Positions 1 through 64,000 of a stretch of 64,000 nucleotides of DNA are shown here, piece by piece. This DNA is from Alphaproteobacteria bacterium (GTDB taxonomy: Bacteria > Pseudomonadota > Alphaproteobacteria > JBFXJJ01): positions 145,998 to 209,997 of the forward strand of contig JBFXJJ010000003.1 of assembly GCA_050175015.1 (NCBI GenBank), read 5' to 3'. The notes under the pieces are model-generated. The model searched no databases. It was given only the letters and a program-made list of their open reading frames with translations, and was not told the DNA's origin. How positions within the stretch are numbered: the stretch's first letter is position 1; every line of letters begins with the position of its first letter. The translations under genes and the position numbers were made by a program.

Positions 1-49
1 TATCGAAATTACAGTTGAGCCATATTCTTTATTAAAAGGCGAAATAAGA

Positions 50-3000
50 ATGAAACGTATTTCGCTGATTAATCCTGAAATAATGTTGGAGGTTCTGGCT
101 GACGGTCAAGTTAATTGGAACTTCTTGTTTATGCAGAGAGAAAAAGAAAATAACTTTGATGATTCCTTTGGTAAAATTATTGTTAAAGACAGTATTATTT
201 TAGACAGTATTACAGTTCAAAACGGTACGATAATTTATAGTGATAAAAAAAGAAAAATTGAAGAAAGTTTGAATGGTATTACCGCAGATATTGTTGCTAA
301 CTCTTTAAAAGGGCCGTACCGTGCCGATGGTAATTTCAATGTTAGAGATCGTCAAGCAGGCTTTGCGTTGTCGATTGGTGAGATTGGAACAGATAGTCCG
401 ACAGACGTTAATTTTACGGTTTCAGAACTAACTGCGGAAGCTGTCTTAAATCTTTCGGGAGAAGTTTCTAATTCTCCTAATGACAATCTTTTCAGCGGTA
501 ATGTTTCTTTCAATGTTCAAAAAATTCCAGTGCTTTTACCTATTTTAGATTTGAAAAATATTTTCTTTCCTAAAAGCTTAGATATGCCTTTTGCGGTTAA
601 CTCTTCATTTTCTTATAATCCAGGCAAATTTACCGTTGAGGACTTGGTTTTAAAATATGGCGAAACCGCAGCCGCAGGTAAAGCAGTTGTTGCCTTAGAA
701 GATGGGCAGCTGCCTGTTACTGATGCTAACTTATATTTTACGCAGTTATCTTTGGATCCGATTGTCGATGCTTTGAAAGAAATGCGAGAGGTTAATCTGG
801 CAATTTCCCGCCATATGTTTTTATCTAAAAACATTAATGCTCAGGTATCTTTAGGTGCGAGTTCAATTTCTTATAAAGACGGCAGTTTTAGAAACTTTGA
901 AGCCAAAACTCTTATTAAAGATGGTATTTTAACCATAGGAGAAGGCAAAACTAACCTTGTTGGTAATTCTATGGTTGGCTTTGCGGGTATCATTACCCCT
1001 GAAGATGGGCTTTTAAAGTATAATTTTGACGTCGATTTTCAATCAGAAAACACCAAACAACTTTTGAAATGGCTTGGTTATGAAAAAAATATAACGTCAG
1101 ACAGTATCTTTAGAAACAGCCTTTTTAAAGGAAATATTTCTGGTTCTCCTACTGAGCTTAATATTAGCGAGTTTGAGGCTGCTTTAGATAGAACCAAAGC
1201 AAGAGGAACAATTGGGGCTGCTTTTGCTGATAAAAATGCTTTTGATATCCAAGTAACACTTGATGAAATTAATCTTGATTCTTATATGACGAGTAAGACT
1301 GAGCCTTCAAAAAATATAGAAGAAGCATTAAAAAACAATTTTAACAATTTAAGCATTTTATCAAGCTTTGATGCCAAGGGAAGCATAGTTGTTTCTTCCT
1401 TAATTTATAATGATGTTCCTGTTAAAGGTGTAAGCTTTGAAGGAGAGTTATCGAGTAATAATCTTACAATTGATAATTTAGATATTCAAAATCTGGCTGG
1501 TCTTAGAGCGCTTTTTAAAGGTGGAACGGGTGGTTTTGGAGAAGAGCCTAGGTTTAATAAATTTTATTATAATATTGAAGGTGAAGGACTGCCGCCATTA
1601 ATTGCTCGTCTTGGCTGGACGATGCCTTTTGTAAAAAGCGATGATTTAGGTTTGATTTCGCTTGATGGCACACTTAATGGCGATTTGAATAAATTAGAAT
1701 TTGACTCATCTTTTGGAGCTAGAGGCGGAGTTATAAAAAACAAAGGTTATGTCGAGAAAAAGGTCGATGAGCCCCGCTTTTTTGATATGGAACTTGAGGC
1801 ATCTCACCTTAGTTTCAATAAATTTTTAGATATTTTTGGTAAAGGTTATACCGCAGAAGACGGCAGTCTAGGTGTTTTCAAATTTTATAGCAAAATGGCG
1901 GGCAATCTTGATAAATTTAATTTATCAGATATGGAACTCGGTATAGGTCTAAATAAAATAAAAGGCAATCTTACCGTAACATTATCCGGAGATCGTCCTA
2001 AATTTGAGGGCAATGTCGATTCTGTTTTCTTACAGCTTAATAAATTGTTTCCGAAAGATTCCTTTACCGTCTTTAGTAAAAAAGCAAATGGGACTAATGT
2101 TGCTGGCCGCAAGATTTATAGTAATCCCAATTTTATTTTATCTTCAGCTGTTTTTGTTCCTGAGTTATCATCAAATCTTTTAGTAAAAGTTCAAAATGAA
2201 CCAAAGTTTTCAACTGGTATTAAAGCAAAACCACAAGTATCTGTGGTTAAGTTTAAAACCGCTCTGCTTTCAATGTTTGATACAGATTTAGTATGCAAGA
2301 TTGATAAGCTTGAGATGTTCGGATACTCTTTGGAAAAAGCAGAGGGCAAGCTCAAGATTGAAGATAGGGTTCTTGATTTATCAGATTTTAAAACCATATA
2401 CCGCAGTGGGACTATAGCTGGAGCATTAAAAGTTGATGTTAAAGAAATTCCTAAAGTCTCAGGAAATATAGATGTTGTTACAATGGAAGGCAAAAAGGAT
2501 TTCTTTGGAACAAATATTATGGACGTTAATGGTGGAATAGTGTCGTTTAAAAGCAGTTTTGATACTGTTGGTGAGAGTCAAAAGGAATTCTTTCAAAATT
2601 TTAACGCTAATGGCGAAATAAGTTTTAGTAATGCGTCAGTGTCAGGATTTGATTTAGGGGCTATAAACGCTCAAACTGCAGGTAAAAGAAACGATAAAAA
2701 TATTGAAGACCTTATCATGAGATATACTGAAGAGGGAGAAACTCCTTTTGATGAAATTACAGCCAAGTTCAGTGTTGATAAGGGCATTTTAGAAGCTAAA
2801 GATATTACAATGCGTGGCGGTCAGGGCAGCGTCAATATTAACTTTAATCTTAACCTTAATGAATGGGTTGTTGCCTCTAAAGCGTCTTTTCAAACGGTAA
2901 GTAATTCTGAGGTTCCGCCTTTCGAAATAAAACTTATAGGAAATGCAGAGCGCCCAGATTTTAAATTAGAAACAACTATTTTCAGAGAATATTTTAAAAA

Positions 3001-4267
3001 GCTTGAAGAATATGACATTGCTCAAGAAAAATCGAGATTAGCCGAAATTGAAAAGAATAGGCTAACAGAGCTTGAAGCAAAATTAAGAGCAGTCATTGTT
3101 GAATTTGATAAAGATCAGAAAGTAAAAAAAGATACGTTAAGAAGACATAATGCTATATTAAACGCCTCTTATGAAAAAGTGAAAGAAAGCCTTAAAAAAG
3201 CAGAGGCTGTAAAAAGTGAGATAGATGATGCTTTTGCTAAGGCTAAAGATGATTTAGCAAATCAAAAAGATTTAATTTCTGATGAAATATATAAAAGAGC
3301 AGAAAACCTTTTCAAAGAAAAATCTCATAAAGTTATGCTTTCTGAAGTAGATACAGAGAGATTAGATTCTGAAAGCAACAAGCTATCGCAAGTTATAACT
3401 TCTGCTGATAATATGCAGAATCAATTTAATGCTATTTATGAAAAACCTGAAATTCTTGAAGAGGACTTAACCAAAGCAGAAGCTCTAGCTATGAAATCTA
3501 AAGATTTAATCATAGTTTCAGATGAGGTTTTAAGAAATCTCAGTGAAGAGAAGATAAATCTTGTTAAAACCGTTGACGGCATAGAAAAAGATTTTATTAA
3601 ATATATTAAGGTTGCTTCGGTTCAAGATTTTGTTAAAAGTCTTTCGGAAATTAAAGATAGTTTTCCTAGTATTTTAGAAGAAGCTCAAAGTGCAATAACA
3701 AGCGCTAACGATGAATTTGCAACGTTGGAAGGAGAGTATGCTCTACCAGAAGATGCAGACAAGGCTTTAGCCAGTATCAATTCATCAAAGAAAAAGATAG
3801 ATGACTTTAACGATGGGGTTATTGAAATTTATCAAAAAGCTGAAGCATCAAATAACTTTGATATTTTAGACGGATATTTGCAAGAAGCTCATAAAATCGA
3901 ACAGAATGCGCTGCTTGAAAGAAATAATGCTAAAAAAGAGGCTCAAAGAATAATCATTATGGCTAACCAAACTCTAGAAGATGCTAGGGTTGAGGAAGAT
4001 AGAAAGAAACAGCTGTTAGATTTGCTTCCAGGGCATAACTTGGTCAAAGACAACACCACTGCTAATTCTGATAATAAATCGGCATTAAAGCCAGGAGAAA
4101 TCAGATTGGAACGGGTAATCGTTCCTGAGAGTTTACAGGAGCAGCCGCTTGGTGGCAGCAATTCAAAAAACACAGGAAGCAACACCCAAGCATCTTCTCA
4201 GGAAGCTGTAGAAGAGGAGAAAAAGCCAGAGGTTTCGGGAAACTTAGTTATTCACCGCCGCCATTAG
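50..4267 (+). CDS. Very large (1405 aa) protein: N/S/G-rich beta-type N-terminal ~950 aa (AsmA/TamB-like feel), then a ~400 aa E/K-rich coiled-coil C-terminus
   Basis: Long uninterrupted ORF. In-frame stop at nt 17-19 means the start at 50 is plausible. The N-terminal part has repetitive beta-strand-like N/S/G/T/V-rich composition. The C-terminal third has heptad-like charged composition (EEYDIAQEKSRLAEIEKNRLTELEAKLRAV...). No TM or signal peptide at the N-terminus. Confidence 0.4.
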   Translation: MKRISLINPEIMLEVLADGQVNWNFLFMQREKENNFDDSFGKIIVKDSIILDSITVQNGTIIYSDKKRKIEESLNGITADIVANSLKGPYRADGNFNVRDRQAGFALSIGEIGTDSPTDVNFTVSELTAEAVLNLSGEVSNSPNDNLFSGNVSFNVQKIPVLLPILDLKNIFFPKSLDMPFAVNSSFSYNPGKFTVEDLVLKYGETAAAGKAVVALEDGQLPVTDANLYFTQLSLDPIVDALKEMREVNLAISRHMFLSKNINAQVSLGASSISYKDGSFRNFEAKTLIKDGILTIGEGKTNLVGNSMVGFAGIITPEDGLLKYNFDVDFQSENTKQLLKWLGYEKNITSDSIFRNSLFKGNISGSPTELNISEFEAALDRTKARGTIGAAFADKNAFDIQVTLDEINLDSYMTSKTEPSKNIEEALKNNFNNLSILSSFDAKGSIVVSSLIYNDVPVKGVSFEGELSSNNLTIDNLDIQNLAGLRALFKGGTGGFGEEPRFNKFYYNIEGEGLPPLIARLGWTMPFVKSDDLGLISLDGTLNGDLNKLEFDSSFGARGGVIKNKGYVEKKVDEPRFFDMELEASHLSFNKFLDIFGKGYTAEDGSLGVFKFYSKMAGNLDKFNLSDMELGIGLNKIKGNLTVTLSGDRPKFEGNVDSVFLQLNKLFPKDSFTVFSKKANGTNVAGRKIYSNPNFILSSAVFVPELSSNLLVKVQNEPKFSTGIKAKPQVSVVKFKTALLSMFDTDLVCKIDKLEMFGYSLEKAEGKLKIEDRVLDLSDFKTIYRSGTIAGALKVDVKEIPKVSGNIDVVTMEGKKDFFGTNIMDVNGGIVSFKSSFDTVGESQKEFFQNFNANGEISFSNASVSGFDLGAINAQTAGKRNDKNIEDLIMRYTEEGETPFDEITAKFSVDKGILEAKDITMRGGQGSVNINFNLNLNEWVVASKASFQTVSNSEVPPFEIKLIGNAERPDFKLETTIFREYFKKLEEYDIAQEKSRLAEIEKNRLTELEAKLRAVIVEFDKDQKVKKDTLRRHNAILNASYEKVKESLKKAEAVKSEIDDAFAKAKDDLANQKDLISDEIYKRAENLFKEKSHKVMLSEVDTERLDSESNKLSQVITSADNMQNQFNAIYEKPEILEEDLTKAEALAMKSKDLIIVSDEVLRNLSEEKINLVKTVDGIEKDFIKYIKVASVQDFVKSLSEIKDSFPSILEEAQSAITSANDEFATLEGEYALPEDADKALASINSSKKKIDDFNDGVIEIYQKAEASNNFDILDGYLQEAHKIEQNALLERNNAKKEAQRIIIMANQTLEDARVEEDRKKQLLDLLPGHNLVKDNTTANSDNKSALKPGEIRLERVIVPESLQEQPLGGSNSKNTGSNTQASSQEAVEEEKKPEVSGNLVIHRRH

Positions 4268-4418
4268 AACATAGCTAAGGTGTTTTGTATTTAGACCGTC
4301 GTAAAATGTTTGACGTTTAGCTTTAAGTTTAGTTTTAAATAAGCATAGCTAAACAAAAAAGCCATCTGGTATCTTATCCGCATTTAAAGCAGTTTGCTAA
4401 GCTATCGTAGTAGGGGAT

Positions 4419-4826
4419 TTATTTACTATTTATAAGGTGGCATAAAGAACGAATTAGTCCGAGAGATAACTCAGGATTAGATTCAATTTCTAATATCAGA
4501 GTTTCTTTGTTTATCTTAATAATCTCACTTTCTTCTGTCGCAATAGCAAAAAAGTCAGTCTCTTTGCTTTCCATCATTTCTAAAAAGCCGATACAGTCAT
4601 TTTTACCTAAAGTACGGCTGTCGCCATTGCTGTTATGAATTTCAAGGCTACCTTTGAAAACAATAAAAACGGCTTCTGGGGAAGTTTTAGCTGCAATCAA
4701 GGTTTCTCCTGGATTCAATAAAACAATATTGCAGGCATCTAACAAATCAACTAAAGCTTCTTCAGGAACAAAACTGAAGATTGTCGAGTTTTTTGCTGTT
4801 TCAATTTTTTCAATATTAAGACGCAT
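4419..4826 (-). CDS. Stand-alone cyclic-nucleotide-binding (CAP effector-like) domain protein
   Basis: 135 aa. The beta-roll-like segment FIVFKGSLEIHNSNGDSRTLGKNDCIGFLEMM resembles cNMP-binding domains. No DNA-binding HTH follows. Confidence 0.5.
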   Translation of the reverse strand: MRLNIEKIETAKNSTIFSFVPEEALVDLLDACNIVLLNPGETLIAAKTSPEAVFIVFKGSLEIHNSNGDSRTLGKNDCIGFLEMMESKETDFFAIATEESEIIKINKETLILEIESNPELSLGLIRSLCHLINSK

Positions 4827-4840
4827 AGTTTATACTCCTG

Positions 4841-6403
4841 TTATAGGGTGCTGTTAGATGCAATTTCAACAATAATCCACTTAGCTGTTTTGCTAACAAG
4901 TTTTGATTTATCAGATACGGCTTTTTCAAAATATTCAAAGAATATATGATTTTTCATTTTAAAAGCGATAAACAAAGCATAAGCACGAGAAAGTTCTAAA
5001 TTTTTATTGTAGTCTGCTGAAAAAATTTGGATAAGACGGTCTTCAAAACGAACCGATGTCTGCGAGAAATATGGTTTTAAACGCAAGGCCTTTTCTTTTA
5101 AGGAAAGATGTTCAATTAGAGGCATACAAATAAGTTTTATTTCATCAGGGAGAGCTTTTTCTAGTTCTTTGGTAGAGTAGAAAGGCAAACCTAATTTAGC
5201 ATCACTTGCAAGCGTAATAAGATTTTTGGTATGAGGTAAAAGGATAGGCAGAAGTTTAAAAACCATTTCTTTGGTTAAATCAAATTCGTATTTAAGAACT
5301 CTTTTTAAATCGGCTATTTCTAAATTAGTTGAAATATCATTAATCGCTGATAGCAGCCAAGATGCGTGTTCTGCTGAGTTGTAAAGACAGATTTTTATGA
5401 TAGGAGAAGTCTTATCATCGGCTTTAAAATCCATATCATATAAGCAATCAACAATTTTTTTCTTAGTTAAAAACTTTGTCTGGTTAAGGGTTTTTACTAG
5501 GAACAAAATAACATTTTCTGACTTTGAAGCCGAAATGTTTTTTAAAAATGTTATTCTTTGCTTTTCAGGGATATTTTGCAAAACTTCATTTAAGTTTTCT
5601 AAAGACATTTTAGGGGCAAAATAACGCATAGCCTTGCAGGCGGCATAAAATAACTTGTTGTTTTTTATTGAAGTTAAAATATGAGGATAGAAGCTGTCAT
5701 CACCACATTTGCCCGCAGTTATTAAGGCGGTACGTTTTACGTGGATATCATCATCGTCGAAAAGGGTTACAAGCTGGTCTAAAAACTCGGTTCTTTTGGT
5801 TTTGCCGATAATGTTTATGCCTATTATCTTTAAAGAAGAATCATCGGTATTTAGAAGTTTTTTAAGATGAACAGAGGCCAGATCAATTTGATTGTCATTA
5901 CCATAAGTTAAAAATGCTTCAATAGCAGCAGCTTTTGTTTTTAAGTCTTCTTCATCTAAATAATTTAGAGCTATTTCTGACGTTTCTGGGCAGCTTGCCA
6001 TTGTTTTTGCTAAATATGGAAGGATATTAGGTTTCTTTGCTAACTCATTAATAATATTTTCATTTAAAGGACTTTTTAAGCGTTCAAATATTTCTAATGT
6101 TTTGATGATTTTGAATTCTGAAGATGTTTTTAACTGTAGCTTTAAAAAATTGGCAGCAATGATATTTTTGATTAGAGGAGTTGGAATATCTAAATTTTTT
6201 TCAAAAGAAGTTTCTAAGGCTTTTAAGTATTTTCTTTTAAGAAGGATAAATGCAGGGGTAATAAAAATAAAAAACAGAAGAATTCCTGCCAAAGTTGCTT
6301 GAGGTGCAAAATGAGGAATATTAATCACGACAAGCATAGAAAGGAAACAAAAACCGATAATTTTTATAATGTTATTTATATCGGGAATAATATGATTTTT
6401 CAT
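4841..6403 (-). CDS. Membrane-anchored HEAT/PBS-lyase-like repeat protein
   Basis: 520 aa. Two N-terminal hydrophobic helices, then repeated ~30-aa alpha-helical units (e.g. DDDDIHVKRTALITAGKCGDD...). Its start lies 12 nt after the ftsY stop on the same strand. Confidence 0.5.
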   Translation of the reverse strand: MKNHIIPDINNIIKIIGFCFLSMLVVINIPHFAPQATLAGILLFFIFITPAFILLKRKYLKALETSFEKNLDIPTPLIKNIIAANFLKLQLKTSSEFKIIKTLEIFERLKSPLNENIINELAKKPNILPYLAKTMASCPETSEIALNYLDEEDLKTKAAAIEAFLTYGNDNQIDLASVHLKKLLNTDDSSLKIIGINIIGKTKRTEFLDQLVTLFDDDDIHVKRTALITAGKCGDDSFYPHILTSIKNNKLFYAACKAMRYFAPKMSLENLNEVLQNIPEKQRITFLKNISASKSENVILFLVKTLNQTKFLTKKKIVDCLYDMDFKADDKTSPIIKICLYNSAEHASWLLSAINDISTNLEIADLKRVLKYEFDLTKEMVFKLLPILLPHTKNLITLASDAKLGLPFYSTKELEKALPDEIKLICMPLIEHLSLKEKALRLKPYFSQTSVRFEDRLIQIFSADYNKNLELSRAYALFIAFKMKNHIFFEYFEKAVSDKSKLVSKTAKWIIVEIASNSTL

Positions 6404-6414
6404 TAAATTTAGTC

Positions 6415-7353
6415 CTAAATATCTAACATAGCTTTAGCAAAATCAGATGCCGTAAATGGTTTTAGATCGTCTTCTTTCTCTCCAATGCCGATAAAGTATA
6501 CGGGCAGTTTAAAGGTCGAAGCAATAGAGACTAATATACCGCCTTTAGCTGTGCCGTCAAGTTTGGTGATTATAAGACCAGAAACAGGTGTTGTTTCTGA
6601 AAAAAGCTGAACTTGTGAAATCGCATTTTGACCTGTTGTTGAGTCTAAAACTAAAAGTGTTTCATGAGGGGCATCAGGTATCTTTTTGCGGATAACTCTA
6701 ACAATTTTTTCTAGTTCTGCCATTAGCTCCTTTTTGTTTTGGAGACGCCCTGCGGTATCAATCATAACAACATCAATTCTTTCTTTTATGGCTTGTTCCA
6801 AGGCATCATAAACCAAACCTGAGGCATCACATTTATCCTGACCTTTAAAGACTTTACAGCCCGCACGGTTTCCCCATATTGCAAGTTGCTCAACGGCAGC
6901 AGCTCTGAACGTATCGGCTGCAACCAAGGCAACAGATAGACCTTGCTTTTGAATAATTTTAGCCAATTTGCCAAGAGTTGTGGTTTTGCCGCTGCCATTG
7001 ACTCCAGCGGTAAGAATAATAAAAGGTCTTTTTTCTTTAGCGATAACAAAATCTTTTTCGATATGTTCTAATTTTTCAGCAATTTTTTCAGCAAGAAAAC
7101 TTCTGATTTCAAGATCTGAGACATCTTTTTGAAATTTTTGTATTTTTAATTTTTGGGCAAGTTCTTGAGCGGTTGTTGCTCCTGTATCTGCCATAATTAA
7201 AAGGTCTTCTATTTCTATCAAAGTATCATCATCAAGCTTTCTCTTAGAGATAATATCGGAAATACCTCCAGCTAGAGATGAAGAGGTTTTTGATAACCCT
7301 TTTTTTAGACGTGCAAACCAGTTTTCATCATTTTTTTTAAAAATCACAGGCAA
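6415..7353 (-). CDS. ftsY: Signal recognition particle receptor FtsY (short form, NG domain only)
   Basis: SRP GTPase motifs GVNGSGKTTTLGKLA, DTAGR and TKLDG. 312 aa with no acidic A-domain. Confidence 0.9.
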   Translation of the reverse strand: MPVIFKKNDENWFARLKKGLSKTSSSLAGGISDIISKRKLDDDTLIEIEDLLIMADTGATTAQELAQKLKIQKFQKDVSDLEIRSFLAEKIAEKLEHIEKDFVIAKEKRPFIILTAGVNGSGKTTTLGKLAKIIQKQGLSVALVAADTFRAAAVEQLAIWGNRAGCKVFKGQDKCDASGLVYDALEQAIKERIDVVMIDTAGRLQNKKELMAELEKIVRVIRKKIPDAPHETLLVLDSTTGQNAISQVQLFSETTPVSGLIITKLDGTAKGGILVSIASTFKLPVYFIGIGEKEDDLKPFTASDFAKAMLDI

Positions 7354-8612
7354 ACTCCATAAAGACCATCTGAGTCATATTGATTAATTTCGACAGAACA
7401 AATAGTTCCCTCTTTTTTAGTTTGATTAAGTTTTACAGGCAGGTAATGCTCACAAAAACCAGAATTATGTTTTTCAGTTAAAACCGAGCACTTATGTCCT
7501 AATTTGCTGGCATAAAGTTTTAACATCAGTTCTTCACCAACATCTCTTAAAATTTTTGCCCTTTGTTTCGAAACTTCTCTTTCTACTTGCGGCATCTTAG
7601 CAGCAGGGGTGCCTTCTCTTGGAGAAAAAGGGAAAACGTGAAGATGGGTTATGTTGCATTCTTTCACAAGAGATACGGTGTTATTAAACATAGCCTCCGT
7701 TTCTGTGGGAAATCCTGTAATAAAATCGGAACCAAGAACAATATCACTTCTAACTGCTCGTAACTTTTCTGCCAAAGTGATAATATCTTTAGATAGATGA
7801 CGTCTTCCCATTCTTTTCAAAATTAAGTCATCTCCAGACTGAATTGAAAGGTGAAAATGAGGCAGAAGCCTTGGATCATTTTTGGCAAGGTCAATTAGCA
7901 AATCATCAAAGCCTTTGGGGTCAATAGAGCTTATTCTAAGTCTTTTGAGCTGAGGTGTTTTTTCTAAAATATTTTTTATGAGAAGACTAAGTTCACTTTT
8001 GCCGCAGCGATCTATGCCATAAGAGGCAACATCAACTCCAGAAATAACAATTTCATTAAAACCAGAGGCAATTAATTCGTTGATTTGTGTAAGGACAATA
8101 TGTTCAGGAATACTGAAATTTTCACCGCGAGCATAAGGAACAATACAATAGGTACACCTATGATCGCAGCCTTGTTGTACTTGAACAAAAGCTCTCGTTC
8201 TGCCCTCAAAATCACTTATGATATAAGGTTCGTGGTCGTGTTTTTCAAAAATATCTTTAACCGCAACTTTTTCTTTGGTTTGTGAGCGCATAAAGTCATC
8301 AATATTAAGTTTCTCGACGTTGCCAAGAACATAATTAACTTCTTTCATTTTAGCAAAACTAAAAGGACTTACTTGAGCCGCACAGCCCGTTACAATTATA
8401 ATTGCATCTTCGTTTTCTTTGCGTATTTTCCGTATCATCTGGCGGCATTGTCTCTCTGCTTCGCCAGTTACCGCGCAACTGTTGATAACAATTAAGGGCT
8501 TAGGAATATCTAATCCCAAAAGCTTTTCCCGCATAATTTCAGATTCATAAGAGTTTATGCGGCAGCCTAAAGTAATAATTTTGACATCATATTTCATCGA
8601 TATTAAGCTCAC
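7344..8612 (-). CDS. mtaB: MiaB-like radical-SAM tRNA methylthiotransferase (MtaB type)
   Basis: N-terminal MTTase domain (KIITLGCRINSYESE). Radical SAM CxxxCxxC (CDHRCTYCIVPYARG). C-terminal TRAM-like region. Lies in the dapF-mtaB-ftsY synteny conserved in alphaproteobacteria. Confidence 0.75.
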   Translation of the reverse strand: MSLISMKYDVKIITLGCRINSYESEIMREKLLGLDIPKPLIVINSCAVTGEAERQCRQMIRKIRKENEDAIIIVTGCAAQVSPFSFAKMKEVNYVLGNVEKLNIDDFMRSQTKEKVAVKDIFEKHDHEPYIISDFEGRTRAFVQVQQGCDHRCTYCIVPYARGENFSIPEHIVLTQINELIASGFNEIVISGVDVASYGIDRCGKSELSLLIKNILEKTPQLKRLRISSIDPKGFDDLLIDLAKNDPRLLPHFHLSIQSGDDLILKRMGRRHLSKDIITLAEKLRAVRSDIVLGSDFITGFPTETEAMFNNTVSLVKECNITHLHVFPFSPREGTPAAKMPQVEREVSKQRAKILRDVGEELMLKLYASKLGHKCSVLTEKHNSGFCEHYLPVKLNQTKKEGTICSVEINQYDSDGLYGVCL

Positions 8613-9414
8613 CTGTAAAGACCTTCGTAGCTGTACCTGTCATTAAAATTGAACCATCTTCAAGTGATTCAATAAACAGGTCGCCGCCGTCTAAAATAAC
8701 TCTGGTTTGATTAATGCAAAAGCCTTTTTTATAGGCAGCAAAAAAAGAGGCACAAGCTCCTGTTCCGCAAGCCATTGTAATGCCAGCCCCACGTTCCCAA
8801 ACTTTCATTCTTATCGTTTGTTTATCAATAATTTTTATGAAGTCAACATTTGTACCGAAGGTAAATAGTTTGTTCTTTTCTAGTTGCGAACCTAATTTAG
8901 CAACATCTAAACTGCTAACATCATCTACAAAACAAACCAGATGAGGAACTCCCATCAATAGGGCGCAGGATTCAGATATTTCAGGAATAAGTCTGGGCAT
9001 ATTGAAGGTGTCGGCTTCCTCAGACAACGGAAGATCTTTCCAATTAAAACTAGGGATTCCCATATTGACCGCAATTAAATCTTTGTTTTTATGACCTGCA
9101 ATTAATCCTGCTCTGGTTTCAATGTAGACCGTTTCTTTTTTTGTTTCTTCAAGCATTAAGCGAGCAATGCAGCGTGAGGCATTGCCGCAGGCATTAGCCA
9201 AAGAACCGTCAGAATTAAAGATAGTAATAAGGCAAGAGGCGGTTTTATCTACTGGTTTGTCAATAATGATAACACCGTCAGCGCCAATGCCCTTTCTGCG
9301 GTCAGCAATTTTAGCTGCAATTTCAGGATAGAATACAAGACTATGACTTCTGTTATCGATAATAACAAAGTCATTTCCAAGTCCGTGCATTTTAGTAAAA
9401 GATAATGTTTTCAT
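8587..9414 (-). CDS. dapF: Diaminopimelate epimerase
   Basis: Begins MHGLGNDFVII. Two catalytic Cys contexts (GNASRC and ACGTGACA). 275 aa. Confidence 0.85.
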   Translation of the reverse strand: MKTLSFTKMHGLGNDFVIIDNRSHSLVFYPEIAAKIADRRKGIGADGVIIIDKPVDKTASCLITIFNSDGSLANACGNASRCIARLMLEETKKETVYIETRAGLIAGHKNKDLIAVNMGIPSFNWKDLPLSEEADTFNMPRLIPEISESCALLMGVPHLVCFVDDVSSLDVAKLGSQLEKNKLFTFGTNVDFIKIIDKQTIRMKVWERGAGITMACGTGACASFFAAYKKGFCINQTRVILDGGDLFIESLEDGSILMTGTATKVFTGELNIDEI

Positions 9415-9494
9415 ATTTTATTTTTATTATCAATTTATGGCTAAGGCTAGTAATAAATTGCTTTTAAGTTATTTTAGCTTGGGAGCTTAAAACT

Positions 9495-10103
9495 ATGACA
9501 TCAAAACCATTATACGATAATGATGCCAAAAACTATTGCAGACAGTACGAGTCTCTTAAGTTTGAGGATATTCATCAAGACATATTAGCTATAATACCGC
9601 CTAAGGGGACGAAGATTCTTGATGTTGGCGCAGGCTCAGGAAGAGATGCAGCTTGGTTTGCAGTCAATGGTTATGAAGTTACAGCGCTAGAGCCGTCTTT
9701 AGCAATGATTCGAGAAGGTAAAAGCTATCATAAAAATAGTGCTGTAAGATGGATTTGCGATAGCTTGCCTGAATTAAAACAAGTACAAAAGCTAGGGCAG
9801 CAATTTGATTTTATTTTGCTTTCGGCCGTTTGGATGCACGTTAAACCTGAAGAAAGACCAAGGGCATTTAAGAATCTAAATAGTCTTTTAGCGCCAAACG
9901 GGCAGCTTTCAATAGTGCTTCGTTTTGGCAGTCTTAGAGACGATATGTATCTTGTTTCATTTGATGAATTAAAGTCTTTGGCAGAGAAGTATAAGCTGGA
10001 AACAACAATGATTAAAGAAAGGGGCGAGAAAGATAAACTTAATCGCTTTGATGTTGAGTGGGGAAGAGTTTGCTTTAGAAAAAGCGGTCTAAATAAGCAG
10101 TAA
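9495..10103 (+). CDS. Class I SAM-dependent methyltransferase
   Basis: Motif I ILDVGAGSGRDAAWFA. 202 aa. Confidence 0.6.
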   Translation: MTSKPLYDNDAKNYCRQYESLKFEDIHQDILAIIPPKGTKILDVGAGSGRDAAWFAVNGYEVTALEPSLAMIREGKSYHKNSAVRWICDSLPELKQVQKLGQQFDFILLSAVWMHVKPEERPRAFKNLNSLLAPNGQLSIVLRFGSLRDDMYLVSFDELKSLAEKYKLETTMIKERGEKDKLNRFDVEWGRVCFRKSGLNKQ

Positions 10104-10318
10104 TTGTGGGTATCTTATAAAGATATTTTTAAAAAGTGTTAGATAATTAGATAAAAAGCAATGTTTGCTTGACAAATGGCTTAAAATCTAATAAACAAGA
10201 TTCAAATTTACTCCGAAAGTGTTAGTTTTTAGTCTTTTAGGAGATCCGTCAGTCAGCGAAGGTTCGCACACTGACGCAATATTGCTTTGTATAATTGTTT
10301 AGGCTTGGAAAAGAACGT

Positions 10319-11728
10319 ATGTTTAGTAATCTGGCAAATAAATTAGGAGACATTTTTTCTCGTCTTGGTGGACGTGCCGTAATATCTGAGAAAGATTTTG
10401 ACGAGGTGATGCGTGAAATCAGAGTCGCTCTGATTGAAGCTGATGTTGCCCTTCCTGTTTTGCGTGATTTTATCGAAAAAATTAAAGCTAAAGCTATTGG
10501 CTCTAATGTTATTCGTTCGGTTTCTCCTGCTCAGCAAATTATCAAAATTGTAAATGATGGTTTAGTTGAGATGCTGGGAGATGAAGATGCCAGCCTTAAA
10601 TATAAGGGTATTCCATCAATCATTTTGATGGTTGGTCTTCAAGGTTCTGGTAAAACTACGACTTCAGGCAAAATAGCTTTAAGACTTACAAGCAAAGAAA
10701 AGAAAAAAGTTTTATTGGCATCTCTTGACGTTTATCGTCCAGCTGCGCAGGAACAATTGTTACAGGTTGGCAAGAGTGCAGGTTTAGATGTTCTGCCGAT
10801 TGTCAAAGGTGAACAACCTCTTGATATTACCAAGAGAGCCTTAAAAGAAGCCAAGCTTGGCGGTTATGATGTTTTGATTCTTGATACCGCTGGTCGTACT
10901 CATATTGATGAAGATATGATGAGCGAAGCTTTGGCGGTTAAAAAACTTGCTGATCCTGCGGAAACTTTGCTGGTTGCTGATGCTATGACTGGTCAGGACG
11001 CAGTTAATCTTGCTCGTGAGTTTAACGAAAAAGTCGGGGTAACAGGTATTGTTCTGACAAGAATTGATGGTGATGCAAGAGGCGGCGCTGCTTTGTCTAT
11101 GAAAGCTGTTGCGGGCTGTCCGATTAAGTTCCTTGGTGTGTCAGAGAAAATTGATGGCTTGGAACTTTTTGATGCCAAGAGAATAGCTGGTCGTATTTTA
11201 GGTATGGGCGATGTTGTTTCTTTGGTGGAAACTGCGATTGAGAAAGTTGATCAAGAAGAAGCTGAAAAACTTGCTAAAAGAATGCTTGAGGGTCGATTTA
11301 ATCTTCAAGATATGTTGTCTCAAATGCAGCAAATGAAAAAAATGGGCAGCGTTAAAGATTTGGTTGGAATGCTTCCTGGAATGGGTAAGTTTTCAGACAA
11401 GTTAGAAAATGCAGGTCTCAATGATAAAGCGATAAGACGCCAAGAGGCGATTATATTATCTATGACATTTAAGGAAAGACGTAATCCGGATTTAATAAAA
11501 GCGTCACGTAAAAAAAGAATTGCTGACGGAGCCGGGGTTTCCGTCAATGATGTTAACCGCTTGCTTAAACAATATTTGCAGATGGCAAATATGATGAAAA
11601 AGATGAAACAAGGCAAAGGCCTGTTTGGAAGTTTAGGCAACGCTTTAAAGTTTCCCCAAGGACTGCCTGATATGAGCAGTTTATCTGATGGAAAGTTCCC
11701 AGTAGATTTGCTTGGGAAAAAATTTTGA
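10319..11728 (+). CDS. ffh: Signal recognition particle protein Ffh
   Basis: MFSNLANKLG start typical of Ffh (the ORF-track start at 10295 is probably too early). Motifs GLQGSGKTTT, DTAGR and TRIDGDARGG. Met-rich M domain at the C-terminus. Confidence 0.9.
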   Translation: MFSNLANKLGDIFSRLGGRAVISEKDFDEVMREIRVALIEADVALPVLRDFIEKIKAKAIGSNVIRSVSPAQQIIKIVNDGLVEMLGDEDASLKYKGIPSIILMVGLQGSGKTTTSGKIALRLTSKEKKKVLLASLDVYRPAAQEQLLQVGKSAGLDVLPIVKGEQPLDITKRALKEAKLGGYDVLILDTAGRTHIDEDMMSEALAVKKLADPAETLLVADAMTGQDAVNLAREFNEKVGVTGIVLTRIDGDARGGAALSMKAVAGCPIKFLGVSEKIDGLELFDAKRIAGRILGMGDVVSLVETAIEKVDQEEAEKLAKRMLEGRFNLQDMLSQMQQMKKMGSVKDLVGMLPGMGKFSDKLENAGLNDKAIRRQEAIILSMTFKERRNPDLIKASRKKRIADGAGVSVNDVNRLLKQYLQMANMMKKMKQGKGLFGSLGNALKFPQGLPDMSSLSDGKFPVDLLGKKF

Positions 11729-11759
11729 TTTAATTGTTTTTTAAGGAGATTAAAAAAAT

Positions 11760-12149
11760 ATGGCTGTAAGAATTAGATTATCAAGAGGCGGTTCTAAGAA
11801 ACGTCCTTTTTATAAAATTGTAGTTGCTGATCAAAGAGCTCCAAGAGACGGACGTTTTATTGAAAGAGTTGGAAGTTATAATCCTCTTCTTCCTAGAGAA
11901 CACGCCGATCGTCTTGTTTTAGTTGAAGACCGTATTAAACATTGGCTCAGCGTTGGCAGCCTTCCTACCGATAGAGTAGCAAGACTTCTTAACGAAAAAG
12001 GTTTATATGGAAAACCTGCTGTTAATGAACAAACTAAAAAAAGTCAGCCAAGACCTAAGACTGTTGAAAAAATGAAGCAGAAAGAAGAAGCTTTAAAAGC
12101 AAAAGCTGAAGCCGAAGCTGCTGCAAAAGCTGAAGAAGCTACAGCTTAA
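11760..12149 (+). CDS. rpsP: 30S ribosomal protein S16 with Ala/Lys/Glu-rich C-terminal extension
   Basis: Begins [35 protein letters not shown]. Lies in the ffh-rpsP-rimM-trmD-rplS synteny. Confidence 0.9.
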
Positions 12150-12158
12150 GGTAATTGT

Positions 12159-12689
12159 TTGAAAAGGTTTGCGTTGTTGATGGATAAAGAAAAAAGAGTG
12201 TGTGTGGGAGTTATTACAGGCGCTCACGGCGTTAAAGGGCAAGTTAAAATTAAAAGCTTTACCGCTAATCCTGAAGATATTGCAGCCTATGGTGTTTTAG
12301 AAGATGATTCTGGAATAAAAAAGTTTAATGTTCGAATTTTAGGCGAGGGCAAAGATTTTTTAAGAGCGGAAATAAAAGGGGTTTCAGACCGTAATGAAGC
12401 AGAGCTTTTAAGGGGCGTAAATCTTTTTGTTAGCCGTGAAAAACTTCCCGAAACCGTAGAAGAAGAATATTATCACACAGATCTAATTGGTTTAGATGTC
12501 TTTAATAATGAGGGTGTTTTGATTGGCAGTGTTGCCGCAATTTATGACTTTGGAGCAGGAGATGTTCTGGAAATAAAATCGTTGGACAACAAGTTAAATA
12601 TGCTTCCTTTTACTAAAGAGATTGTTCCAATAGTTGATATTAAAAACCATAAAGTGGTTGTTAATGAAATTATTGAGAGCCAAGAATAA
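12159..12689 (+). CDS. rimM: 16S rRNA processing protein RimM
   Basis: GxHGVKGQVKIKSFT motif, PRC barrel C-terminus, and conserved position between rpsP and trmD. Confidence 0.85.
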   Translation: MKRFALLMDKEKRVCVGVITGAHGVKGQVKIKSFTANPEDIAAYGVLEDDSGIKKFNVRILGEGKDFLRAEIKGVSDRNEAELLRGVNLFVSREKLPETVEEEYYHTDLIGLDVFNNEGVLIGSVAAIYDFGAGDVLEIKSLDNKLNMLPFTKEIVPIVDIKNHKVVVNEIIESQE

Positions 12690-12716
12690 CAGATTGTATG
12701 GAAACAAAGAATTAAT

Positions 12717-13454
12717 ATGGAGGATTTTGAAAGCAGCAATAGTCTTGAAGAAGAAACTCTCTGGAAAGCAAAAATACTTACAATTTTTCCAGAAATGTTT
12801 CCAGGTTTTTTAGGGCAGTCTCTCGCAGGTAAAGCCCTTGATAAAAAAATTTGGGAATTAGAGGTTTTTAACATCAGAGACTATACTTTTGATAAACACC
12901 GTTCTGTTGATGATGTGCCTTTTGGCGGCGGAGCGGGAATGCTTATGAAACCAGAGGTTTTGGATAGTGCGTTATCAAAAGTCTATCATAATGACGGTCC
13001 TTTGATTTATATGTCACCTCGTGGCAAAGTTTTAAGTCAGGAAAGAGTTGTTGAGCTTTCAAAAGAAAAAAATATTACAGTCCTTTGTGGAAGATTTGAA
13101 GGTGTTGATGAACGTATTCTGGAAAAGTATGATTTTGAAGAGGTAAGCGTTGGAGATTTTGTTTTATCAGGAGGTGAACCAGCCGCTTTAGTTATGATTG
13201 ATGCTGTTGTGAGGCTGCTTCCAGGCGTTATGGGCAAGGAAGAATCTTTTTTAGAAGAAAGCTTTGCGAAAGGATTGTTAGAATATCCGCAGTATACAAG
13301 ACCTGCAAACTGGGAAGGACGAGAAGTTCCAGAGGTTTTGATTTCAGGTCATCATAAGAAAATAAGCGAATGGCAGAAACAAAAGGCTATCGAAATTACC
13401 AAAGAAAGACGTCCCGATTTATGGGAAAAATATTTAACTAAAACACAGGAATAA
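12717..13454 (+). CDS. trmD: tRNA (guanine37-N1)-methyltransferase
   Basis: [13 protein letters not shown] and [19 protein letters not shown] (SPOUT knot) motifs. Confidence 0.9.
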
Positions 13455-13500
13455 GATTTAATTGTGAAAGCTTGTTTAAATTAAGAAAGGGTTTTAAAAA

Positions 13501-13902
13501 ATGAGCAATTTAATAAATGAAATTGAAAAAGAGCAAATGTCAAACTTGCTTAAAGAAAAAGAACTTCCAGAATTCAAAGCTGGCGATTCTCTTAAAGTTC
13601 ACACCAAAGTTGTTGAAGGTGACAGAACCAGAATTCAGATTTACGAAGGTGTTTGCATTGCTCGCAGAAATGACGGCTTAAATTCTTCTTTTACCGTTCG
13701 TAAAATTTCTTTTGGTGAAGGCGTAGAAAGAGTATTTCCTCTCTATTCTCCAAATGTTGCTAAAATTGAAGTTGCTAAAATTGGTAAAGTTCGTCGTTCA
13801 AAACTTTACTATTTGCGCAATTTAAGAGGTAAAGCTGCACGTATTGCAGAAGATGTTATAGCTGTTCAAAAAGCTAAAGATGCAGCATCTGCTGAAAAAT
13901 AG
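13501..13902 (+). CDS. rplS: 50S ribosomal protein L19
   Basis: [35 protein letters not shown] motif. 133 aa. Confidence 0.9.
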
Positions 13903-14004
13903 TCTTTAAAAAGCTTAACATTCGAATACAGAGTTATAGCACTTCAAGGTATCTAAGCTTTGCGGTGCTATAATGTTTTCTCTTTTATAAAAATAGGTTT
14001 TATA

Positions 14005-15030
14005 ATGAAATATAATGTCGCAGTAGTTGGCGCTACAGGTAATGTTGGTCGTGAAATGCTTTCCATTCTTGCTGAGCGTAATTTTCCAGTAGGCAAGGTT
14101 TATGCCTTAGCTTCAGATAGATCCATTGGCAAAGAGGTTTCTTTTGGCGAAGATGACACATTAAGCGTGGATAATTTAAAGGGGTTTGATTTTTCCAAAG
14201 TTGATATTGTTTTATCTTCTGCTGGGGCAAAAGTTTCAAAAGATTTTGCTCCTAAAGCGGCTGCAGCTGGTGCGGTGGTTATTGATAATACTTCTGAATT
14301 CAGAATGGATTCCGATGTTCCTTTAGTGGTGCCTGAAGTTAATCCTGAAGCAATAGCTGGCTATAAAAAGAGGAATATTATTGCTAATCCTAACTGTTCT
14401 ACAATCCAGATGGTTGTTGCTTTAAAACCATTACACAAAGCTTATGATATTAAAAGGGTTGTTGTTTCTACTTATCAATCAGTATCAGGTGCAGGCAAAG
14501 ATGCTATGGACGAGCTTTTTGAGCAAACGAGAGGCATTTATGTTAATGATCCTATAGATAACAACAAAAAAGTTTTCACTAAGCAGATAGCTTTTAACGC
14601 GATTCCTCACATTGACGTCTTTTTAGATGATGGTTCAACTAAAGAAGAATGGAAAATGGCAGTAGAAACTAAAAAAATCTTAGATTCTAAGATAGAAGTC
14701 CATGCTAACTGCGCTAGAATTCCTTGTTTTATTGGTCACGCTGAATACGTAAATATTGAAACTAAAAAGGAAATAAACATTAACGAAGCTAAGAAACTTA
14801 TGGAAAAGGCTGAAGGTGTCGTTGTTTTTGATAAGAATGTTGATGAGGGATATGTGACACCAGCTGAAGTTTCTGGTGAAGATGCCGTTTATGTTTCTCG
14901 TATCAGAAAAGATAATACTGTAAAGAACGGTTTGAGTTTCTGGTGTGTTGCTGATAATCTACGTAAAGGCGCAGCTCTCAACGCTGTTCAGATTGCAGAA
15001 GTCTTGATTAGAGATTACCTTAAAAAATAA
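14005..15030 (+). CDS. asd: Aspartate-semialdehyde dehydrogenase
   Basis: MKYNVAVVGATGNVGRE Rossmann start (the ORF-track start at 13960 is probably too early). Active-site Cys context IANPNCSTI. 341 aa. Confidence 0.9.
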   Translation: MKYNVAVVGATGNVGREMLSILAERNFPVGKVYALASDRSIGKEVSFGEDDTLSVDNLKGFDFSKVDIVLSSAGAKVSKDFAPKAAAAGAVVIDNTSEFRMDSDVPLVVPEVNPEAIAGYKKRNIIANPNCSTIQMVVALKPLHKAYDIKRVVVSTYQSVSGAGKDAMDELFEQTRGIYVNDPIDNNKKVFTKQIAFNAIPHIDVFLDDGSTKEEWKMAVETKKILDSKIEVHANCARIPCFIGHAEYVNIETKKEININEAKKLMEKAEGVVVFDKNVDEGYVTPAEVSGEDAVYVSRIRKDNTVKNGLSFWCVADNLRKGAALNAVQIAEVLIRDYLKK

Positions 15031-15044
15031 AATGGATTAACATT

Positions 15045-15093
15045 ATAAAAAAGCTCTAATTTAACATTGATTGTTTACTTAGAGCTTTTTTTA
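15045..15093. terminator. Rho-independent-type bidirectional terminator after asd
   Basis: 13-bp inverted repeat aaaaaagctctaa/ttagagctttttt with an A-run upstream and a T-run downstream. The loop is ~19 nt. Confidence 0.45.
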
Positions 15094-15292
15094 TGTGTTT
15101 TTTATAAAGATACAATATTTTGTTGTTTGTTATTATATCGTTTATTTGAAAGCTATAGCTAAAAGATATAAATTTGTCTCAATTACTAAATTTATGTTTT
15201 AAATAAACTTTTTATACTATGGTTTGTTATCTTAATAGTTGTAATTTGTAAAAAATTGTTTTATCAGTATAGAAAAGAAAGAAGCATAAAAG

Positions 15293-15838
15293 TCAAGATT
15301 TGTTTGCTTTTAGAAGTTCTGCAATCTGTTCAGGGGTCATAACGCCAGCTTTTTTGCGGCGTTCAATCCCTTTATATGAAGGGTCATCTCTTCTTCTCCG
15401 ATCTGGGCCAAAGTAGTCGGGGGTCTCAATAAAAGTTCTAGGTTTTTCCAAGACATGATGGATTTTTGTTAAAATGTTTTTGGTAGAAAAAGGTATTACA
15501 ACAAGTTCATTAATGCCCGCATCTACAGCTGTTTTAACTTGTTCTTTGCAAGAAAATTCATTTGCCATGATAATTGGCAGATACCGAGCAGGATTTTGGG
15601 GATTAGAGCGTATTGAACGGCAGAAATCAACCCCGCTTAATGGGCGGAAATTCCAAGAAATAATCATAATGTCAGGAAGATGAAGCGCAAGTTCATTTAA
15701 AGCTTTTTTGGAATCTTCAGCATCGGTAATGTTTTCAATTCCTTCTGCAGTTAGAGCCACTCTAACCATAGAAATAAAGTGCTTTGAATCACTTGCGACT
15801 AAAATTTTTAAATCTTCATTTTTATGTTTCTTATGCAT
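15293..15838 (-). CDS. Single-domain response regulator (receiver) with conserved Arg-rich C-terminal tail
   Basis: Receiver-domain layout. C-tail FGPDRRRRDDPSYKGIERRKKAGVMTPEQIAELLK, paralogous to the neighbouring gene. Confidence 0.65.
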   Translation of the reverse strand: MHKKHKNEDLKILVASDSKHFISMVRVALTAEGIENITDAEDSKKALNELALHLPDIMIISWNFRPLSGVDFCRSIRSNPQNPARYLPIIMANEFSCKEQVKTAVDAGINELVVIPFSTKNILTKIHHVLEKPRTFIETPDYFGPDRRRRDDPSYKGIERRKKAGVMTPEQIAELLKANKS

Positions 15839-15984
15839 ACCACAATTTTATAACAAAAACATTTAAAGACCAATTATTTGTTAAAGTTATTAAACGATTT
15901 TTGTAAAAAAAGTGTAATAATAAAACGGCAATTCTATCAAGAGTTGCCGTTAAAAATAAATTCTAAGAAAAATTATAAAGTTTG

Positions 15985-16518
15985 TTAGCTTTTGTTAAGA
16001 AGGCTAGCTATTTGTTCTGCTGTGATTGTTTTTTTTCCGCCCCGTCTTTCTGGACCAGGATAATCAGCAAATTGTCTCCGCCTTCTGTCTGGGCCAAAAA
16101 AGGTTTTGGTTTTTACAAAAGGTCTTGGATTTTCGATTATAGTTTGAATTCTAGAAAGAAGAGCTTTGGTAGAGAAAGGCCTAACCAAAAATTCATTAAT
16201 GCCAGCATCACGAGCTTTAAAAACTTGCTCTTTGCTGGTTGCTTCGGAAGACATAATAATCGGGAGGTATGGACTTGGACTTTTCTGACTTTTTCTAATA
16301 TAGTTTACGAGTTCGATTCCGCCTTTTGGGGCTAAATCCCAAGACAAAATGAGAATATCAGGCAATTTTAGCTGCATAGCTTGAATAACATCTTCGCAGG
16401 TTTTGCATTCATAAACATCAGAAACACTAATATCAGAAAGTGCTTGGCGTGTAATCCGCCTCATGTTGTAGTTATTGTCAGCGACAATAACATGTAAATT
16501 ATCAATATTTGCGCTCAT
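15985..16518 (-). CDS. Single-domain response regulator (receiver) paralog with the same Arg-rich C-tail
   Basis: IVADNNYNMRRITRQAL...SWDLAPKGG...FGPDRRRRQFADYPGPERRGGKKTITAEQIASLLNKS. Tandem paralog of 15293..15838. Confidence 0.65.
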   Translation of the reverse strand: MSANIDNLHVIVADNNYNMRRITRQALSDISVSDVYECKTCEDVIQAMQLKLPDILILSWDLAPKGGIELVNYIRKSQKSPSPYLPIIMSSEATSKEQVFKARDAGINEFLVRPFSTKALLSRIQTIIENPRPFVKTKTFFGPDRRRRQFADYPGPERRGGKKTITAEQIASLLNKS

Positions 16519-16665
16519 TATTAAACCTAAAAAAATAAAAACACTAAATTATGTATAAAGTTTTAAATTAAGAATATTTGTTTATTATTTTTTATTATTT
16601 GGCTATTTTAATAATATAAAAATCAATTTTCAAGATATTTTATCACAACTACTAGCGAAATATTG

Positions 16666-16697
16666 TGCAAGAAGCACTAAATATACGCTTCTTGCAA
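16666..16697 (-). terminator. Hairpin downstream of xdhB (possible operon terminator, no clean U-run)
   Basis: 10-bp perfect stem tgcaagaagc/gcttcttgca with a 12-nt loop, ~50 nt beyond the xdhB stop. Confidence 0.3.
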
Positions 16698-16744
16698 CTA
16701 AAGACAACTTAAGGTAGATTGGTATTAATGTTATATAAAAATTA

Positions 16745-19093
16745 TTACTTTCTTATAACATTTTCTTTCATTCTTGTAATTGCTGCCAGAATTTTTTCTG
16801 GGGTTGCTGGCGGTTCAATCTCTGCTCTGAATTTATAATCACCAATACTGGCGATAGCGTCAGCAATTGCAAGCCAAACAGATATAGCCTGCATTATTGG
16901 TGGTTCGCCCGTTGCTTTTGAATGAAATATTGTGTCTTCTTTATTAGGTGAATTTTCTAAAAGTCTGACATTAAATTCTTTTGGAATATCACGGCTTACA
17001 GGAATTTTATAAGTTGACGGTGCGTGGGTTCTCAGGCGTCCTTCTTTGTCCCACCACAGTTCTTCCATAGTCATCCAGCCTAAACCTTGGACATATCCGC
17101 CTTCGACCTGCCCGAAATCAATCGCTGGGTTAAGAGAGTCGCCGCAATCGTGTAGAATATCCGCTCTTAAAACTCTGGTCTCGCCAGTCAGGGTATCTAT
17201 CGCAACTTCGGTGGCGCAGGTGCCATATGTAAAGTAATAAAAGGGGTGTCCTTGCATTTTTACGGGGTCGAAATAAATTTTAGGAGTTTTATAAAAGCCG
17301 TTTGACGACATAGAAACACGGTTCATATAACAAAGATTAGTAAATTCATTAAATGACATTACCGTATCTGCCGCTAAAACCTGATTGTTTTTGAAAACAA
17401 TCTTTTCTGTTTTGAAATGCTCTTTTGCAAAATCAATCATTTTGGTTTTTATTTTATACGCAGCATCTTTTATCGCCATACCATTCATATCGGCATCGGA
17501 AGAAGCTGCCGTTGCTGAGGTGTTAGGAACTTTATCGGTTCTGGTGGCATTTATTCTGATGTTTTCAATATCTACCTGAAAAATCTCGGCAACAACCTGC
17601 ATCATTTTCACTAAAAGACCTTGCCCCATTTCGGCGCCAGCTTGGTTAATTAGAATGCTGCCATCACGGTAAACGTGGATTAAGGCGCCAGCTTGATTCA
17701 AGAAAACCGCATTAAAAGAGATGCCGAATTTTAATGGGAATAAGGCTAAGCCTTTTTTGATAATGTCATTTTTAGCATTAAACTCTTTAATTTCCTGACG
17801 TCTTTTAACGATTTCGGCGGTTTTTTCAATATCTTCGAAAACTTCGCTGATAATATTATCGGTAATCTTTTGCCCGTAAGGAGTTACGTTGCGTTCTTCT
17901 TTGCCATAAAAGTTAGCTTTGCGGATTAAGATTGGGTCTTTTTTCAAATAAGAAGCAATGTGTTCTAAGCAGGCTTCAATTCCAATCATTCCTTGCGGGC
18001 CGCCAAAACCACGAAAAGCCGTGTTTGAAACGGTGTTGGTTTTGCATAAGAAGCCTTGCACTCTTACATCTGGCAGATAATAACAGTTATCAGAGTGGCA
18101 CAAAGCACGCTGGACAACAGGGGGAGACATATCGGCAACAATGCCCGATTTGGCAGCATAAATTAAATCAATGCCTTCAATCCGTCCATTGTCATCAAAG
18201 CCGACATCATATTTGACGAGGAAGTCGTGGCGTTTACCTGTAATAACCATATCATCATCACGGTTAAGACGCATTTTAACAGGCTTTTTGGTTTTCCAAG
18301 CAAGCAGAGCCGCAAAGGCTGCAAAAATGGTCGGCTGGCTTTCTTTGCCGCCAAAACCGCCACCCATACGGCGCATTTCAACGGTTATATGATTTTGAGG
18401 CAGACCTAAAACGTGCGAGACTCCCATCTGAGCTTCGGTTGGGTGCTGCGTTGAAATATAGATAATAAAGGTTCCATCTTCCAAAGGCGCCGCTACAGAA
18501 ATTTGGGTTTCTAGATAAAAGTGGTCTTGTCCGCCGATTTGAATTTGACCTTGGATACGGTTTTTTGCTTTTTCTAATGCCTTTTCATAATCGCCTCTAG
18601 CCATTACTTGCGGCTTGGTCAAAAAACTTTCTTTCTTTAAAGCATCTTCAATAGTTAAGATAGGTTCTAGAACTTCATAATCAACTTTAATTAGTTTGCT
18701 GGCTTCTTTTGCAGCTTTAATGGTGTTGGCAGCAATAATTGCTACGGGGTGTCCAACATATTCGGCATAATCTTCTGCTAGGGCAGGTTCATTTTTAAGA
18801 ATAGGACCAATATCGTTAACCCCAGGAATATCTTTAGCCGTCATAACAGCTTTTACGCCGTTTACTTTTAAAGCTTCCGAATAATCAATATTTTTGATTT
18901 TTGCATAAGCATAAGGACTTTGAAGAATATAACCTTGCAGGGTGTTAGGAAGCTCAGGCATATCGTCAACATAAATCGCTTCTCCCGTAACGTGAAGGTG
19001 AGCGCTTTCGTGAGCAACAGACTTATGAACGCCTCCGCTAATTTCAGATTTTAATTTATAGTCTTTATTTGCGTCTGATTTCATAATTCCCAT
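16745..19093 (-). CDS. xdhB: Xanthine dehydrogenase molybdopterin-binding subunit
   Basis: 782 aa. Aldehyde oxidase/xanthine dehydrogenase a/b hammerhead plus MoCo-binding signatures (GGGFGGKE, ...AFRGFGGPQG...). Overlaps the xdhA stop. Confidence 0.85.
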   Translation of the reverse strand: MGIMKSDANKDYKLKSEISGGVHKSVAHESAHLHVTGEAIYVDDMPELPNTLQGYILQSPYAYAKIKNIDYSEALKVNGVKAVMTAKDIPGVNDIGPILKNEPALAEDYAEYVGHPVAIIAANTIKAAKEASKLIKVDYEVLEPILTIEDALKKESFLTKPQVMARGDYEKALEKAKNRIQGQIQIGGQDHFYLETQISVAAPLEDGTFIIYISTQHPTEAQMGVSHVLGLPQNHITVEMRRMGGGFGGKESQPTIFAAFAALLAWKTKKPVKMRLNRDDDMVITGKRHDFLVKYDVGFDDNGRIEGIDLIYAAKSGIVADMSPPVVQRALCHSDNCYYLPDVRVQGFLCKTNTVSNTAFRGFGGPQGMIGIEACLEHIASYLKKDPILIRKANFYGKEERNVTPYGQKITDNIISEVFEDIEKTAEIVKRRQEIKEFNAKNDIIKKGLALFPLKFGISFNAVFLNQAGALIHVYRDGSILINQAGAEMGQGLLVKMMQVVAEIFQVDIENIRINATRTDKVPNTSATAASSDADMNGMAIKDAAYKIKTKMIDFAKEHFKTEKIVFKNNQVLAADTVMSFNEFTNLCYMNRVSMSSNGFYKTPKIYFDPVKMQGHPFYYFTYGTCATEVAIDTLTGETRVLRADILHDCGDSLNPAIDFGQVEGGYVQGLGWMTMEELWWDKEGRLRTHAPSTYKIPVSRDIPKEFNVRLLENSPNKEDTIFHSKATGEPPIMQAISVWLAIADAIASIGDYKFRAEIEPPATPEKILAAITRMKENVIRK

Positions 19094-20532
19094 ACCTCCG
19101 TAACTAATTCGGGTTTTGTAATTTGGGTATAAAGCCTTTCCAGCATATTCGCTGCAACGGTTGCTCGGTAATCGCCTGATGCTCTAAAGTCGCTTATGGG
19201 TTTAAAATCATCAGCAACGGCTTTTTTGGCATCTAAGAAAATGTCTTGGGTTACGTCTTTGCCATTAAGTGTTTTTTCAAGATTATAAGCAGGTTTGGGA
19301 ATTTCAGCCATACCGCCAAAGCCCGTTGTAAAATAAACTATTTTATTATTTTCAATTTTAAAGAAGAAAGCTCCGCAAACAGAAGAAATGTCTTGGTCGT
19401 GGCGTTTGGTAACTTTATAAACTTTGAATTGGAAACCTTTTTTTGGAATGGGAATCTTTATACTTCTGATAAATTCGCCTTCTTGTAAGGCAGTTTTACG
19501 ATAGCCTAAGAAAAATTCTTTAAGGGGAAGTTCTCTTGTTGCATCTTGCTTTTGTAAGTTTACGCTGGCTCCAAGAGCAATTAAAGATGGGGCAGAATCA
19601 CCAATAGGCGAAGCATTGCCGATGTTGCCGCCGATTGTTCCCAAATTGCGGATTTGGGTTGAACCTATTTTCCGTATTAATTTGCCATATTCGGGAATAT
19701 ATTTTTCAATTAAAGGCAGAGCCTTGACATAAGGAACGCTCGCACCAATTTCAATAAAATCAGAATTTTCGGTTAAAATATTGAGTTCGGGAATATCACA
19801 GGTGTGAATTACAACATCAAGTTTTCTATCTGCCTTAGTTACTAAAAGACCTAAATCAGTACCGCCTGCAAAAAGATAGGCACTGCTGTAATGATGATAA
19901 AGGGAACATAATTCTTTAAGGCTTTTAGGCGAAAAATAGGAAGTTTCATTATTGATTTCTAGGGTGTCTTGACGATTTCTAATCTGCTCAAACTTAGATA
20001 GAAGCTCGGCTTCATTACGGCTATACCAATCATCTTTTTTTCCACCAGTCCTTCTTGCAGCATCAATAATCGGGCGGTATCCAGTACAGCGGCATAAATT
20101 GCCCGCCAGCATTTCGTGGATCGTATCATCATCTTCATTACCTGTAACATCAGCGTGATACCACGCAAATAAAGACATTATGAAACCTGGGGTACAAAAA
20201 CCACATTGGCTGCCGTGTAGTTCATACATAGCTTGCTGCACAGGGTGAAGTTTGCCTTCTTTTGAAGCCAATCCCTCAACCGTTATCAGCATTTTGCCAT
20301 CAAGCTTAGGAACAAAAATTATGCAGCTATTGACCGCCTTATATTCAATTTTTCCATTAACAGGTTCTGCTAGAACAACAGTGCAGGCACCGCAATCCCC
20401 TTCAGCACAACCTTCCTTGGTACCATTTAGATTTTGATTTTTGCGCAAATATTCTAAAACCGTCGTCGTTGGCGGAAGATTAGAAATTTCGGTAAGCTCA
20501 CCATTTAATAAAAATCTTATTTTATTTGTCAT
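19081..20532 (-). CDS. xdhA: Xanthine dehydrogenase small subunit (2Fe-2S + FAD-binding)
   Basis: FLLNGE...CAEGDCGACTV and CGFCTPG/CRCTGY 2Fe-2S motifs, then a FAD-binding CO-dehydrogenase-type domain. Likely start MTNKIRF at 20532 with AAGGAG 7 nt upstream. Confidence 0.85.
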   Translation of the reverse strand: MTNKIRFLLNGELTEISNLPPTTTVLEYLRKNQNLNGTKEGCAEGDCGACTVVLAEPVNGKIEYKAVNSCIIFVPKLDGKMLITVEGLASKEGKLHPVQQAMYELHGSQCGFCTPGFIMSLFAWYHADVTGNEDDDTIHEMLAGNLCRCTGYRPIIDAARRTGGKKDDWYSRNEAELLSKFEQIRNRQDTLEINNETSYFSPKSLKELCSLYHHYSSAYLFAGGTDLGLLVTKADRKLDVVIHTCDIPELNILTENSDFIEIGASVPYVKALPLIEKYIPEYGKLIRKIGSTQIRNLGTIGGNIGNASPIGDSAPSLIALGASVNLQKQDATRELPLKEFFLGYRKTALQEGEFIRSIKIPIPKKGFQFKVYKVTKRHDQDISSVCGAFFFKIENNKIVYFTTGFGGMAEIPKPAYNLEKTLNGKDVTQDIFLDAKKAVADDFKPISDFRASGDYRATVAANMLERLYTQITKPELVTEVWEL

Positions 20533-20542
20533 TTTTACTCCT

Positions 20543-21883
20543 TTAAGCTCGTGGTTTTTGGAAGTTTCCATATCCACGTGCTACACAAATTCCGTCTTTG
20601 TGATCGTAAACTTTGCTACCTCTTACAAACGTCTGATATATTTTACCTTTAAAAATCATATTTTCAAATGGGGTAACTTTGCCCTTAGATAAAAAATCAT
20701 CGCCTTTAATAAGCCATTCATCAGCAGCATTAATTAAAACTATATCGGCATCTTTGCCAACTTTAATGGAACCCTTGCGGTCATCTAGTTTAAATTTTTT
20801 AGCAGTATTAAGAGAAGTTATTTCTGATAATTTCTTTAATGAAATTTTGCCTTTTAAATATCCTTCAGAAAACATATAAGGAAACAGGGTTCCAACTCCA
20901 GGAATCCCGCCATAAGCCTGCCAGATAGAACATTGTTTGCGTTCTTTAGGGCAGGGTGCGTGATCTGAGGTGATAAAAGATATTTTACCATTTTGAACAA
21001 GCTGCCACAATTCTTCTTTGTTATGATTTGGTTTTATGGGAGGACATATTTTAAGCGGCGCTCCAATTTTTTCAAAATCATCTAAGGTGAAAGCAAGATA
21101 ATGAGGACAGGTTTCGCCTGACAAATAAGGTTCATCAAGAAAAGACGCAGCTTTTGCTGTTCCAATATGAACAATGTGTAAGTCTGTTTGATATTTTTTT
21201 GCCAGAGATACAACTTTTTTTACAGCGGTAATTTCAGCTTCCTCAGGACGTGATTGAGAAAATTCCTTAGGTGAGTTGGATTCCTTGTTAACCTTTGCTT
21301 GATTGCAAACATCTTCATCTTCAGCGTGAACCATAACAATGCGGTCAAGTTCCTTAGCTGTTTTCAAAACCTCGTCAAGTTCGTCATACGAAACTTTAGG
21401 AAAAGTTTCCATACCAGAAAGCGTATAGGTTTTATATGCTGCCACATAAGGTGCAATTTCTTTCATATTTAAAGGAAAACCTTCAGTCATAGAAAGATGA
21501 CTTACTCCGCCGTGAAAAGCAAAGTCGATTATGGCTTTAGGTGAAACAATGCTTAATTTGTTTTCTAAATTGTTAAGACTAGTTACAGGAGGCAGAGAAG
21601 TGCAGGGCATATCAATGATAGTTGTTACTCCTCCAGAAGCTGCGGCACTTGTTCCTTGGAAAAAATCCTCTTGGGTTTCAAAACCTGGATCATTAAAATG
21701 AACGTGAGAATCTATTGCTCCAGGAAGAGCAAGCAAGCCTTTAGCCTCAACCGTATTTTTAGCATCAGGTAAGTCAGAGCCAATAGCGGCAATTTTGCCA
21801 TCTTTAACCAAAATATCGGCTAAAATGGTTTCTTCATTGCCCTCTATTAAGACTTCGGCTCCGCTAATTTTTAAATCATACAT
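20543..21883 (-). CDS. Cyclic amidohydrolase (allantoinase/hydantoinase/dihydropyrimidinase family)
   Basis: DSHVHFNDPGFE...GTSAAASGGVTTIIDMP metal-binding signature of the DHOase/allantoinase superfamily. 446 aa. Confidence 0.7.
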   Translation of the reverse strand: MYDLKISGAEVLIEGNEETILADILVKDGKIAAIGSDLPDAKNTVEAKGLLALPGAIDSHVHFNDPGFETQEDFFQGTSAAASGGVTTIIDMPCTSLPPVTSLNNLENKLSIVSPKAIIDFAFHGGVSHLSMTEGFPLNMKEIAPYVAAYKTYTLSGMETFPKVSYDELDEVLKTAKELDRIVMVHAEDEDVCNQAKVNKESNSPKEFSQSRPEEAEITAVKKVVSLAKKYQTDLHIVHIGTAKAASFLDEPYLSGETCPHYLAFTLDDFEKIGAPLKICPPIKPNHNKEELWQLVQNGKISFITSDHAPCPKERKQCSIWQAYGGIPGVGTLFPYMFSEGYLKGKISLKKLSEITSLNTAKKFKLDDRKGSIKVGKDADIVLINAADEWLIKGDDFLSKGKVTPFENMIFKGKIYQTFVRGSKVYDHKDGICVARGYGNFQKPRA

Positions 21884-21892
21884 TTTTACCCT

Positions 21893-24460
21893 CTATTTTT
21901 TAATATAACCCATAGGAAGATTAAAACGCTGTTTGCCGTCAAAGACTCTGAAAGCGCCTGCAACCGCAGAAGCCGTTGGCACTAAGCCGATTTCGCCTAA
22001 ACCTTTAGCACCGTAGGGACCATATTGATCAATCTCTTCAATCGGAATTACTTTCACTTCGGGTGTTTCTTTTACTCTTAAGATACCAATTTTTCCAAAT
22101 TTAGTGTGTACGGGATAACCATCTTTCCATTCACAGTCTTCGGTCAAAGCATATCCTAAACCCATATGGACAGCACCTTCTACTTGCCCTTCATAAAGGG
22201 TTTTGTTGATGATTCTTCCAGAATCGTGAGCGGCGATAACTTTTTTGATTCTACCTTCATCATCTAAGATAACGCATTGTGTCGCATAGCTGTAAGAATA
22301 ATGGGCAAAAGGTTTTTCAGGAAGTGTTCCTTTAAATGAATTATTCGTAAAATCACAAATCCAGTGTCCTTGATATTCCTTGCCAACAAGATTTTTTAAA
22401 CCATATTTATTAAGGTCTTGATTGAACTTCTGACAGGCATCAAGCATAGCATTTCCTAAAAGGGAGGTTCCTCTTGATGAGGTTGTCATACCGGTTGAGG
22501 CTTCAGAGCAGGTTTCATTTTTAACCGTTACAATTTCAGGGCTAAGTCCTGTTTCTTCACAAAATACTTGTAGAGCGACGGTGTGTACGCCCTGTCCCAT
22601 TTCGGTCCAGCCGTGATAAAGTTCAATTTTATCTTCAGCTTTGACAATTATTTTTACCAAGCTTTCATCAATACCGCCGTTGCCGACGCCAGTATTTTTC
22701 ACTCCGCAGGCAATGCCTGCAAATTTTGCGTTTTTGAAGTCATCTTTAACCGCAAGAAGCGTTTTCTTAAGTCCAACGCCTTGTTCTAAAATTTGTCCTG
22801 ATGTGATCATTGAACCAACATCAAGCGCATTATCATAACGGAACTGCCATCTGTCGAAGCCTCCTTGATGACATAAGTCATCAACGCAGGATTCCATAGC
22901 AAAGTTGGATTGGTTAACGCCAAATCCACGCATAGCTCCGCAAGGGACATTGTTAGTATAGATAGCCTTGGCTTCAATATCGAGATTAGGAACTTCGTAA
23001 GCTCCAGAAGAATGTCCTGCCGCACGTTCCATAACTTTCATACCAACAGAGGCATAAGCTCCAGTGTCGCCCAAAATATTGGCTTTTAATGCGGTGAGTT
23101 TGCCATTCTTGTCGCAAGCTAAGGTATATTCCAGTTTCATAGGGTGGCGTTTGGGGTGCATAAGCATTGATTCTTCTCGTGACAGCCTAACCCTTACAGG
23201 GCATTGGCAGAGCATCGAGTATACTGCTGCGTGTCCTTGAACGGTTAAATCTTCTTTACCGCCAAAAGCACCGCCATTTTGAACTTGAATAACATTAATG
23301 TTATTTTCTTCAAGACCTGTTATTAAGGAAATCTGTTTGCGGTCGACATAGACCCCTTGTCCTTGAGAATAAACCGTCAGTTTGCCTTCATCTGTAGGCA
23401 GAGCAACCGCACATTCGGTTTCTAGAAAAGCGTGTTCAATACGTTGGGTTGTCCAAACACCTTTTGTAACATATGCCGCATTTTTTATGGCATTTTCAGG
23501 ATCGCCGATCTTAAGCGAGCTTACAGATAGGACATTGTTTTCATCCCCGTCGTGAACTATTGGAGCATTGGGTAAAATGGCATCTTCCATAGAGCAAACA
23601 GGTGTTAAAACTTCATAGTCAACTTTTATCAATGAAGCTGCAAAACGAGCGGTTTCTTCACTGTCGGCAACCACTCCTGCAATCACATCTCCAATATAAT
23701 TGGTAACATCGCCCTCTTTTATCATAAATGGCCAGTCTAGCCTTACTAATCCAACTTTATTTTTAGTTGGCAGATCTTTTGCGGTTATAATCCTTACAAC
23801 GCCCTTAACTTTAAGAGCTTCCGAGGCATCAATGTTTAAAACCCTAGCTTTGGGATATTCTGAAAATTTAAGCGCTCCGAATTTCATACTCTCAAAAGTC
23901 ATATCAAAAACATAAGGACGCTTTCCTATAACCGCCATTGCGGTTTCATATTTTGAGGTTCGGCTTCCTATTTTGCCATCTTCTTTAGGAATAGGAGGAG
24001 CTTCTCCTCTTAGAATTTCTGCTGTAAAAAGAACGGCATCAATAATTTTTTTATAGCCCGTACAGCGGCAGATATTGCGGTTAATCGCAGCTTTTATATC
24101 ATCAATACTGGGATTAATATTATCTTTTAGAAGGCAGTATGCACTCATAACAATTCCAGGGGTGCAAAAGCCACATTGAATTCCGCCTTTTTCAACAAAA
24201 GCCCTAATAAAAGCCTGTTTAAAATCTTCAGGAAGCCCTTCCGCTGTTATAACTTCTTTCCCTGCAATTTTGCTTAAAGGCGTAACACAGGAAAGAGTTG
24301 CTTTGCCATCGACACACACCGTGCAGGCTCCGCAACTTCCCTGAGAACAGCCATCTTTAGGGGTGGTATCACCCCTAAAAAGACGTAAGTAGTTTAACAA
24401 AGAAATTTTGCTATCGCCTGAAAATTTTATTTTTTCTCCATTTACAATAAATTCCAGCAT
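21893..24460 (-). CDS. Second molybdenum hydroxylase with N-terminal 2Fe-2S ferredoxin domain fused to MoCo subunit (E. coli XdhD-like)
   Basis: N-terminal CSQGSCGACTV and CGFCTPG/CRCTGY motifs. The remainder is homologous to Mo-binding large subunits (GGAFGGKE). No FAD domain. 855 aa. Confidence 0.75.
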   Translation of the reverse strand: MLEFIVNGEKIKFSGDSKISLLNYLRLFRGDTTPKDGCSQGSCGACTVCVDGKATLSCVTPLSKIAGKEVITAEGLPEDFKQAFIRAFVEKGGIQCGFCTPGIVMSAYCLLKDNINPSIDDIKAAINRNICRCTGYKKIIDAVLFTAEILRGEAPPIPKEDGKIGSRTSKYETAMAVIGKRPYVFDMTFESMKFGALKFSEYPKARVLNIDASEALKVKGVVRIITAKDLPTKNKVGLVRLDWPFMIKEGDVTNYIGDVIAGVVADSEETARFAASLIKVDYEVLTPVCSMEDAILPNAPIVHDGDENNVLSVSSLKIGDPENAIKNAAYVTKGVWTTQRIEHAFLETECAVALPTDEGKLTVYSQGQGVYVDRKQISLITGLEENNINVIQVQNGGAFGGKEDLTVQGHAAVYSMLCQCPVRVRLSREESMLMHPKRHPMKLEYTLACDKNGKLTALKANILGDTGAYASVGMKVMERAAGHSSGAYEVPNLDIEAKAIYTNNVPCGAMRGFGVNQSNFAMESCVDDLCHQGGFDRWQFRYDNALDVGSMITSGQILEQGVGLKKTLLAVKDDFKNAKFAGIACGVKNTGVGNGGIDESLVKIIVKAEDKIELYHGWTEMGQGVHTVALQVFCEETGLSPEIVTVKNETCSEASTGMTTSSRGTSLLGNAMLDACQKFNQDLNKYGLKNLVGKEYQGHWICDFTNNSFKGTLPEKPFAHYSYSYATQCVILDDEGRIKKVIAAHDSGRIINKTLYEGQVEGAVHMGLGYALTEDCEWKDGYPVHTKFGKIGILRVKETPEVKVIPIEEIDQYGPYGAKGLGEIGLVPTASAVAGAFRVFDGKQRFNLPMGYIKK

Positions 24461-27055
24461 TTACCTGTCCTTCATACTAAGAGCGCCAGTAAAGCACATC
24501 TTCGTACAATAGGTACAGCCAACGCATTTATTAGGATCAAATACAGGTTTGCGGTTAGCATCAAGTGTTACTGCTTGATAACCACAGTTAGTACAATTTC
24601 CGCAAGATAAGCAAAGATCTTGGTTGCAAGTTGGAATTTGCTTGGTTGCAGGAAGATCCATAAAGTCAGTAATAGGGTTAGGCAAAGCACAGCCGATAAG
24701 TTCATTAACAGATTTAATTCTTTTAGCTTCTAATAAGTGAGAAAGTCCAGAATTAAGTTCTTTTATAATATGAACGCCGTGTTTCATTGCAATGGAGCAG
24801 AATTGAACATTTCTAACGCCAAGGGCAAGGAAGTTTGCTGCGGCTCTGTAATCCATTGGACCGCCGTTGCCTGAAATGAAGACGCCGAGAGGTGCGGCAT
24901 TAGCTAATGTTAAATAGCTGATAGGGAGCACGCCCTCGCCAGCCATACCAGCAACAACACCTTCGTCCCATTTACTATTGCCATCTTTTCTTGGTCTAAA
25001 GCCAAGAGTAGGGAAAGAGTTAGCAAGAGTTATTCCTACTTTCGATTTAGGATAATTTGCCATTGCGCCTTTAACCGCATTAATAATAGGAACGATGGAG
25101 GTAACCGCTGCGGTTAATTTGAAAATTTTAGGAATGTCAGGATTGCCTGCTTCTAAGACATATTCAATAATTTGTTGAGTTAGAGCCGCATTCTGGGAAA
25201 CAATATCCCCTTCGGTGCCATCACCGCCTTGAGGGCAGGAAAGGCTGTATTCAACCCCGATAACGCCTGCATCTTCAAGTTTTTTAGTGTTCGACTGCCA
25301 GCCTTTGCGGTCTGATTCTTCGTGTCCCGTAACAGGACCGCCGGTTGATGCCATTGTTAATCTGTCAGGATATTTTTTCCTTAGCTCTTCAACTTCACGG
25401 CAAACTCTTTCTAAGGCGTGATCAGAAACGTTATCGCAGTTAGCAAAAGTTGATTTAGTATAAGCAAACATATATCCAGCAGGAACGTGAATTGGAATAC
25501 CATCAAATGATGTTTTAAGAACACCGCCTGTCCAGCCATTTTGATATGCAAGCTTCATCTGATCGATACCGTCGGTGTGAGGCGCTGCTGACAAAATGAA
25601 AGGAGATGACATTTTAAAGCCGAAGAAATCACAAGTTAAATCAACAGGATTGGTATTAATACCTTCAACAGAGGTACGGCTTTTAGCTCTTTGTTTAACT
25701 AAAACCGAGGTTTTTTTCAAACTTTCATCGGTTTTTGTGCCATTTAAAAGAGCGTCAATATCGAGAGCTGCATTCTTACCAGAAGCAACAGCTTCAACAG
25801 CGGTTGAACCACCGTGAACACAATCGCCAGCATAAAATATTTTAGGATTTTTATCACTTTGGGTTTTATGACTGCCGCCAAGATATGATGCCTTGCCGCC
25901 AATAGCTAAAATAACTAGGTCAAAATCAGGACGTTTTACAGATGTTCCTGCAATATCAACTAACTTGCCTTCGTTGTTGTTAGTCGTTTTACAGGTTGTA
26001 AGCGTCTTTTTGCCATTTTCTTCAGTTATTTTTTCAACTCTGGTTCTGGTTGTAATATCAATTTTAGCGTCAAGTAAAAGCTGTCTTTCGTGTGATGTTA
26101 AACGCATATCTGCAACCGTTCTTCTAACAAACATTTCAACTTGAGAAGAACCAAGTCTTTTAGCTTCAGTTGCACAGTCTACAGCCACGGCTCCGCCGCC
26201 AATAATAGCAACGTTACCTTTGGTTTTATATTTTGCGGTATCTTTCAAATATTCCGTGAAAGGAAGCGCATTTTCAAGTTCGCCGTCAACTCCTAAGACA
26301 GAAAAATCAGGTTCGCCAACCGCAATCAAAACAGCATCAAAACCTTCCTTTAATAAACTTTCAGCATCTTCAACTTTAGTGTTTGATTTTAAAGTAATAT
26401 GGCTGGCTTCAAGCGTGAACTCATAATCTGCTTTGATGGCATCATCAGGCAGACGGCAATCTGGAATAAGAGAAGCGGCACCGCCTAAAACGTTTCTTTC
26501 ATCAAAAAGGGTGATTTCATAGCCTTTTCTTCCTAGGAAAGCAGCAGCTCCAATGCCCGCAGGTCCAGCGCCGATAACTGCTACTTTTCTGCCGTTTTTC
26601 GCTGGTTTTGCAGGAGCTTTAAGAACGCCTAAGTCTCGAGCTTTTTTGATGACGGTTGCTTGAATAGCAGGAATATTAATAGCTTTATCAAAGTTTTTCT
26701 TAGAGCAAGCACCCATACAAAGATTATCAGGGCAGATAATGCCGCAAACGTGTCCCAAAGGGTTTGCTGCTAAAATTTCTTTAGCCGCTCTGGCTATATC
26801 TTGTGGGGCTCCTTGTTTTGCTGCCATAATAAAGTCAGCAGGAGAACAGTGAACAGGGCAGCCTTCAAGACAAGGCTTATCTGCGCAGTATAAACATCTA
26901 TCAATTTCAGCTTGCAGCTGAGCATCAGTTAAATAAAGATTATTAGTCAAAATTTGCTCCTTAAAAATTATTAAGATTTTTTTATTAGAAACGATTCCAA
27001 AGATTCTTTGCAGCTTCCATAGATTTTGCCGCAGCTTCTTTTTCATCAACATCAA
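24461..27055 (-). CDS. Dihydropyrimidine-dehydrogenase-like flavo-iron-sulfur oxidoreductase (YgfK/PreT-PreA fusion type)
   Basis: N-terminal Cys cluster (CLYCADKPCLEGCPVHC). Two dinucleotide folds (VAVIGAGPAGIGAA and VAIIGGGAVAVDCA). DHODH-like barrel. C-terminal 2x[4Fe-4S] ferredoxin (CLSCGNCTNC...CVGCTYCTKMC). 864 aa. Confidence 0.7.
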   Translation of the reverse strand: MMLMKKKLRQNLWKLQRIFGIVSNKKILIIFKEQILTNNLYLTDAQLQAEIDRCLYCADKPCLEGCPVHCSPADFIMAAKQGAPQDIARAAKEILAANPLGHVCGIICPDNLCMGACSKKNFDKAINIPAIQATVIKKARDLGVLKAPAKPAKNGRKVAVIGAGPAGIGAAAFLGRKGYEITLFDERNVLGGAASLIPDCRLPDDAIKADYEFTLEASHITLKSNTKVEDAESLLKEGFDAVLIAVGEPDFSVLGVDGELENALPFTEYLKDTAKYKTKGNVAIIGGGAVAVDCATEAKRLGSSQVEMFVRRTVADMRLTSHERQLLLDAKIDITTRTRVEKITEENGKKTLTTCKTTNNNEGKLVDIAGTSVKRPDFDLVILAIGGKASYLGGSHKTQSDKNPKIFYAGDCVHGGSTAVEAVASGKNAALDIDALLNGTKTDESLKKTSVLVKQRAKSRTSVEGINTNPVDLTCDFFGFKMSSPFILSAAPHTDGIDQMKLAYQNGWTGGVLKTSFDGIPIHVPAGYMFAYTKSTFANCDNVSDHALERVCREVEELRKKYPDRLTMASTGGPVTGHEESDRKGWQSNTKKLEDAGVIGVEYSLSCPQGGDGTEGDIVSQNAALTQQIIEYVLEAGNPDIPKIFKLTAAVTSIVPIINAVKGAMANYPKSKVGITLANSFPTLGFRPRKDGNSKWDEGVVAGMAGEGVLPISYLTLANAAPLGVFISGNGGPMDYRAAANFLALGVRNVQFCSIAMKHGVHIIKELNSGLSHLLEAKRIKSVNELIGCALPNPITDFMDLPATKQIPTCNQDLCLSCGNCTNCGYQAVTLDANRKPVFDPNKCVGCTYCTKMCFTGALSMKDR

Positions 27056-28316
27056 TCGTTAGATGTTTGTTTTCCATTAGGACTTTTCCAGCACAAATTG
27101 TGGTATCAACCTGAGCAGAATTAAAGCCAAAAACTAAATGTCCTAAGACATTGCTGGCATCAAGAGGGGTAGGTGGGTATTGATCCAGCATTACAATATC
27201 AGCGGCTCCGCCTTCTTTAAGTTCACCTAAACCGATGTTGTTCCAGATACGGTTAGCAATTTTAGGATTGTTAAACCATAAGGCAGATGCTCCTTCAACA
27301 AAGCCCGCGGAAGGATTTCTTTGGTTGTATTTTTGCGCCCAGATGGCACAGCGAACTTCTTCACGCATATCAACTGTCATTGCATCTGTTCCGAGACCAA
27401 CGAGAATGCCTTTTTCAAACATTTTAACCGTGTTGGCAATTCCAACAGCATTATTCAAATTAGACTGAGGATTGTGAACAACCATAGTATTCGTTTTTGC
27501 TAAAAGATCTAATTCATTGTCATTGGTATGAACGCAGTGAACACATATGGTGTCTTTGCCTAGAACGCCCATTTTGTTGAAGCGTTCAACAACTCTTAAA
27601 CCGTGTTCTTTGACGCAGGCATCTTCATCACTTTCAGCTTCTGCCGTGTGAACGTGAAAACCTGTTTTTAGATCTTTAGCGAAAGAAACGCATTTTTCTA
27701 AAGTTTTATCACTTACGGTAAAAGAGGCGTGAAGTCCGAATAACGCCGTTAGCTGCTCATCATTTTCTTTCTGGCAGCGTTTAATAAAGTTGACGTTTTC
27801 CTCAATACCTTCTTCGGCAATTTTTTCACCGTCTCTATCGGAAACTTCATAGCATAAACAAGAGCGCAAACCAGTTTCTTTAACAGCTTCGGCAATGGTA
27901 TCAAGAGAACCTGTAATTGCAAAAGGACTGGCGTGATGATCGATTAAAGTTGTGGTTCCGCTTTTTATAGCGGCGATAAGGGGGAATAAGGCACTATAGT
28001 AGGTGTCTTCTAGTGAAAGTTTGGTATCTAAACGCCACCAAAGGTTTTTAAGCACTCCTCCAAAATCATAAGCTGGTTCAGCTTTGCCAAGACCTCTTAC
28101 TAAGGTGCTGTAAAAATGCATATGAGCATTAATGATTCCTGGGATAACGATTCTGCCGTCGGCGTTTATTTCTTTATCAAAAGAGCCTTTGATTTCATCA
28201 TCTTTGGCGATTTTAACAATCTTATTATTTTCAACCAAGATAGAATGATTAGGCAAAACGCGACCGTTTTCACCACCTGTAATAACAAGTGCATTGCGAA
28301 CGATTAAATTGGACAT
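26985..28316 (-). CDS. SsnA-like amidohydrolase (guanine/cytosine deaminase-chlorohydrolase family)
   Basis: HxH metal motif (INAHMHF) and TIM-barrel amidohydrolase layout. Probable start MSNLIVRNALVI at 28316 with a GGAG RBS. Confidence 0.65.
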   Translation of the reverse strand: MSNLIVRNALVITGGENGRVLPNHSILVENNKIVKIAKDDEIKGSFDKEINADGRIVIPGIINAHMHFYSTLVRGLGKAEPAYDFGGVLKNLWWRLDTKLSLEDTYYSALFPLIAAIKSGTTTLIDHHASPFAITGSLDTIAEAVKETGLRSCLCYEVSDRDGEKIAEEGIEENVNFIKRCQKENDEQLTALFGLHASFTVSDKTLEKCVSFAKDLKTGFHVHTAEAESDEDACVKEHGLRVVERFNKMGVLGKDTICVHCVHTNDNELDLLAKTNTMVVHNPQSNLNNAVGIANTVKMFEKGILVGLGTDAMTVDMREEVRCAIWAQKYNQRNPSAGFVEGASALWFNNPKIANRIWNNIGLGELKEGGAADIVMLDQYPPTPLDASNVLGHLVFGFNSAQVDTTICAGKVLMENKHLTIDVDEKEAAAKSMEAAKNLWNRF

Positions 28317-28387
28317 ATTTTTCTCCAGATAAAAATATTTTGAACTAAATATTTTATTTGGTTTATCCAAAATTTACAACGATTTTC

Positions 28388-29749
28388 TCAATTTTGTTTA
28401 TTCTCGTCATCATCTTCCTGTGAAGGTGCTGCTACTTCCTTCAATCTTTCTTTTTCATCAGCAGGAAGAAACTTATCCGCTAAAGCCCAATACAAAGATT
28501 GTTCACAAAAAGTCTTTGAAACCGCATAAGAAATCATAGATACGGCGAGTAGAGAGATGGTTGTTTTTTGGTCGCTGGTCATTTCCATAACAATAACAGC
28601 TGCAGTTATTGGAGAGTGGACAACGCTAGAGAAATAGCCTGCCATACACATAATGATTATAACAGATTTTGTCATATCTGGAAAAAAGTCAGCGATATTA
28701 GCGCCAATGCCTGCTCCAATAGATAGTGATGGCGCAAAAATGCCGCCAGGAATACCACTTATATATGAAAGAATGGTTGCAAGAAATTTATAAAAACCAA
28801 ACCATAAGGTTTCAATATCTTGCCCTTGAATTAACTTACAAGCTTGTTCATATCCTGTGCCAAAAGTAAGATTACCAGAAAGTCTTCCTATGATTGCAAT
28901 TAAAAGACCGCAGATCGCTGCAAAAATTACAGGACGGGCTTTTGTGAAAGCACTTAGCTTTTTGCCAAGAACTTTATCGGTATGGATAATGGTATAATTA
29001 AAGATTGTGCCGATAAGACCGCAGACTATACCGCATAAAATTACTAGATAGACCCAGTTTTCGTGAGAATCTATTAAAAGATTACTGCGTCCGAAATAGG
29101 TATAGTTGCCAGTAATAGACATAGAAACAATACCAGCAATAACAACGGTTGTTAAAACGATACCGCTGGTTTTGGTTTCAAAGGAACGGCTTAATTCTTC
29201 AATGGCAAAAACAATTCCTGCTAATGGAGTATTAAATGCTGCTGCAACTCCTGCGGCACCTCCTGCCAGAATTAATGATTTTCTAGTCTTGTAACTAGAA
29301 ATATGAAGGAAGCGTCCTAAAAAAGACATAATTGACGCTCCAATCTGAACCGTAGGACCTTCTCTGCCAATTGAAGCTCCGCCACAAAGACCAAGCATTG
29401 TTATAAAAATTTTACCGCAGGCTATTTTCATAGATAAGAGTTTAAAGCATTCGGCTTTTTTGCGAATGTGCATTGCTGCGATAGTCTGTGGAATGCCGCT
29501 GCCTTCAGATCCTTGGAAAAAAGACTTAGTTAAATAAACACCAAAAGCCATAAAAGATGGTGTTATGATTAAGGCAAGCCAATTATTTTTTTCCAGCATT
29601 TTAAAGAAAAGAGTGTCGGCAAAAAAACTGCCTTTGGCAAAAAAAACGGCAACAATCCCGACTGCCATAGCGCCAAGCCAATACACAAGGCGATATAACC
29701 ATATATTGGGTGATACCCACCACCGGTGATTATGCCTGAAAATTATCAT
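28388..29749 (-). CDS. ClC family voltage-gated chloride channel/H+-Cl- antiporter
   Basis: GSGIPQ, GREGP and GxFxP selectivity-filter motifs. About 10-12 TM helices. Confidence 0.8.
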   Translation of the reverse strand: MIIFRHNHRWWVSPNIWLYRLVYWLGAMAVGIVAVFFAKGSFFADTLFFKMLEKNNWLALIITPSFMAFGVYLTKSFFQGSEGSGIPQTIAAMHIRKKAECFKLLSMKIACGKIFITMLGLCGGASIGREGPTVQIGASIMSFLGRFLHISSYKTRKSLILAGGAAGVAAAFNTPLAGIVFAIEELSRSFETKTSGIVLTTVVIAGIVSMSITGNYTYFGRSNLLIDSHENWVYLVILCGIVCGLIGTIFNYTIIHTDKVLGKKLSAFTKARPVIFAAICGLLIAIIGRLSGNLTFGTGYEQACKLIQGQDIETLWFGFYKFLATILSYISGIPGGIFAPSLSIGAGIGANIADFFPDMTKSVIIIMCMAGYFSSVVHSPITAAVIVMEMTSDQKTTISLLAVSMISYAVSKTFCEQSLYWALADKFLPADEKERLKEVAAPSQEDDDENKQN

Positions 29750-29991
29750 TTTGAAATGTTTGTTTTCTTTGTTATTTTTTAGTCTTACACAACTAAAGAC
29801 AAGGTATATTACTTAAAATAATCAATGTCAACCAAGCTTTGAGAGTTTTTTTAAATGTTTTCGTATTAAAATTTTTTAAGAGATACAGCAAAGTTTTAGG
29901 ATAAAATTGTTATAGATTTTAAGGCGCGGTATTTTTTAGATTGAATAGTAATTTTTTTGTTTTTGTTAGAAGCAAATAACTTGGCAAATTA

Positions 29992-31137
29992 CTAAATTCT
30001 AACTCCTAATAGGCGGATTAAAGCAGTTTCGCAAGGAACAGATTCATTTAAGGCAATCATATGACCTAGGCCTTGAGCTTCGAGTTTACCAATTTCGTCA
30101 ACGACTAATATATCGGCATTTTTGCGGGCATCTATAATTGTTTTTTTAGCATAACTCCAAGCATCATCATAAAAGTCAAACCAGAGTCCATTTTTTGCAG
30201 GAGTTTCTCGGCGGCGAGCTAGTGGTATATGTTCACCTGTTGCGACATTCTCAACGTCATATCCTGAAGAATCAAAATCACCATTAAGCGAAGGTTGTAA
30301 AATGCCGCCAACTTTAAAACCTTGTTGCGATAATTCCGAAACAACACGTTTTAAAAAGCTGGTTTTTCCGCTTCTTTTCTCGCCTTTTATTTCTAAAGTA
30401 AAAGGAGGAACGTCAGGAAGAAGAGGCTTAATTTCCTCCCAATTATCTTTAGTATTAAGGTTAAAACTTCCAAAATCATTAGAGTATGGTAAGGCAAAGC
30501 CAATTTTATCCATAATATTATCAAAACGAGCTGTTTGAGGGGTTTCTTTTAAAACGTCTAATGCCGTTGTTTGAGACAACCAGACAGGCTGAATCTTAGT
30601 ATTGTTTTTTTCATAGAATAACGCATTATGATTGCTGTTATAAGCGGCATTACAAAGAGTGTGCCAAGAAGATATTTGGCAGGATATACGATCAACGGCG
30701 TGAAATAAAATGCCTTTTTCCAAATCATTTTTAAAAAAGCGTATTCCGGCCTGAACCGAAGAGAATGGTCCTTGTTCATAATCGTTATTAACGACAATAG
30801 AGAGATTTAAACTGCCGAGTTTAACATCGCACGGGGGCGTCAAACCATTTAAAAAGCTAAGTTCTTCAAAATAAGAGGATATATGATGCCCGAGCACGAT
30901 AACCGCTTTTTTTCCTCCGGCTCTACGAAAAACATCAAGCAGCAACATAATTAATGGCCGGTCTTGATGTTTTAAGAGCCCCTTAGGATATCCCATACGG
31001 CTTGATTTACCTCCTGCCATAATAATTAATGGCGGTAAATCATTAGCACTAATCAAGGATTTTATTGATGTTCTCACTTCTTCCCAGTGTGATAACATTA
31101 TGTTCCTTTGTTTTTCTGCTAGTTTCACGAGAGCCAA
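29992..31137 (-). CDS. Fusion: MocA/YgfJ-like molybdenum-cofactor nucleotidyltransferase + P-loop NTPase (THEP1/MobB/YqeC-like)
   Basis: N-terminal LIIMAGGKSSRMGYPKGLL (MobA-like NTP-transferase). C-terminal Walker A GEKRSGKTSFLKR and Walker B LVVDEIGKLE. Confidence 0.6.
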   Translation of the reverse strand: MALVKLAEKQRNIMLSHWEEVRTSIKSLISANDLPPLIIMAGGKSSRMGYPKGLLKHQDRPLIMLLLDVFRRAGGKKAVIVLGHHISSYFEELSFLNGLTPPCDVKLGSLNLSIVVNNDYEQGPFSSVQAGIRFFKNDLEKGILFHAVDRISCQISSWHTLCNAAYNSNHNALFYEKNNTKIQPVWLSQTTALDVLKETPQTARFDNIMDKIGFALPYSNDFGSFNLNTKDNWEEIKPLLPDVPPFTLEIKGEKRSGKTSFLKRVVSELSQQGFKVGGILQPSLNGDFDSSGYDVENVATGEHIPLARRRETPAKNGLWFDFYDDAWSYAKKTIIDARKNADILVVDEIGKLEAQGLGHMIALNESVPCETALIRLLGVRI

Positions 31138-32590
31138 TACCTGTCAGCAAAAGACCAATGTTTTCATTAGAGTTTATTAATCCTTTAGTTGCCATTTCGA
31201 TAACAGCGGCAACGCTAGCGGTTCCTGTAGCCGAAACATTAATATTAGTTGCTTTTTTGGTAAGCTTGTTTGCTTTATCTAAAGTTTTTTCATCTGCGAT
31301 TAATGGTAAACCTCCAGATTCAAGCATACCGATTACGACTTCTAAGCCATCATACGTCGTATCGTCTAAGATGCCTTCCGCTATGCTTTCAGGAACATTG
31401 TCAGCCCAAGCTTTAAAGAAATTACTGCGCTGTGCAGCAACATCAAGTAAGACTTTTTGTAAGGCTTGGTTTGATGAAAAGTTAGAAGACAGCTCTTTTG
31501 CAAAACTGTTAAGCTCTTGAGGATATTTTTCTAAAATATCTTTAGGATCTATGTCAGTTTCAACGGCGCTTTTTAAATTTTCAGCTAAAGTCACAGCTCC
31601 TTTTAAAGAAGCTTCTTTCAATATCGCAAAGTAAGATTTGGCAAGCGGATAGCAACTTGCAGTCTGCACAGTATAAAATCTAGGCAGTTTTTTTATTATT
31701 CCAAGTTTTAAAAGATTTTGTATGCCATTGATCATAGATTTAGCTAGGCCGCCGCCTCCAATTTGAACAATAAAGGCATCAATGTCTGTTTGATATTTTT
31801 CCATATCAAAGAAAAACTCATAGGCTAAAGGTTCTGCTCCCTCAATGCTTGACCAAATATCATAACCATAGCAAGAAAAGGGAACAAAATTAAGCTTGTT
31901 CAAAGCTTCTCTAAAACGGATATTGCAGGGATCTCCTTCACCAACTTGTCCCTCGCGAGATACTTTTACGACTTTGGCATCTAAATTGGTTAAAAGATTT
32001 TCAATTTTGCTGTCTACATGTTCTGGAACAAAAGTATAAAGAGGATAATCAAAAGCTTTTGCCGCAGCAGAGGCACCTAAAGCTGCATTGCCGCAACTGA
32101 AAATAGCTAAAGGCTTTTTATGTCCGCCTTTTAACATTCTTAATGTTTCCAAGTAGATAATAGAACCGGCTAAATGACGGGATTTATGTGAACCCATAAG
32201 CTGCAGAGTTTCGTTTTTAGCAAAAATATTGCAATCAGCCTTTATTGATTTAGCAAGCTCGTCAGCTTTGAATAATGGCGTTCTAACAAATCCTTTGCTT
32301 GTATTTTTTTCACACATTTTGCTGGCAGTTTTTACCATTTTCTGCCATTCATCAGATTTATTATGAACATTAGCCAAGTGCCAGCTTCCAAGTAGTTCTT
32401 TAAAAGCATTAAAGGACAATTCGCCGCTGTTATAACGATTTCTAATTTCTTCAATTAAATTTTGAGGAAAATCACCATCTTCAAATTTCAAAACAAAAGG
32501 ATGAGACGCTGCCTCGGTACTTTCGGGGCAGCGCAATAATCCTTCTTCCAAATTATATGATTTTCTACAAATTGGACAGTAAAGTTTCAT
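31049..32590 (-). CDS. PLP-dependent fold-type-II enzyme (threonine-synthase-like) with N-terminal Cys-rich zinc-ribbon-like motif
   Basis: GSHKSRH lysine motif (compare tGSFKDRg). Begins CPICRKSYNLEEGLLRCPE. 513 aa. Its start is 1 nt from the upstream gene stop. Confidence 0.5.
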   Translation of the reverse strand: MKLYCPICRKSYNLEEGLLRCPESTEAASHPFVLKFEDGDFPQNLIEEIRNRYNSGELSFNAFKELLGSWHLANVHNKSDEWQKMVKTASKMCEKNTSKGFVRTPLFKADELAKSIKADCNIFAKNETLQLMGSHKSRHLAGSIIYLETLRMLKGGHKKPLAIFSCGNAALGASAAAKAFDYPLYTFVPEHVDSKIENLLTNLDAKVVKVSREGQVGEGDPCNIRFREALNKLNFVPFSCYGYDIWSSIEGAEPLAYEFFFDMEKYQTDIDAFIVQIGGGGLAKSMINGIQNLLKLGIIKKLPRFYTVQTASCYPLAKSYFAILKEASLKGAVTLAENLKSAVETDIDPKDILEKYPQELNSFAKELSSNFSSNQALQKVLLDVAAQRSNFFKAWADNVPESIAEGILDDTTYDGLEVVIGMLESGGLPLIADEKTLDKANKLTKKATNINVSATGTASVAAVIEMATKGLINSNENIGLLLTGIGSRETSRKTKEHNVITLGRSENINKILD

Positions 32591-32591
32591 C

Positions 32592-34058
32592 TTATAAAGC
32601 TTTCAATAGGCCAGTCATATCATTGAATTCACGAATTAAATCGTCCCATTCACTTACTTGAGCGAATATTGAATCCCATGTTTCTGGTTTCCAAAGTTCA
32701 TTCAAATCTTTGCTTTCTTTTCCTTGCTGTTCAACCCAAGTAAAGTATTTCAAGTTATGGATAGCTTTTCTATCATAATATGAAAGTTCTTTTAAGTTGG
32801 ATTTGTCAGCAGCATAGAGGCAAGATTCTAAATCACAATTTCCTCTGATTTCACCATATTCACCATGTTTCTCACGTTCTTCAATGACACGAGAAGTATA
32901 CATTTCGGCAGAATCTGTAAACATTGTGTAGATTACATCGTTTTCATCCATTTCATAATATTTTGCCATTTTGACAGCAGAAACAAGGTTAGAAATAGAT
33001 GAAATACCCATAAGGTTAAGATTTTTGATAACTTCGTCAGAAACACCTCTAGACTTAAGAACTTTGTGTCCAGATGGTTCGTTGAAGAGACGGAGAAGTC
33101 TCATGCAATCTTCATCGTCAATAGCAACAACCATATCAGTATTACGGGAGTTATGAACCCAAGGAACGTGTTTATCACCAATACCTTCAATGCGATGTCC
33201 ACCAAAACCGTTAAGTAACAAAGTTGGGCACTGTAAAGCTTCAGATGCTGCGATTTTGAGGCTTGGAGATACTTTCTTTAAATAATCGCCAGCACCAATA
33301 GTTCCAGCACTTCCTGTCGCACTTACAAAGCCTGAAAGTCTTTTTTGTTTATTAGACAGAGTTCCAAAATGCTCTTCAATAGCTTTAGCTGTAACGTGAT
33401 AGTGCCAAATTGGATTACCAAATTCATCAAATTGATTGAAAATTACGCAGTCTTTACGGTTTTTGCGTATATCCCAGCAAGCGTCATAGATTTCTTTAAC
33501 GTTGCTTTCACATCCCGGAGTCGCAATGATTTCGGCACCGATACTTTTTAACCAATCAAAGCGTTCTCTGCTCATTTCTTCAGGAAGAATAGCAACAGAA
33601 GTACAGCCAAGCAAAGTACCGTCAAAAGCACCGCCACGACAGTAGTTGCCAGTTGATGGCCATACTGCTTTTTGTGTGGTTGGGTCAAATGATCCGCTAA
33701 CTAATCTTGGGGCTAAACAGCCGAAAGCAGCACCAACTTTATGAGCACCAGTTGGAAAATACTTACCAACCATACCAATAATTCTAGCTTTTACGCCGGT
33801 GATTTCTGAAGGAATTTCGAAAGTGTTAACATCGCCATAGAGTTCCGTTTTAGGATCGTTTCTCCAAGTGATACGGAAAAGGTTAATTGGGTTTACATCC
33901 CAAAATCCAACGCCTTTTAATTTTTTCTTGATTTTCTCAGGAATTTTGTCAGGGTGGCGCATTTCCTCAAATGTTGGGACAATAATATTACGTTCACGAC
34001 AACGCTCAACTGTTTTTGCTAGGACCTTTTTATCAATGTTTTCAATTATTTTTTTCAT
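32592..34058 (-). CDS. PLP-dependent fold-type-II enzyme, TrpB/cysteine-synthase-like
   Basis: FPTGAHKVGAAF (compare the TrpB HTGAHKIN lysine motif). 488 aa. First gene of the long operon. Confidence 0.5.
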   Translation of the reverse strand: MKKIIENIDKKVLAKTVERCRERNIIVPTFEEMRHPDKIPEKIKKKLKGVGFWDVNPINLFRITWRNDPKTELYGDVNTFEIPSEITGVKARIIGMVGKYFPTGAHKVGAAFGCLAPRLVSGSFDPTTQKAVWPSTGNYCRGGAFDGTLLGCTSVAILPEEMSRERFDWLKSIGAEIIATPGCESNVKEIYDACWDIRKNRKDCVIFNQFDEFGNPIWHYHVTAKAIEEHFGTLSNKQKRLSGFVSATGSAGTIGAGDYLKKVSPSLKIAASEALQCPTLLLNGFGGHRIEGIGDKHVPWVHNSRNTDMVVAIDDEDCMRLLRLFNEPSGHKVLKSRGVSDEVIKNLNLMGISSISNLVSAVKMAKYYEMDENDVIYTMFTDSAEMYTSRVIEEREKHGEYGEIRGNCDLESCLYAADKSNLKELSYYDRKAIHNLKYFTWVEQQGKESKDLNELWKPETWDSIFAQVSEWDDLIREFNDMTGLLKAL

Positions 34059-34208
34059 AAATTATTAGCTCCAGAAATAAAAATTAAATACTGCGAATGC
34101 AGTGTATTAAGAAAATTAGAACTTAAATATAATAAGATGAGATAAAATAAAGACAAGCTTATTTTACACGTGTCAATAAAACTATTTTTTATAAAAAAAT
34201 TTATAATA

Positions 34209-34577
34209 TTAACGAGGATAACCGACTCTTACGTCTGTGCTATTAATACTTGGTTCAAGGTAGCAGTCTGGCTCGGCAAGAGTTCGATAACAGTATACTT
34301 GAGGTCTTTTACCTGCAGGTTGAGGTTTTTGGCGGCATACTTCGCCATTGTCTATTTGTGCCCGAGGCGTTGAGCAGTCAAGCCCAGTCATCTTTGAAGC
34401 GATATGATCGCCAATTGTTTTTTGAGTTCCCATAACAGAAGCAGCTTCAACTCCGACAAGGGTTGCTGCAGGAGAGAGTCCCAAAGGCATTACACTCGAT
34501 TCTGTAGTCAAAAAACAGCCTGATAATAACAAAAACATTGGAATCATAAGGCTTTTTATTAGGCTTTTTAGAAACAT
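34209..34577 (-). CDS. Small Cys-containing lipoprotein
   Basis: Signal peptide plus lipobox LLLSGC (start taken at MFLKSL). Same strand and upstream of the purine operon. Confidence 0.45.
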   Translation of the reverse strand: MFLKSLIKSLMIPMFLLLSGCFLTTESSVMPLGLSPAATLVGVEAASVMGTQKTIGDHIASKMTGLDCSTPRAQIDNGEVCRQKPQPAGKRPQVYCYRTLAEPDCYLEPSINSTDVRVGYPR

Positions 34578-34733
34578 AGTTTTTGTCCTTGAATTAATGT
34601 ATATGTTTAATTTTACCAACTTAAAATTAACAAAAACCTAATTTAAAAGTTAAAAATTAAAAAATCTTTATAATAAGTTCATCTTCTAGTTTGCGTTCTT
34701 TGACTAACAATACTATTCTTTGGTAAAAATAAT

Positions 34734-35513
34734 TTGTGTTTGTTTTTAGGAGATAGTTTTGTGATAAAGAAACGTAATGAAACAGAAAGCAAAAATCATA
34801 CCAATAATGCCAGCGCTGAAATAGATGCTGTTCAAAGAGCATTCTTTCGTGAAGTCGATGAAGATCTTCAGAGAGAGCAGCTTAAAAAATTCTGGGAAAA
34901 ATATGGAACTTTAGTTGTCGTTGTTGTTATTGCAGGGTTAACTTTTGCCGCTTGTTTTGAGGGTTGGAAAGCTTGGCGCCAAGAAATAAGACAAAGAGAT
35001 TCTCTTGCCTATGAGCGGGCTCAGGATTTTGTTGATGCAAAAGATACCGATAATGCGGTAAGAGCATTGGGAGATGTGGCTGCTAATGCCAGCACAGGTT
35101 ATGCTGTTATTGCTGCTCTGGATAAAGCTTCTTTATTAATTGGCAGCGGCAAAAGAGAAGAAGGTATCGCTGAACTTGAGGCTATTTATAACAATAGAAG
35201 CAATGACAAGGCTTTTAGAGACCTAGCAGCAGTCAAGATAGCAGGATATATTCTTGATGATGGTGATAAAGACAAAATATTGTCATTGATTGATCCGTTG
35301 GTTGAAAATAATTCATCTTGGCGTGCGGTTGCTTTAGAACTTAAAGCGTTGCTTCTTTTAAGAGAAGGCAATAAAGTTGATGCTGTAAACTATTTTAAAA
35401 GTTTAATGAATGACACTGGTGCAACTCAGCAGATAAGAGCTAGAGCAGTTGAAATGGTATCAGTTTTAGAAGATAAAAATATTCAAGAAAAAACTGGTTC
35501 TGATGCCAACTAA
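34734..35513 (+). CDS. YfgM-like membrane-anchored TPR-like protein (ancillary SecYEG/UPF0070 type)
   Basis: KKFWEKYGTLVVVVVIAGL single TM after a short cytoplasmic N-terminus. Conserved position upstream of bamB-der. Confidence 0.55.
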   Translation: MCLFLGDSFVIKKRNETESKNHTNNASAEIDAVQRAFFREVDEDLQREQLKKFWEKYGTLVVVVVIAGLTFAACFEGWKAWRQEIRQRDSLAYERAQDFVDAKDTDNAVRALGDVAANASTGYAVIAALDKASLLIGSGKREEGIAELEAIYNNRSNDKAFRDLAAVKIAGYILDDGDKDKILSLIDPLVENNSSWRAVALELKALLLLREGNKVDAVNYFKSLMNDTGATQQIRARAVEMVSVLEDKNIQEKTGSDAN

Positions 35514-35554
35514 GTGAATTTATATCAAAAAGAATTTTAAGGAAAACCTCCATA

Positions 35555-36883
35555 ATGAATCTCTCAAAAAAGATCCTAGGTTTAATGTTTGTATTACTGC
35601 TTGCTGGTTGTAGTGATACTTGGTTTGGAGAAAAAGACACCGAAAAACTGGAAGGTAAGCGTATTTCTGTTATGCTTTATGGTAAAAAACTTCAAGCTGA
35701 TGTCAAACCTGAAGATTTAGATATTGTTTTACCTGCACCTGAAGTTAATAGTGAATGGCCTCAGTCTGGAGGTTATTCTCATAATGCTATGCAGCATTTA
35801 GCGGTTGCTGATAACATCAAAAAGATGTGGAAAGAAGATGTAGGCAAAGGGGCAGATGCTAGAAACAGGCTTTTAAGTAGACCAATTGTTGGAGATAATA
35901 AAGTTTTTGCTATGGACGTTGATGCTAAGGTTTCGGCGTATGATATTAATAGCGGCAAAAGATTTTGGCAGAAAAAAGTTCTTGATCCTAAAAGATGCAA
36001 AGGCATAACTCTTTTAGGCGGAGGTATGGCTTATAATAAAAATCGTGTCTTTGTGACGACAGGTGTTGGTTTGGTTTCGGCACTAAATGCTAATACAGGA
36101 GAAATCTTATGGGAGAAAAGTGTAGGAGCTCCAGTTAGATCTGCTCCAACATATTATGGCGGCAGAATTTTTGTTGTTAACGTAGATAATAAGCTTGTGG
36201 TTTTAAAGGCAAGTGATGGCAGTGAGCTTTGGAATTATGAAGTTGTTTCTGAGGCGACAACCCTGCTTGGAAGTGCGGCTCCAGCAGTTGATGAAGGGGC
36301 TGTTATTGTTTCTTTTACCTCTGGTGAGGTTTTAGCGTTTAGAGTTGACAGTGGAAACCTTTTGTGGGGTGATAGTGTTAGTTCTGTAAGGAGAACCGAA
36401 GCAACATCTAATATTTCTGACATTGTAGCTAATCCTATCATAGACAGGGGAACGGTTTATGTTATAGGAAATAACAATATGTTAGCAGCTATTGACTTAC
36501 GTTCAGGTGTTAGAATCTGGGAAAAAGAAATAGGAAGTGTTAACCAGCCTTGGGTTGCAGGTGATTATTTGTTTTTGTTGTCGAATAACAATGAATTAAT
36601 GGCATTAGATAAAGAAAATGGCAAGATTCAGTGGATTACGGCTCTTGATGTCTGGGAAAAACCAGAATCGCAAAAGGGCAGAATTTTATGGAAAGGTCCG
36701 ATACTTGTAAGCGACAGGCTTTTGGTTGCTGGAAGTCAGGGCAAAGTACTGGCGGTCTCTCCTTATGATGGTAAAATTTTGGGATTTGAAAAGATTCCAT
36801 CTGGAGCAGCGATGGCTCCTGTTGTCGCCGATGGCAAAATATTCTTTTATACTAATGAAGCTGATTTGATAGAGTTTAAATAA
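35555..36883 (+). CDS. bamB: Outer membrane protein assembly factor BamB (PQQ beta-propeller lipoprotein)
   Basis: Lipobox LLAGCSD. Repeated PQQ-like beta-propeller blades (GxxLW...). Synteny with der. Confidence 0.8.
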   Translation: MNLSKKILGLMFVLLLAGCSDTWFGEKDTEKLEGKRISVMLYGKKLQADVKPEDLDIVLPAPEVNSEWPQSGGYSHNAMQHLAVADNIKKMWKEDVGKGADARNRLLSRPIVGDNKVFAMDVDAKVSAYDINSGKRFWQKKVLDPKRCKGITLLGGGMAYNKNRVFVTTGVGLVSALNANTGEILWEKSVGAPVRSAPTYYGGRIFVVNVDNKLVVLKASDGSELWNYEVVSEATTLLGSAAPAVDEGAVIVSFTSGEVLAFRVDSGNLLWGDSVSSVRRTEATSNISDIVANPIIDRGTVYVIGNNNMLAAIDLRSGVRIWEKEIGSVNQPWVAGDYLFLLSNNNELMALDKENGKIQWITALDVWEKPESQKGRILWKGPILVSDRLLVAGSQGKVLAVSPYDGKILGFEKIPSGAAMAPVVADGKIFFYTNEADLIEFK

Positions 36884-36884
36884 A

Positions 36885-38234
36885 ATGACTTTGAGAGCTG
36901 TAATTGTTGGCAGACCTAATGTCGGCAAATCAACCTTTTTTAATAGATTGTCTGGGAAACGAGAAGCTTTGGTGCACGATCTTCCTGGTGTCACTAGAGA
37001 TTTAAGAGAAACAAAGGTTTCTATCTTAGGAACAGATGTTTTGATTTGTGATACCGCAGGTTTTGAAGAAGCCGCCACAGGAACACTTGAAAATCAAATG
37101 TTTTTGCAGACAAAAAAAGCTGTAGCTGAAGCTGATATTGTTTTGTTTATGTTTGATGCCAGAATAGGAATAACCCCTCAAGATAAATTGTTTGCTGATA
37201 TTGTCAGAGTTGAGGGAAAGCCAATTATTGTTCTTGCTAACAAATCTGAAGCTAAAGATGCTAAAACAGGATATATGGAAGCGTTTAGTTTAGGTTTTGG
37301 CGATCCTATTTGTATTTCCGCAGAACACGGCTTAGGAATAACCGATTTTTTTAGTTCATTGGTGCCGTTTTTAGATAAAGAAGACGAAAAAAAGGAAGAT
37401 TCTGAGGAAAAGGCTGCGCCCGATGAAATATTGCAGCTTGCAATCGTTGGCAGACCTAATGTTGGCAAATCAACTTTGGTAAACGCTCTTCTTAATGATG
37501 AGCGTATGTTAACCAGTGATATTGCTGGAACAACAAGAGATGCAATTCCCGTCGACTGGCAATGGCGTGATCAAAAAATAAGATTGGTCGATACCGCTGG
37601 CATTAGAAAAAATGCTAAAGTCTATGATCCATTAGAAAAACTGTCGGTTTTTTCTGCGATGAAAGCGGTCGATTTTGCTCAAGTTGTTATTTTGGTGCTT
37701 GATGCGGATATGGTTTTAGATAAACAGGATTTGCAAATCGCTAGAAAAGTTGTGGAAGAAGGACGTGCGTTGGTTATAGCCGTTAATAAGTGGGATAACG
37801 TTAAAGATAAAAACGAAACGTTGCAAAAGCTTAATGATAAACTACAAACGTCGTTAGCTCAAATATCAGGTGTCCCTGTTGTTATGATTTCCGCTTTAAA
37901 AAAGAGTGGTTTAGGCAAGCTTATGGAAAATGTTTTTAACGTTTATAAGCTTTGGAACAAAAGAGTTTCAACCGCGAAGCTTAATCAATGGTTTAAAGAA
38001 ATGATAGAAAAGCATCCGCCTCCCAGAGGGAAGCACGCTAAACTGATTAAGCTTAAATATATAACTCAGGCGTCGGCTAGGCCTCCTACGTTTGTAATAT
38101 TTTCTAGCAATCCAGAAAATCTTCCAGAATCATATAATCGCTATTTAATAAATGGTTTAAGTGAGACCTTTAAACTTAAAGGAATACCTATTAGGATTTT
38201 TGTTAGAAAAAGTGACAATCCTTATAATGAATAG
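36885..38234 (+). CDS. der: GTPase Der (EngA), two tandem GTP-binding domains
   Basis: GRPNVGKST appears twice, with DTAG(F/I) motifs and a KH-like C-terminus. Confidence 0.9.
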   Translation: MTLRAVIVGRPNVGKSTFFNRLSGKREALVHDLPGVTRDLRETKVSILGTDVLICDTAGFEEAATGTLENQMFLQTKKAVAEADIVLFMFDARIGITPQDKLFADIVRVEGKPIIVLANKSEAKDAKTGYMEAFSLGFGDPICISAEHGLGITDFFSSLVPFLDKEDEKKEDSEEKAAPDEILQLAIVGRPNVGKSTLVNALLNDERMLTSDIAGTTRDAIPVDWQWRDQKIRLVDTAGIRKNAKVYDPLEKLSVFSAMKAVDFAQVVILVLDADMVLDKQDLQIARKVVEEGRALVIAVNKWDNVKDKNETLQKLNDKLQTSLAQISGVPVVMISALKKSGLGKLMENVFNVYKLWNKRVSTAKLNQWFKEMIEKHPPPRGKHAKLIKLKYITQASARPPTFVIFSSNPENLPESYNRYLINGLSETFKLKGIPIRIFVRKSDNPYNE

Positions 38235-38276
38235 GTGTTTTCTAAAAGCATCATTTTTAAGTAATTTTAAGCTATA

Positions 38277-39437
38277 TCATTTACGGTTTACAATGTTTTC
38301 AACAATGTAAGCGTTGAGCCAGCGCAAAGTTGCGACATTACAGCCTTTGCCCAAATGAACTGTTTTGTGTTTATAGGTCATTGCTACAAAATAGATGTCT
38401 TCAGCTTCACGGTAGATGACATCAACCGCATTTATAGTGTTTTTATCAAAAGTTACATTTTTAAAATAAAACCAAGGAAATTTGCAGATAAAACATATTT
38501 TATCTTGATATATGATTAAAGCCTGACGTCTTAAAATCATTAATAAAGGTAATGCAAAAACCATTATAGCTGTTGTTAAAATAAGCAATTCTCGAACAAG
38601 AACGCTATCATCTGAGATAAAACTAACTCTTGGAGCAAGCAAGATAATGAAACAGCAAAACAACTCTATAACTGAAGCAACAAGAAAAGCTCCAGATTCT
38701 CTAGGAATATTTTTAATAACGAGCAATGTTTTATCTTTTTTTTCTTTAACATAAATATCTTTAGGTTGTTTCTCGTTGGGGTTAAAGCGGTGTGTAATCT
38801 TGCCTTCATTAACAAGTTCAACTAAAGGTTTTTCAAGATCGTTATAGTTTAGGAGTTTGTATCCGTCAGAAATGCGGGTTATTGCTGGCATACTTAAATC
38901 TTGAGCTATTTTTTGCCAGCGATGACGGATATTCCTAGTGTTTTTACCAATATATAAGGGAATCGTTTTTCTTGTATCTTCGTGTAGAAGTTCTATGACG
39001 TGATGAGTTTTTACAAAGAAGCCATATTTAAAAATGCGAGAACGATAACGTATGCCTAAATAGTTGGCAATTGGTTCAACAAAAGGTGTTTGGTAACTTA
39101 AAAGCCCAAAATATTTTACGCTGACATTTTGATGATCGATAAAAATTTCTTTTTTCTGAAAGAATAACGAGAGATTTGCAATAATAAATATTAAACCAAC
39201 AAGGGGAAAAATATAAAAAAAAGAACTAGCTTGGTGTTCTAAGTAAATATCTTCAGTTATGATGCTGCTATTGCCGCTTCCATAATAACTCATAATTGGA
39301 ACAATCAGTAAGATAAGTCCGATAAAAAGCCCTTTAATGCTTTTGCTAAGAGGTACTCGGTCGAAAAATTTTATAGGCTTAAAAGATGTATCAATATCAA
39401 GATTAATACTTAAGTGATTGGGAGCGTTTTGTTTCAT
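38277..39437 (-). CDS. Membrane protein with duplicated (TM pair + ~100 aa cytoplasmic domain) architecture, bPH/YdbT-like
   Basis: Two hydrophobic hairpins, each followed by a basic soluble region. No recognisable catalytic motif. Confidence 0.35.
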   Translation of the reverse strand: MKQNAPNHLSINLDIDTSFKPIKFFDRVPLSKSIKGLFIGLILLIVPIMSYYGSGNSSIITEDIYLEHQASSFFYIFPLVGLIFIIANLSLFFQKKEIFIDHQNVSVKYFGLLSYQTPFVEPIANYLGIRYRSRIFKYGFFVKTHHVIELLHEDTRKTIPLYIGKNTRNIRHRWQKIAQDLSMPAITRISDGYKLLNYNDLEKPLVELVNEGKITHRFNPNEKQPKDIYVKEKKDKTLLVIKNIPRESGAFLVASVIELFCCFIILLAPRVSFISDDSVLVRELLILTTAIMVFALPLLMILRRQALIIYQDKICFICKFPWFYFKNVTFDKNTINAVDVIYREAEDIYFVAMTYKHKTVHLGKGCNVATLRWLNAYIVENIVNRK

Positions 39438-39604
39438 TTTTTTAAATAAGTTCTATGTTTTTAAGTTGGACTTTGTTGCATTATATTAATATTATAAATT
39501 GTTAAGAAATATAAAAATTGGATATTTTTTATTGTCTATTTAGTAAACTTAACTTAACTTACAATTAAAATATACTTTAGTTTAATAAAAGAAAAAATAT
39601 TAAA

Positions 39605-42600
39605 ATGCAAAATTTATATGACGTTTTTTCAGAATACCCAAACCTTTTAGCTAGTACTATAGGTATTATCGGCGTTATTTTTGCACTTAACTATTTAAAC
39701 AAACAAGAAAGCGCTCCTTTTGGTTTGATGTATATCAATCAGGGATTTGCTGCTTTAATTCTAACCATAGTGATGAAAATTCCAGAATATATGGATTTGG
39801 AATTTTCCTATCTATCGGTTTTTGAGCTGGTTTTTTTAGGGGCAACTCTTTGCTTGTTTATCTCTGGAGGACTGTCGTTAAAAGGCGTTAAAGTGAAGTT
39901 TTATGTTACTCTTGCTTTAATGGTGGTGATTTTACTTTGGATTTTTAATGTTGTTTTTTTAAGCGGAAGCTATGTCTTAATGTTTTTGACTAAATATCTG
40001 CTTCCAACATTGGCTTATGGTTTTCTTAGCTATAGCTTTTTGACGAGGAAAACGCAGTCAAGGAAATCAGGCTTTAAGGCGTTTGGCTTTTTTGCTATGG
40101 CCTCCTCAATATATTATTTTGCGCAGATTTTATCTTTTATAAGTTTTTTACATGATCTTTGGTTCTTTATGCCCCTAATGTATGCGGGCTTTGCCTTTAG
40201 TATTATGCTGATGGCTAACAACTTGATTCAGCATCAATGTGATGTATATAAAAACGAAGCCGAAGATATTAAAAGCAAGCTGAGGCTTATAATTCAGTCT
40301 TCACCTTTTCCAATTACAATATCCCGTCTTAAAGACGACCAGATGATATTAGTTAATAAAAGTGCGGCGGATCTTTTTGGCATTAATCCTAATAATCCGC
40401 AGTCATATCGTATGGTTGACTTCTTTGCCGATCAAAATAATAGGAAAGAGTTATTAAATAAACTGAATGCTCATAAAGTTGTTGAAGATTTTGAAGTACT
40501 GGTTAAGGGAAGAAACACAGGAAAGCCATTTTGGCTTTTGCTATCGGCCAGAGTTATTGACTTTGAGTATAGTGTGGCTCTTTATTGCGCGTTCCAAGAT
40601 ATTACTAACCGTAAAAATAAAGAAAAAGAGTTGTTTGATCAAGCAACGAGAGATCCTCTAACGGGAGCATTCAACCGCAGACAATTTGAAGAGATCGTTA
40701 AAAAAGAATTTGCCCGCTGCAAACGTTATGGTGGAACATTCTGTATTATTATGGTTGATGCTGATCACTTTAAAAATGTTAATGATACTTATGGTCACCA
40801 AACTGGTGACGAAGTTCTTAAAGCTCTATCAAAAAGCTTTTTTGATACTTTGAGAGAAACTGATGCTGTGTTTAGATTTGGTGGTGAGGAATTTGTTTTA
40901 CTGCTTCCAGAAATTACATTGGAAAATGCATATAGTGTAGCAGAAAGACTTAGAACTATTATTTCTGAGATTGAGGTTTTAGCAGAGGATAAAGAAAGCA
41001 TTGTTAGGTTCACTGTTAGTATGGGTATTGTAGAATCTACTCAGGCAGAAGAGCCCAACGATTTGGTTAAGCTTTCGGACGATGCGTTATATGAGGCAAA
41101 AGAAACAGGTAGAAATAAAGTTGTTATTTCAAAAGCTGTTCGTCAGGAGGTTAAACCTATAAGCAACAGCACAAATCCAAATCGAGATAATCATGCTAAG
41201 AAAGAATTAGATGAGATAGACAATATTAAGTCTGATTATGATTTTGATGAGGAATTGCCAATAGACGATGACTTCGTATCAGATGGTGGCGGAGTAGGAA
41301 AAATCAAGTTAGCTCCCAAAATTGATATGAATAAAATTCAAAGCGAGATTTCTGCTAAGTTAGAAAAAGATAAAGATGAAGGAGAAGATGCAGAAGAAGC
41401 AGATTCCGTTGATGTTGAACAAGTTTCAGAAGAAAACAATGGAATTCCAGCCCCAGCATTTAACAGTGATTCTTATGATGAACTCCCCGCAGAGCCGGCT
41501 TTTGAAGGTGAAAGCTATGATGCCGAGCTTCCCTCGCTTGATGAAGAAACCTTATTGCCAGAATATGAAGAACAGCCTCTTGATGATAGCTTGGCTATTC
41601 CAGAGTATGGAGAAACTTCTTCTGAAAGTTATGAAGATCTTCCCGCTGAGGAGCAGTTGGTATATGATGAATTACCAGCAGAAGAGGCGGTTTATGATGA
41701 AGTTCCATTAGAGGACGTTCAAGATTACGGTGAACTTCCTGCCGAAGGCGCGGTGTACGATGAAACTCATCTTGATGATGAAGCATCTTATGCGGAATTG
41801 CCGCCCGAACAGGGTTTTGAAGATGAAAGCTATGATGCCGAGCTTCCCTCGCTTGATGAAGAAACCTTATTGCCAGAATATGAAGAACAGCCTCTTGATG
41901 ATAGTTTGGCTATTCCAGAATATGGTGAAGCGGTTCCTGAAAGTTATGAAGATCTTCCCGCTGAGGAACCGTTGGCATATGATGAATTACCAGCGGAAGA
42001 ATTGCCAGTATATGACGAACTTCCAGCAGAAGAGGCGGTTTATGATGAAGTTCCATTAGAGGACGTTCAAGATTATGATGAACTTCCTGCCGAAGGCGCG
42101 GTGTACGATGAAACTTCTCTTGATGAAGCATCTTATGCTGAATTGCCGCCCGAACAGGGTTTTGAAGATGAAAGTTATGATGCCGAGCTTCCTCCGCTTG
42201 ATGAAGAAGCCTTATTGCCAGAATATGAAGAACAGTCTCTTGATGAAAGTTTAGCTATTCCAGAATATGGCGAAGCGGTTCCTGAAAGCTATGACGAGCT
42301 TCCCGCAGAGGAACAAGCTTATGATGAGTTACCAGCGGAAGATATGGTTTATGAGGAAGCACCTTTAGAAGATAATCAAGATTACGGTGAGCTCCCCGCA
42401 GAAGAGGCTATTCCAGAATTAGAAATTGAAAAAGAGGTTTTGCCTGATACAAAAGAACTTCCTATGAAAAAAATGACGGCATCACAACCAATGCCATCTC
42501 CTACGATTATAAGGAAGCCAGAGCTGTCAGTTGCTCCTAGTCATTCTGTTCCACCAGCTCCAACTGCAATAAAAACGCCGCAGGCTCAAGGAGCAGTTTC

Positions 42601-42688
42601 AAATCCGCCTTTGGTTAAAAAAGTTGTAATTAAAAAAGTGGTAAAAAAGGTAGTTAAGGTTATTAAAAAACCAGTTCCGAAACCATAA
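39605..42688 (+). CDS. Multi-TM sensor diguanylate cyclase (PAS-GGDEF, active-site GGEEF) with long acidic tandem-repeat tail and basic Lys/Val C-terminus
   Basis: About 6-7 TM N-terminal domain, a PAS-like segment, and RDPLTGAFNRRQFEE...DADHFKNVNDTYGH...RFGGEEF (I-site RxxD present). It continues with repeats and ends PPLVKKVVIKKVVKKVVKVIKKPVPKP. Confidence 0.8.
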   Translation: MQNLYDVFSEYPNLLASTIGIIGVIFALNYLNKQESAPFGLMYINQGFAALILTIVMKIPEYMDLEFSYLSVFELVFLGATLCLFISGGLSLKGVKVKFYVTLALMVVILLWIFNVVFLSGSYVLMFLTKYLLPTLAYGFLSYSFLTRKTQSRKSGFKAFGFFAMASSIYYFAQILSFISFLHDLWFFMPLMYAGFAFSIMLMANNLIQHQCDVYKNEAEDIKSKLRLIIQSSPFPITISRLKDDQMILVNKSAADLFGINPNNPQSYRMVDFFADQNNRKELLNKLNAHKVVEDFEVLVKGRNTGKPFWLLLSARVIDFEYSVALYCAFQDITNRKNKEKELFDQATRDPLTGAFNRRQFEEIVKKEFARCKRYGGTFCIIMVDADHFKNVNDTYGHQTGDEVLKALSKSFFDTLRETDAVFRFGGEEFVLLLPEITLENAYSVAERLRTIISEIEVLAEDKESIVRFTVSMGIVESTQAEEPNDLVKLSDDALYEAKETGRNKVVISKAVRQEVKPISNSTNPNRDNHAKKELDEIDNIKSDYDFDEELPIDDDFVSDGGGVGKIKLAPKIDMNKIQSEISAKLEKDKDEGEDAEEADSVDVEQVSEENNGIPAPAFNSDSYDELPAEPAFEGESYDAELPSLDEETLLPEYEEQPLDDSLAIPEYGETSSESYEDLPAEEQLVYDELPAEEAVYDEVPLEDVQDYGELPAEGAVYDETHLDDEASYAELPPEQGFEDESYDAELPSLDEETLLPEYEEQPLDDSLAIPEYGEAVPESYEDLPAEEPLAYDELPAEELPVYDELPAEEAVYDEVPLEDVQDYDELPAEGAVYDETSLDEASYAELPPEQGFEDESYDAELPPLDEEALLPEYEEQSLDESLAIPEYGEAVPESYDELPAEEQAYDELPAEDMVYEEAPLEDNQDYGELPAEEAIPELEIEKEVLPDTKELPMKKMTASQPMPSPTIIRKPELSVAPSHSVPPAPTAIKTPQAQGAVSNPPLVKKVVIKKVVKKVVKVIKKPVPKP
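41460..42430 (+). repeat. Intragenic tandem DNA repeat, ~3 copies of a 315-345 bp unit (near-identical), encoding acidic YDELPAE/EYGE-rich units
   Basis: Unit starts (gaaag[c/t]tatgatgccgagcttcc...) at 41510, 41825 and 42170. Copy 2 carries a 30-nt internal duplication (ELPVYDELPAE). Confidence 0.85.
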
Positions 42689-42715
42689 TACTTAACAAAA
42701 CGGATTTAAAATAAT

Positions 42716-42736
42716 AGCTTAAAAGCTAAGCTTTTG
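42716..42736 (+). terminator. Weak stem-loop + T-tract after the GGDEF gene
   Basis: agctta-aaagc-taagct followed by ttt. Confidence 0.3.
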
Positions 42737-42977
42737 ACCGATTTTACCTGAAAATTCATAATCAAAATATTATTGTTTGGCTATATTGCTTCATAAAATT
42801 AAGAATTTTTTTAAGCAAAGTTGGTTAAAGGCATTTGATGTAAAGTAAAAATAAAAACCATAGCTTTTACTTATAACTAAAAGGCAAACACGCCAGCTCT
42901 TAAGACAGTAGAGAAACAAAGGGCTATATAAAAGGCAGGTGTTTTAATTCAGAAACAATCTAACATTATAAATTTTT

Positions 42978-44573
42978 TTATGAATCAGGATTTATTCCAT
43001 ATTCCTGCCATAATTTTTTTAATTTAGGATAGTTTTCTTGATCAACAGTACTGGTCAAAAATTTTCCCGCGGTAATTGTTGAAGACCAGTAATAAGCATC
43101 TAGCCCAGCTTGGCGTTTTAGTTCATTTAAAAACAGTTTTTTATCTTTTATATATGACCATACCTCAGGTAAGAGCAAAGCCAATTTTTTATCTTTTTCC
43201 TGAAAGATAACTCCATCAATATTGGGCTCAATTTGATCAAGCAATTCTCTTTCGTTAGTGAAAGATAACGGATAAGGAGGGGTTAGAAGAGAGATTTTTA
43301 CTGAAATAAAGGGAAGTTCTTTTTTATTAATAGGTTTGAAATTATTATCGTAAAAAGCAGCAAAGAAAGCATTGGTCGCAATGTCTTGCAGAATATTTTC
43401 CTTGGGCGTTAAAGAACCCATAGCACCTCTAATAGATCCAGATTTATTGATGCTCACAAAAGAAATTCCAAAACTTCTTAGTTCTTTAGGATAATCTTTT
43501 GGGTTAACAATAAGGGGTTTTCCTGTTTTGATTCCATTTATAATCGAATCAAAAGCGATTTTAACTAAGGTTTTGCCATACTTCTCAGTAATATCATTAA
43601 GTATTTGCTGTTCTTTTACTAACGGATTAACAAGAGGAGCATAGATTGCAAAGCTGGCATAGCCTACGACGCTGTCCCTTCGAATGTCGACATCACCAGA
43701 ACTTTTGATATCTAAGATTTTTATAGCATAGCCATATTGGTTGGCATAATTCAAAAGAGCTTGAATTGCTAAATAACCAGAAGCCTTAGCCTTATCGAGA
43801 TTTCTAATGTTGTATCCCAAAATAGCTTTAGATGTTGCGATATCTGCTTTTTTGCCTTCCATATAACTTAAATTGGTAGACAAATTGGAGCATACAATAA
43901 GCAACGTATCATCATCTTTAAGAGCCTTATTAATGAATAAGTCCATTTCTCCGATGTTGGTTTCTCCAAAAATTGCAGGAACAATTGTAACGCTGCCAAG
44001 TGTTTCATAGATAAAAGGCAGTTGAATTTCGATGCTGTGTTCATTTTTATGAACGCTTGCCAGCATTCTAACAAAAGGTAAATCTAAAAGAGCTTTGTTT
44101 GTTGGCTGATCTACTGTAACAGATCCAAAAGGCATTTGCCATTTAGCCGCTGGAGAAAGAGCTATGCCTGAAAATTTGCTGTAAGTTGCAGGTGCAAGAA
44201 TTACAACTTTTTTTATTTTGTTTTTTAAGCTTTTTATTTGGGCATAAGCCGTTCCTGCGGTAATGCCAGAATAACCTAGTGATGAATGAGGAACGATTAA
44301 GGCTTTTATCGGATATTGTTCATTAACAATCTTGGCATCTTTCATAAGATTATTAATTTGTTTTCGTAGTTGGTCGCTGTTTGCGGGATAAAAAAGATTA
44401 GCAACCGCAGGTTTGCGGTCTTCAATCTTTGATGTTTCAATCTGATTTTGCGTTTTAAATAACAATTCAGGAAAAAAAATTACAAACCAAAAAGCTACCG
44501 TTATTATTAAAAGAAAAACAATGAAAAATAACTCTAAGCGAAAAGATTTGTCTGTTGTTTTTAGTGAAAGCAT
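42978..44573 (-). CDS. Membrane-anchored fusion of Memo1-like (AmmeMemoRadiSam protein B) and AMMECR1-like (protein A) domains
   Basis: N-terminal TM helix. ALIVPHSSLGYSGITAG resembles Memo HAGYxYSG. The C-terminal ~190 aa has an AMMECR1-like ...SGSIRGAMGS... motif (consensus LRGCIG, with Cys replaced by Ala). Confidence 0.55.
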   Translation of the reverse strand: MLSLKTTDKSFRLELFFIVFLLIITVAFWFVIFFPELLFKTQNQIETSKIEDRKPAVANLFYPANSDQLRKQINNLMKDAKIVNEQYPIKALIVPHSSLGYSGITAGTAYAQIKSLKNKIKKVVILAPATYSKFSGIALSPAAKWQMPFGSVTVDQPTNKALLDLPFVRMLASVHKNEHSIEIQLPFIYETLGSVTIVPAIFGETNIGEMDLFINKALKDDDTLLIVCSNLSTNLSYMEGKKADIATSKAILGYNIRNLDKAKASGYLAIQALLNYANQYGYAIKILDIKSSGDVDIRRDSVVGYASFAIYAPLVNPLVKEQQILNDITEKYGKTLVKIAFDSIINGIKTGKPLIVNPKDYPKELRSFGISFVSINKSGSIRGAMGSLTPKENILQDIATNAFFAAFYDNNFKPINKKELPFISVKISLLTPPYPLSFTNERELLDQIEPNIDGVIFQEKDKKLALLLPEVWSYIKDKKLFLNELKRQAGLDAYYWSSTITAGKFLTSTVDQENYPKLKKLWQEYGINPDS

Positions 44574-44687
44574 AAAAAACCAAAATCCAATTAAAATTTT
44601 AAAGAAGCCATATCTTTTTTGTTTTATTTATCATAATGTAGTTTTTTTTAAAATTAAACTTAAAAGAAAAAATTAAGGTCTATTTAT

Positions 44688-46061
44688 ATGATATATCCCA
44701 ATCGTGTAGATATTAAAAAATTCCGATTTGTTAGTTGCGATTTTGATGAAACGCTAAACCAAGCATCTTTAGTTTATGCTTTTGATGACAAAATAACGTT
44801 TGAAGAAACCTTTGTTTTTGAAAATGCCCCGCACGTTTCCCAAGAAAGAATGCCTGCTCTTAAAAGATGTTTAAAATATCTTCATTTAGCGGCAGGAGTA
44901 AGTTACTACAAAGCTTTTATTCCCAAAGAAATAGCCGTTGAAACAACGACTTTATCTAAAGATGAAGCCGATTTTTTTAACCAATTTTATTTATCTGGAC
45001 TAGGCGAGTTTAGTTTTAAGAATAATCTCAATCTTCAAGATATTATCAAATTTCCTTATGAGGCAGATTATCAAGCAGAAAAAATAGCCAATGATTTTAG
45101 ATTAAAAGAGCAGCCGATAGTTCCCGTTGGCGGCGGCAAAGATTCTATTGTAACTATTGCGGCGCTAAAAAATGCTGGGCTTAAGCCTGTTTTGTTTTCG
45201 GTTGGTTTTCCTGCGCCCATAGCTGGCACAGTAGAAATAGCTGGGCTTAAAAACATTGTCGTTACAAGAAAAATCGCTAAATCTTTATTGGAATTAAACC
45301 AAAAATTAAAAGAATGTGATGCCTTTAACGGTCATATCCCTGTTACTGGTGTTTTTGCTTTTTTGCTGGCAATGTCGGCGGTGATATATGATTTCGATGC
45401 GGTGTTAATGTCTAACGAGCGTTCGGCTAATTCTGAAAACATTGTTCGAGATGATGGTTTTCTTATTAATCATCAATGGAGCAAATCTTTTGAATTTGAA
45501 ATGATGTTTAAAAAATTTGCAGATAGGTATCTTCTTGATAATTTTAAGTATTTTTCTTTTTTGAGACCGCTTTCAGAGCTTTATATTGCTAAGCTCTTTT
45601 CCCGCAGCCAAGATTTCTTTGATGTTTTCACAAGCTGTAATCATGCTTTTGCCATTATGCAGGAGAATCGCAGCAAAGGTTGGTGTCTAAATTGTGATAA
45701 ATGCCGGTTTGTTTATTTAGCATTGGCACCATTTATTGAAAAAAGTCGAATGATAGCGATTTTTGGTAAAGATTTACTAGACGACGAAACTCAGGAAAAA
45801 GGCTTTTCCGAATTGCTAGGACTTTCAAAATATAAGCCTTTTGAATGTGTCGGTGAAATAAAAGAGTGTCAAGCCGCTCTATTTCTGCTTAATCAAAAAC
45901 CAGAATGGCAGTCTAGCTATATCGTTAACAAATTGGCTAAACAGTTAAATACTAGTGATACTAAAATGACAAAGATAGTTGAAGATGTTTTGAGTTTATC
46001 AAAAGAACATCAGATTCCAGAAAAATATATGGAGGCATTAAATGCTTATCTCAGAGCTTAA
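44688..46061 (+). CDS. ATP-pyrophosphatase-like protein (PP-loop-like VGGGKDS) with C-terminal Cys cluster; candidate MurL-type epimerase partner of MurD2
   Basis: IVPVGGGKDSIVTIAAL (compare the SGGxDS PP-loop) and CLNCDKCRF. Overlaps the start of the MurD-like gene by 20 nt. Confidence 0.4.
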   Translation: MIYPNRVDIKKFRFVSCDFDETLNQASLVYAFDDKITFEETFVFENAPHVSQERMPALKRCLKYLHLAAGVSYYKAFIPKEIAVETTTLSKDEADFFNQFYLSGLGEFSFKNNLNLQDIIKFPYEADYQAEKIANDFRLKEQPIVPVGGGKDSIVTIAALKNAGLKPVLFSVGFPAPIAGTVEIAGLKNIVVTRKIAKSLLELNQKLKECDAFNGHIPVTGVFAFLLAMSAVIYDFDAVLMSNERSANSENIVRDDGFLINHQWSKSFEFEMMFKKFADRYLLDNFKYFSFLRPLSELYIAKLFSRSQDFFDVFTSCNHAFAIMQENRSKGWCLNCDKCRFVYLALAPFIEKSRMIAIFGKDLLDDETQEKGFSELLGLSKYKPFECVGEIKECQAALFLLNQKPEWQSSYIVNKLAKQLNTSDTKMTKIVEDVLSLSKEHQIPEKYMEALNAYLRA

Positions 46062-47406
46062 AGGCAAAAAAATTGTTATATGGGGATTAGGACAAGAAGG
46101 CAAAGCAACCTTAAGATGTCTCAGAGCTAAAGGTATCGATTCTGAAATAGTTATTTTTAATGACAAACCTATGAGCGTTGATGATAAAGAAGCGTTGATT
46201 CATTTTTCTCCCCTTAAATTTGCTTCAATGGAAGATTTAGATGTTCTTATGAATTCTGATGTCGTTATCAAAGCACCTGGGGTTAGCCTTTATCGTGATG
46301 AAGTAATTAAAGCAAAACAAAAAGGCATTATTTTTACTTCAGCAACTAATATCTGGTTTGCAGAGAGTCGTAAGAACAATCCCGATATGAAAATCATCGG
46401 GGTAACTGGAACTAAGGGCAAAAGCACAACATCAAGCTTAATTGCGCATTACTTAAGAGTTGCAGGTTATGAAACAGCGATTGGCGGCAATATCGGTGTG
46501 CCTTTAGTTGATTTTTTAACTAGTGATAAAAAATTTGAAGTAACGGTTGCAGAGATATCTAGTTATCAAGCTAGTGATTTACAATATTCTCCTGATGTTG
46601 GTGTGCTGCTTAATCTTTATCCTGAACATATCGATTGGCATAAATCACACGATCGTTACTATGATGATAAGCTTAATTTGTTTGCTCATAGAGGCACAAA
46701 CCCTGTTGTTTTAAACTGCAATGATCCAAGGACAAAAGAAAAGTGTGCTAATTGGGATAATGTAGTTTATTTTAATGACAAATCGGGGATTTATGTCGGC
46801 GATGGCTTTATTATGGACGGCATAAAACGTTTAGAGGCGTTTTCTGAAATTAAAATCAGAGGTTATCATAATTATTGCAATATCTGCACAGCTCTAACTG
46901 TGGTTAAAGTGCTGGGCTGTGATGTCGCACTTTGTGCCAAAGCAACGGGCGATTTTGATGGTTTACTGCATCGTTTGCAGATTGTGGGAGAAAAAGAGAG
47001 CAAGATTTTTGTCAATGACAGCATTTCAACAACACCTGAGACCGCAGTGGCTGGAATTGAGGCTTTTGCAGACAAACCGATTGTTTTGATTGCTGGCGGT
47101 TATGATAGAGAACAGAATTACGAAGTTTTAGCTAAAGCGGTTCTTAAATATGACGTTAAAGCTGTTGTAACAATGCATACAACGGGCGCAAGAATTGCAG
47201 AAACCGTTGGAAAAGCTATTTCTGAGGCAGCAAAAGATGTTGCCGTTATTCAAACATCAGGACTTGAAGAAGCGTTTAAAACAGCTAATAATTATACGCC
47301 TAAAGGTGGGGTTGTTTTAATGTCGCCTGCCGCTCCAAGTTATGGCGCTTATAAAGATTTTAAAGAACGGGGAGAGCATTTTATCCGCCTGTTTAAAGAT
47401 TTATAA
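46042..47406 (+). CDS. MurD-family UDP-N-acetylmuramoyl-L-alanine:glutamate ligase paralog (candidate MurD2)
   Basis: Motifs align with MurD along the whole length: IVIWGLGQEG, GVTGTKGKSTTSSL, GGNIG, EISSYQ, LNLYPEHIDWH, GYHNYCN, GLLHRLQ...NDSISTTPE, LMSPAAPSYGAYKDFKERGEHF. Not located in a dcw cluster. Confidence 0.75.
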   Translation: MLISELKGKKIVIWGLGQEGKATLRCLRAKGIDSEIVIFNDKPMSVDDKEALIHFSPLKFASMEDLDVLMNSDVVIKAPGVSLYRDEVIKAKQKGIIFTSATNIWFAESRKNNPDMKIIGVTGTKGKSTTSSLIAHYLRVAGYETAIGGNIGVPLVDFLTSDKKFEVTVAEISSYQASDLQYSPDVGVLLNLYPEHIDWHKSHDRYYDDKLNLFAHRGTNPVVLNCNDPRTKEKCANWDNVVYFNDKSGIYVGDGFIMDGIKRLEAFSEIKIRGYHNYCNICTALTVVKVLGCDVALCAKATGDFDGLLHRLQIVGEKESKIFVNDSISTTPETAVAGIEAFADKPIVLIAGGYDREQNYEVLAKAVLKYDVKAVVTMHTTGARIAETVGKAISEAAKDVAVIQTSGLEEAFKTANNYTPKGGVVLMSPAAPSYGAYKDFKERGEHFIRLFKDL

Positions 47407-47491
47407 AATAAAGAAATTTAAGATAAAAATTTGCTTTTATAAGTGTTTTAACTTATTTTATGATACTTATAAGATATGTTAATTTTATTGT

Positions 47492-56604: not shown

Positions 56605-57747
56605 ATGGTCGATAAGGATTCGCTAAATAAAAAAGTATTAACACAAGAAGATGTTAATCTTCTTTTAAAAAATCCTTCTAAAGATGTTAGGGTTTCAACA
56701 ACAGAAAAACTTGCATATCAATTCGACAAAGGTCAGCTTTCAGGAGATGAACGGCATCTGGCAGAAGAAATTTTTAGAATTCTTATGCATGATGCAGAAG
56801 TTAGAGTTAGAGAAACTCTTGCCCAAAATTTAAAAGAAAATATTAATCTTCCTCGTGATGTTGCTAAAACTTTAGCAAAAGACGTTGATTCTGTTGCTTT
56901 GCCGATAATTAAGTTTTCAGAAGTTTTAACAACTGAAGATCTCATCAGTATTGTAGAATCTCAAAATGAGGAAAAACAAAAAGCCGTAGCTAGCAGGGCT
57001 TATGTTCAAAAAGAAGTATCCGCTGTTATTGCTTCTAAAGCTTGTGAAGATGCGGTTGCAGTTTTGGTTGCGAATGAAGGCGCTGTTATTTCTGAAGATT
57101 CTTTTGAAAATGTTATTCAAAGGTTTGGGGAAAGCGAAAAAATTCAAAAACCACTCGTCTTCCGCTCTAATATTCCATTAACCGTTGCTGAAAAATTAGT
57201 TCATAAAGTTTCTGAAGAATTAAGAGGACATTTAGTAAGTACTCACAATCTTCCTCCTGATGTTCTTAATGACTTAGTGACACAAAGCCGTGAAAAGGCA
57301 ACAATTCATATTTCTTCTCAGTCCAGTTCTGATGAAGATGTCAAAGAACTAGTTGAACAAATGAACGAGAATGGGCGTTTAACCACATCTATTATTCTAC
57401 GTTCAATTTGTATGGGTGATGTTAGATTTTTTGAACACGCTTTGGCTATAAAAAGCGGGATTCCTGTTTCTAATGCTAGATTATTGATTCATGATTCAGG
57501 AGATCTCGGACTAGAAAGTTTATACAAACAAGCCGAACAGCCACAAGAAATGTTTCCTGCTGTTAAGGCTGCTTTAGATGTTATGAGAGAGACTTTCTAT
57601 GATGGCGAGGCTAATGATAAAGAGCGCTTTACTAGACGTATGATTGAAAGAATTCTTACCAAATATGATGAAATGGGTATAGAGTTTGAAAATGATGACT
57701 TAGAGTATTTGTTATCAAAAATGAATGCTATGCCAGCTAGCGCATAA
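56605..57747 (+). CDS. Alpha-helical repeat protein (DUF2336-like, alphaproteobacterial)
   Basis: Repeated DVRVRETLAQNL / DV..L..L-type helical units. 380 aa. Confidence 0.4.
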   Translation: MVDKDSLNKKVLTQEDVNLLLKNPSKDVRVSTTEKLAYQFDKGQLSGDERHLAEEIFRILMHDAEVRVRETLAQNLKENINLPRDVAKTLAKDVDSVALPIIKFSEVLTTEDLISIVESQNEEKQKAVASRAYVQKEVSAVIASKACEDAVAVLVANEGAVISEDSFENVIQRFGESEKIQKPLVFRSNIPLTVAEKLVHKVSEELRGHLVSTHNLPPDVLNDLVTQSREKATIHISSQSSSDEDVKELVEQMNENGRLTTSIILRSICMGDVRFFEHALAIKSGIPVSNARLLIHDSGDLGLESLYKQAEQPQEMFPAVKAALDVMRETFYDGEANDKERFTRRMIERILTKYDEMGIEFENDDLEYLLSKMNAMPASA

Positions 57748-57772
57748 TTTACTAAAGGTAATAAGATTTAAG

Positions 57773-57802
57773 AGCTGATATTTTTTTATATCAGCTTTTT
57801 TT
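57773..57802 (+). terminator. Rho-independent terminator
   Basis: agctgatat-tttttt-atatcagct stem-loop followed by tttttt. Serves the + strand gene ending at 57747. Confidence 0.6.
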
Positions 57803-57912
57803 ATGCTATTTTAAAGTGTTTTTAAAATGGTTTGTTGGAACATCTTTTATTCACGGTTTTAAATGTGATCACGATTATGGATATCATTGCTATTGTTAAT
57901 AAAAAGGCGCTC

Positions 57913-59253
57913 TTATTTTCCAGCAATTGTCATCTTATTTATAAATAAACTTGGGCTGTTAAAACTATAGCGGAAATCTAAATCATTAAGAGGGGTGATA
58001 TTTTTAAAAATATCAATAAGATTTCCAGATATTGTAACTTCATTTACAGGATATGCTTTTTGACCGTTTTGAAGGATAAATCCTTTTGCGCCTCTGCTAT
58101 AGTCGCCATTGGTGAGATTGACGCCTTGCCCAGAAAGAGATGTTATAAGAAAAATCTCTTTATAGTCTTGAGCAATATCATTGAGGCTGATAGAGCCATT
58201 AGCTATGTAAAGATTAGAAGGTGAGGGGCAAGGAGACGCCCCAAGTCTTATTGCGGCTTGACCTAAAGGAGGTAAGTTAAGCTGTCTAGCTGAAGCTAAG
58301 TCTAAAAACCAATTTTTAAGGAGACCATTTTCAACCATATTAACCTTTTGGCATGGCAATCCTTCGGCATCAAAAATGCTTGATTTTCGACCCTTTTTAA
58401 TAAGAGGATTGTCAATGATATTCACCTCTGAATTAAAGATTTTCTGGTTCATAAAATCTTTTAAGAAAGAAGCTCCTCTTGCTATTCTAACTCCAGATAT
58501 TGCAGAAGCAAAGTGTGACAGTAAAGATGTTGCAACACGAGATTCAAAGATAACAGGCATTTCACAAGTTTTTATTTTCTGAGCGTCTAAAAGTTCTATA
58601 GCTCTTGTCACGGCATTATTGGCAATAGTTTCAGGAGAATCTAAATCGCTAAAGAACACGGAAGAATGGCTGTCATATTCCCGCTCTTTATCTTTATCAT
58701 TTCCTGCAATTACGGATAGGCTTATGAAAGAACCGCTGCGTTGATAAGAAGATGAAAACCCGTTGCTGGCTGCAATTTCAATAGAAGATTTACTATACCC
58801 GATACCTGCTCCTTCCGAATTAACAATTTTAGGGTTATTAAGAGCGATGTTTTCTGTTTCTAGCGCTGTTTGGCTTAGAAGTTTGCCGTCTGGTTCAAAG
58901 TCGTCATAAAGCTCAAGGTCAATTTCTGTTTGGTTAAATAGTTCTTCTTTAGAAGCCAGTCCGCAAAAAGGATCATCAGGTACCAGTTTTACCATATCAA
59001 GAGCTCTGTTTAGAAGTTTGTCAGCAATTTCGGCGCTGTTTCCAGAAGATGATAAACTTACTTGTTTTTTGTTAGAGAAAACTCTAATTCCAATAGCACT
59101 AGTTTCATAAGCTTCATTTTCCTCTATCTTCCCCATACGGCAAGATATAGAACTTCCTTTAGCATCATAGCATATAGCTTCAGCTTGATCCGCCCCTTTT
59201 TTTAAAGCGTTTTTTACGATTTCATTTAATATTTCAAGGTTTTTATTAGTCAT
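57913..59253 (-). CDS. TldD/PmbA-family metallopeptidase
   Basis: 446 aa with the overall PmbA/TldD layout. Identification is by general similarity only. Confidence 0.55.
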   Translation of the reverse strand: MTNKNLEILNEIVKNALKKGADQAEAICYDAKGSSISCRMGKIEENEAYETSAIGIRVFSNKKQVSLSSSGNSAEIADKLLNRALDMVKLVPDDPFCGLASKEELFNQTEIDLELYDDFEPDGKLLSQTALETENIALNNPKIVNSEGAGIGYSKSSIEIAASNGFSSSYQRSGSFISLSVIAGNDKDKEREYDSHSSVFFSDLDSPETIANNAVTRAIELLDAQKIKTCEMPVIFESRVATSLLSHFASAISGVRIARGASFLKDFMNQKIFNSEVNIIDNPLIKKGRKSSIFDAEGLPCQKVNMVENGLLKNWFLDLASARQLNLPPLGQAAIRLGASPCPSPSNLYIANGSISLNDIAQDYKEIFLITSLSGQGVNLTNGDYSRGAKGFILQNGQKAYPVNEVTISGNLIDIFKNITPLNDLDFRYSFNSPSLFINKMTIAGK

Positions 59254-59255
59254 AG

Positions 59256-60020
59256 TTAGTTTTTGTTGCGAGTAAATACTAAGCTTTGATATCTATCTGG
59301 TGTTATGATTCTTATCTTGCCATTAAAACGTCGGTTTTTATATCCAGAAAGAATAAAATTATTACTATAATTGGCAACAAGGACATAAGATTCATTATCT
59401 ATTGTAGTGATTAGTTTATCTTCAGTTTTGGCTGTATTTATTCCAAGGTAAAAAGATGTAATAAGCAAGACAATAATAAATCCCGATATTACTAAATTAT
59501 ATGCCATATAAGAGCGCTTTTTCATAAAGTAAAAAGAGACCATTAAGATATAAAGCAAAAAGAGATAAAGAGATTCTATTGGAAAAACACCGACTTTAGA
59601 AAGCAATGAAATTATAGTTATAAAGTAAAATGCAATTGATAATGTTGTTAAGGCGGCAAAAAAATCGGTAATTTTTTGAGTTCGATGTTTTATATGAGAA
59701 GTGTTTGGCGGAAGACTTAGTTTAACAACCGCATAAGCAGATAAGCTTGCGATACCGAGGATTGAGCTTATTATAGCTATGTTAACAAGGTTTGCTTCAA
59801 TCATATAAAAAGGGATAGTATATTCAGAATATTTTCCAGCTTTATAGAAAAAGGCTAGTAAAAGAGACAATCCAATAATGTAAAAAACACCAATAGTAAT
59901 AGTAGCAAAAGACATATCACTAAAAACAGGAGGTTTTTGTACCAAATCTGTTTGACTGTCAAAGTCTCTCTTTGTTAAATCATCATTCTCGTCTTTTGTT
60001 GGTGCAGGTGTTGTATTCAT
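59256..60020 (-). CDS. Polytopic membrane protein of unknown function
   Basis: 254 aa, ~6 TM helices. Start 3 nt after the upstream stop. Confidence 0.4.
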   Translation of the reverse strand: MNTTPAPTKDENDDLTKRDFDSQTDLVQKPPVFSDMSFATITIGVFYIIGLSLLLAFFYKAGKYSEYTIPFYMIEANLVNIAIISSILGIASLSAYAVVKLSLPPNTSHIKHRTQKITDFFAALTTLSIAFYFITIISLLSKVGVFPIESLYLFLLYILMVSFYFMKKRSYMAYNLVISGFIIVLLITSFYLGINTAKTEDKLITTIDNESYVLVANYSNNFILSGYKNRRFNGKIRIITPDRYQSLVFTRNKN

Positions 60021-60062
60021 ACATTTCCCCTAAATTGTATAATATCCATTTTAAAGTATCAG

Positions 60063-60725
60063 TTATTCCTTAAAATTACTAGACCAATTTGTGGCCACAG
60101 CATATTTATTATTTGGGGCATTTTCTGTTTTTGAACTAGAGCTTAGGATTGCCGAAAAAACCTTTTTTTGAGCTTGGCACAAAACAAATTTTTTGGGAAA
60201 AGAGTTGAATGTTCTGATATCTTTTATGGTGAATTTTAAATTTTTGAGAATATTGTTGATTGAAAATTTGAATAAAGCATTAGTTTGATAGTAATGGCTT
60301 TTTTTTACAAAGCGCCAAACGTTAAAAGCTGATGGCGTTATGGTGATAAGGTTGCCGCCATCAGCCAAAATGCGCCAAACTTCTTTTAGAAGTTTTTCGT
60401 GGGCTAAACTGTGCTCCAAAGAATGATTTAAAATAATAATATCAAAAAAGCAGTTAGAAAAAGGCAAAAGATAATCATTAGTGATGACAACATTAGAACA
60501 GCCGTCTTTTTTTGCTTTAATGGCGGCATCAGCAAACTTAGGAATAACGGCGGAAATGACTCTTTCTGCGCCTTTTTCTTTGAAAGATTGCTCAAATAGA
60601 GGAAAGCCAATCTCTAAAACACGTTTGCCAAAAGTTTCAAGTTTTAGATTGTTTATTTGATTTATAAGGACATTATTAATACGTTGTCCATTGTGTGATT
60701 TATAAAAATCATAAATATCGTACAT
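60063..60725 (-). CDS. Class I SAM-dependent methyltransferase (start uncertain; ORF-track start overlaps thiolase)
   Basis: VLEIGF...DIIILNHSLEH Rossmann-fold MTase motifs. The ORF-track start at 60770 would overlap the thiolase 3' end by 46 nt, so a later start (MYDIYDF) is chosen. Confidence 0.5.
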   Translation of the reverse strand: MYDIYDFYKSHNGQRINNVLINQINNLKLETFGKRVLEIGFPLFEQSFKEKGAERVISAVIPKFADAAIKAKKDGCSNVVITNDYLLPFSNCFFDIIILNHSLEHSLAHEKLLKEVWRILADGGNLITITPSAFNVWRFVKKSHYYQTNALFKFSINNILKNLKFTIKDIRTFNSFPKKFVLCQAQKKVFSAILSSSSKTENAPNNKYAVATNWSSNFKE

Positions 60726-61897
60726 TATCTTTCTACACACAAAGCTATACCCATACCCCCGCCGATGCATAAGGTTGCCAGTCCTTTTTTAGCATCTCTT
60801 TTCTGCATTTCATAAAGTAATGAAACTAGAATTCGTGTCCCTGAAGCCCCAATAGGATGTCCCAATGCGATAGCACCGCCATTAACATTTACAATATCTA
60901 AATCCCAATTCATTTCTTTGTTAACAGCAATAGATTGAGCGGCAAAAGCCTCATTGGCTTCGATTAAATCTAAATCAGAAGGTTTCCAGCCCGCAAGGTC
61001 TAGAGCTTTGCGAGAGGCAAAAACAGGGCCTATTCCCATAAAAGCAGGATCAACACCAGCATCAGCAAAAGATGCAATTTTTGCTAAAGGTTTTAAGCCT
61101 TTTTTCTTTGCTTCTTCTAAAGACATTAGAAGTATGGCTGCGGCACCATCATTAACACCAGATGCGTTTCCAGCTGTTACTGTTCCGCTAGCATCAAAAG
61201 CAGGTCTAAGTTTAGCTAAAACTTCTTTGGTTGTGTCTGGTCTTATAAATTCATCTTCGGCAAAAATTATTTCTTGTTTTTTATCTTTGATTGTAATAGG
61301 AACAATTTCATCTTTAAATATTCCGCTATCTCTAGATTTTGAAGCTTTTTGTTGTGATAAAGCGGCAAAGCTATCTTGTTCTTCTCGAGATATATTATAT
61401 TTTTTGGCAATATTTTCAGCCGTAACTCCCATATGATATCCAAGCATAGCATCCATTAAGCCATCTTTGAGCATAGTATCGGTTGTTTCGTAGTTTCCCA
61501 TTTTGATACCGCTGCGGAGATAAAAGGTATGTGGAGCTAAGGACATATTCTCTTGTCCGCCAGCAATAATTACATCATTGCAGCCAGTTTGAATGGACAT
61601 TGCTGCGTTTATGATAGAGCGCAGACCTGAACCGCAAACTTGATTAACGGTATAGGCAGGAGTTGTTTCAGGAATGTTTGAAGCTATCGCAGCTTGCCTT
61701 GCAGGATTCTGACCACAAGCAGCCGTTAAGACTTGTCCCATAATAACGCTTGAAATGTCAGAAGCATTAATTCCAGCTCTCTTTATTGTCTCACAAATGA
61801 CTGTTTTGCCAAGAATATGGGCAGGAGTTTTAGAGAGAGTGCCACAAAAACTTCCAACTGCTGTTCTTGCTGCAGATACAATGACAACCTCTCTCAT
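60725..61897 (-). CDS. Acetyl-CoA C-acetyltransferase (thiolase II)
   Basis: VNQVCGSGLRS (active Cys), NEAFAAQ and GHPIGASGTRIL with the C-terminal CIGGGMG thiolase signatures. 390 aa. Confidence 0.85.
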   Translation of the reverse strand: MREVVIVSAARTAVGSFCGTLSKTPAHILGKTVICETIKRAGINASDISSVIMGQVLTAACGQNPARQAAIASNIPETTPAYTVNQVCGSGLRSIINAAMSIQTGCNDVIIAGGQENMSLAPHTFYLRSGIKMGNYETTDTMLKDGLMDAMLGYHMGVTAENIAKKYNISREEQDSFAALSQQKASKSRDSGIFKDEIVPITIKDKKQEIIFAEDEFIRPDTTKEVLAKLRPAFDASGTVTAGNASGVNDGAAAILLMSLEEAKKKGLKPLAKIASFADAGVDPAFMGIGPVFASRKALDLAGWKPSDLDLIEANEAFAAQSIAVNKEMNWDLDIVNVNGGAIALGHPIGASGTRILVSLLYEMQKRDAKKGLATLCIGGGMGIALCVER

Positions 61898-61946
61898 TTT
61901 TTAACTCCTTAAACCTGATAAGGCGTATTAGCAAAATTTTATAAGT

Positions 61947-64000
61947 TTAGCCTTTTTTATTTTCTTGATTACCATATTCCATAGATTTGGTGAAAAGCTG
62001 TTTCAACCTGTTTTCGACTTTGCGATTAACGGTTCCCATAGGATATTCCCCATTGTCATCAAGCCCACCAGCAGGAATGCCAGTTAAAATTTCAATTCCT
62101 TCATCTACGGTAGAAACATCATATACATGGAATAAACCATCTCTTACAGCATCAACAATTTCTTGTTTGAGCATAAGATTTTTAACGTTGTTTTCTGGAA
62201 TTAAAACGCCATGGGTTCCATCTAGGCCTCGACCTTTGCAAACATCAAAGAAGCCTTCAATCTTTTCGTTAACGCCACCGATAGGCTGAATTCTTCCGAA
62301 TTGGTCAACAGAGCCTGTTACAGCGAAGTTTTGTTTGATAGGAATACCAGAGATTGCAGATATTAGGGCATAATATTCAGCTGAAGAAGCAGAATCGCCA
62401 TCAACCTCACCATAAGATTGTTCAAAAACCAAAGATGCTGTTAATGACAATGGTTTATCTTTAGAGAATCTAGATCCTAAAAGTGATTGTAAAATTAAGA
62501 CCCCTTTAGTATGAATAGGGCCGCCTAATTCAACTTCTCTTTCAATATCAATGACATCACCTTTACCCATACGAACTAAGCAAGTAATTCTAGTTGGGCG
62601 CCCAAAAGAGATGCGTCCAAATTCATAGACAACAAGACCATTAATCTGACCTGCAACTTCCCCACTAGTGCTAATTTTTATGACGTTGCGGGTTATTTGT
62701 TCCATCATACTTTCACGGACACGGTCTGAACGGTAAATCTGAGATTTAATCGCCTGTTCAACGTGATTGCAGCCGATAATATTTGAATTGCTAGCACGAG
62801 CAAAATAATCAGCTTCTCTTACTAAATCACCAATACTTGCAATATGAGCCGTAAGTTTATTGGCATCGCCAGCGAGGCGGGAAGCGTGCTCAACAATTCT
62901 TGCTACCGCATAATTATTAAGAGAACGAAGCTGTTTCTTTTTGGAAAGGGAGCCAATGAGCTTAGCATATTCGGCTTCATTTTCGCGAGTACGTTCCATT
63001 GTAGAGCAGAAATCGGCTTCAACTTTGAATAAGTCGCCAAAATCAGGATCTAAAGAAGCTAGAGTATAATAAAGATCCGCTTCTCCAATTAATATGATTT
63101 TAACATCAAGAGGTATTGGCTCGGGATCTAGCGTGATTGTGCTAAAGCCTATGTCATCACCGGTCTGCTCAATTTTGATATTTTTAGAGCGGATAGCTCT
63201 TTTTAAACTGTCCCAAGCGCTAGGCTGAGACAAAAGTTTTCTAGCATCAATTAAAAGGTAGCCGCCGTTTGCTTCGTGCAAAGATCCAGCTTTAATTAAA
63301 TTAAAGTCAGAAATTAAGGCGCCAAAAAGCTGCTGTCTTTCAACTCTTCCAAAAAGATTGGAATAAGTCGGGTGATCAGCAAAAACTATTGGAGCTCCTT
63401 CTTTTTCTTCATTGCGGACAATAGGATTAACCAAATATTGTCTTAAGCTTTGTTCTCCTGTAGCAGTTGAGCGTTTCATTGCTGCTAAAATTGGATTTTC
63501 CTCTTCTTCTTCTTCAAAGAATTGGTCTACATTTTCAATAATGTGGTTATGAACTTGTTTAAGATAAGAAGTAACGGCTTTAATATCTTTATATTTCTTT
63601 TTAATTTCGTCAAGATATCCAGATACTGCAGCATTGGTAATTTTTTTATTAAGATTCGAAACTTCTTCTCTTTGATCTTTTTCCCATTTAGGAACATCTC
63701 TAACGGCTATTTCAAGCTTTTCTTGAGTTTCATTAAGCTCTTTCATTAAAGCTTTTTGTTCATCTTCAGGTAGCTTTTCAAAGGCTTCTGGAGATAAAAC
63801 TTCACCATTATGCATTGGTGCAACAACCAAACCAACAGGCATTCTTAATAAAGAGACATTTTTACCTGATGCTTGTTTTTGAAGATTATCAAAATAGTTT
63901 GATTTTTGTTCTTTGTATTTTTCTTCAACAGATGCGAGTTTTTCTTTGTATTCATCGCTTTCGAATGCCGCAGGAATAGATATTTTTAGGTTATCAACTA
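61947..64000 (-). CDS. Lon-related ATP-dependent protease (COG1067/YcbZ-like), N-terminus beyond window edge
   Basis: C-terminal S16 Lon proteolytic domain (GDSASSAEYYALISAISGIPIKQNFAVTGSVDQFGRIQPIGGVNEKIEGFFDVC). The reading frame stays open upstream of the Met at 63842 to position 64000. Confidence 0.65.
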   Translation of the reverse strand, partial: VDNLKISIPAAFESDEYKEKLASVEEKYKEQKSNYFDNLQKQASGKNVSLLRMPVGLVVAPMHNGEVLSPEAFEKLPEDEQKALMKELNETQEKLEIAVRDVPKWEKDQREEVSNLNKKITNAAVSGYLDEIKKKYKDIKAVTSYLKQVHNHIIENVDQFFEEEEEENPILAAMKRSTATGEQSLRQYLVNPIVRNEEKEGAPIVFADHPTYSNLFGRVERQQLFGALISDFNLIKAGSLHEANGGYLLIDARKLLSQPSAWDSLKRAIRSKNIKIEQTGDDIGFSTITLDPEPIPLDVKIILIGEADLYYTLASLDPDFGDLFKVEADFCSTMERTRENEAEYAKLIGSLSKKKQLRSLNNYAVARIVEHASRLAGDANKLTAHIASIGDLVREADYFARASNSNIIGCNHVEQAIKSQIYRSDRVRESMMEQITRNVIKISTSGEVAGQINGLVVYEFGRISFGRPTRITCLVRMGKGDVIDIEREVELGGPIHTKGVLILQSLLGSRFSKDKPLSLTASLVFEQSYGEVDGDSASSAEYYALISAISGIPIKQNFAVTGSVDQFGRIQPIGGVNEKIEGFFDVCKGRGLDGTHGVLIPENNVKNLMLKQEIVDAVRDGLFHVYDVSTVDEGIEILTGIPAGGLDDNGEYPMGTVNRKVENRLKQLFTKSMEYGNQENKKG

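Follow-up and report, generated by a model that had tools for sequence, protein, structure and literature searches.

Layout of the gene block

The window analysed here, a 64-kb stretch of alphaproteobacterial DNA, carries a tightly packed run of ten open reading frames (ORFs) between positions 16745 and 34058, all on the minus strand as described in an earlier note on this DNA. The proteins of the window are identical to NCBI records MGD9638064-MGD9638081. Start codons are the best-supported ones, those of SsnA, the DPD-type reductase and the MocA-NTPase fusion having ribosome-binding sites and agreeing with the NCBI gene calls; the longest ORF is added where it extends further, and elsewhere the two coincide.

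34059-34208, minus strand: intergenic region ahead of the block, containing a promoter-like TTGTCT-16-TATTAT and a CTTGTCTTTA motif
32592-34058, minus strand: CysK/CBS-fold PLP enzyme, 488 aa (Pfam PALP; N- and C-terminal helical extensions)
31049-32590, minus strand: divergent ThrC-like PLP enzyme, 513 aa (Pfam PALP; N-terminal Zn ribbon)
29992-31098, minus strand: MocA/MobA-like nucleotidyltransferase fused to a P-loop NTPase, 368 aa (ATG 31098, as in MGD9638079; longest ORF 29992-31137)
29750-29991, no strand: intergenic gap of 242 nt with TTGACA and the same CTTGTCTTTA motif as the upstream region
28388-29749, minus strand: canonical ClC-type Cl-/H+ exchanger or channel (Pfam Voltage_CLC, 304 bits)
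26985-28316, minus strand: SsnA amidohydrolase, 443 aa (ATG 28316; NCBI name 'putative aminohydrolase SsnA'; longest ORF 26985-28370)
24461-26950, minus strand: full-length DPD-type flavo-FeS reductase, 829 aa (TTG 26950; longest ORF 24461-27055)
21893-24460, minus strand: fused 2Fe-2S and molybdopterin enzyme of the TIGR03311 family, 855 aa
20543-21883, minus strand: allantoinase-type cyclic amidohydrolase, 446 aa (NCBI name AllB)
19081-20532, minus strand: XdhA, xanthine dehydrogenase small subunit (2Fe-2S and FAD; Fer2, Fer2_2, FAD_binding_5, CO_deh_flav_C; longest ORF 19081-20577)
16745-19084, minus strand: XdhB, xanthine dehydrogenase molybdopterin subunit, 779 aa (start as in MGD9638072; longest ORF 16745-19093)
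16666-16696, minus strand: hairpin of 13 pairs, about 50 nt past the xdhB stop

From the end of the CysK-like gene to xdhB, the junctions measure 1, -50, 242, 71, 34, 0, 9, 10 and -4 nt. The junctions named previously are all present in the sequence, namely the 1-nt gap at 32591, the 242-nt gap, the TAA followed directly by ATG at 24461/24460, and the ATGA overlap of xdhB with xdhA, the latter starting at ATG 20532 behind an AGGAG ribosome-binding site; the 50-nt overlap joins the MocA-NTPase gene to the ThrC-like gene upstream of it. The claim that all gaps besides that of 242 nt span 17 nt or less holds except for two (71 and 34 nt), because the longest-ORF starts had been used, and the domain content listed earlier was borne out at the domain level by Pfam and NCBIfam profile searches. 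The ten genes may be co-transcribed. The 242-nt gap bears promoter-like elements, and neither a stable hairpin nor a credible ORF lies between 29750 and 29991. The hairpin past xdhB, with its weak U tract and fold z-score of -1.6, is possibly a terminator.

Enzyme families encoded in the block

Four proteins pass the cut-offs of their family models and sustain the proposed likeness to the molybdenum-hydroxylase purine genes of the Escherichia coli ygf/yge neighbourhood: XdhA (TIGR02963, 576 against 467), XdhB (TIGR02965, 1148 against 849.5), SsnA (NF005540, 541 against 444; TIGR03314, 498 against 455.5) and the fused enzyme, which matches the Haft "selenium-dependent XDH" model TIGR03311 (892 against 830). 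XdhB displays the motifs GGKE, FRGFGGPQ and TGEPP, and SsnA is 36% identical to its E. coli counterpart. The narrower description of the fused enzyme as XdhD-like was not upheld (TIGR03313, 202 against 1102), as it bears neither the XdhD-specific insertion near Glu606 nor the Gln-for-Arg substitution. It retains GGKE, MRGFG and GEIG, which we take to be the equivalents of Glu802, Arg880 and Glu1261 of bovine XDH, and its best solved relatives are the Desulfovibrio aldehyde oxidoreductase and the large Mo subunit of nicotinate dehydrogenase (3hrd). Its Mo domain begins near residue 302; the published alignment of the Mo-binding segment of 2,8-dioxopurine dehydrogenase (DOPDH) covers residues 307-839 (bioRxiv 10.1101/2025.04.24.650524). 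The enzyme is a candidate urate 6-dehydroxylase (2,8-dioxopurine dehydrogenase), and could also be a second XDH or purine hydroxylase, since TIGR03311 carries the xanthine dehydrogenase name.

The reductase had been called YgfK-like, a label that fails (TIGR03315, 156 against 835), the protein being instead of the full-length DPD type. It aligns with residues 75-996 of pig DPD (1gt8) in the same five-domain layout, though with low identity (212 bits across the 829-residue query), and displays the catalytic-Cys motif SLSCPQG, and a Ser occupies the position of pig DPD Asn668, a residue that presumably has a role in DPD. The PreA model is not reached (202 against 335) and PF01180 gives no match. 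With the YgfK, PreA and PF01180 models all failing, its candidacy as a 2,8-dioxopurine reductase is drawn from the gene neighbourhood.

The cyclic amidohydrolase passes TIGR03178 marginally (368.8 against 357.85), fails NF004839 (349 against 631) and NF005960 (292 against 688), and lies below the cut-off of the D-hydantoinase model (259 against 393). Its best solved-structure relatives are allantoinases, and because it is allantoinase-type its role in the block is ambiguous.

The product of 32592-34058 had been described as TrpB-like, a label that its CysK/CBS fold does not support. Its best NCBIfam match is cysK (109 bits against a cut-off of 351), the PLP-lysine and Asn-loop motifs align with those of CBS, and its AlphaFold2 model (pLDDT 83) matches the cores of OASS, CBS and beta-cyanoalanine synthase. 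It belongs to a large, highly conserved and uncharacterised family of homologues, the best 120 of at least 8000 being 65-88% identical, mostly 65-73%, and spread over several phyla. The neighbouring ThrC-like protein reaches at most 80 bits with threonine-synthase models (cut-offs 303-421) and is a distant homolog of 'c4', the ThrC-like family of other clusters (23-27% identity; 62 bits against the c4 profile). Its own family is small, a search of 1.84 billion representatives finding 235 clusters at E<=1e-30.

The MocA-NTPase fusion is comprised of an NTP_transf_3 domain (38-204) followed by matches to NTPase_1, DUF2478 and MobB (248-367), with the Walker A motif GEKRSGKT; its MocA domain, said to be YgfJ-like, falls short of TIGR03310 (65 against 186 bits). 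The ClC protein displays GSGIP, GREGP and GIFAP and fails the ClcA equivalog model (216 against 350 bits).

Related loci and characterized clusters

The gene set was said to be rare in Alphaproteobacteria, in agreement with the 80 closest SsnA loci among GTDB species representatives, none of which is labelled Alphaproteobacteria. Dozens of loci in other phyla keep subsets of the block's genes in synteny, so the arrangement is not due to chance. The DPD-type reductase adjoins SsnA in 49 of the 52 loci holding both genes. XdhAB-type genes lie directly before this pair in four of the five other carriers (L026, L029, L058, L076) and one gene away in the fifth (L018), and relatives of the TIGR03311 enzyme (57-59% identical) stand immediately upstream of SsnA in L065, L075, L089 and L090. 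The CysK-like gene occurs in 20 of the 80 loci as well as in L083-L087 and L090, and is adjacent to a ThrC-like gene in L065, L075, L085, L086/87, L090, L083/84 and the window. E. coli YgeX, used as a query, matched nothing in any of the 80 loci. The ClC protein has no tblastn or blastp match in the 80 loci or L083-L087, and no Voltage_CLC domain occurs among the gene calls of L083-L090.

The closest relative (L083/L084) holds both sub-blocks, SsnA with the reductase and the trio of CysK-like, ThrC-like and MocA-NTPase genes, the trio being transcribed divergently from the SsnA-reductase unit. Its ThrC-like ortholog (51% identical) adjoins the CysK-like gene and its MocA-NTPase ortholog (37% identical) occupies the same position; among the related loci examined, both the 513-519-aa ThrC-like variant and the NTPase fusion occur elsewhere only here. 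This synteny, along with the 242-nt gap, argues for at least two ancestral units.

The environmental SsnA clusters (L010-L090; Ignavibacteria, KSB1, Bdellovibrionota/Bacteriovoracaceae and metagenome contigs), for which the literature searched held no description, share with the window the DPD-type reductase beside SsnA, the PLP pair and a MocA-like gene, together with XdhAB in some loci and a TIGR03311-type enzyme in Bacteriovoracaceae. Those of Ignavibacteria and KSB1 run from the DPD-type reductase, SsnA, YgeY, ThrC-like PLP enzyme and hydantoinase to the Mo subunit, FeS subunit, YgeW, CysK-like PLP enzyme and MocA-like protein; most of these families recur in the Bdellovibrionota/Bacteriovoracaceae clusters, where the DPD-type reductase was not found. 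Unlike the window, the environmental clusters include YgeW, YgeY (in related clusters both pass their own equivalog models), an enzyme of the D-hydantoinase type and, in some cases, carbamate kinase, and have no ClC gene and a different gene order.

Haft and Self did list ygfJ, ygfK, ssnA, ygfM, ygfN (xdhD), yqeB, yqeC and ygeW-Z as genes that co-occur (PMC2276186); the function attached to that set, a putative selenium-dependent hydroxylase, is outdated, as the E. coli neighbourhood is now understood to function in reductive urate degradation via 2,8-dioxopurine, an oxygen-independent pathway of gut bacteria described in 2025 that proceeds in the order XdhD/DOPDH, YgfK/UacX and SsnA, HyuA, YgeW/UacY, YgeY and YgeX, with SsnA as its marker enzyme (bioRxiv 10.1101/2025.05.19.654654; 10.1101/2025.04.24.650524). 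The E. coli K-12 cluster ygeW-ygeX-ygeY-hyuA-yqeA / yqeBC / mocA-ygfK-ssnA-ygfM-xdhD (Li et al., bioRxiv 10.1101/2025.05.19.654654) shares with the window the SsnA ortholog, a Mo enzyme of the XDH family that carries a 2Fe-2S domain at its N-terminus, a flavo-FeS reductase of the NAD(P)H type adjoining SsnA, a cyclic amidohydrolase, a gene for a Moco nucleotidyltransferase and a separate XdhA/B/C-type xanthine dehydrogenase close by. In contrast to E. coli, the window has a DPD-type reductase rather than YgfK, an allantoinase-type rather than HyuA-type amidohydrolase, a TIGR03311-type Mo enzyme that differs from XdhD as noted above and has no YgfM FAD subunit, two other PLP enzymes in place of YgeX, an additional ClC gene and a MocA fused to an NTPase, and is devoid of YgeW, YqeA, YgeY, YqeB, YqeC and purine permeases. 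As the earlier note had it, no selD, yqeB, ygfM or xdhC-type chaperone gene, nor yqeC, was found in the 64-kb window.

Clostridial systems are similar in other respects. XdhAC (DOPDH) of Clostridium sporogenes (Liu et al., bioRxiv 10.1101/2025.04.24.650524) is likened to the TIGR03311 enzyme by architecture and length, being a single 2Fe-2S and Moco polypeptide of about 850 aa with no FAD subunit, UacX of Clostridioides difficile is a PydA-related reductase in place of YgfK, and a second, separate XDH feeds urate into the uricolytic clusters (bioRxiv 10.1101/2025.04.24.650524). UacX is without the FAD/NADPH domain present in the window reductase, and the clostridial clusters, unlike the window, include YgeX, YgeY, HyuA and YgeW or UacY and are dependent on SelD and YqeB/C.

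A candidate variant of reductive urate degradation

The block probably specifies, in an uncultured alphaproteobacterium of low GC content, a variant of the reductive (2,8-dioxopurine) route of purine/uric-acid degradation, a reading held with reasonable though incomplete confidence. The variant would be previously undescribed, several of its enzymes being unrelated, or distantly related, to those they replace. XdhAB would convert hypoxanthine and xanthine to urate, from which the TIGR03311 enzyme would strip the 6-oxo group to yield 2,8-dioxopurine. The FAD/FMN/4Fe-4S reductase, in the role of YgfK/UacX, would then use NAD(P)H to reduce the pyrimidine ring, which SsnA would hydrolyse to ureidomethyl-hydantoin, the allantoinase-type amidohydrolase probably opening the hydantoin. 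Removal of the two ureido groups would fall to enzymes encoded outside the window, and the PLP pair, which seems to stand where YgeX would be, may replace this diaminopropionate ammonia-lyase in forming pyruvate and ammonia. The MocA-NTPase fusion is predicted to bring the molybdenum cofactor into its dinucleotide form, and the ClC transporter is perhaps a lineage-specific passenger. As encoded in the window the pathway is incomplete, because YgeW, YqeA, UacY and YgeY are all absent from the 64 kb; no purine or urate transporter is encoded there either. Against this reading stand the type of the amidohydrolase, the low identity of the ThrC-like protein to c4, and the promoter-like elements of the 242-nt gap.

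The strongest alternative, though a distinctly less likely one, is that two routes are combined, with XdhAB and the allantoinase-type enzyme acting in oxidative degradation (urate to allantoin to allantoate; uricase and later enzymes elsewhere) and the TIGR03311 enzyme, reductase and SsnA forming a separate reductive branch, its hydantoinase encoded elsewhere with YgeW and YgeY. Such a division would fit the amidohydrolase's best models and structures, its marginal TIGR03178 pass and AllB name, the D-hydantoinase-type enzyme of every other reductive cluster, the location of the gene directly upstream of xdhA, and the absence of further reductive steps from the window. However, no uricase, HIU hydrolase, OHCU decarboxylase, allantoicase or allantoate amidohydrolase was found in the window, the amidohydrolase falls far short of two of the three allantoinase models, and its gene lies inside the block, 9 nt past the TIGR03311 gene and 10 nt ahead of xdhA. 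Recruitment of an allantoinase would also be chemically plausible, as ureidomethyl-hydantoin and allantoin differ by one methylene group.

It is rather improbable that the block unites two unrelated operons, the trio acting in cofactor maturation or in the metabolism of amino acids or of sulfur/selenium, and not as a terminal purine module. CysK-type enzymes are able to make cysteine or selenocysteine, the PLP pair stands alone amid unrelated genes in an Elusimicrobiota locus (L085), and both the promoter-like elements and the divergent transcription in L083/84 would suit such a separation. Yet in several phyla the genes that surround the pair include those for YgeW, YgeY, carbamate kinase, SsnA and Mo enzymes, none of those loci has YgeX, and the Moco nucleotidyltransferase within the trio provides a link to the Mo enzymes.

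A reductive pyrimidine (Pyd) pathway, formed by the DPD-type protein with either or both of the amidohydrolases and merely situated beside xanthine dehydrogenase genes, is very improbable: the full-length likeness to dihydropyrimidine dehydrogenase and the resemblance of cyclic amidohydrolases to dihydropyrimidinase are outweighed by the PreA and PF01180 results, the Ser at the Asn668 position, the lack of a beta-ureidopropionase, and a context of purine rather than pyrimidine catabolism, in which the reductase almost always adjoins SsnA, named in the literature as marker of the urate pathway, and clusters with YgeW, YgeY and Mo hydroxylases.

Gene content and layout of the block

The most economical reading of the ten minus-strand genes at 16745-34058 is a variant of the reductive purine pathway, as judged from family membership and gene neighbourhood. 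The earlier note had described ten consecutive ORFs on this strand, which the ORF positions bear out, and had interpreted them as a set for purine catabolism; that interpretation stands with respect to SsnA, XdhA, XdhB and the molybdenum fusion enzyme, but not in its YgfK, XdhD, YgfJ and TrpB assignments. Downstream of two genes for PLP-dependent enzymes, CysK-like and ThrC-like, the block encodes, in order of transcription:

29992-31098, minus strand: MocA-like/NTPase fusion (NTP_transf_3 and a P-loop NTPase/MobB-like domain; Walker A GEKRSGKT)
28388-29749, minus strand: ClC protein (Voltage_CLC, 304 bits; GSGIP, GREGP and GIFAP motifs)
26985-28316, minus strand: SsnA (NF005540, 541 against a cut-off of 444; TIGR03314, 498 against 455.5; both passed)
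24461-26950, minus strand: DPD-type reductase (YgfK model TIGR03315, 156 against 835, failed)
21893-24460, minus strand: fused 2Fe-2S and Moco protein, 855 aa (TIGR03311, "selenium-dependent XDH", 892 against 830, passed)
20543-21883, minus strand: cyclic amidohydrolase (best match allantoinase TIGR03178, 368.8 against 357.85, marginally passed)
19081-20532, minus strand: XdhA (TIGR02963, 576 against 467, passed)
16745-19084, minus strand: XdhB (TIGR02965, 1148 against 849.5, passed)

The junctions singled out previously are present in the sequence, namely the ATGA overlap of xdhA and xdhB, a TAA stop abutting the next ATG at 24461/24460, a single intervening nucleotide at 32591 and a 242-nt gap at 29750-29991. 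The block is indeed compact, but the claim that all other gaps are of 17 nt or less does not hold, as two further gaps measure 71 and 34 nt. The discrepancy arises because longest-ORF starts had been used, while four genes have better-supported starts, with which the successive junctions become 1, -50, 242, 71, 34, 0, 9, 10 and -4 nt. Three of these starts are those of the NCBI gene calls (SsnA, ATG at 28316; the DPD-type reductase, TTG at 26950 after AGGAG; the MocA-NTPase fusion, ATG at 31098), and the xdhA start, ATG at 20532, was chosen solely by its AGGAG ribosome-binding site.

For comparison, SsnA was searched against the GTDB species representatives, and all ORFs of the closest 80 loci (56-66% identity) were clustered; none of these 80 bears an Alphaproteobacteria label. 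The SsnA of the window itself passes both curated SsnA models, and the identities proposed for XdhA and XdhB are likewise confirmed by the curated models TIGR02963 and TIGR02965.

The fused enzyme had been called XdhD-like, and while it is a 2Fe-2S and Moco fusion of the XDH family, it fails the XdhD model (TIGR03313, 202 against 1102). XdhB displays the motifs GGKE, FRGFGGPQ and TGEPP and the TIGR03311 enzyme GGKE, MRGFG and GEIG, and we take the residues of these motifs in both proteins to correspond to Glu802, Arg880 and Glu1261 of bovine XDH. E. coli XdhD, in contrast, bears GSKQ and YQGYG together with a Glu606-bearing insertion that is absent from the window enzyme, and the differing active-site motifs and lack of this insertion argue that the TIGR03311 enzyme is not XdhD-like in detail. 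It is close in length to XdhAC of Clostridium sporogenes, and its Mo domain begins at about residue 302, compared with a Mo-binding segment of residues 307-839 in XdhAC (Liu et al. bioRxiv 10.1101/2025.04.24.650524). The criterion applied by Liu et al. is an identity of at least 46% over 80% coverage. Its relatives share at most 59% identity and lie directly upstream of SsnA in the related loci L065, L075, L089 and L090. Of the five other loci with XdhAB-type genes, four have them ahead of the reductase and SsnA, and in L018 a single gene intervenes. The Ignavibacteria loci L010-L047 (for example L012, 15087-17800) feature alongside SsnA yet another Mo subunit, of about 752 aa and with the motifs GGKD, MRGFG and GEP, which is of neither the E. 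coli XdhD nor the TIGR03311 type; its 2Fe-2S partner is a separate protein of about 155 aa.

The MocA-like and NTPase fusion proposed for the third gene is evident at the domain level, where NTP_transf_3 precedes a P-loop NTPase. Its membership of the YgfJ family is not, as the YgfJ/MocA model TIGR03310 fails (65.4 against 186.45) and the Pfam NTP_transf_3 model alone is matched. The ClC channel was correctly recognized, as its Voltage_CLC domain and canonical motifs show (GSGIP, GREGP and GxFxP at residues 83, 128 and 336). It scores below the cut-off of the ClcA equivalog (216 against 350). No related locus examined carries a ClC gene, and its role here is not evident.

Comparison with the published pathway

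The set of co-occurring genes delineated by Haft and Self comprises ygeW-Z, yqeA-C, ygfJ, ygfK, ssnA, ygfM and ygfN (xdhD) (PMC2276186), where it is itemised much as the earlier note had stated. Work on E. coli and clostridia defined the reductive urate pathway itself in 2025 (Li et al. bioRxiv 10.1101/2025.05.19.654654; Liu et al. bioRxiv 10.1101/2025.04.24.650524). In these two preprints, 2,8-dioxopurine arises by reduction of urate through XdhD/YgfM or, in C. sporogenes, through the selenium-dependent XdhAC (DOPDH), the pyrimidine ring is dearomatised and opened by YgfK or the PydA-like UacX with SsnA, the hydantoin is opened by HyuA, two ureido groups are removed by YgeW/YqeA or UacY and by YgeY, and 2,3-diaminopropionate is converted to pyruvate by YgeX; SsnA is the recommended marker enzyme.

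By analogy, urate would be made by XdhAB and converted to 2,8-dioxopurine by the TIGR03311 enzyme, the pyrimidine ring would be reduced and opened by the DPD-type reductase with SsnA, and the hydantoin would be opened by the amidohydrolase. YgeX would be replaced by the PLP pair, and the MocA-NTPase fusion may serve in cofactor supply.

The reductase had been taken for DPD/YgfK-like. A YgfK identity is not supported, as TIGR03315 fails; the protein aligns instead end to end with pig dihydropyrimidine dehydrogenase (DPD; 1gt8, residues 75-996), sharing its five-domain architecture of N-terminal FeS, FAD, NADPH, FMN and C-terminal di-cluster domains, with the catalytic-Cys motif SLSCPQG. It falls below the cut-off of the PreA model NF006183 (202 against 335) and yields no PF01180 match. 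A DPD-type protein is found in 57 of the 80 SsnA loci and adjoins SsnA in 49 of the 52 loci with both; in the window, this analogue occupies the position of YgfK or UacX beside SsnA. The published criteria (YgfK family, PF01180, F420 enzyme) probably overlook a reductase of this type, since neither the YgfK model nor PF01180 is matched, and a literature search returned no account of one in the reductive urate pathway.

The first gene of the block had been described as TrpB-like but encodes a CysK/CBS-like enzyme instead, and the description of the second as ThrC-like is apt only insofar as the protein, which bears an N-terminal Zn ribbon, resembles ThrC weakly. The CysK-like family is very large and highly conserved, with at least 8000 candidates, of which the best 120 are 65-88% identical (mostly 65-73%) and span several phyla, under source names of just "PLP-dependent enzyme" or "cysteine synthase". 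Its predicted model (pLDDT 83) displays the core of O-acetylserine sulfhydrylase (OASS), CBS and beta-cyanoalanine synthase with unique helical N- and C-terminal extensions. A fold search for a clue to the substrate recovered these generic cores alone. The 513-aa ThrC-like protein is a distant homolog (23-27% identity) of c4, a ThrC-like family found in other loci, and its own family is small, with 235 clusters at E<=1e-30 among 1.84 billion representatives.

Genes of the CysK-like and ThrC-like families occur together in 14 of the 80 SsnA loci, and are immediate neighbours in Bacteriovoracaceae (L065, L075), L090, Bdellovibrionales (L086/87), Elusimicrobiota (L085) and the lineage of the window. 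They are paired side by side at 8742-11467 of L085 and 8699-11455 of L086; the neighbours of the L085 pair are unrelated, and no further purine genes lie within 10 kb of it. That the two remain adjacent even without purine genes, as on the Elusimicrobiota contig, suggests that their products act together, either forming a complex or catalysing consecutive steps. They might act on diaminopropionate or beta-ureido-alanine, releasing ammonia or urea by beta-elimination. The YgeX of E. coli gives a 46-residue local match alone in the window, which encodes two fold-type-II PLP enzymes of other kinds, and no match in any of the 80 SsnA loci; the PLP pair is described for the reductive urate pathway in none of the literature searched. 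We tentatively propose, as a joint claim that we regard as possible though somewhat doubtful, that the DPD-type fusion may be the prevalent environmental 2,8-dioxopurine reductase and that the PLP pair may form a two-enzyme terminal module replacing diaminopropionate ammonia-lyase.

The allantoinase-type amidohydrolase is one of three weak points of the reductive-pathway reading, next to the ClC gene and the lack of YgeW/UacY and YgeY in the window. Enzymes of the D-hydantoinase type are found in all related clusters and, as HyuA, in E. coli, whereas the window enzyme fails the D-hydantoinase (HyuA-type) model TIGR02033 (259 against 393). The enzyme could have been recruited to hydrolyse ureidomethyl-hydantoin, which is one CH2 apart from allantoin. 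Alternatively, it may be a true allantoinase serving an oxidative branch. Its best match is an allantoinase model, two other such models are below cut-off (NF004839, 349 against 631; NF005960, 292 against 688), and NCBIfam scans found no uricase or allantoate-degrading genes in the window. JGI metagenomes hold no close relatives of the amidohydrolase, the best being 41% identical on a 1.7-kb contig with an uninformative neighbourhood.

Several pathway and accessory genes are missing from the block. Neither tblastn with the E. coli proteins nor NCBIfam scans matched YgeW, YgeY or YqeA in the 64-kb window, and NCBIfam scans alone found no UacY there. YgeW or UacY, and YgeY, presumably lie elsewhere in the genome. 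The window had also been said to contain no selD, yqeB, ygfM or xdhC homolog, in agreement with the NCBIfam scans and E. coli protein queries: YqeB (TIGR03309) and YqeC (TIGR03172) are absent, family scans of the window ORFs matched neither SelD nor a purine permease, the YgfM query matched just the FAD domain of XdhA, and no XdhC/CoxI-family chaperone was found in the window, where two CheY-like receiver proteins come after xdhB instead. The sole apparent pointer to selenium in the block is membership of TIGR03311.

In Ignavibacteria, KSB1 and others, a recurrent cluster encodes, in order, a DPD-type reductase, SsnA, YgeY, a c4 ThrC-like PLP enzyme, a hydantoinase, Mo and 2Fe-2S subunits, YgeW, a CysK-like PLP enzyme and a MocA-like protein, and its YgeY and YgeW members pass equivalog models. 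The cluster most closely related to the block, L083/84, is organized as two divergent units, the first with SsnA (65% identity), the reductase (66%), YgeW and YgeY, and the second with CysK-like (73%), ThrC-like (51%) and MocA-NTPase (37%) proteins. YgeW and YgeY directly follow the reductase in this relative, while the window is without both.

If this reading is correct, an alphaproteobacterium would be capable of oxygen-independent use of host or environmental purines, which extends the trait to Alphaproteobacteria and leaves the already established logic of the pathway unchanged. The diversity of the pathway beyond gut Bacillota and Enterobacteria is barely charted, and the block and about 90 related loci would represent a widespread environmental version with partly different parts, namely the DPD-type reductase, the Mo-enzyme family and a PLP pair for YgeX. 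Surveys by BLAST with clostridial proteins likely under-count this version. Among the enzymes it offers for testing are a candidate 2,8-dioxopurine reductase of a new kind and the large, highly conserved PLP family, which is without an assigned function.

Transcription and regulatory sequence

A consensus promoter scan is uninformative overall (52 sites observed against 52.7 expected). The 242-nt gap, which has no stable hairpin or credible small ORF, contains TTGACA and the 10-nt motif CTTGTCTTTA, of which an exact copy also lies upstream of the first gene, and a one-mismatch copy, GTTGTCTTTA, follows xdhB, upstream of the two CheY-like genes:

34148-34157, minus strand: CTTGTCTTTA, exact
29794-29803, minus strand: CTTGTCTTTA, exact
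16699-16708, minus strand: GTTGTCTTTA, one mismatch

At two of the three sites, the motif forms a -35-like hexamer TTGTCT, with TATTAT or TATATT following after 16 nt. As a shared regulatory motif, CTTGTCTTTA was rejected, being unconserved in L084 and, with one mismatch tolerated, unenriched. Downstream of xdhB lies a 13-pair hairpin. Taken together, the elements of the gap and the divergent arrangement in L083/84 suggest two ancestral units, co-transcribed here or not.

No Moco or purine riboswitch was found by an Rfam E-value scan of 15000-36000, which returned only a sub-threshold manA match (32167-32347, minus strand; 27.8 bits against a gathering threshold of 55.2) that lies inside the ThrC-like coding sequence and is most likely due to chance. 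The CheY-like proteins directly downstream of xdhB (15293-15838 and 15985-16518, minus strand) are single-domain paralogues with C-terminal tails of about 50 aa, in the place expected for an xdhC chaperone gene. Near the Bacteriovoracaceae locus L075, two receiver-domain-like ORFs surround a sensor-histidine-kinase-like ORF, all three as judged by eye from their sequences.

Genomic setting and taxon

The block is flanked by housekeeping genes, with ftsY, mtaB, dapF, ffh, trmD, rplS and asd on one side and bamB, der, murL, murD and pmbA on the other. Recent horizontal transfer leaves no signal, with a GC3 of 0.30 in the block against 0.27 elsewhere and RSCU distances inside the range of housekeeping genes. 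A non-alphaproteobacterial origin, raised by the 36% GC and by best SsnA and Mo-enzyme matches in Bacteriovoracaceae and Ignavibacteria, was dropped: an NCBI MAG named 'Alphaproteobacteria bacterium' encodes, among MGD9638064-MGD9638081 on a contig of 213,134 bp, proteins identical to Ffh and to nine proteins of the block, and the remaining named matches of Ffh are alphaproteobacterial as well.

Four tandem paralogous ORFs at 48807-56398 (plus strand) encode proteins of 706, 414, 694 and 676 aa with 23-29% mutual identity, three of which have weak TrbL/VirB6 Pfam matches (E about 1e-3, below gathering). They resemble the tandem VirB6-like genes for type IV secretion in Rickettsiales, so that the MAG may be Rickettsiales-like.

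Preceding the block by 150 nt, and on its strand, is a gene for a small predicted lipoprotein (34209-34619, minus strand; 136 aa) without a family match, whose signal-peptide-like N-terminus ends in a lipobox-like LLSGC. Xanthomonadales are known to use the MurD2/MurL L-glutamate route to peptidoglycan; here, in an alphaproteobacterial MAG, a MurL-like epimerase (NF041275, 465 bits, short of the cut-off of 700) overlaps murD by 20 nt at 44688-47406 (plus strand). Finally, a single protein of 531 aa (42978-44573, minus strand) is a fusion of AmmeMemoRadiSam system B (MEMO-like) and A (AMMECR1-like).

Follow-up and report, generated by a model that had tools for sequence, protein, structure and literature searches.

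Work published in 2025 on E. coli and Clostridia elucidated the reductive urate pathway (10.1101/2025.04.24.650524, 10.1101/2025.05.19.654654). In its upper part, urate is converted to 2,8-dioxopurine, the ring is reduced, and SsnA and a hydantoinase then carry out the ring opening. The first step has been assigned to XdhAC or XdhD, the reduction to YgfK or the PydA-like UacX, and the ring opening to SsnA and HyuA, with YgfK activity seen only when it is coupled to SsnA (10.1101/2025.04.24.650524, 10.1101/2025.05.19.654654). [quoted passage not shown] Both this enzyme and the "XdhD" of C. difficile are without an FAD subunit (10.1101/2025.04.24.650524, 10.1101/2025.05.19.654654). C. difficile pairs its FAD-less XdhD with UacX, itself devoid of an FAD domain, and since neither enzyme has such a domain, Li et al. 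inferred that both use an external donor such as ferredoxin. One paper describes the Chloroflexota as lacking reductases of the YgfK/UacX type.

Here, we analyzed a 64,000-nucleotide stretch of DNA (hereafter, the window) from an uncultured alphaproteobacterium, in which the gene of a molybdenum hydroxylase without an FAD domain directly follows that of a flavo-iron-sulfur protein resembling dihydropyrimidine dehydrogenase (DPD). The most probable reading, to which we assign a probability of roughly 70%, is that the two proteins catalyze successive steps of the reductive uric-acid (2,8-dioxopurine) pathway and are encoded in a variant minus-strand operon. This reading combines gene identities, domains, conserved catalytic residues, the operon layout, and a recurrent pairing of the DPD-like protein with SsnA, all observed directly, with substrates that we infer from the two 2025 papers on grounds of homology and gene context.

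Operon layout and the junction of the two genes

The locus is organized as one minus-strand operon in the order SsnA, DPD-like reductase, XdhAC-like enzyme, cyclic amidohydrolase, XdhA, and XdhB (Table 1), and the matches of SsnA, XdhA, XdhB, and TIGR03311 all exceed the curated cutoffs. Two long open reading frames, 21893-24460 (encoding 855 aa) and 24461-27055, lie side by side on the minus strand, and the TAA stop (24463-24461) of the DPD-like gene abuts the ATG at 24460 with zero intergenic bases. The sequence-only reading of this DNA, which had described two adjoining genes with the upstream stop touching the downstream start, was therefore borne out on this point. We propose that the junction reflects operon packing or translational coupling. 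The length of 864 aa that had been given for the flavo-iron-sulfur protein was corrected to 829 aa, because a TTG at 26950 stands 7 nt past an AAGGAG and because the 864-aa version runs 71 nt into the SsnA gene. The shorter form agrees with the corresponding NCBI record (MGD9638076.1, 829 aa).

Table 1. Genes of the operon and its flanks in the window, with bit scores given against model cutoffs where available
Feature	Coordinates	Strand	Basis
XdhB, MoCo subunit of conventional xanthine dehydrogenase	16745..19093	-	TIGR02965, 1148 bits vs 849.5
XdhA, small subunit of conventional xanthine dehydrogenase (2x[2Fe-2S] + FAD)	19081..20577	-	TIGR02963, 576 bits vs 467
Cyclic amidohydrolase, allantoinase/dihydroorotase type, 446 aa	20543..21883	-	TIGR03178, 369 bits vs 358; pyrC_multi, 284 vs 279
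FAD-less molybdenum hydroxylase, 855 aa, TIGR03311 (XdhAC / "selenium-dependent XDH")	21893..24460	-	HMM, Pfam, motifs, PGAP name
DPD-type flavo-FeS reductase, 829 aa	24461..26950	-	Pfam, NCBIfam, pig DPD alignment, fold search, SsnA adjacency
SsnA amidohydrolase	26985..28370	-	NF005540, 541 bits vs 444; TIGR03314, 498 vs 455.5
ClC-type channel or exchanger	28388..29749	-	Pfam Voltage_CLC, 304 bits; inside operon
MocA/YgfJ-like nucleotidyltransferase fused to NTPase_1/DUF2478	29992..31137	-	Pfam NTP_transf_3 + NTPase_1; TIGR03310 weak match
PLP enzyme, fold type II, ThrC-like, 513 aa	31049..32590	-	Pfam PALP
PLP enzyme, CysK/CBS-like, 488 aa	32592..34058	-	Pfam PALP; closest PDB entries CBS, CysK

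The SsnA gene, located 34 nt upstream of the DPD-like gene, encodes a protein with 36% identity to E. coli SsnA. Past the XdhAC-like gene, the cyclic amidohydrolase gene starts after 9 nt and within the operon; its product shares 27% identity with E. coli HyuA, of which it is not an orthologue, and a 55% homologue was found in a housekeeping context. XdhA, which possesses the Pfam domains 2Fe-2S, FAD_binding_5, and CO_deh_flav_C, is encoded 1.3 kb downstream of the molybdenum enzyme in a gene that overlaps that of its own partner, XdhB. Judging from its domains, the fusion of a MocA/YgfJ-like nucleotidyltransferase to NTPase_1 probably has a role in the maturation of MoCo (cytosine dinucleotide); its true start probably lies downstream of 31137, and the fusion is kept in a relative locus (L001). 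The 488-aa PLP enzyme recurs in clusters of this kind, with 56-73% orthologues in relatives L001, L008, L056, L057, L062, L085, L086, and L088, and the 513-aa PLP enzyme is its conserved partner, with an orthologue at 51% identity in L001 and relatives at 24% identity in both L086 and L088. This pair may stand in for the diaminopropionate lyase step of YgeX. An Rfam scan of the whole window found no purine, xanthine, or MoCo riboswitch, its sole match being the ffh sRNA at 10234-10284. In a scan of positions 16000-35000, the frequency of promoter-like sites did not exceed that of shuffled sequence, and the interior of the operon showed no convincing terminator.

The molybdenum enzyme and the DPD-type reductase

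The Pfam domains of the 855-aa protein (Fer2_2/Fer2_3, Ald_Xan_dh_C, MoCoBD_1, and MoCoBD_2, with no FAD_binding_5) agree with the earlier description of a hydroxylase that has 2Fe-2S and MoCo domains but lacks one for FAD. Its label as "XdhD-like" turned out to be loose: the protein passes the Se_dep_XDH model TIGR03311 over residues 2-850 (892.4 bits against a cutoff of 830.45), in line with its PGAP name of selenium-dependent xanthine dehydrogenase, whereas the XdhD model TIGR03313 gives 202 bits against 1101.9 and identity to E. coli XdhD is 24%, so that it is not an XdhD orthologue. The family motifs GGxFGGKED, GAMRGFG, GMTTSSR, and GLGE are present. The closest PDB entries are the Desulfovibrio MOP enzymes (1sij/1dgj), which likewise combine 2Fe-2S and MoCo domains without FAD; these are, however, aldehyde oxidoreductases, whereas the Glu and Arg of purine hydroxylases are retained in the window protein, which reaches 477 bits on the molybdopterin-dependent aldehyde oxidoreductase model NF045668 (cutoff 1100).

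The catalytic Glu/Arg/Glu of purine hydroxylases is kept in the 855-aa protein and the XdhAC family, which also has Thr at the position of bovine A1078. The reported signature of DOPDH, the dehydroxylase that converts urate to 2,8-dioxopurine, is F1009V and A1078T/S, and at the F1009 position the 855-aa protein has Asn or Val depending on gap placement (BLASTP, MAFFT). Both placements are tentative, the bovine numbering having been mapped through the window's own XdhB by means of motifs. By analogy, we propose that the 855-aa enzyme is a DOPDH. According to its published description, rather than by direct sequence comparison, C. sporogenes XdhAC resembles the 855-aa protein, and both it and the C. 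difficile "XdhD" without YgfM are, like the window protein, single 2x[2Fe-2S] and MoCo polypeptides that lack an FAD domain or subunit and are encoded near SsnA and a ring reductase; the Glu/Arg/Glu triad and the Thr tentatively placed at A1078 in the window protein fit this relationship. Unlike these, the window comes from an alphaproteobacterial metagenome-assembled genome and not from Bacillota, and neither NCBIfam and Pfam models nor tblastn with E. coli queries revealed a selD, yqeB, or yqeC in the 64-kb window. The E. coli XdhD-YgfM enzyme shares the proposed reaction and its position in the pathway; it differs in the low identity and failed model noted above and in having the YgfM partner.

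A stand-alone FAD subunit gene of the YgfM/CoxM type was not found in the window, where the sole YgfM-like match falls inside XdhA. The earlier statement that no FAD subunit gene is present therefore holds for this stand-alone type, but not for the FAD-bearing XdhA farther down the operon. We considered the FAD domain of XdhA as a YgfM-type partner for the 855-aa enzyme and rejected it, because XdhA brings 2Fe-2S domains of its own and its gene overlaps that of XdhB, the usual arrangement of a two-subunit xanthine dehydrogenase. Throughout the TIGR03311/XdhAC family, the lack of an FAD subunit is the rule.

Structural and sequence comparison of the upstream protein revealed an N-terminal 2x[4Fe-4S] region (Fer4_20), Pyr_redox_2/FAD and NAD(P)H folds, an FMN-binding PreA/DHODH-like barrel (residues 472-862 in the numbering of the 864-aa frame), and a C-terminal 2x[4Fe-4S] domain. 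The full DPD layout that had been noticed from the sequence is thus supported by Pfam and NCBIfam domains, by the pig DPD alignment, and by the fold search. Pig DPD is the best solved relative by sequence (E 1.8e-61), and the top 39 PDB fold matches found by Foldseek are all DPD (E about 1e-52), with the C-terminal iron-sulfur domain modeled at low confidence. The alignment to 1gt8 spans residues 15-757 and 741-819 and keeps all cysteines of the N- and C-terminal clusters, together with the equivalents of pig Cys671, Asn609, and Asn736, while N668 and T737 are both replaced by Ser. Although the window protein shares with pig DPD and bacterial PreT/PreA the five-domain order, four [4Fe-4S] clusters, the catalytic Cys, and binding sites for FAD, NAD(P)H, and FMN, it is about 200 aa shorter, departs at these two Ser positions, scores 202 bits on the PreA equivalog model (cutoff 335), and is encoded in a context of purine and not pyrimidine catabolism.

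The YgfK-like label that the protein had been given did not survive comparison, since it groups with PydA/PreAT-type DPD and not with YgfK. The YgfK model TIGR03315 gives 155.8 bits against a cutoff of 835.3 and matches only its GltD-like half (model positions 442-845). YgfK itself (DOPOR of E. coli and C. sporogenes) has the same components, namely an FMN barrel, Fer4_20, an FAD/NAD(P)H module, and a 2x[4Fe-4S] region, and shares the adjacency to SsnA and the reaction that we propose for the DPD-like protein; yet its domain order is permuted, with the barrel N-terminal in YgfK and behind the flavin module in the DPD-like protein, and only the GltD-like part aligns, at 29% identity. In C. difficile, UacX, a short PydA-like isoxanthine reductase, also has a PydA/PreA-type FMN barrel and iron-sulfur clusters and replaces YgfK in an SsnA cluster. 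UacX, which has no FAD/NAD(P)H module, presumably depends on ferredoxin, whereas the window protein carries a full PreT-like module and should therefore use NAD(P)H directly. We propose that the 829-aa protein is a 2,8-dioxopurine reductase, analogous to YgfK and UacX.

Related loci and alternative readings

We inspected 82 DPD-like loci and took counts from the 60 with at least 1.5 kb of flank on both sides. In 45 of the 60, the DPD-like gene has SsnA as its same-strand neighbor, and in 51 SsnA occurs anywhere; an XdhAC orthologue adjoins it in 3/60 and occurs anywhere in 6/60, and the XdhD-plus-YgfM type is likewise present in 6/60. The DPD-like family is also found beside XdhD-type enzymes that have their own YgfM, and elsewhere XdhAC orthologues are accompanied by a YgfK-type reductase or by a DPD-like gene on the opposite strand, all four combinations of reductase (DPD-like or YgfK) and molybdenum enzyme (XdhAC or XdhD-YgfM) being seen. 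Since SsnA is the usual neighbor and all four combinations occur, the pair is best read as a substrate-product relay. In addition, the closest XdhAC homologue (59% identity, L085) is accompanied by a YgfK-type reductase and no XdhAC adjoins the DPD-like homologues of highest identity (68-70%), which points to discordant histories of the two genes. No fusion of a DPD-like or YgfK protein with XdhAC was found in the top 120 homologues of each, whose lengths are 807-864 aa and 845-880 aa, respectively. The clusters of relatives carry YgeW, YgeY, YqeA, and YgeX, or the PLP pair, and YgeW and YgeY are present in L001, L002, L085, L086, and L088.

These comparisons bear directly on the headline claim of the sequence-only reading, namely that the DPD/YgfK-like protein feeds electrons to the FAD-less enzyme because YgfM is missing, which finds no specific support given the adjacency in 3/60 loci and the family-wide absence of FAD. 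In such an arrangement, the NAD(P)H/FAD/[4Fe-4S] module of the DPD-like protein would dock on the 2Fe-2S domains of the XdhAC-like enzyme in place of YgfM, which we consider unlikely, and one complex would perform the whole four-electron reduction of urate, which is likewise improbable. The abutting stop and start codons speak for it, as do four Bdellovibrionota/Oligoflexia loci (L010, L011, L012, and L017) in which SsnA, DPD-like, and XdhAC genes follow one another with gaps of 2-4 nt. C. sporogenes XdhAC uses no NAD(P)H, an NADH-level reductant suffices for the reaction according to E. coli XdhD-YgfM, and every XdhAC locus seen includes an FAD/FeS protein of the YgfK or DPD type in its cluster, although a shared cluster is expected for pathway neighbors anyway. 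Against it, two genes intervene between DPD-like and XdhAC genes in gut alphaproteobacterial relatives, the two are on opposite strands in L088 and L044, XdhD enzymes already equipped with YgfM also occur together with this DPD-like family, fusions are absent from the homologues listed above, and the FAD-less XdhD of C. difficile works with a UacX lacking an FAD domain, with an external donor such as ferredoxin inferred by Li et al. Direct electron transfer keeps a small probability as a candidate reading, in which it would provide the physiological donor of FAD-less XdhAC. By the same token, it is a long shot that the DPD-type module doubles as the physiological reductase of the FAD-less XdhAC/DOPDH, with the translationally coupled pair channeling urate through the four-electron reduction. 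In a related scenario, electrons would be exchanged between XdhAB and XdhAC, such that xanthine would be isomerized to 2,8-dioxopurine at no net redox cost.

Two further readings assign other substrates to the enzymes. The 855-aa protein might be a selenium-dependent xanthine dehydrogenase run oxidatively, with the DPD-like protein and SsnA acting on another purine-derived substrate, as the TIGR03311 equivalog name, the PGAP annotation, and the retained Glu/Arg/Glu triad would allow; we regard this as very unlikely, since a complete conventional XdhAB already in the operon would make a second xanthine dehydrogenase redundant, the C. sporogenes XdhAC that it matches by description is not specific for xanthine, and the Thr placed at A1078 agrees with the signature reported for DOPDH. 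A Pyd-type route, in which the DPD-like protein would be a uracil/thymine reductase, the cyclic amidohydrolase a dihydropyrimidinase, and the molybdenum enzymes unrelated purine-oxidizing neighbors, appears highly improbable. It draws on the relationship to pig DPD, with the catalytic Cys and two of the pyrimidine-binding Asn kept, on PreA and PreT annotations in public sources, and on the cyclic amidohydrolase one gene downstream, past the XdhAC-like gene. It is weakened by the sub-cutoff PreA score and the Ser replacements of N668 and T737, by an amidohydrolase score of 259 bits against the dihydropyrimidinase cutoff of 393, by a window with no beta-ureidopropionase and an SsnA/XDH context, and by the ties of the DPD-like family to SsnA, a urate-pathway marker, in three-quarters of the counted loci and to clusters with YgeW, YgeY, and XdhAC.

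The proposed route and its setting

In the reductive urate pathway as we propose it for this operon, XdhAB would convert hypoxanthine and xanthine to urate, from which the 855-aa FAD-less XdhAC-type enzyme would take off the 6-oxo group to give 2,8-dioxopurine. Within the 829-aa DPD-type enzyme, electrons would pass from NAD(P)H to FAD, through four [4Fe-4S] clusters, and on to FMN, and the enzyme would reduce 2,8-dioxopurine in its pyrimidine ring, for which the conserved Cys, equivalent to pig Cys671, is the putative proton donor. SsnA would at once hydrolyze the unstable reduced six-membered ring, and the allantoinase-like amidohydrolase would open the resulting ureidomethyl-hydantoin ring as a functional equivalent of HyuA. 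The link between the two abutting genes would be that of product to substrate. As an alternative, the sequence-only reading had coupled the DPD-like protein to the adjacent amidohydrolase in a reductive pyrimidine or hydantoin route; the type of route, a reductive ring opening, is retained, but the substrate is likely 2,8-dioxopurine, and the amidohydrolase that is conserved as a partner is the SsnA encoded upstream, whereas the allantoinase-like enzyme, as we propose, acts one step later.

The upper-pathway set of molybdenum dehydroxylase, ring reductase, SsnA, and hydantoinase-type (here allantoinase-like) amidohydrolase is contiguous at 20543-28370. Searches with NCBIfam, Pfam, and tblastn with E. 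coli proteins found none of the lower-pathway genes YgeW/UacY, YgeY, YqeA, and YgeX in the 64-kb window, and no urate or xanthine permease in the rest of it; with these and the selenium-related genes missing, the lower pathway and selenium dependence cannot be confirmed from 64 kb.

The present locus and the hundreds of related loci that we found add a further enzyme combination to the known reductive urate pathway. In this variant, a full-length NAD(P)H-linked DPD-type reductase would replace YgfK or the short UacX, an allantoinase-like enzyme would serve as ring opener, a PLP enzyme pair is found where YgeX would be, and a conventional XdhAB is encoded in the same operon. The compact three-gene cassettes of SsnA, DPD-like, and XdhAC genes offer a setting for asking what reduces the FAD-less XdhAC. 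The pair of SsnA and a DPD-like protein of about 830 aa is widespread in uncultured phyla, including Chloroflexota, which would make it a helpful marker when urate and purine degradation is annotated in metagenomes.

Organisation of the operon and its two central redox enzymes

The window belongs to a 213-kb contig in the MAG of an alphaproteobacterium, and its minus strand carries a run of 10 co-directional genes with short or absent spacers (table). Here, the gene for a dihydropyrimidine dehydrogenase (DPD)-like flavo-FeS reductase directly abuts that for a Mo hydroxylase, TAA against ATG, exactly as the sequence-only reading had described. The 864 aa proposed for the reductase, however, correspond to an over-extended ORF overlapping SsnA by 71 nt; a TTG start located 7 nt past an AAGGAG motif instead yields 829 aa, the length in public record MGD9638076.1 and across the DPD-like family.

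Features of the window and of homologous loci in other genomes (L numbers)
Feature	Position	Strand	Remark
PALP-488	34058-32592	-	first in transcription order
PALP-513	32590-31049	-	second
MocA-like/NTPase fusion	31137-29992	-	third; then 242-nt gap
ClC	29749-28388	-	fourth
SsnA	28370-26985	-	fifth
DPD-like reductase	26950-24461	-	sixth; start TTG 26950, stop 24463-24461
855-aa Mo enzyme	24460-21893	-	seventh
Cyclic amidohydrolase	21883-20543	-	eighth
XdhA	20577-19081	-	ninth
XdhB	19093-16745	-	tenth
PLP pair	31049-34058	-	window
PLP pair	5269-8296		L001
PLP pair	793-3238		L085
PLP pair	4294-7068		L086
PLP pair	3586-6247		L088
MocA-like/NTPase fusion	4146-5288		L001
Amidohydrolase homologue	8001-9341		L089
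Amidohydrolase homologue	8001-9335		L090
1405-aa ORF	50-4267	+
ffh sRNA	10234-10284	+	RF01793
MurL-like epimerase, MurD	44688-47406	+
Four tandem paralogues	48807-56398	+

The DPD layout of the 829-aa protein was borne out, with Fer4_20, folds for FAD and NAD(P), a PreA/DHODH-type barrel and, at the C-terminus, a dicluster region. Its best sequence relative is pig DPD (E 1.8e-61), and the top 39 Foldseek matches of its AlphaFold model (pLDDT 78.7) are all DPD. The 829-aa protein keeps all 8 N-terminal and 8 C-terminal cluster cysteines, together with counterparts of Cys671, Asn609 and Asn736, while Ser occupies the positions of both N668 and T737. The proposed kinship with YgfK did not hold, as the YgfK model covers only the GltD-like half (156 vs 835 bits). 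The YgfK N-terminal region aligns weakly onto the barrel, suggesting that YgfK has the same domain inventory in permuted order.

The 855-aa protein contains two 2Fe-2S domains, an a/b-hammerhead and both MoCo-binding domains. The reported lack of an FAD domain is real, but the XdhD assignment is not (TIGR03313, 202 vs 1102 bits; 24% identity to E. coli XdhD). The protein instead passes TIGR03311 (892 bits, cutoff 830) and is labeled 'selenium-dependent xanthine dehydrogenase' by PGAP; since FAD-less architecture is normal for this XdhAC family, the missing FAD subunit is ordinary. The nearest solved structures are FAD-less Desulfovibrio aldehyde oxidoreductases, from which the 855-aa protein differs in keeping purine-hydroxylase residues (GGAFGGKED, GAMRGFG and GLGE). 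Its GMTTSSR replaces ATAASS of XDH, and the Thr presumably falls at the A1078 position, with bovine numbering placed through motifs of the window XdhB; sequence alignment gives the F1009 equivalent no fixed position. A1078T/S has been reported by the Dodd laboratory in the urate/2,8-dioxopurine dehydroxylase (DOPDH).

A probable variant of the reductive urate pathway

The reductive urate (2,8-dioxopurine) pathway was worked out in two 2025 preprints (10.1101/2025.04.24.650524 and 10.1101/2025.05.19.654654). In it, urate is converted to 2,8-dioxopurine by E. coli XdhD-YgfM or by the FAD-less, SelD-dependent XdhAC (DOPDH) of C. sporogenes. The ring is reduced by YgfK (2,8-dioxopurine reductase, DOPOR) or, in C. 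difficile, by the PydA-like UacX, and opened by SsnA and then HyuA, with YgeW/UacY, YgeY and YgeX performing the final steps to pyruvate. YgfK activity was detected there only when coupled to SsnA, and ygfK and ssnA co-localize in many organisms.

By homology and gene context, from which the substrates of all steps are assigned, SsnA, the DPD-like and XdhAC-like enzymes and the cyclic amidohydrolase would form the upper half of this pathway. XdhAB, a conventional XDH appended to the operon, would oxidize hypoxanthine and xanthine, thus supplying urate, which the XdhAC-like enzyme would convert to 2,8-dioxopurine. The DPD-like enzyme would then reduce the ring via NAD(P)H, FAD, four FeS clusters and FMN, with Cys as proton donor, and SsnA would open it to ureidomethyl-hydantoin. 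This compound is allantoin plus one carbon, making an allantoinase-like enzyme a reasonable candidate for the last step, to 2,3-diureidopropionate. A weakness of this assignment is that the cyclic amidohydrolase clears both the allantoinase and pyrC_multi cutoffs. Of its homologues in L089 and L090, one (55% identity), from the JGI sample that also yielded L001, has housekeeping genes around it, and the other, from Cloacimonetes, adjoins MocA-like and XdhC genes.

A further weakness is that no orthologues of YgeW/UacY, YgeY, YqeA or YgeX, and no selD, yqeB or yqeC, were found in the window. The locus is most likely a previously unreported form of the recently described pathway, distinguished by a long DPD-type reductase, an allantoinase-like hydrolase, a PLP-enzyme pair and a conventional XDH in one operon.

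Gene neighborhoods and the question of an electron-transfer pair

Members of the DPD-like family are numerous and occur across many phyla, at 51–70% identity (1398 proteins at E ≤ 1e-30; at least 566 loci confirmed among GTDB species representatives). ORFs were called in 83 loci and labeled with window and E. coli reference proteins, and neighbors were counted in the 60 loci with at least 1.5 kb on both sides. SsnA was adjacent on the same strand in 45 of these and present anywhere in 51, while an XdhAC orthologue (at least 50% identity) was adjacent in 3 and present in 6, and XdhD-type with YgfM in 6. Among the 36 loci flanked on each side by 8 kb or more, 28 had no Mo enzyme of either type.

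The order SsnA, DPD-like, XdhAC with 2–4-nt gaps recurred only in L010, L011, L012 and L017 (Bdellovibrionota/Oligoflexia); gut alphaproteobacterial relatives (e.g. Acetobacter sp. CAG:977) carry YgeW and YgeY between the two genes. The closest XdhAC homologue (L085, 59% identity) accompanies a YgfK-type reductase, with SsnA directly after XdhAC, and other XdhAC loci contain a 1093-aa YgfK-like protein (L086), a 651-aa YgfK-N-terminal-like FeS protein (L087) or a distant DPD-like gene on the opposite strand (L088). Together with E. coli (YgfK and XdhD-YgfM), all four combinations of reductase and Mo enzyme thus exist. The best-match patterns of the two window genes also disagree.

These comparisons bear on the earlier proposal that the DPD-like protein donates electrons directly to the XdhAC-like enzyme, which we consider unlikely. 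Every XdhAC cluster compared also encodes a YgfK- or DPD-type FAD/FeS protein, but such co-occurrence is expected of pathway neighbors anyway, and direct adjacency is rare. For the E. coli enzyme, reducing power at the level of NADH is enough; C. sporogenes XdhAC makes no use of NAD(P)H, and ferredoxin was suggested as donor of both C. difficile enzymes. There, XdhAC is paired with UacX, which lacks FAD, pointing to an external carrier. A dedicated pair is unsupported; with all four combinations found and best matches discordant, the two genes behave as exchangeable pathway modules rather than obligate redox partners.

Many Chloroflexota/Anaerolineales carry the DPD-like/SsnA pair (L015, L018, L022, L026-L028, L036, L038-L041, L048, L049, L061, L064-L070, L075 and L080), several with XdhD-YgfM close by. 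Li et al. 2025 describe Chloroflexota without YgfK/UacX and with an F420-type reductase in their place.

Additional genes of the operon and the window

The PLP pair comprises a CysK/CBS-like enzyme of ~488 aa and a divergent second PLP enzyme that invariably comes after it (513 aa in the window, 329–426 aa elsewhere, about 24% identical), and recurs in reductive-urate clusters showing no YgeX orthologue. It may substitute for, or extend, the diaminopropionate-lyase step; the accessible text of the two pathway preprints does not mention it. Adjoining it is a MocA/YgfJ-like nucleotidyltransferase fused to an NTPase_1/DUF2478 P-loop domain, which may be the operon's sole cofactor-maturation gene, as the window lacks YqeB, YqeC and XdhC homologues. 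Within this purine-catabolic operon, 17 nt ahead of SsnA, a gene encodes a chloride channel or H+/Cl- exchanger of the ClC type; no urate or xanthine permease was found in the window.

Elsewhere, four tandem paralogous ORFs (706, 414, 694 and 676 aa; mutual identity 23–29%) have signal-peptide-like N-termini and slightly raised GC (about 0.40); neither these nor the 1405-aa ORF matched Pfam or NCBIfam. The sole Rfam match over the window was the ffh sRNA (40.3 bits), just upstream of ffh. Finally, a MurL-like epimerase (UDP-MurNAc-L-Ala-L-Glu epimerase; 465 bits, under the Xanthomonadales equivalog cutoff of 700) followed by MurD suggests an alternative L-Glu-then-epimerize peptidoglycan route in this alphaproteobacterium.

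Follow-up and report, generated by a model that had tools for sequence, protein, structure and literature searches.

The gene analysed here lies on the minus strand of the window, by which we mean the whole 64-kb stretch of DNA under analysis, and encodes a MobA/MocA-like nucleotidyltransferase domain followed by a P-loop NTPase domain of the THEP1/NTPCR type (Table 1). The first-pass annotation of this DNA, which named no strand, had proposed a transferase and a THEP1-type P-loop NTPase joined in one polypeptide, and a Pfam search bears this out with both domains above their cut-offs; the three motifs it quoted (the nucleotide-binding signature, Walker A and Walker B) are all found in the sequence.

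Table 1. Genes, domains and sequence features at the fusion locus and in its same-strand surroundings, in order of transcription for the genes
Feature	Position	Strand	Remarks
CysK-like PLP enzyme, 488 aa	32592..34058	-	First gene of the PLP-PLP-fusion trio
ThrC-like PLP enzyme, 513 aa	31049..32590	-	Pfam PALP; N-terminal CPxC...CP motif
Shine-Dalgarno-like AAGGA	31104..31108	-	5 nt upstream of ATG 31098; minus-strand reading
Overlap of ThrC-like PLP gene 3′ end and fusion gene 5′ end	31049..31098	-	50 nt, out of frame
Fusion gene	29992..31098	-	NCBI protein MGD9638079.1; continuous ORF, double stop at end
MobA/MocA-like nucleotidyltransferase domain	30526..31026	-	aa 38-204 of 381-aa ORF; Pfam NTP_transf_3
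Nucleotide-binding signature LIIMAGGKSSRMG	30991..31029	-	Followed by PKGLL with invariant Lys
THEP1/NTPCR-type P-loop NTPase domain	29998..30402	-	aa 246-380; Pfam NTPase_1
Walker A GEKRSGKTS	30358..30384	-	G257, K258 and T259 invariant in fusion alignment A1
Walker B VVDEIGKLE	30079..30105	-	Followed by subfamily motif G-x-GH
ClC channel	28388-29749	-	Same-strand downstream block (16745..29749)
SsnA	26985-28370	-	Same-strand downstream block
YgfK-like/PreA-like fusion	24461-27055	-	Same-strand downstream block
XdhD-like 'Se-dependent XDH' family protein	21893-24460	-	Same-strand downstream block
Allantoinase/hydantoinase-like	20543-21883	-	Same-strand downstream block
XdhA	19081-20577	-	Same-strand downstream block
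XdhB	16745-19093	-	Same-strand downstream block

The fusion gene and its surroundings in the window

The mechanically called open reading frame (ORF) reaches a TTG at 31137 (29992..31137, 381 aa). The start of the gene is likely to be the ATG at 31098, in agreement with the NCBI annotation, and one reading frame, free of internal stops, encodes the resulting 368-aa product. The fusion gene does overlap the PLP gene upstream of it; the extent, previously put at about 50-90 nt, is 50 nt. A frameshift joining two genes is ruled out by the continuous ORF, which ends in two consecutive stops. The closest relative of the window protein (P0002, 62-63% identity), which retains the same N-terminal extension, terminates at the same residue on an independent contig, and the same two-domain arrangement is seen in at least six diverged lineages at 36-63% identity; both findings argue against an artefact of this kind. 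The AF2 model of the full-length fusion has a pLDDT of 85.9 and a pTM of 0.85.

Upstream, the CysK-like PLP enzyme shares 73% identity with its counterpart at the head of the corresponding trio in the L007 lineage, and a promoter-like site lies by its gene at 34156-34129. Downstream, a gap of 242 bp (29750-29991) separates the fusion gene from a block of same-strand genes. No terminator turned up in a consensus scan of the gap between the fusion and ClC genes, and a promoter-like site (TTGACA-17-TATACC, ~29802-29830) was read by eye. No XdhC-family gene is present in the 64-kb window, which is part of a 213-kb contig. The earlier placement of the gene inside a molybdenum-hydroxylase operon holds insofar as it is located on the same strand, upstream of the ssnA, ygfK-like, XdhD-like and xdhAB genes, but this is no general property of the fusion. 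In Escherichia coli, mocA occupies the equivalent position, directly upstream of ygfK-ssnA-ygfM-xdhD. The MocA and YgfJ that had been cited as two E. coli proteins appear to be one: in RefSeq only mocA (b2877) is found between yqeC and ygfK, the NCBIfam model is named matur_MocA_YgfJ, and ygfJ is presumably the old name of b2877.

The two domains and their families

The N-terminal domain (aa 38-204) matches Pfam NTP_transf_3 at 75.3 bits (gathering cut-off 27; E 8.4e-21), and the signature motifs of the family are present in the window protein as IIMAGGKSSRMGYPKGLL, D149 and FNLNTKD. The catalytic motifs AGGKSSRMG, PKGLL, GPFSS, the Asp of the DxP motif and NLNT are kept. The window copy deviates in having DRIS for DRP, with loss of the Pro of DxP, and IQP for GHP, a motif that is invariant in the stand-alone subfamily and reads IQP or SQP in the window protein and P0002. 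The first motif is (M/L)AGG, as in MobA, where E. coli MocA has TAAG; Neumann et al. 2011 are said to have found that the motif at this position affects nucleotide specificity. Superposition of the AF2 model with Foldseek identifies a MobA-type alpha/beta fold, with Rv0371c (2we9) and 3d5n as best matches (target-normalised TM 0.79 and 0.78). Rv0371c, the best superposition, is itself a MobA/MocA-related protein.

Membership of the MocA family proper did not hold up: the fusion scores 65.4 bits against the cut-off of 186.45 for the MocA equivalog TIGR03310, and the closest stand-alone relatives of the domain, at 71-89 bits, likewise fall below it. The DVU_1551 family NTP transferase model (NF045665) is also missed, at 61.8 versus 315 bits and over model positions 4-150 of 359 only. 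The nearest relatives are stand-alone proteins of ~205-230 aa, matched at 140-190 bits, and the domain is a member of a distinct MocA-like subfamily. At two of the three loci examined, in Bacteriovoracaceae (L055) and Flavobacterium (L056), the genes for these relatives immediately follow xdhC within operons of the xanthine-oxidase family and overlap its 3′ end; a molybdate-type ABC transporter is encoded near the third (L054). Co-transcription of xdhC and mocA is a documented pattern (PMC2997495). By gene neighbourhood, the stand-alone relatives are linked to XdhC and molybdenum hydroxylases.

The C-terminal domain matches Pfam NTPase_1 at 61.2 bits (gathering cut-off 23.9; E 1.5e-16; aa 250-355), the match covering only model positions 4-110 of 168. 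It spans ~135-140 aa and not the ~170 aa previously estimated, and both the window protein and P0002 lack ~20-25 C-terminal residues present in the other fusions. GEKRSGKTS and ILVVDEIGKLE are invariant across fusions, both Walker motifs are intact in the window copy, and D347, E348, G350, E353, G358 and H359 are invariant in alignment A1. The only significant Foldseek matches of its AF2 model (pLDDT 89) are human NTPCR (2i3b) and THEP1 (1ye8), with query-normalised TM of 0.72 and 0.67, and these two entries are also its only full-length PDB sequence matches. The cut-off of the NTPase equivalog PRK13695 is missed (53.1 versus 156 bits).

Of the two identities originally offered for this domain, THEP1-type or MobB, the former is upheld by the Pfam NTPase_1 match and the fold, and the latter falls below cut-off and concerns the Walker A region alone. 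Pfam MobB (PF03205) scores 25.0 against 26.6 bits over aa 248-294 only, TIGR00176 scores 22.5 against 76.2 bits, PDB MobB chains align at profile positions 6-38 only, and MobB is absent from the significant fold matches. Against the models of bifunctional MobA/MobB (PRK14489, PRK14490; cut-offs 354-541 bits) the fusion scores 50.4, 23.4 and 22.4. YqeC (PF19842) was rejected on hhalign probabilities of 54% over 31 columns for Desulfovibrio YqeC and 23% for E. coli YqeC, the profile alignment being essentially that of the P-loop region alone. Searches for XdhC/CoxI (PF02625, PF13478) in the fusion returned no Pfam match at E<=1 and no XdhC-type fold match. The domain is of the THEP1/NTPCR type, and not MobB, YqeC or XdhC.

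Distribution and genomic associations

The fusion is rare, with five clusters among 1.84 billion representative proteins, and a scan of metagenomes for its genomic contexts brought in just one more full-length locus, which is of the CAG:977 type. All named sources are uncultured alphaproteobacteria, and the carriers are uncultured, gut-type Alphaproteobacteria. The invariant neighbour is the ThrC-like PLP gene, directly upstream of every fusion gene seen; its orthologues in L001, L004, L005, L007 and L009 share 49-51% identity, and in the annotated pairs of L004, L005 and L007 they overlap the fusion gene by 11-35 nt. This adjacency persists across fusion identities of 36-41% and changing flanks, and it may be partly inherited synteny, since the carriers all come from a single group of Alphaproteobacteria. 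The PLP family is much more widely distributed, with 633 matches at E<=1e-10 in one search versus the five fusion clusters in another, and it fills the same syntenic slot without a fusion in L051 and L052. Molybdenum-hydroxylase-type genes accompany the fusion in the window and, in part, in L007, which has the ssnA/ygfK cluster only, the fusion gene lying beside ssnA, ygfK-like, ygeW-like and ygeY-like genes. In the other four of the six lineages (L001, L004, L005, L009), no molybdenum enzyme or molybdenum cofactor (Moco) gene is found within 10 kb.

Outside the Alphaproteobacteria, two unannotated membrane proteins, designated M1 and M2, occur as fusion partners of the NTPase or of the MocA-like transferase. 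In P0190, a member of the same MocA-like subfamily (245 bits) is fused to M1, which adjoins or is fused to the NTPase in L012, L014, L022, L034, L059 and L064. The operon of L014 (Planctomycetota) consists of overlapping genes for, in this order, M1, the NTPase, a P-loop and MobA protein, and MoeA. M1, M2 and the upstream genes of L014 match no Pfam family. The gene arrangements in these other phyla indicate a link between the NTPase subfamily and Moco genes that does not depend on the alphaproteobacterial fusion. Most of the archaeal loci fetched for THEP1-type NTPases have neither M1 nor a Moco operon. In nine loci from Thermoplasmata, MoeA lies 1.5-3 kb from THEP1; this was set aside as support for a Moco link and taken as housekeeping synteny, given that the genes between and around them are purQ, an unknown gene and trm1. 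Our literature search for work linking THEP1 or DUF2478 to Moco found nothing relevant.

Interpretation and comparison with known systems

We propose, with moderate confidence, that the fusion is a two-domain Moco maturation protein. The observations behind this proposal are the domain identities, folds, motifs, rarity and genomic associations given above, and from them we infer the substrate, the nucleotide specificity and the part played by the NTPase in Moco handling. Most likely, the N-terminal domain would transfer a nucleotide monophosphate to Mo-molybdopterin; the nucleotide would presumably be CMP, yielding the cytosine dinucleotide (MCD) that bacterial xanthine-oxidase-family enzymes use, and this MCD would serve the XdhD-like hydroxylase encoded downstream of the fusion. 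The C-terminal domain would most likely be an accessory that uses NTP to drive the hand-over or release of the cofactor, as MobB beside MobA and as proposed for YqeC beside MocA, the role being taken here by an unrelated P-loop lineage. Counting against a Moco function are the 19% identity of the window protein to E. coli MocA and its score below the TIGR03310 cut-off, the altered GHP and DxP motifs, the MobA-like first motif, the archaeal loci with neither M1 nor a Moco operon, the four of six lineages with no molybdenum gene nearby, and a sole constant neighbour, the PLP enzyme, that has no known Moco link.

That constant neighbour suggests another reading, which we consider unlikely: the PLP enzyme and the fusion may form a conserved unit whose product is a nucleotide-activated small molecule with no connection to Moco. 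The amino-acid-derived substrate would be made or modified by the PLP enzyme, the P-loop domain would serve as the kinase, and an NMP would be attached by the NTP_transf_3 domain, much as in CobU, LicA/LicC and similar kinase/nucleotidyltransferase pairs. The PLP gene directly upstream of every fusion, overlapping it in the window and in three annotated pairs, fits such a unit, as does the lack of any Moco-related gene within 10 kb in the CAG:977-type, L004, L005 and L009 lineages. However, the PLP family is far commoner than the fusion and occupies the same slot without it, the shared descent of the carriers may account for part of the adjacency, the closest relatives of the N-terminal domain are linked to XdhC and molybdenum hydroxylases, and the PDB entries of THEP1 and NTPCR describe NTPases, not kinases. 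The lack of an XdhC-family gene in the window, despite xdhA-xdhB and an XdhD-like gene, raises the alternative, put forward in the first-pass annotation, that the THEP1-like domain takes over from the XdhC chaperone, holding the cofactor, supporting its sulfuration or selenation and inserting it into the apo-hydroxylase. XdhC is translationally coupled to the transferase in two of the stand-alone relatives, where the fusion lineage has a P-loop domain instead, and MocA is reported to pass MCD to PaoD, an XdhC-type chaperone (PMC3909100). We give this replacement of XdhC still less credence: the domain is small (~135 aa) and truncated relative to THEP1, it has no sequence or fold similarity to XdhC and matches only NTPCR and THEP1 in fold, and the E. 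coli XdhC homologue yqeB itself lies outside hydroxylase operons (PMC2997495).

Least probable, in our judgement, is that the window copy represents a derivative, decaying or regulatory, that has lost transferase activity and kept only nucleotide binding or sensing. In both the window protein and P0002 the His of GHP, otherwise invariant, is gone, as are the C-terminal 20-25 residues of the other fusions, and the window protein has in addition lost the Pro of DxP; against this, the ORF and both Walker motifs are intact, all other motifs are kept at 62-63% identity to P0002, and the AF2 model is confident. Returning to a role in Moco maturation, the associations in other phyla allow a broader and more tentative proposal, possible but doubtful as yet: this THEP1-type subfamily may be a hitherto unrecognised accessory of Moco dinucleotide synthesis and delivery, partnered by M1 and M2 outside the Alphaproteobacteria, within which the membrane parts would have been dropped and the NTPase joined to the transferase.

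Maturation of the xanthine-oxidase family, which includes the enzymes of the 2,8-dioxopurine pathway that degrade purines in the gut, is understood mainly through MocA and XdhC-type chaperones. We know of no physiological function assigned to THEP1/NTPCR, and of no settled role for MobB or YqeC, the small P-loop partners. The fusion thus offers a testable hint that THEP1-type NTPases help to mature molybdenum enzymes, and the fusions and operons that link both halves to M1 and to MobA-MoeA provide a concrete hypothesis for genetics and biochemistry. If the NTPase is a Moco accessory, this would be the first physiological role for a branch of the orphan THEP1/NTPCR family; it would also define a Moco module that is new and membrane-associated, and perhaps a way of maturing xanthine-oxidase-family enzymes independently of XdhC. 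The practical value would be modest: accessory factors of this kind might be required when MCD-dependent hydroxylases are expressed in heterologous hosts. Should the Moco link be wrong, the fusion is no more than an unusual pairing of domains found in a handful of uncultured Alphaproteobacteria of the gut.

Among known systems, E. coli MocA (b2877), a CTP:molybdopterin cytidylyltransferase, and the PucB-type homologues of Bacillus subtilis share with the fusion the NTP_transf_3 family and a common set of motifs (AxGxSxRMG...K, G-x-x-S, the D-x-P region and (N/D)-x-(N/D)-TP). The mocA gene, just upstream of ygfK-ssnA-xdhD, also follows the same genomic logic, but the fusion is distant from its product in sequence, has (M/L)AGG rather than TAAG and carries an extra C-terminal P-loop domain, and the window copy has IQP in place of GHP. 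That P-loop domain has the Walker A motif and the DEIGK(L/M)E Walker B motif in common with Aquifex aeolicus THEP1 (aq_1292, PDB 1ye8) and human NTPCR (2i3b), from which it differs in being shorter (model positions 4-110 of 168), in its subfamily motifs GGIxQP and G-x-GH, and in being joined to a transferase. YqeC, which is small, contains a GxxGKT motif and has its gene next to one of the MocA type in E. coli and Clostridioides difficile, is for these features a possible functional analogue of the domain, although the aligned part is essentially the P-loop alone; it is a marker of the selenium-cofactor trait, its own function being unassigned (PMC11448449). The bifunctional MobA/MobB proteins (PRK14489, PRK14490) and the MobA and MobB pair show the same design, a transferase with a small P-loop NTPase accessory. 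The fusion differs from them in drawing its P-loop domain from the THEP1/NTPCR lineage and not from the MobB family, with MobB models matching the Walker A region only, and its transferase from a MocA-like, XdhC-linked clade and not from MobA; it scores 50 bits against the PRK14489 cut-off of 379. Machine-annotated before but uncharacterised, the fusion is a variation on the MobA-MobB theme.

Gene integrity and domain identity

The fusion gene is called mechanically from a TTG codon, and its likely start is the ATG at 31098, which has AAGGA 5 nt upstream and begins an N-terminal extension kept in P0002, the nearest homologue. The 368-aa product from this ATG corresponds to NCBI MGD9638079.1 ('MAG: NTP transferase domain-containing protein [Alphaproteobacteria bacterium]'), on a 213-kb contig. 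All three motifs quoted in the first-pass annotation were recovered by direct reading of the DNA, and the reported overlap with the 3' end of the upstream PLP-enzyme gene is real and out of frame, its size being 50 nt where ~50-90 nt had been given. The possibility that the ORF represents two genes split by a sequencing frameshift is excluded, because two stops close the ORF and P0002, from an independent contig, terminates at the same residue.

Features of the window, profile matches of the fusion protein and loci of the membrane proteins M1 and M2
Feature	Location	Strand	Remark
CysK-like PLP enzyme	32592-34058	minus	488 aa; first in same-strand order
ThrC-like PLP enzyme	31049-32590	minus	513 aa; directly before fusion
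Fusion, mechanical ORF	29992..31137	minus	TTG start, 381 aa
N-domain signature LIIMAGGKSSRMG	30991-31029	minus	read from DNA
Walker A, GEKRSGKTS	30358-30384	minus	read from DNA
Walker B, VVDEIGKLE	30079-30105	minus	read from DNA
Promoter-like TTGACA-17-TATACC	~29802-29830		upstream of ClC gene
ClC-type H+/Cl- exchanger	28388-29749	minus	between fusion and ssnA
YgfK-like protein	24461-27055	minus	864 aa
Two xanthine-oxidase-family enzymes	16745-24460	minus	one gene string
Memo-like + AMMECR1 protein	42978-44573	minus	531 aa, one chain
Five large ORFs	50-4267 and 48807-56398	plus	1405, 706, 414, 694, 676 aa
Pfam NTP_transf_3	aa 38-204		75 bits, E 8e-21; cut-off 27
Pfam NTPase_1	aa 250-355		61 bits, E 1.5e-16; cut-off 23.9
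Pfam DUF2478			28.1 bits; cut-off 22.3
Pfam MobB	Walker A stretch only		25.0 bits; cut-off 26.6
NCBIfam MocA TIGR03310			65 bits; cut-off 186
NCBIfam DVU_1551	N-terminal half only		62 bits; cut-off 315
NCBIfam THEP1-type NTPase PRK13695			53 bits; cut-off 156
NCBIfam MobA/MobB PRK14489			50 bits; cut-off 379
M1/M2	L012:3628-5453; L014:9163-11640; L022:2414-3778; L034:9354-10510; L041:14193-16017; L059:589-2412; L064:3-1160		also protein P0190

The domain search proposed in the first-pass annotation recovered NTP_transf_3 and NTPase_1, and the fusion protein attained none of the NCBIfam equivalog cut-offs. AlphaFold2 modelling of the full-length chain (pLDDT 85.9, pTM 0.85; seven sequences as input) gave as top PDB fold matches the MobA/MocA-related Rv0371c (2we9) and Sulfolobus 3d5n, both to the N-domain. 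Modelled alone (pLDDT 89), the C-domain matched significantly only human NTPCR (2i3b, query-normalised TM 0.72) and Aquifex THEP1 (1ye8, 0.67), which were also the only full-length matches of its profile among PDB sequences; with MobB, SRP GTPases and others the P-loop alone aligned, and the profiles of Desulfovibrio and E. coli YqeC could be aligned to it essentially in the P-loop region alone. On the basis of these fold, PDB-sequence and YqeC comparisons, the C-domain is of the THEP1/NTPCR type and not a MobB, YqeC or XdhC. Of the initial likening to THEP1 or MobB, the former stands, and the latter falls with its sub-threshold score.

Distribution and genomic context

The fusion is rare. Among 1.84 billion representative proteins, an exhaustive HMMER search returned five full-length fusion clusters (424-536 bits), after which scores fall to 239 bits or less; this lower range holds hundreds of N-domain relatives that stand alone (~205-230 aa) and fewer C-domain relatives. 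Scanning 185,579 species-representative genomes with one Walker-B pattern yielded two full-length fusion loci and one truncated at a contig end, in records that bear the titles uncultured Alphaproteobacteria, Rhodospirillaceae or 'Acetobacter sp. CAG:977'; one more locus, of the CAG:977 type, came from a JGI metagenome scan. One IMG record is auto-named 'CTP:molybdopterin cytidylyltransferase MocA/nucleoside-triphosphatase THEP1', so the architecture is already in databases, though uncharacterised; a literature search found no paper on it.

Past the fusion, the minus-strand order of the window comprises a 242-bp gap, the ClC channel, SsnA (exceeding the TIGR03314 cut-off), the YgfK-like protein, an 855-aa protein exceeding the cut-off of TIGR03311 ('selenium-dependent xanthine dehydrogenase'), an allantoinase/hydantoinase-like protein, and XdhA and XdhB of proteobacterial type. 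The string thus holds two xanthine-oxidase-family enzymes, the TIGR03311 protein and canonical XdhA/XdhB, with no xdhC after the latter; XdhC, YqeB, YqeC, SelD, MoeA and Moa families were absent from the scanned window ORFs of at least 120 aa. The YgfK-like protein joins a GltD/YgfK-type N-half (Fer4_20 and Pyr_redox_2) to a PreA/dihydroorotate-dehydrogenase-like C-half, an architecture that differs from E. coli YgfK (156 bits to TIGR03315, whose cut-off is 835); its counterpart in L007, a distant metagenome contig, has 845 aa. A ClC gene is unusual in a purine-catabolic gene string. Both window PLP enzymes are fold-type-II proteins without equivalog assignment, and the ThrC-like one has an N-terminal CPxC...CP motif. 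Elsewhere in the window, Memo-like and AMMECR1 domains share a chain, and five large ORFs, four of them consecutive, match no Pfam family at E<=1e-5.

Among homologue loci, only L007/L008 resembles the window neighbourhood: CysK-like and ThrC-like PLP genes and the fusion lie divergent from ssnA and ygfK-, ygeW- and ygeY-like genes, and the CysK-like enzyme is 73% identical to that of the window. The CAG:977-type loci (L001-L003, L010, L058), L004, L005/L006 and L009 show the order flagellin-like gene, FlbT, 517-aa PLP enzyme and fusion, with no molybdenum genes within 10 kb; the earlier placement of the fusion inside a molybdenum-hydroxylase operon agrees with the window, where such genes are near, and does not extend to these loci. 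The invariant partner of the fusion is therefore the ThrC-like PLP enzyme. This enzyme is better conserved than the fusion (49-51% identity among lineages), and its family, with 633 matches at E<=1e-10, is far more widespread; in L051 and L052 a member takes the same position next to FlbT with no fusion present. Throughout the CAG:977-type Alphaproteobacteria (L001-L006, L009, L051, L052) the PLP gene follows the flagellin-like gene and flbT, fusion or not, and this constant order suggests gain or loss of the fusion gene at one fixed position. The PLP pair also occurs in a MAG of Desulfovibrio (L053), where YqeC, a MocA-like gene of the stand-alone kind and a xanthine permease lie nearby; its recurrence in L007 and L053 suggests that it takes part in purine catabolism or in cofactor maturation.

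Relatives of the two domains

The nearest stand-alone relatives of the N-domain belong to a subfamily marked by an invariant GHP motif, none of whose scanned members attains an NCBIfam equivalog cut-off; the motif's His is replaced in the window protein (IQP) and in P0002 (SQP). Identity to E. coli MocA is only 19%, and where MocA reads TAAG the window reads MAGG. Three genomic contexts of these relatives were looked at. In Bacteriovoracaceae (L055: MoCoBD, Fer2_2, FAD_binding_5, XdhC, transferase) and Flavobacterium sp. 9R (L056: Fer2_2, MoCoBD, XdhC, transferase) the transferase gene overlaps xdhC by 8 and 11 nt, respectively, and in L054 its neighbours are a molybdate-type ABC transporter and a NiFe hydrogenase. 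Pairs of xdhC and mocA are known from the literature (PMC2997495), where MocA is also reported to pass MCD to the XdhC-type chaperone PaoD (PMC3909100); these associations support a putative role of the N-domain as a Moco nucleotidyltransferase.

The C-domain subfamily has motifs of its own (GGIxQP and DE(I/L)G(K/R)LE-x-G-x-GH) and occurs outside the fusion in three arrangements: as a stand-alone protein (P0199), fused to an N-terminal membrane domain of ~180 aa, M2 (P0216, P0254, P0257, P0274 and Anaeromyxobacter L012), and encoded beside M1, a ~205-aa membrane protein (L012, L014, L022, L034, L064). Neither M1 nor M2 has a Pfam family. L059 unites M1, M2 and NTPase in one 607-aa protein; P0190 fuses M1 to the same MocA-like subfamily as the N-domain (245 bits to its profile); and in Bacteroidales L041 the gene immediately after a MobA-like NTP_transf_3 gene is an ORF that combines M1 and M2. 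Phycisphaerae L014 has a set of overlapping genes for M1, the NTPase, a MobA (E 3.7e-18 to E. coli MobA) with a P-loop-like domain attached, and MoeA. These combinations of M1/M2 with THEP1-like NTPases and MobA/MocA-like transferases, found in Myxococcota, Planctomycetota, Bacteroidales, Altiarchaeota and metagenomes, look like an undescribed membrane-associated system. Since transferase and NTPase are linked in unrelated phyla through a third component, M1, and a Moco operon, there is independent support for the alphaproteobacterial fusion reflecting a functional partnership in Moco metabolism. The proximity of MoeA to THEP1 in Thermoplasmata was discounted as a Moco link because the surrounding genes are housekeeping genes.

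Proposed role and known systems

Domain architecture and genomic associations are direct observations; from them we infer substrate, nucleotide specificity and the role of the NTPase. The N-domain would convert Mo-MPT into the dinucleotide cofactor, MCD being expected for bacterial xanthine-oxidase-family enzymes, and the tethered THEP1-type NTPase may gate cofactor hand-over through NTP binding or hydrolysis, in a role analogous to that of MobB or YqeC but not of their ancestry. That the whole protein functions in Moco maturation appears moderately probable. The main rival, in which PLP enzyme and fusion form a separate small-molecule activation module, draws on their constant pairing and on the loci devoid of nearby molybdenum genes; set beside the xdhC-linked relatives of the N-domain, it seems unlikely. 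Replacement of XdhC by the fusion protein would fit the lack of that family among the scanned window ORFs, and is quite improbable for a C-domain whose significant fold matches are NTPCR and THEP1.

Of greater interest than the fusion itself are the links among M1, M2, NTPase and transferase, which could show what some members of the orphan THEP1/NTPCR family do. The window cluster resembles the purine-degradation cluster of the gut 2,8-dioxopurine pathway, whose enzymes XdhAC, YgfK, SsnA and HyuA work one after another (bioRxiv 10.1101/2025.04.24.650524). In the E. coli K-12 genome, mocA directly precedes ygfK-ssnA-ygfM-xdhD, and yqeB and yqeC are oriented divergently from it. The joining of a Moco nucleotidyltransferase to a P-loop accessory has a precedent in MobA/MobB; unlike there, the halves of the window fusion come from other lineages, the transferase from a MocA-like clade linked to XdhC and the NTPase from the THEP1 type.

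Follow-up and report, generated by a model that had tools for sequence, protein, structure and literature searches.

Two adjacent genes, here called PLP-1 and PLP-2, encode different fold-type-II PLP enzymes that we read, with a probability of roughly 0.55, as a co-expressed catabolic pair that serves the reductive (2,8-dioxopurine) uric-acid pathway as an alternative terminal module. Ten minus-strand genes run in one direction at 16745-34058 in the window, that is, the whole 64,000-nucleotide stretch analysed; the pair comes first among them, and the array as a whole is predicted from its sequence to encode this pathway:

34059..34208, minus strand: AT-rich intergenic region of 150 nt on the 5' side of PLP-1, likely promoter region
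32592..34058, minus strand: PLP-1, 488-aa CysK/CBS-like fold-type-II PLP enzyme
32588..32594, minus strand: PLP-1/PLP-2 junction TAA-g-ATG (PLP-1 stop, 1 nt, PLP-2 start)
31049..32590, minus strand: PLP-2, 513-aa ThrC-like fold-type-II PLP enzyme with an N-terminal Zn-ribbon
29992..31137, minus strand: MocA-like cytidylyltransferase fused to a MobB/THEP1-like P-loop NTPase (MocA-NTPase; NTP_transf_3 75 bits, NTPase_1 61 bits)
28388..29749, minus strand: ClC-type chloride channel/antiporter (Voltage_CLC 304 bits), ending 18 nt upstream of ssnA
26985..28370, minus strand: SsnA, ring-opening amidohydrolase and marker of reductive urate breakdown (NF005540 541 bits, cut-off 444)
24461..27055, minus strand: dihydropyrimidine-dehydrogenase (DPD)-like fusion of PreT-like FAD/Fe-S and PreA-like parts, start uncertain
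21893..24460, minus strand: XdhD-like molybdenum hydroxylase ("selenium-dependent XDH", DOPDH-like; TIGR03311 892 bits, cut-off 830)
20543..21883, minus strand: allantoinase/hydantoinase-like cyclic amidohydrolase in the HyuA role (TIGR03178 369 bits, cut-off 358)
16745..20577, minus strand: canonical xanthine dehydrogenase, XdhA (19081-20577) and XdhB (16745-19093), both minus strand (TIGR02963 577 bits, TIGR02965 1148 bits)

The first-pass annotation had described two open reading frames, a 1-nt spacing between them and the motifs TGAHK, GSHKSRH and CPICRK...RCPE. The frames match exactly, the junction reads ...GCT TTA TAA g ATG AAA..., and all the motifs are present. The spacing is consistent with translational coupling of the two genes, and among relatives the two genes overlap by 4 nt (ATGA/GTGA) at 25 of 36 PLP-1-to-PLP-2 junctions. 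In the intergenic region ahead of PLP-1, a GGAG precedes the ATG by 11 nt and there are weak -35/-10-like hexamers; a promoter scan of this region matched 9 of 12 positions at 34156-34129, no better than chance. The pair had been said to head a purine operon, and it does stand first among the ten genes, but a single transcript is less secure: genes 3 (29992) and 4 (29749) lie 243 nt apart, a search between them turned up no terminator-like site, and the scan gave no convincing promoter signal anywhere, so the array remains a putative single transcript.

Both proteins match Pfam PALP (PF00291) above its gathering score of 35 (PLP-1, 58.1 bits; PLP-2, 101 bits), a fold-type-II fold is confidently predicted for each, and both retain the catalytic lysine together with the Asn and Gly-rich phosphate loops. 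They belong to different subfamilies, as had been proposed; matching one family profile against the other gave a probability of only 23%. Neither reached a curated cut-off among the CysK, CBS, SbnA, ThrC, DpaL and TrpB models, by which housekeeping trpB, cysK and thrC are excluded. With no housekeeping assignment and with both PLP lysines surviving alignment, the earlier view of the pair as unusual PLP enzymes stands, and models and structures bear out its guesses at their families.

PLP-1 is CysK/CBS-like with a TrpB-like lysine motif (FPTGAHK), in which the PLP lysine, Lys107 (codon 33738-33740), aligns with that of yeast CBS and is invariant in alignments of PLP-1 homologues. The Asn loop is S135-T-G-N138 and the Gly loop runs from S246 through G249-S-A-G-T253. 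The full CysK-type beta-replacement apparatus is kept, including the GISS serine, which by analogy with CysK presumably faces the pyridine nitrogen. Nevertheless, PLP-1 is only 19-26% identical to CysK/CysM, CBS and SbnA/CmnB, and against the curated models it reaches about a third of each cut-off. Its GAHKVG contrasts with S-V/I-K-D-R in the CysK clade, and, compared with that clade, it has the invariant motifs C277-P-T and ESNVKEIYD and additional N-terminal (~80 aa) and helical C-terminal (~95 aa) domains, both conserved across the family. Its context is purine catabolism, whereas that of the CysK clade is sulfur assimilation or siderophore synthesis.

PLP-2 resembles the archaeal-type Zn-ribbon threonine synthase (PRK05638/PRK08197) and ThrC-like cysteate synthase in its fold, its CxxC...C ribbon and the position of its lysine. 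The N-terminal CPICRK...RCPE (residues 5-23) provides C5, C8 and C21, which form the ribbon with H30 (nt 32501-32578). In MGSHKSRH the PLP lysine, Lys136 (codon 32183-32185), aligns with that of Aquifex ThrC, is nearly invariant in a 40-sequence PLP-2 alignment and is invariant in a 19-sequence alignment of PLP-2, ThrC-like proteins and DpaL. The nearest structure to the AF2 model (pLDDT 94.7) is Aquifex ThrC (2zsj, 20% identity). Compared with threonine synthase, however, PLP-2 has GSHK[SAG]RH in place of SFKDR, SCGN with Cys166 (32093-32095) in place of STGN, and an extra helical insertion of ~70 aa (about residues 322-395). Its sister family (hhalign probability 99.95%, E = 2e-37) is a 412-aa ThrC-like protein that partners PLP-1 in Bacteroidales and Elusimicrobia and is nearer to ThrC than PLP-2 is.

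Could the two simply be ordinary cysteine synthase and threonine synthase genes that serve biosynthesis and merely neighbour a purine operon? Homologues carry these names in their source annotations, and the Bacteroidales ThrC-like partner scores 184-193 bits, just over the generic thrC (TIGR00260) cut-off of 167. We consider this very improbable, as PLP-1 reaches 109 of the 351 bits required for CysK and 93.5 of the 510 for CBS, and PLP-2 reaches 80 of the 421 for its best ThrC equivalog and gives no match to TIGR00260. Also against it are the family-specific extensions and insertions in both proteins, the adjacency of the two genes to each other and to urate genes over many phyla, and the acidic GILDDxTYD that in PLP-2 replaces ADSIxVDxPRN of ThrC-like proteins, a segment that we take to hold a phosphate-binding residue in ThrC. 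No thrB or hom was found near PLP-2.

The first-pass annotation had regarded the pair as foreign to canonical purine degradation. The route is instead the reductive 2,8-dioxopurine pathway, published in 2025, whose last known step is itself carried out by a PLP enzyme, YgeX (bioRxiv 10.1101/2025.05.19.654654; 10.1101/2025.04.24.650524). The window genes fit the published clusters because an XdhD-type dehydroxylase, a dearomatising flavoenzyme of the YgfK type, SsnA and a hydantoinase (HyuA)-type hydrolase are all present. From its sequence, the DPD-like fusion probably stands in the role of YgfK/UacX, the purine dearomatising reductase (104 bits against E. coli YgfK), and the cyclic amidohydrolase gives 154 bits against E. 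coli HyuA. Published clusters end with YgeX, whereas this variant has PLP-1/PLP-2 or PLP-1/ThrC-like pairs in its stead, and no YgeX/DpaL homologue was found in the window. Neither preprint mentions the PLP-1/PLP-2 pair, and one of them, in analysing gene neighbourhoods, takes every neighbour with PF00291 for "YgeX", by which the difference would be hidden.

In the E. coli and Clostridium pathway, YgeX/DpaL is the terminal enzyme, a 2,3-diaminopropionate ammonia-lyase. It is likewise a fold-type-II PLP enzyme from the same type of cluster (XdhD, YgfK-type reductase, SsnA, HyuA, YgeW, YgeY, YqeA), and its PLP lysine and x-x-G-N loop align with those of PLP-2. However, PLP-2 shares only 13-15% identity with E. 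coli YgeX and two other DpaL sequences, does not match the DpaL models, has Cys166 at the loop position of DpaL Asp120, and carries a Zn-ribbon and the ~70-aa insertion, both absent from DpaL. PLP-1 gives 16 bits with the DpaL model (cut-off 276), and the pair sets two enzymes against one.

We propose that urate supplied by XdhAB would be dearomatised and have both its rings opened by the combined action of the XdhD-like enzyme, the DPD-like reductase, SsnA and the hydantoinase/allantoinase-like enzyme, leaving a C3 amino-acid skeleton with two ureido groups. Ureido removal would then give 2,3-diaminopropionate or its 3-ureido precursor albizziin, probably by YgeW-type and YgeY-type enzymes, which occur in the clusters of relatives. 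As a point against this reading, no enzyme that would release the alpha-amino group (of the YgeW, UacY or YgeY type) was found in the window, so its visible genes alone cannot make the substrate of the pair. The pair may convert diaminopropionate or albizziin to pyruvate and ammonia. PLP-2, the ThrC-like partner, would take the place of YgeX/DpaL in position and probably in function, acting via Lys136 with Cys166 possibly as a second base. PLP-1 would perform CysK-type chemistry at the beta-carbon through an aminoacrylate intermediate, eliminating or replacing an N-linked (amino or ureido) beta-substituent. We infer these substrates and this division of labour; with genes so tightly coupled, the enzymes may act in consecutive steps or as a complex.

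The pair was followed in 81 PLP-1 loci (homologues 59-71% identical; Elusimicrobia, Bacteroidales, Ignavibacteria, Planctomycetes, Verrucomicrobia, Myxococcota, Clostridia and others) and 80 metagenomic PLP-2 loci, 66 of them with enough flanking sequence. A PLP-1 homologue directly adjoins PLP-2 in 59 of these 66. Co-occurrence with purine genes was seen in many loci: XdhD, SsnA, YgeW, YgeY, YqeA, YgfK or HyuA is present in 31/80 PLP-2 loci (about 40%), and within 10 kb of PLP-1 there are XdhD (37 loci), a YgfK/DPD-type reductase (31) and SsnA (28), typically in the order YgfK-PLP1-ThrC-like-XdhD-SsnA. Some relatives have F420/luciferase-type reductase variants. In the closest pair-carrying relative (L170), SsnA, a YgfK-like reductase, YgeW and YgeY are divergent from PLP-1, PLP-2 and MocA-NTPase. 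Against the proposed role, the closest alphaproteobacterial relatives of PLP-2 lack PLP-1 and lie beside flbT, with or without MocA-NTPase.

The ThrC-like family partners PLP-1 in 37 of the 81 loci, and PLP-2 or DpaL does so in others. In three loci a genuine DpaL (416-425 bits, cut-off 276) stands beside PLP-1 and the ThrC-like partner is absent; DpaL occurred in 0/80 PLP-2 loci and 0/42 ThrC-like loci, and never in one locus with the ThrC-like protein, although with only three DpaL loci this exclusivity is not significant on counts alone (hypergeometric p ~0.12). This swap and the synteny with SsnA, XdhD, YgfK, YgeW, YgeY and YqeA fit the earlier suggestion that the enzymes process an amino-acid-like ring-cleavage product. 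On the other side, in 23 PLP-1 loci, most of them from Elusimicrobia, the 10-kb flank holds no PLP partner (at least 1.5 kb available on each side); most of these loci lack purine genes, and about half a dozen have XdhD, SsnA, a YgfK-type enzyme or a carbamoyltransferase (e.g. L030, L050, L076).

One locus (L061) holds PLP-1 alongside a complete YqeA-YgeW-YgeY-YgeX set, so PLP-1 is not a simple replacement of any E. coli enzyme and adds something beyond DpaL. This would suit an assimilatory or salvage branch, in which PLP-1 makes serine or cysteine from diaminopropionate or albizziin by beta-replacement, for which its apparatus is complete, or in which one enzyme racemises a D-product for an L-specific partner. 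Racemisation is in line with the D-hydantoinase route and with pathway intermediates reported to pass D-specific enzymes, with the serine and aspartate racemases of fold type II among the structural neighbours of PLP-2, and with a PhzF-like protein (isomerase/epimerase fold) in some modules. We nevertheless regard such a branch as unlikely. No sulfur-assimilation gene or second substrate-supplying gene recurs beside the pair in the loci examined, and since most pair clusters lack DpaL, an enzyme for the final deamination would still be needed. A racemase has no residue-level support either: Thr136 of PLP-1 occupies a loop position that is Ser in CysK and serine racemase alike and cannot discriminate between them.

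The pair had also been suggested to generate a sulfur or selenium donor for the molybdenum enzymes. In such a role it would help to mature the molybdenum hydroxylases, making or passing on a sulfur or selenium species for their terminal Mo=S/Se ligand, for example by cysteine or selenocysteine chemistry, together with the neighbouring MocA-NTPase. The latter matches MocA/YgfJ and the DVU_1551 family weakly, and its start is uncertain (31137 TTG, 31098 ATG or 31020 ATG), so that it overlaps or closely follows PLP-2. The PLP-1/PLP-2/MocA-NTPase trio is kept in L170, PLP-2 is followed by MocA-NTPase on a short contig (L169), and the two occur together with no purine genes nearby in L082 and L083. 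In addition, the XdhD-like protein of the window fits the "selenium-dependent XDH" model, YqeC was never found in 88 loci and YqeB only as weak XdhC-like matches, and the structures nearest to PLP-1 include the H2S-producing CysK-like Fn1055 and Fn1220. We find this donor role improbable all the same. MocA would be expected next to any MCD-dependent XDH, with or without PLP genes, and the known S/Se-mobilising PLP enzymes for Moco (NifS, IscS, ABA3) are of fold type I. In three modules (L094, L100, L105) the pair lies with a TRAP transporter, YgeY, YgeW and the PhzF-like protein, and a molybdenum enzyme was not detected in the available sequence, which points to small-molecule catabolism. The replacement of the partner by catabolic DpaL and the position of PLP-1 between a carbamoyltransferase and YgeY in Ignavibacteria-type clusters likewise argue against it.

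The new pathway branch that had been suspected here looks more like an alternative terminal module than an unrelated branch. The pair would be a variant of a known pathway made from two uncharacterised enzyme families, recurring in the place of YgeX across many bacterial phyla in the oxygen-free uric-acid pathway.

The purine array of the window is a run of ten co-directional minus-strand genes (16745–34058) headed by two genes for PLP-dependent enzymes, called PLP-1 and PLP-2 here.

32592–34058 (−): PLP-1, ORF of 488 aa; motif FPTGAHK with Lys107
31049–32590 (−): PLP-2, ORF of 513 aa; motif MGSHKSRH with Lys136; N-terminal CPICRK...RCPE
29992–31137 (−): MocA-like cytidylyltransferase fused to a MobB/THEP1-like P-loop NTPase; immediately follows PLP-2
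28388–29749 (−): ClC-type chloride channel/antiporter, inside the array, ending 18 nt before ssnA
next after the ClC gene, same strand (−): SsnA, 541 bits (cut-off 444)
24461–27055 (−): PreT/PreA (dihydropyrimidine-dehydrogenase-like) fusion of ~860 aa, dearomatising reductase
after the PreT/PreA fusion (−): XdhD-like molybdenum enzyme, TIGR03311 892 bits (cut-off 830)
after the XdhD-like gene (−): allantoinase/HyuA-like hydrolase, 369 bits (cut-off 358)
downstream end of the array (−): canonical XdhA and XdhB, in the same array as the XdhD-like enzyme

The first-pass annotation had described the two leading genes as encoding two different fold-type-II enzymes in close succession, and we found both ORFs, their motifs and the one-nucleotide spacer between stop and start (TTA TAA g ATG AAA) where it had placed them. 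Both proteins matched Pfam PALP (PF00291; 58.1 bits for PLP-1 and 101 bits for PLP-2, gathering cut-off 35 bits). The annotation had also named loss of the PLP lysine on alignment as an objection, and the lysine is retained in both proteins: Lys107 of PLP-1 occupies the Schiff-base lysine position of yeast CBS and is invariant in PLP-1 family alignments, and Lys136 of PLP-2 occupies that of Aquifex ThrC, being nearly invariant in a 40-sequence PLP-2 alignment and invariant in an alignment with ThrC-like and DpaL proteins. AF2 models (pLDDT 88 for PLP-1 and 94.7 for PLP-2) gave both proteins the two-domain alpha/beta fold of fold-type-II enzymes; the nearest PDB structures were CysK/CBS for PLP-1 and ThrC/TdcB for PLP-2 (TM 0.75–0.83 over the target), and the top match of the PLP-2 model was Aquifex ThrC at 20% identity. 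PLP-1 has an N-terminal extension of ~80 aa and a helical C-terminal one of ~95 aa, which are kept in relatives only 41–49% identical. Because profile–profile comparison of the two family alignments gave a probability of only 23%, PLP-1 and PLP-2 represent two different fold-type-II subfamilies, as the annotation had proposed.

Family assignment with curated models placed PLP-1 as CysK/CBS-like and PLP-2 as ThrC-like, both below the curated cut-offs. PLP-1 scored 109.1, 104.1 and 48.8 bits with the cysteine synthase models TIGR01139, TIGR01136 and TIGR01138 (cut-offs 350.95, 344.15 and 394.2), 93.5 bits with the cystathionine beta-synthase model TIGR01137 (510.25) and 49 bits with the SbnA-type model TIGR03945 (350), and it has no Pfam match to C-terminal CBS domains. 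The best match of PLP-2 was the archaeal-type ThrC model PRK05638 (80.4 bits, cut-off 421); the ThrC model PRK08197 gave 73 bits (cut-off 303), the threonine synthase model TIGR00260 gave no match, and neither PLP-1 nor PLP-2 qualified as a member of the TrpB or TrpB-like models. None of the distant full-length PLP-1 relatives (31–46% identical) reached a curated cut-off either, some giving sub-threshold CysK-type matches, and no small conserved ORF of the OrtA-like companion type was seen beside PLP-1. The window thus contains two intact fold-type-II PLP enzymes, neither of which falls in any curated family. The possibility that they are housekeeping enzymes (cysK, thrC or trpB) draws some support from PLP-1's ThrC-like partner in Bacteroidales, a member of a sister family of PLP-2 found in other loci, which just clears the generic thrC model (TIGR00260, 184–193 bits vs a cut-off of 167), but it was excluded by the curated scores of the window's own proteins, which reach no cut-off for cysK, thrC or trpB orthology, and by the conserved synteny described below.

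Relationship to DpaL (YgeX), the 2,3-diaminopropionate ammonia-lyase, was assessed with the models NF006058, TIGR03528 and TIGR01747. PLP-1 scored 16 bits (cut-off 276) and PLP-2 matched none of the three, while the controls reached 638 bits (E. coli YgeX) and 416–425 bits (DpaL of three related loci, L015, L028 and L061). A divergent DpaL was therefore ruled out for PLP-2, which lacks any such match, shows 13–15% identity and is sister to the ThrC-like family; the ~410-aa PALP protein that adjoins PLP-1 in other phyla is likewise not DpaL, as it is ThrC-like.

Comparison of PLP-2 with the 412-aa ThrC-like family (hhalign probability 99.95%, E = 2e-37, 18% identity) indicates that the two are homologous sister families, sharing an N-terminal Zn-ribbon and differing by a ~70-aa helical insertion that is extra in PLP-2. 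The PLP lysines of PLP-2, ThrC-like proteins and DpaL coincide in a joint alignment, whereas the loop that follows reads S-C-G-N in the PLP-2 family, with Cys166 nearly invariant, S-T-G-N in the ThrC-like family and T-D-G-N in DpaL. Structural work on E. coli DpaL reportedly identified D120 as the second catalytic base for the D-isomer; an Asp120-type second base is lacking in both proteins of the window, PLP-2 having Cys166 (S-C-G-N) and PLP-1 S-T-G-N. The acidic GILDDxTYD of PLP-2 stands where ThrC-like proteins carry ADSIxVDxPRN, and we infer that it would accommodate a distal group that is cationic or neutral more readily than a phosphate. One alphaproteobacterial PLP-2 homologue, P0151 (L084, 10001–11551), from a region with no PLP-1, has SQGS for SCGN and a replaced GILDD motif with the lysine kept, and is perhaps a copy in decay or put to a new use.

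Work of 2025 on E. coli and Clostridia elucidated the reductive urate pathway (bioRxiv 10.1101/2025.05.19.654654; 10.1101/2025.04.24.650524). Urate is converted to 2,8-dioxopurine by XdhD, reduced by YgfK or UacX and ring-opened by SsnA and HyuA; two ureido groups are then removed (by YgeW with YqeA or UacY, and by YgeY), and the PLP enzyme YgeX finally converts 2,3-diaminopropionate to pyruvate and ammonia. Markers of a reductive urate cluster occur together in the array, namely SsnA, an XdhD-type molybdenum enzyme, a dearomatising flavin reductase and a hydantoinase-type hydrolase, and the window is predicted to encode the upstream half of this pathway. Homologues of ygeW/uacY, ygeY, yqeA and ygeX, which are found in the clusters of relatives, are absent from the 64-kb window; its remainder is housekeeping (ftsY, ffh, trmD, asd, der, bamB, murD and others) and holds no missing pathway gene. 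The dearomatising reductase differs from the E. coli type, matching YgfK with only 104 bits, and the PreT/PreA fusion would be a third solution beside YgfK/UacX and the F420/luciferase-type enzymes.

Several other features of the array were observed. The ClC gene, separated from the MocA–NTPase gene by a gap of 243 nt, was not seen among the related clusters examined, raising the question of whether it serves pH/anion balance or urate/anion transport in urate catabolism. A promoter/terminator scan of the array gave promoter counts at or below shuffle expectation. Two tandem stand-alone CheY-like receivers (15293–15838 and 15985–16518, minus strand, 177 and 181 aa), in which no output domain was detected, lie just downstream of xdhB, and at the other end an ORF of 136 aa with a lipoprotein-like N-terminus (34209–34619, minus strand; no Pfam or NCBIfam match) adjoins the likely PLP-1 promoter region upstream. 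The G+C content is 0.39–0.41 over the array core (18001–28000) and 0.31–0.36 in much of the flanking DNA, and PLP-1 is 71–73% identical to proteins of unrelated phyla; the purine cluster may have been acquired horizontally.

The pairing of PLP-1 with PLP-2 and their coupling are conserved. Members of the PLP-2 family are fewer and more diverged than those of the PLP-1 family, and a search with the PLP-2 alignment yielded 80 metagenomic loci; a PLP-1 homologue (350–470 bits) lies directly beside PLP-2 in 59 of the 66 with enough flanking sequence, PLP-1 preceding PLP-2 in 49 and following it in 10. At 25 of 36 analysable PLP-1-to-PLP-2 junctions the genes overlap by 4 nt (ATGA/GTGA). Further pathway genes are present in 31 of the 80 loci: YgeW, YgeY, YgfK and HyuA flank the pair in L128, L133 and L134; a Victivallales locus has the order PLP1–PLP2–YgeY–YgeW–YgfK–ThiS-like–SsnA–XDH; and in L170, the nearest relative with both genes, SsnA, a YgfK-like reductase, YgeW and YgeY are divergent from PLP1–PLP2–MocA-NTPase. 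Two loci (L113 and L132) are arranged XdhD–SsnA–[luciferase-like F420-type reductase]–carbamoyltransferase–carbamoyltransferase–YqeA–PLP1–PLP2, a layout matching the “Chloroflexota-type” variant noted in the literature except that the PLP pair occupies the place of YgeX. Their luciferase-like oxidoreductase gene (4385–5464 in L113, 4578–5780 in L132) lies between ssnA and the two tandem carbamoyltransferase genes, and the operons begin or end with PLP1–PLP2.

The PLP-1 family is very conserved, with more than 8,000 database matches at 60–70% identity across phyla; the best 120 matches are 65–88% identical and come from several phyla, and clustering at 50% shrinks the family to a few full-length representatives. 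We surveyed 81 PLP-1 loci from a species-level genome collection and found, within 10 kb, an XdhD-like enzyme (~1,000 bits) in 37, a YgfK/DPD-type reductase in 31 and SsnA in 28. The typical Bacteroidales order is YgfK–PLP1–ThrC-like–XdhD–SsnA–(HyuA), preceded by a divergent Lrp/AsnC regulator, with a YgeW-type carbamoyltransferase, YgeY, MocA, XdhAB and XdhC nearby; the Ignavibacteria type takes the form YgfK–SsnA–YgeY–ThrC-like–HyuA–XDH–carbamoyltransferase–PLP1–MocA or carbamoyltransferase–PLP1–YgeY–YqeA. Reductive urate clusters that contain the PLP pair thus occur in many phyla. The 412-aa Zn-ribbon ThrC-like gene adjoins PLP-1 in 37 of the 81 loci; another 5 have it at a non-adjacent position. 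Genuine DpaL (416–425 bits, cut-off 276) adjoins PLP-1 in three loci (L015, L028 and L061), from which the ThrC-like gene is absent. No PLP partner lies within the flank in 23 loci, mainly of Elusimicrobia; most of these stand among housekeeping genes and about half a dozen carry XdhD, SsnA, YgfK-type or carbamoyltransferase genes.

Recurrent neighbours were inspected for clues to the product, such as urease. Those annotated comprise the Lrp/AsnC regulator, permeases, a TRAP transporter, the F420-type reductase, a PhzF-like protein and a HAD hydrolase, with no urease among them. The regulator, identified by its N-terminal sequence only, is divergent and immediately upstream of PLP-1 in L069 (3295–3765) and nine other Bacteroidales loci, and hints at operon control responsive to amino acids.

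It has been suggested that the pair supplies sulfur or selenium to a cofactor, and the linkage to the MocA–NTPase fusion speaks for this. The trio of PLP-1, PLP-2 and MocA–NTPase is kept in L170 (MocA–NTPase at 11541–12683), PLP-2 is followed by the fusion in L169 (2094–3143), and several alphaproteobacterial relatives have PLP-2 alone or with MocA–NTPase, adjoining flbT. The absence of YqeC fits the same suggestion: yqeB, yqeC and selD were not visible in the 64-kb window, and the related loci yielded no YqeC and, for YqeB, nothing beyond weak XdhC-like matches. Compact PLP2–PLP1–YgeY–YgeW modules (L094, 1–9684; L100, 6929–15514; L105, 3769–10398) argue against it, however, as no molybdenum enzyme was detected in their available sequence, and so does the replacement of the partner by DpaL beside PLP-1. 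Upstream of the module in L094 and L100 lies a DctPQM TRAP transporter, and a PhzF-like protein is encoded downstream in L094 and L105; the modules may serve to take up an extracellular ureido amino acid. We also observed that in some alphaproteobacteria PLP-2 and the MocA–NTPase fusion stay together far from purine genes, that the fusion occurs in L082 (11598–12644), and that XdhAB and the XdhD-like “selenium-dependent XDH family” enzyme share the window's array (16745–24460, minus strand).

Beside a constant PLP-1, the ThrC-like/PLP-2 partner alternates with DpaL, the DpaL side consisting of three loci, and neither the 80 PLP-2 loci nor the 42 ThrC-like loci include a DpaL gene. From this absence and alternation, together with the conserved pairing and the urate context, we infer that the pair acts on a C3 amino acid, which would be the one released by ring cleavage. 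The pair would then be a terminal catabolic module standing in for YgeX, a reading to which we give slightly better than even odds (roughly 55%): the ThrC-like partner would take over the YgeX reaction, and an extra CysK-type step on an N-substituted (amino or ureido) beta-carbon would fall to PLP-1. L061 has a complete YqeA–YgeW–YgeY–YgeX set plus PLP-1; PLP-1 may release urea or carbamate from albizziin by beta-elimination, form serine or cysteine by beta-replacement, or handle the D/L configuration. A salvage or racemisation role for the pair would be compatible with most of the data. On a bolder and rather improbable reading, PLP-1 works with the ThrC-like partner as a dedicated two-PLP system, possibly a heteromeric complex, that ends anaerobic purine breakdown by an undescribed reaction. 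For example, 3-ureidoalanine might lose its ureido group by direct beta-elimination or exchange it, or D-2,3-diaminopropionate might undergo a coupled conversion by a Lys/Cys two-base mechanism.

The two primary papers on the pathway do not mention the PLP-1 and PLP-2 genes. One of them scored any PF00291 neighbour of SsnA as “YgeX”, so a PLP-pair variant would be hidden in the published survey; Pfam-level neighbourhood surveys in general would count PLP-1/PLP-2-type proteins as YgeX and miss the difference. We did not find the two genes addressed in the accessible portions of the literature on albizziin, dioxopurine and isoxanthine, which included the full text of the Prevotella copri uricolysis paper.

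What appears to be new, judged from sequence comparison, is a variant of the known reductive urate pathway built on two uncharacterised enzyme families. The pathway is now used to predict urate-removing microbes, which bears on gout and on the nitrogen cycle of anoxic habitats. The window and ~170 related loci indicate that YgeX is absent in many lineages (Bacteroidales, Ignavibacteria, Elusimicrobia, Planctomycetes, Verrucomicrobia, the soil-metagenome clusters with F420/luciferase-type reductases and the alphaproteobacterium of the window), with a conserved, unstudied PLP pair in its place. Characterising the pair would complete the pathway in the organisms that carry it and give a function to the PLP-1 family and its partner; it may reveal new beta-carbon C–N chemistry or another end product, with, e.g., urea, serine or cysteine taking the place of ammonia and pyruvate. 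Should the dedicated two-PLP system prove real, both enzyme families would be new and the terminal branch a distinct one, apparently common among the environmental (non-gut) lineages sampled.
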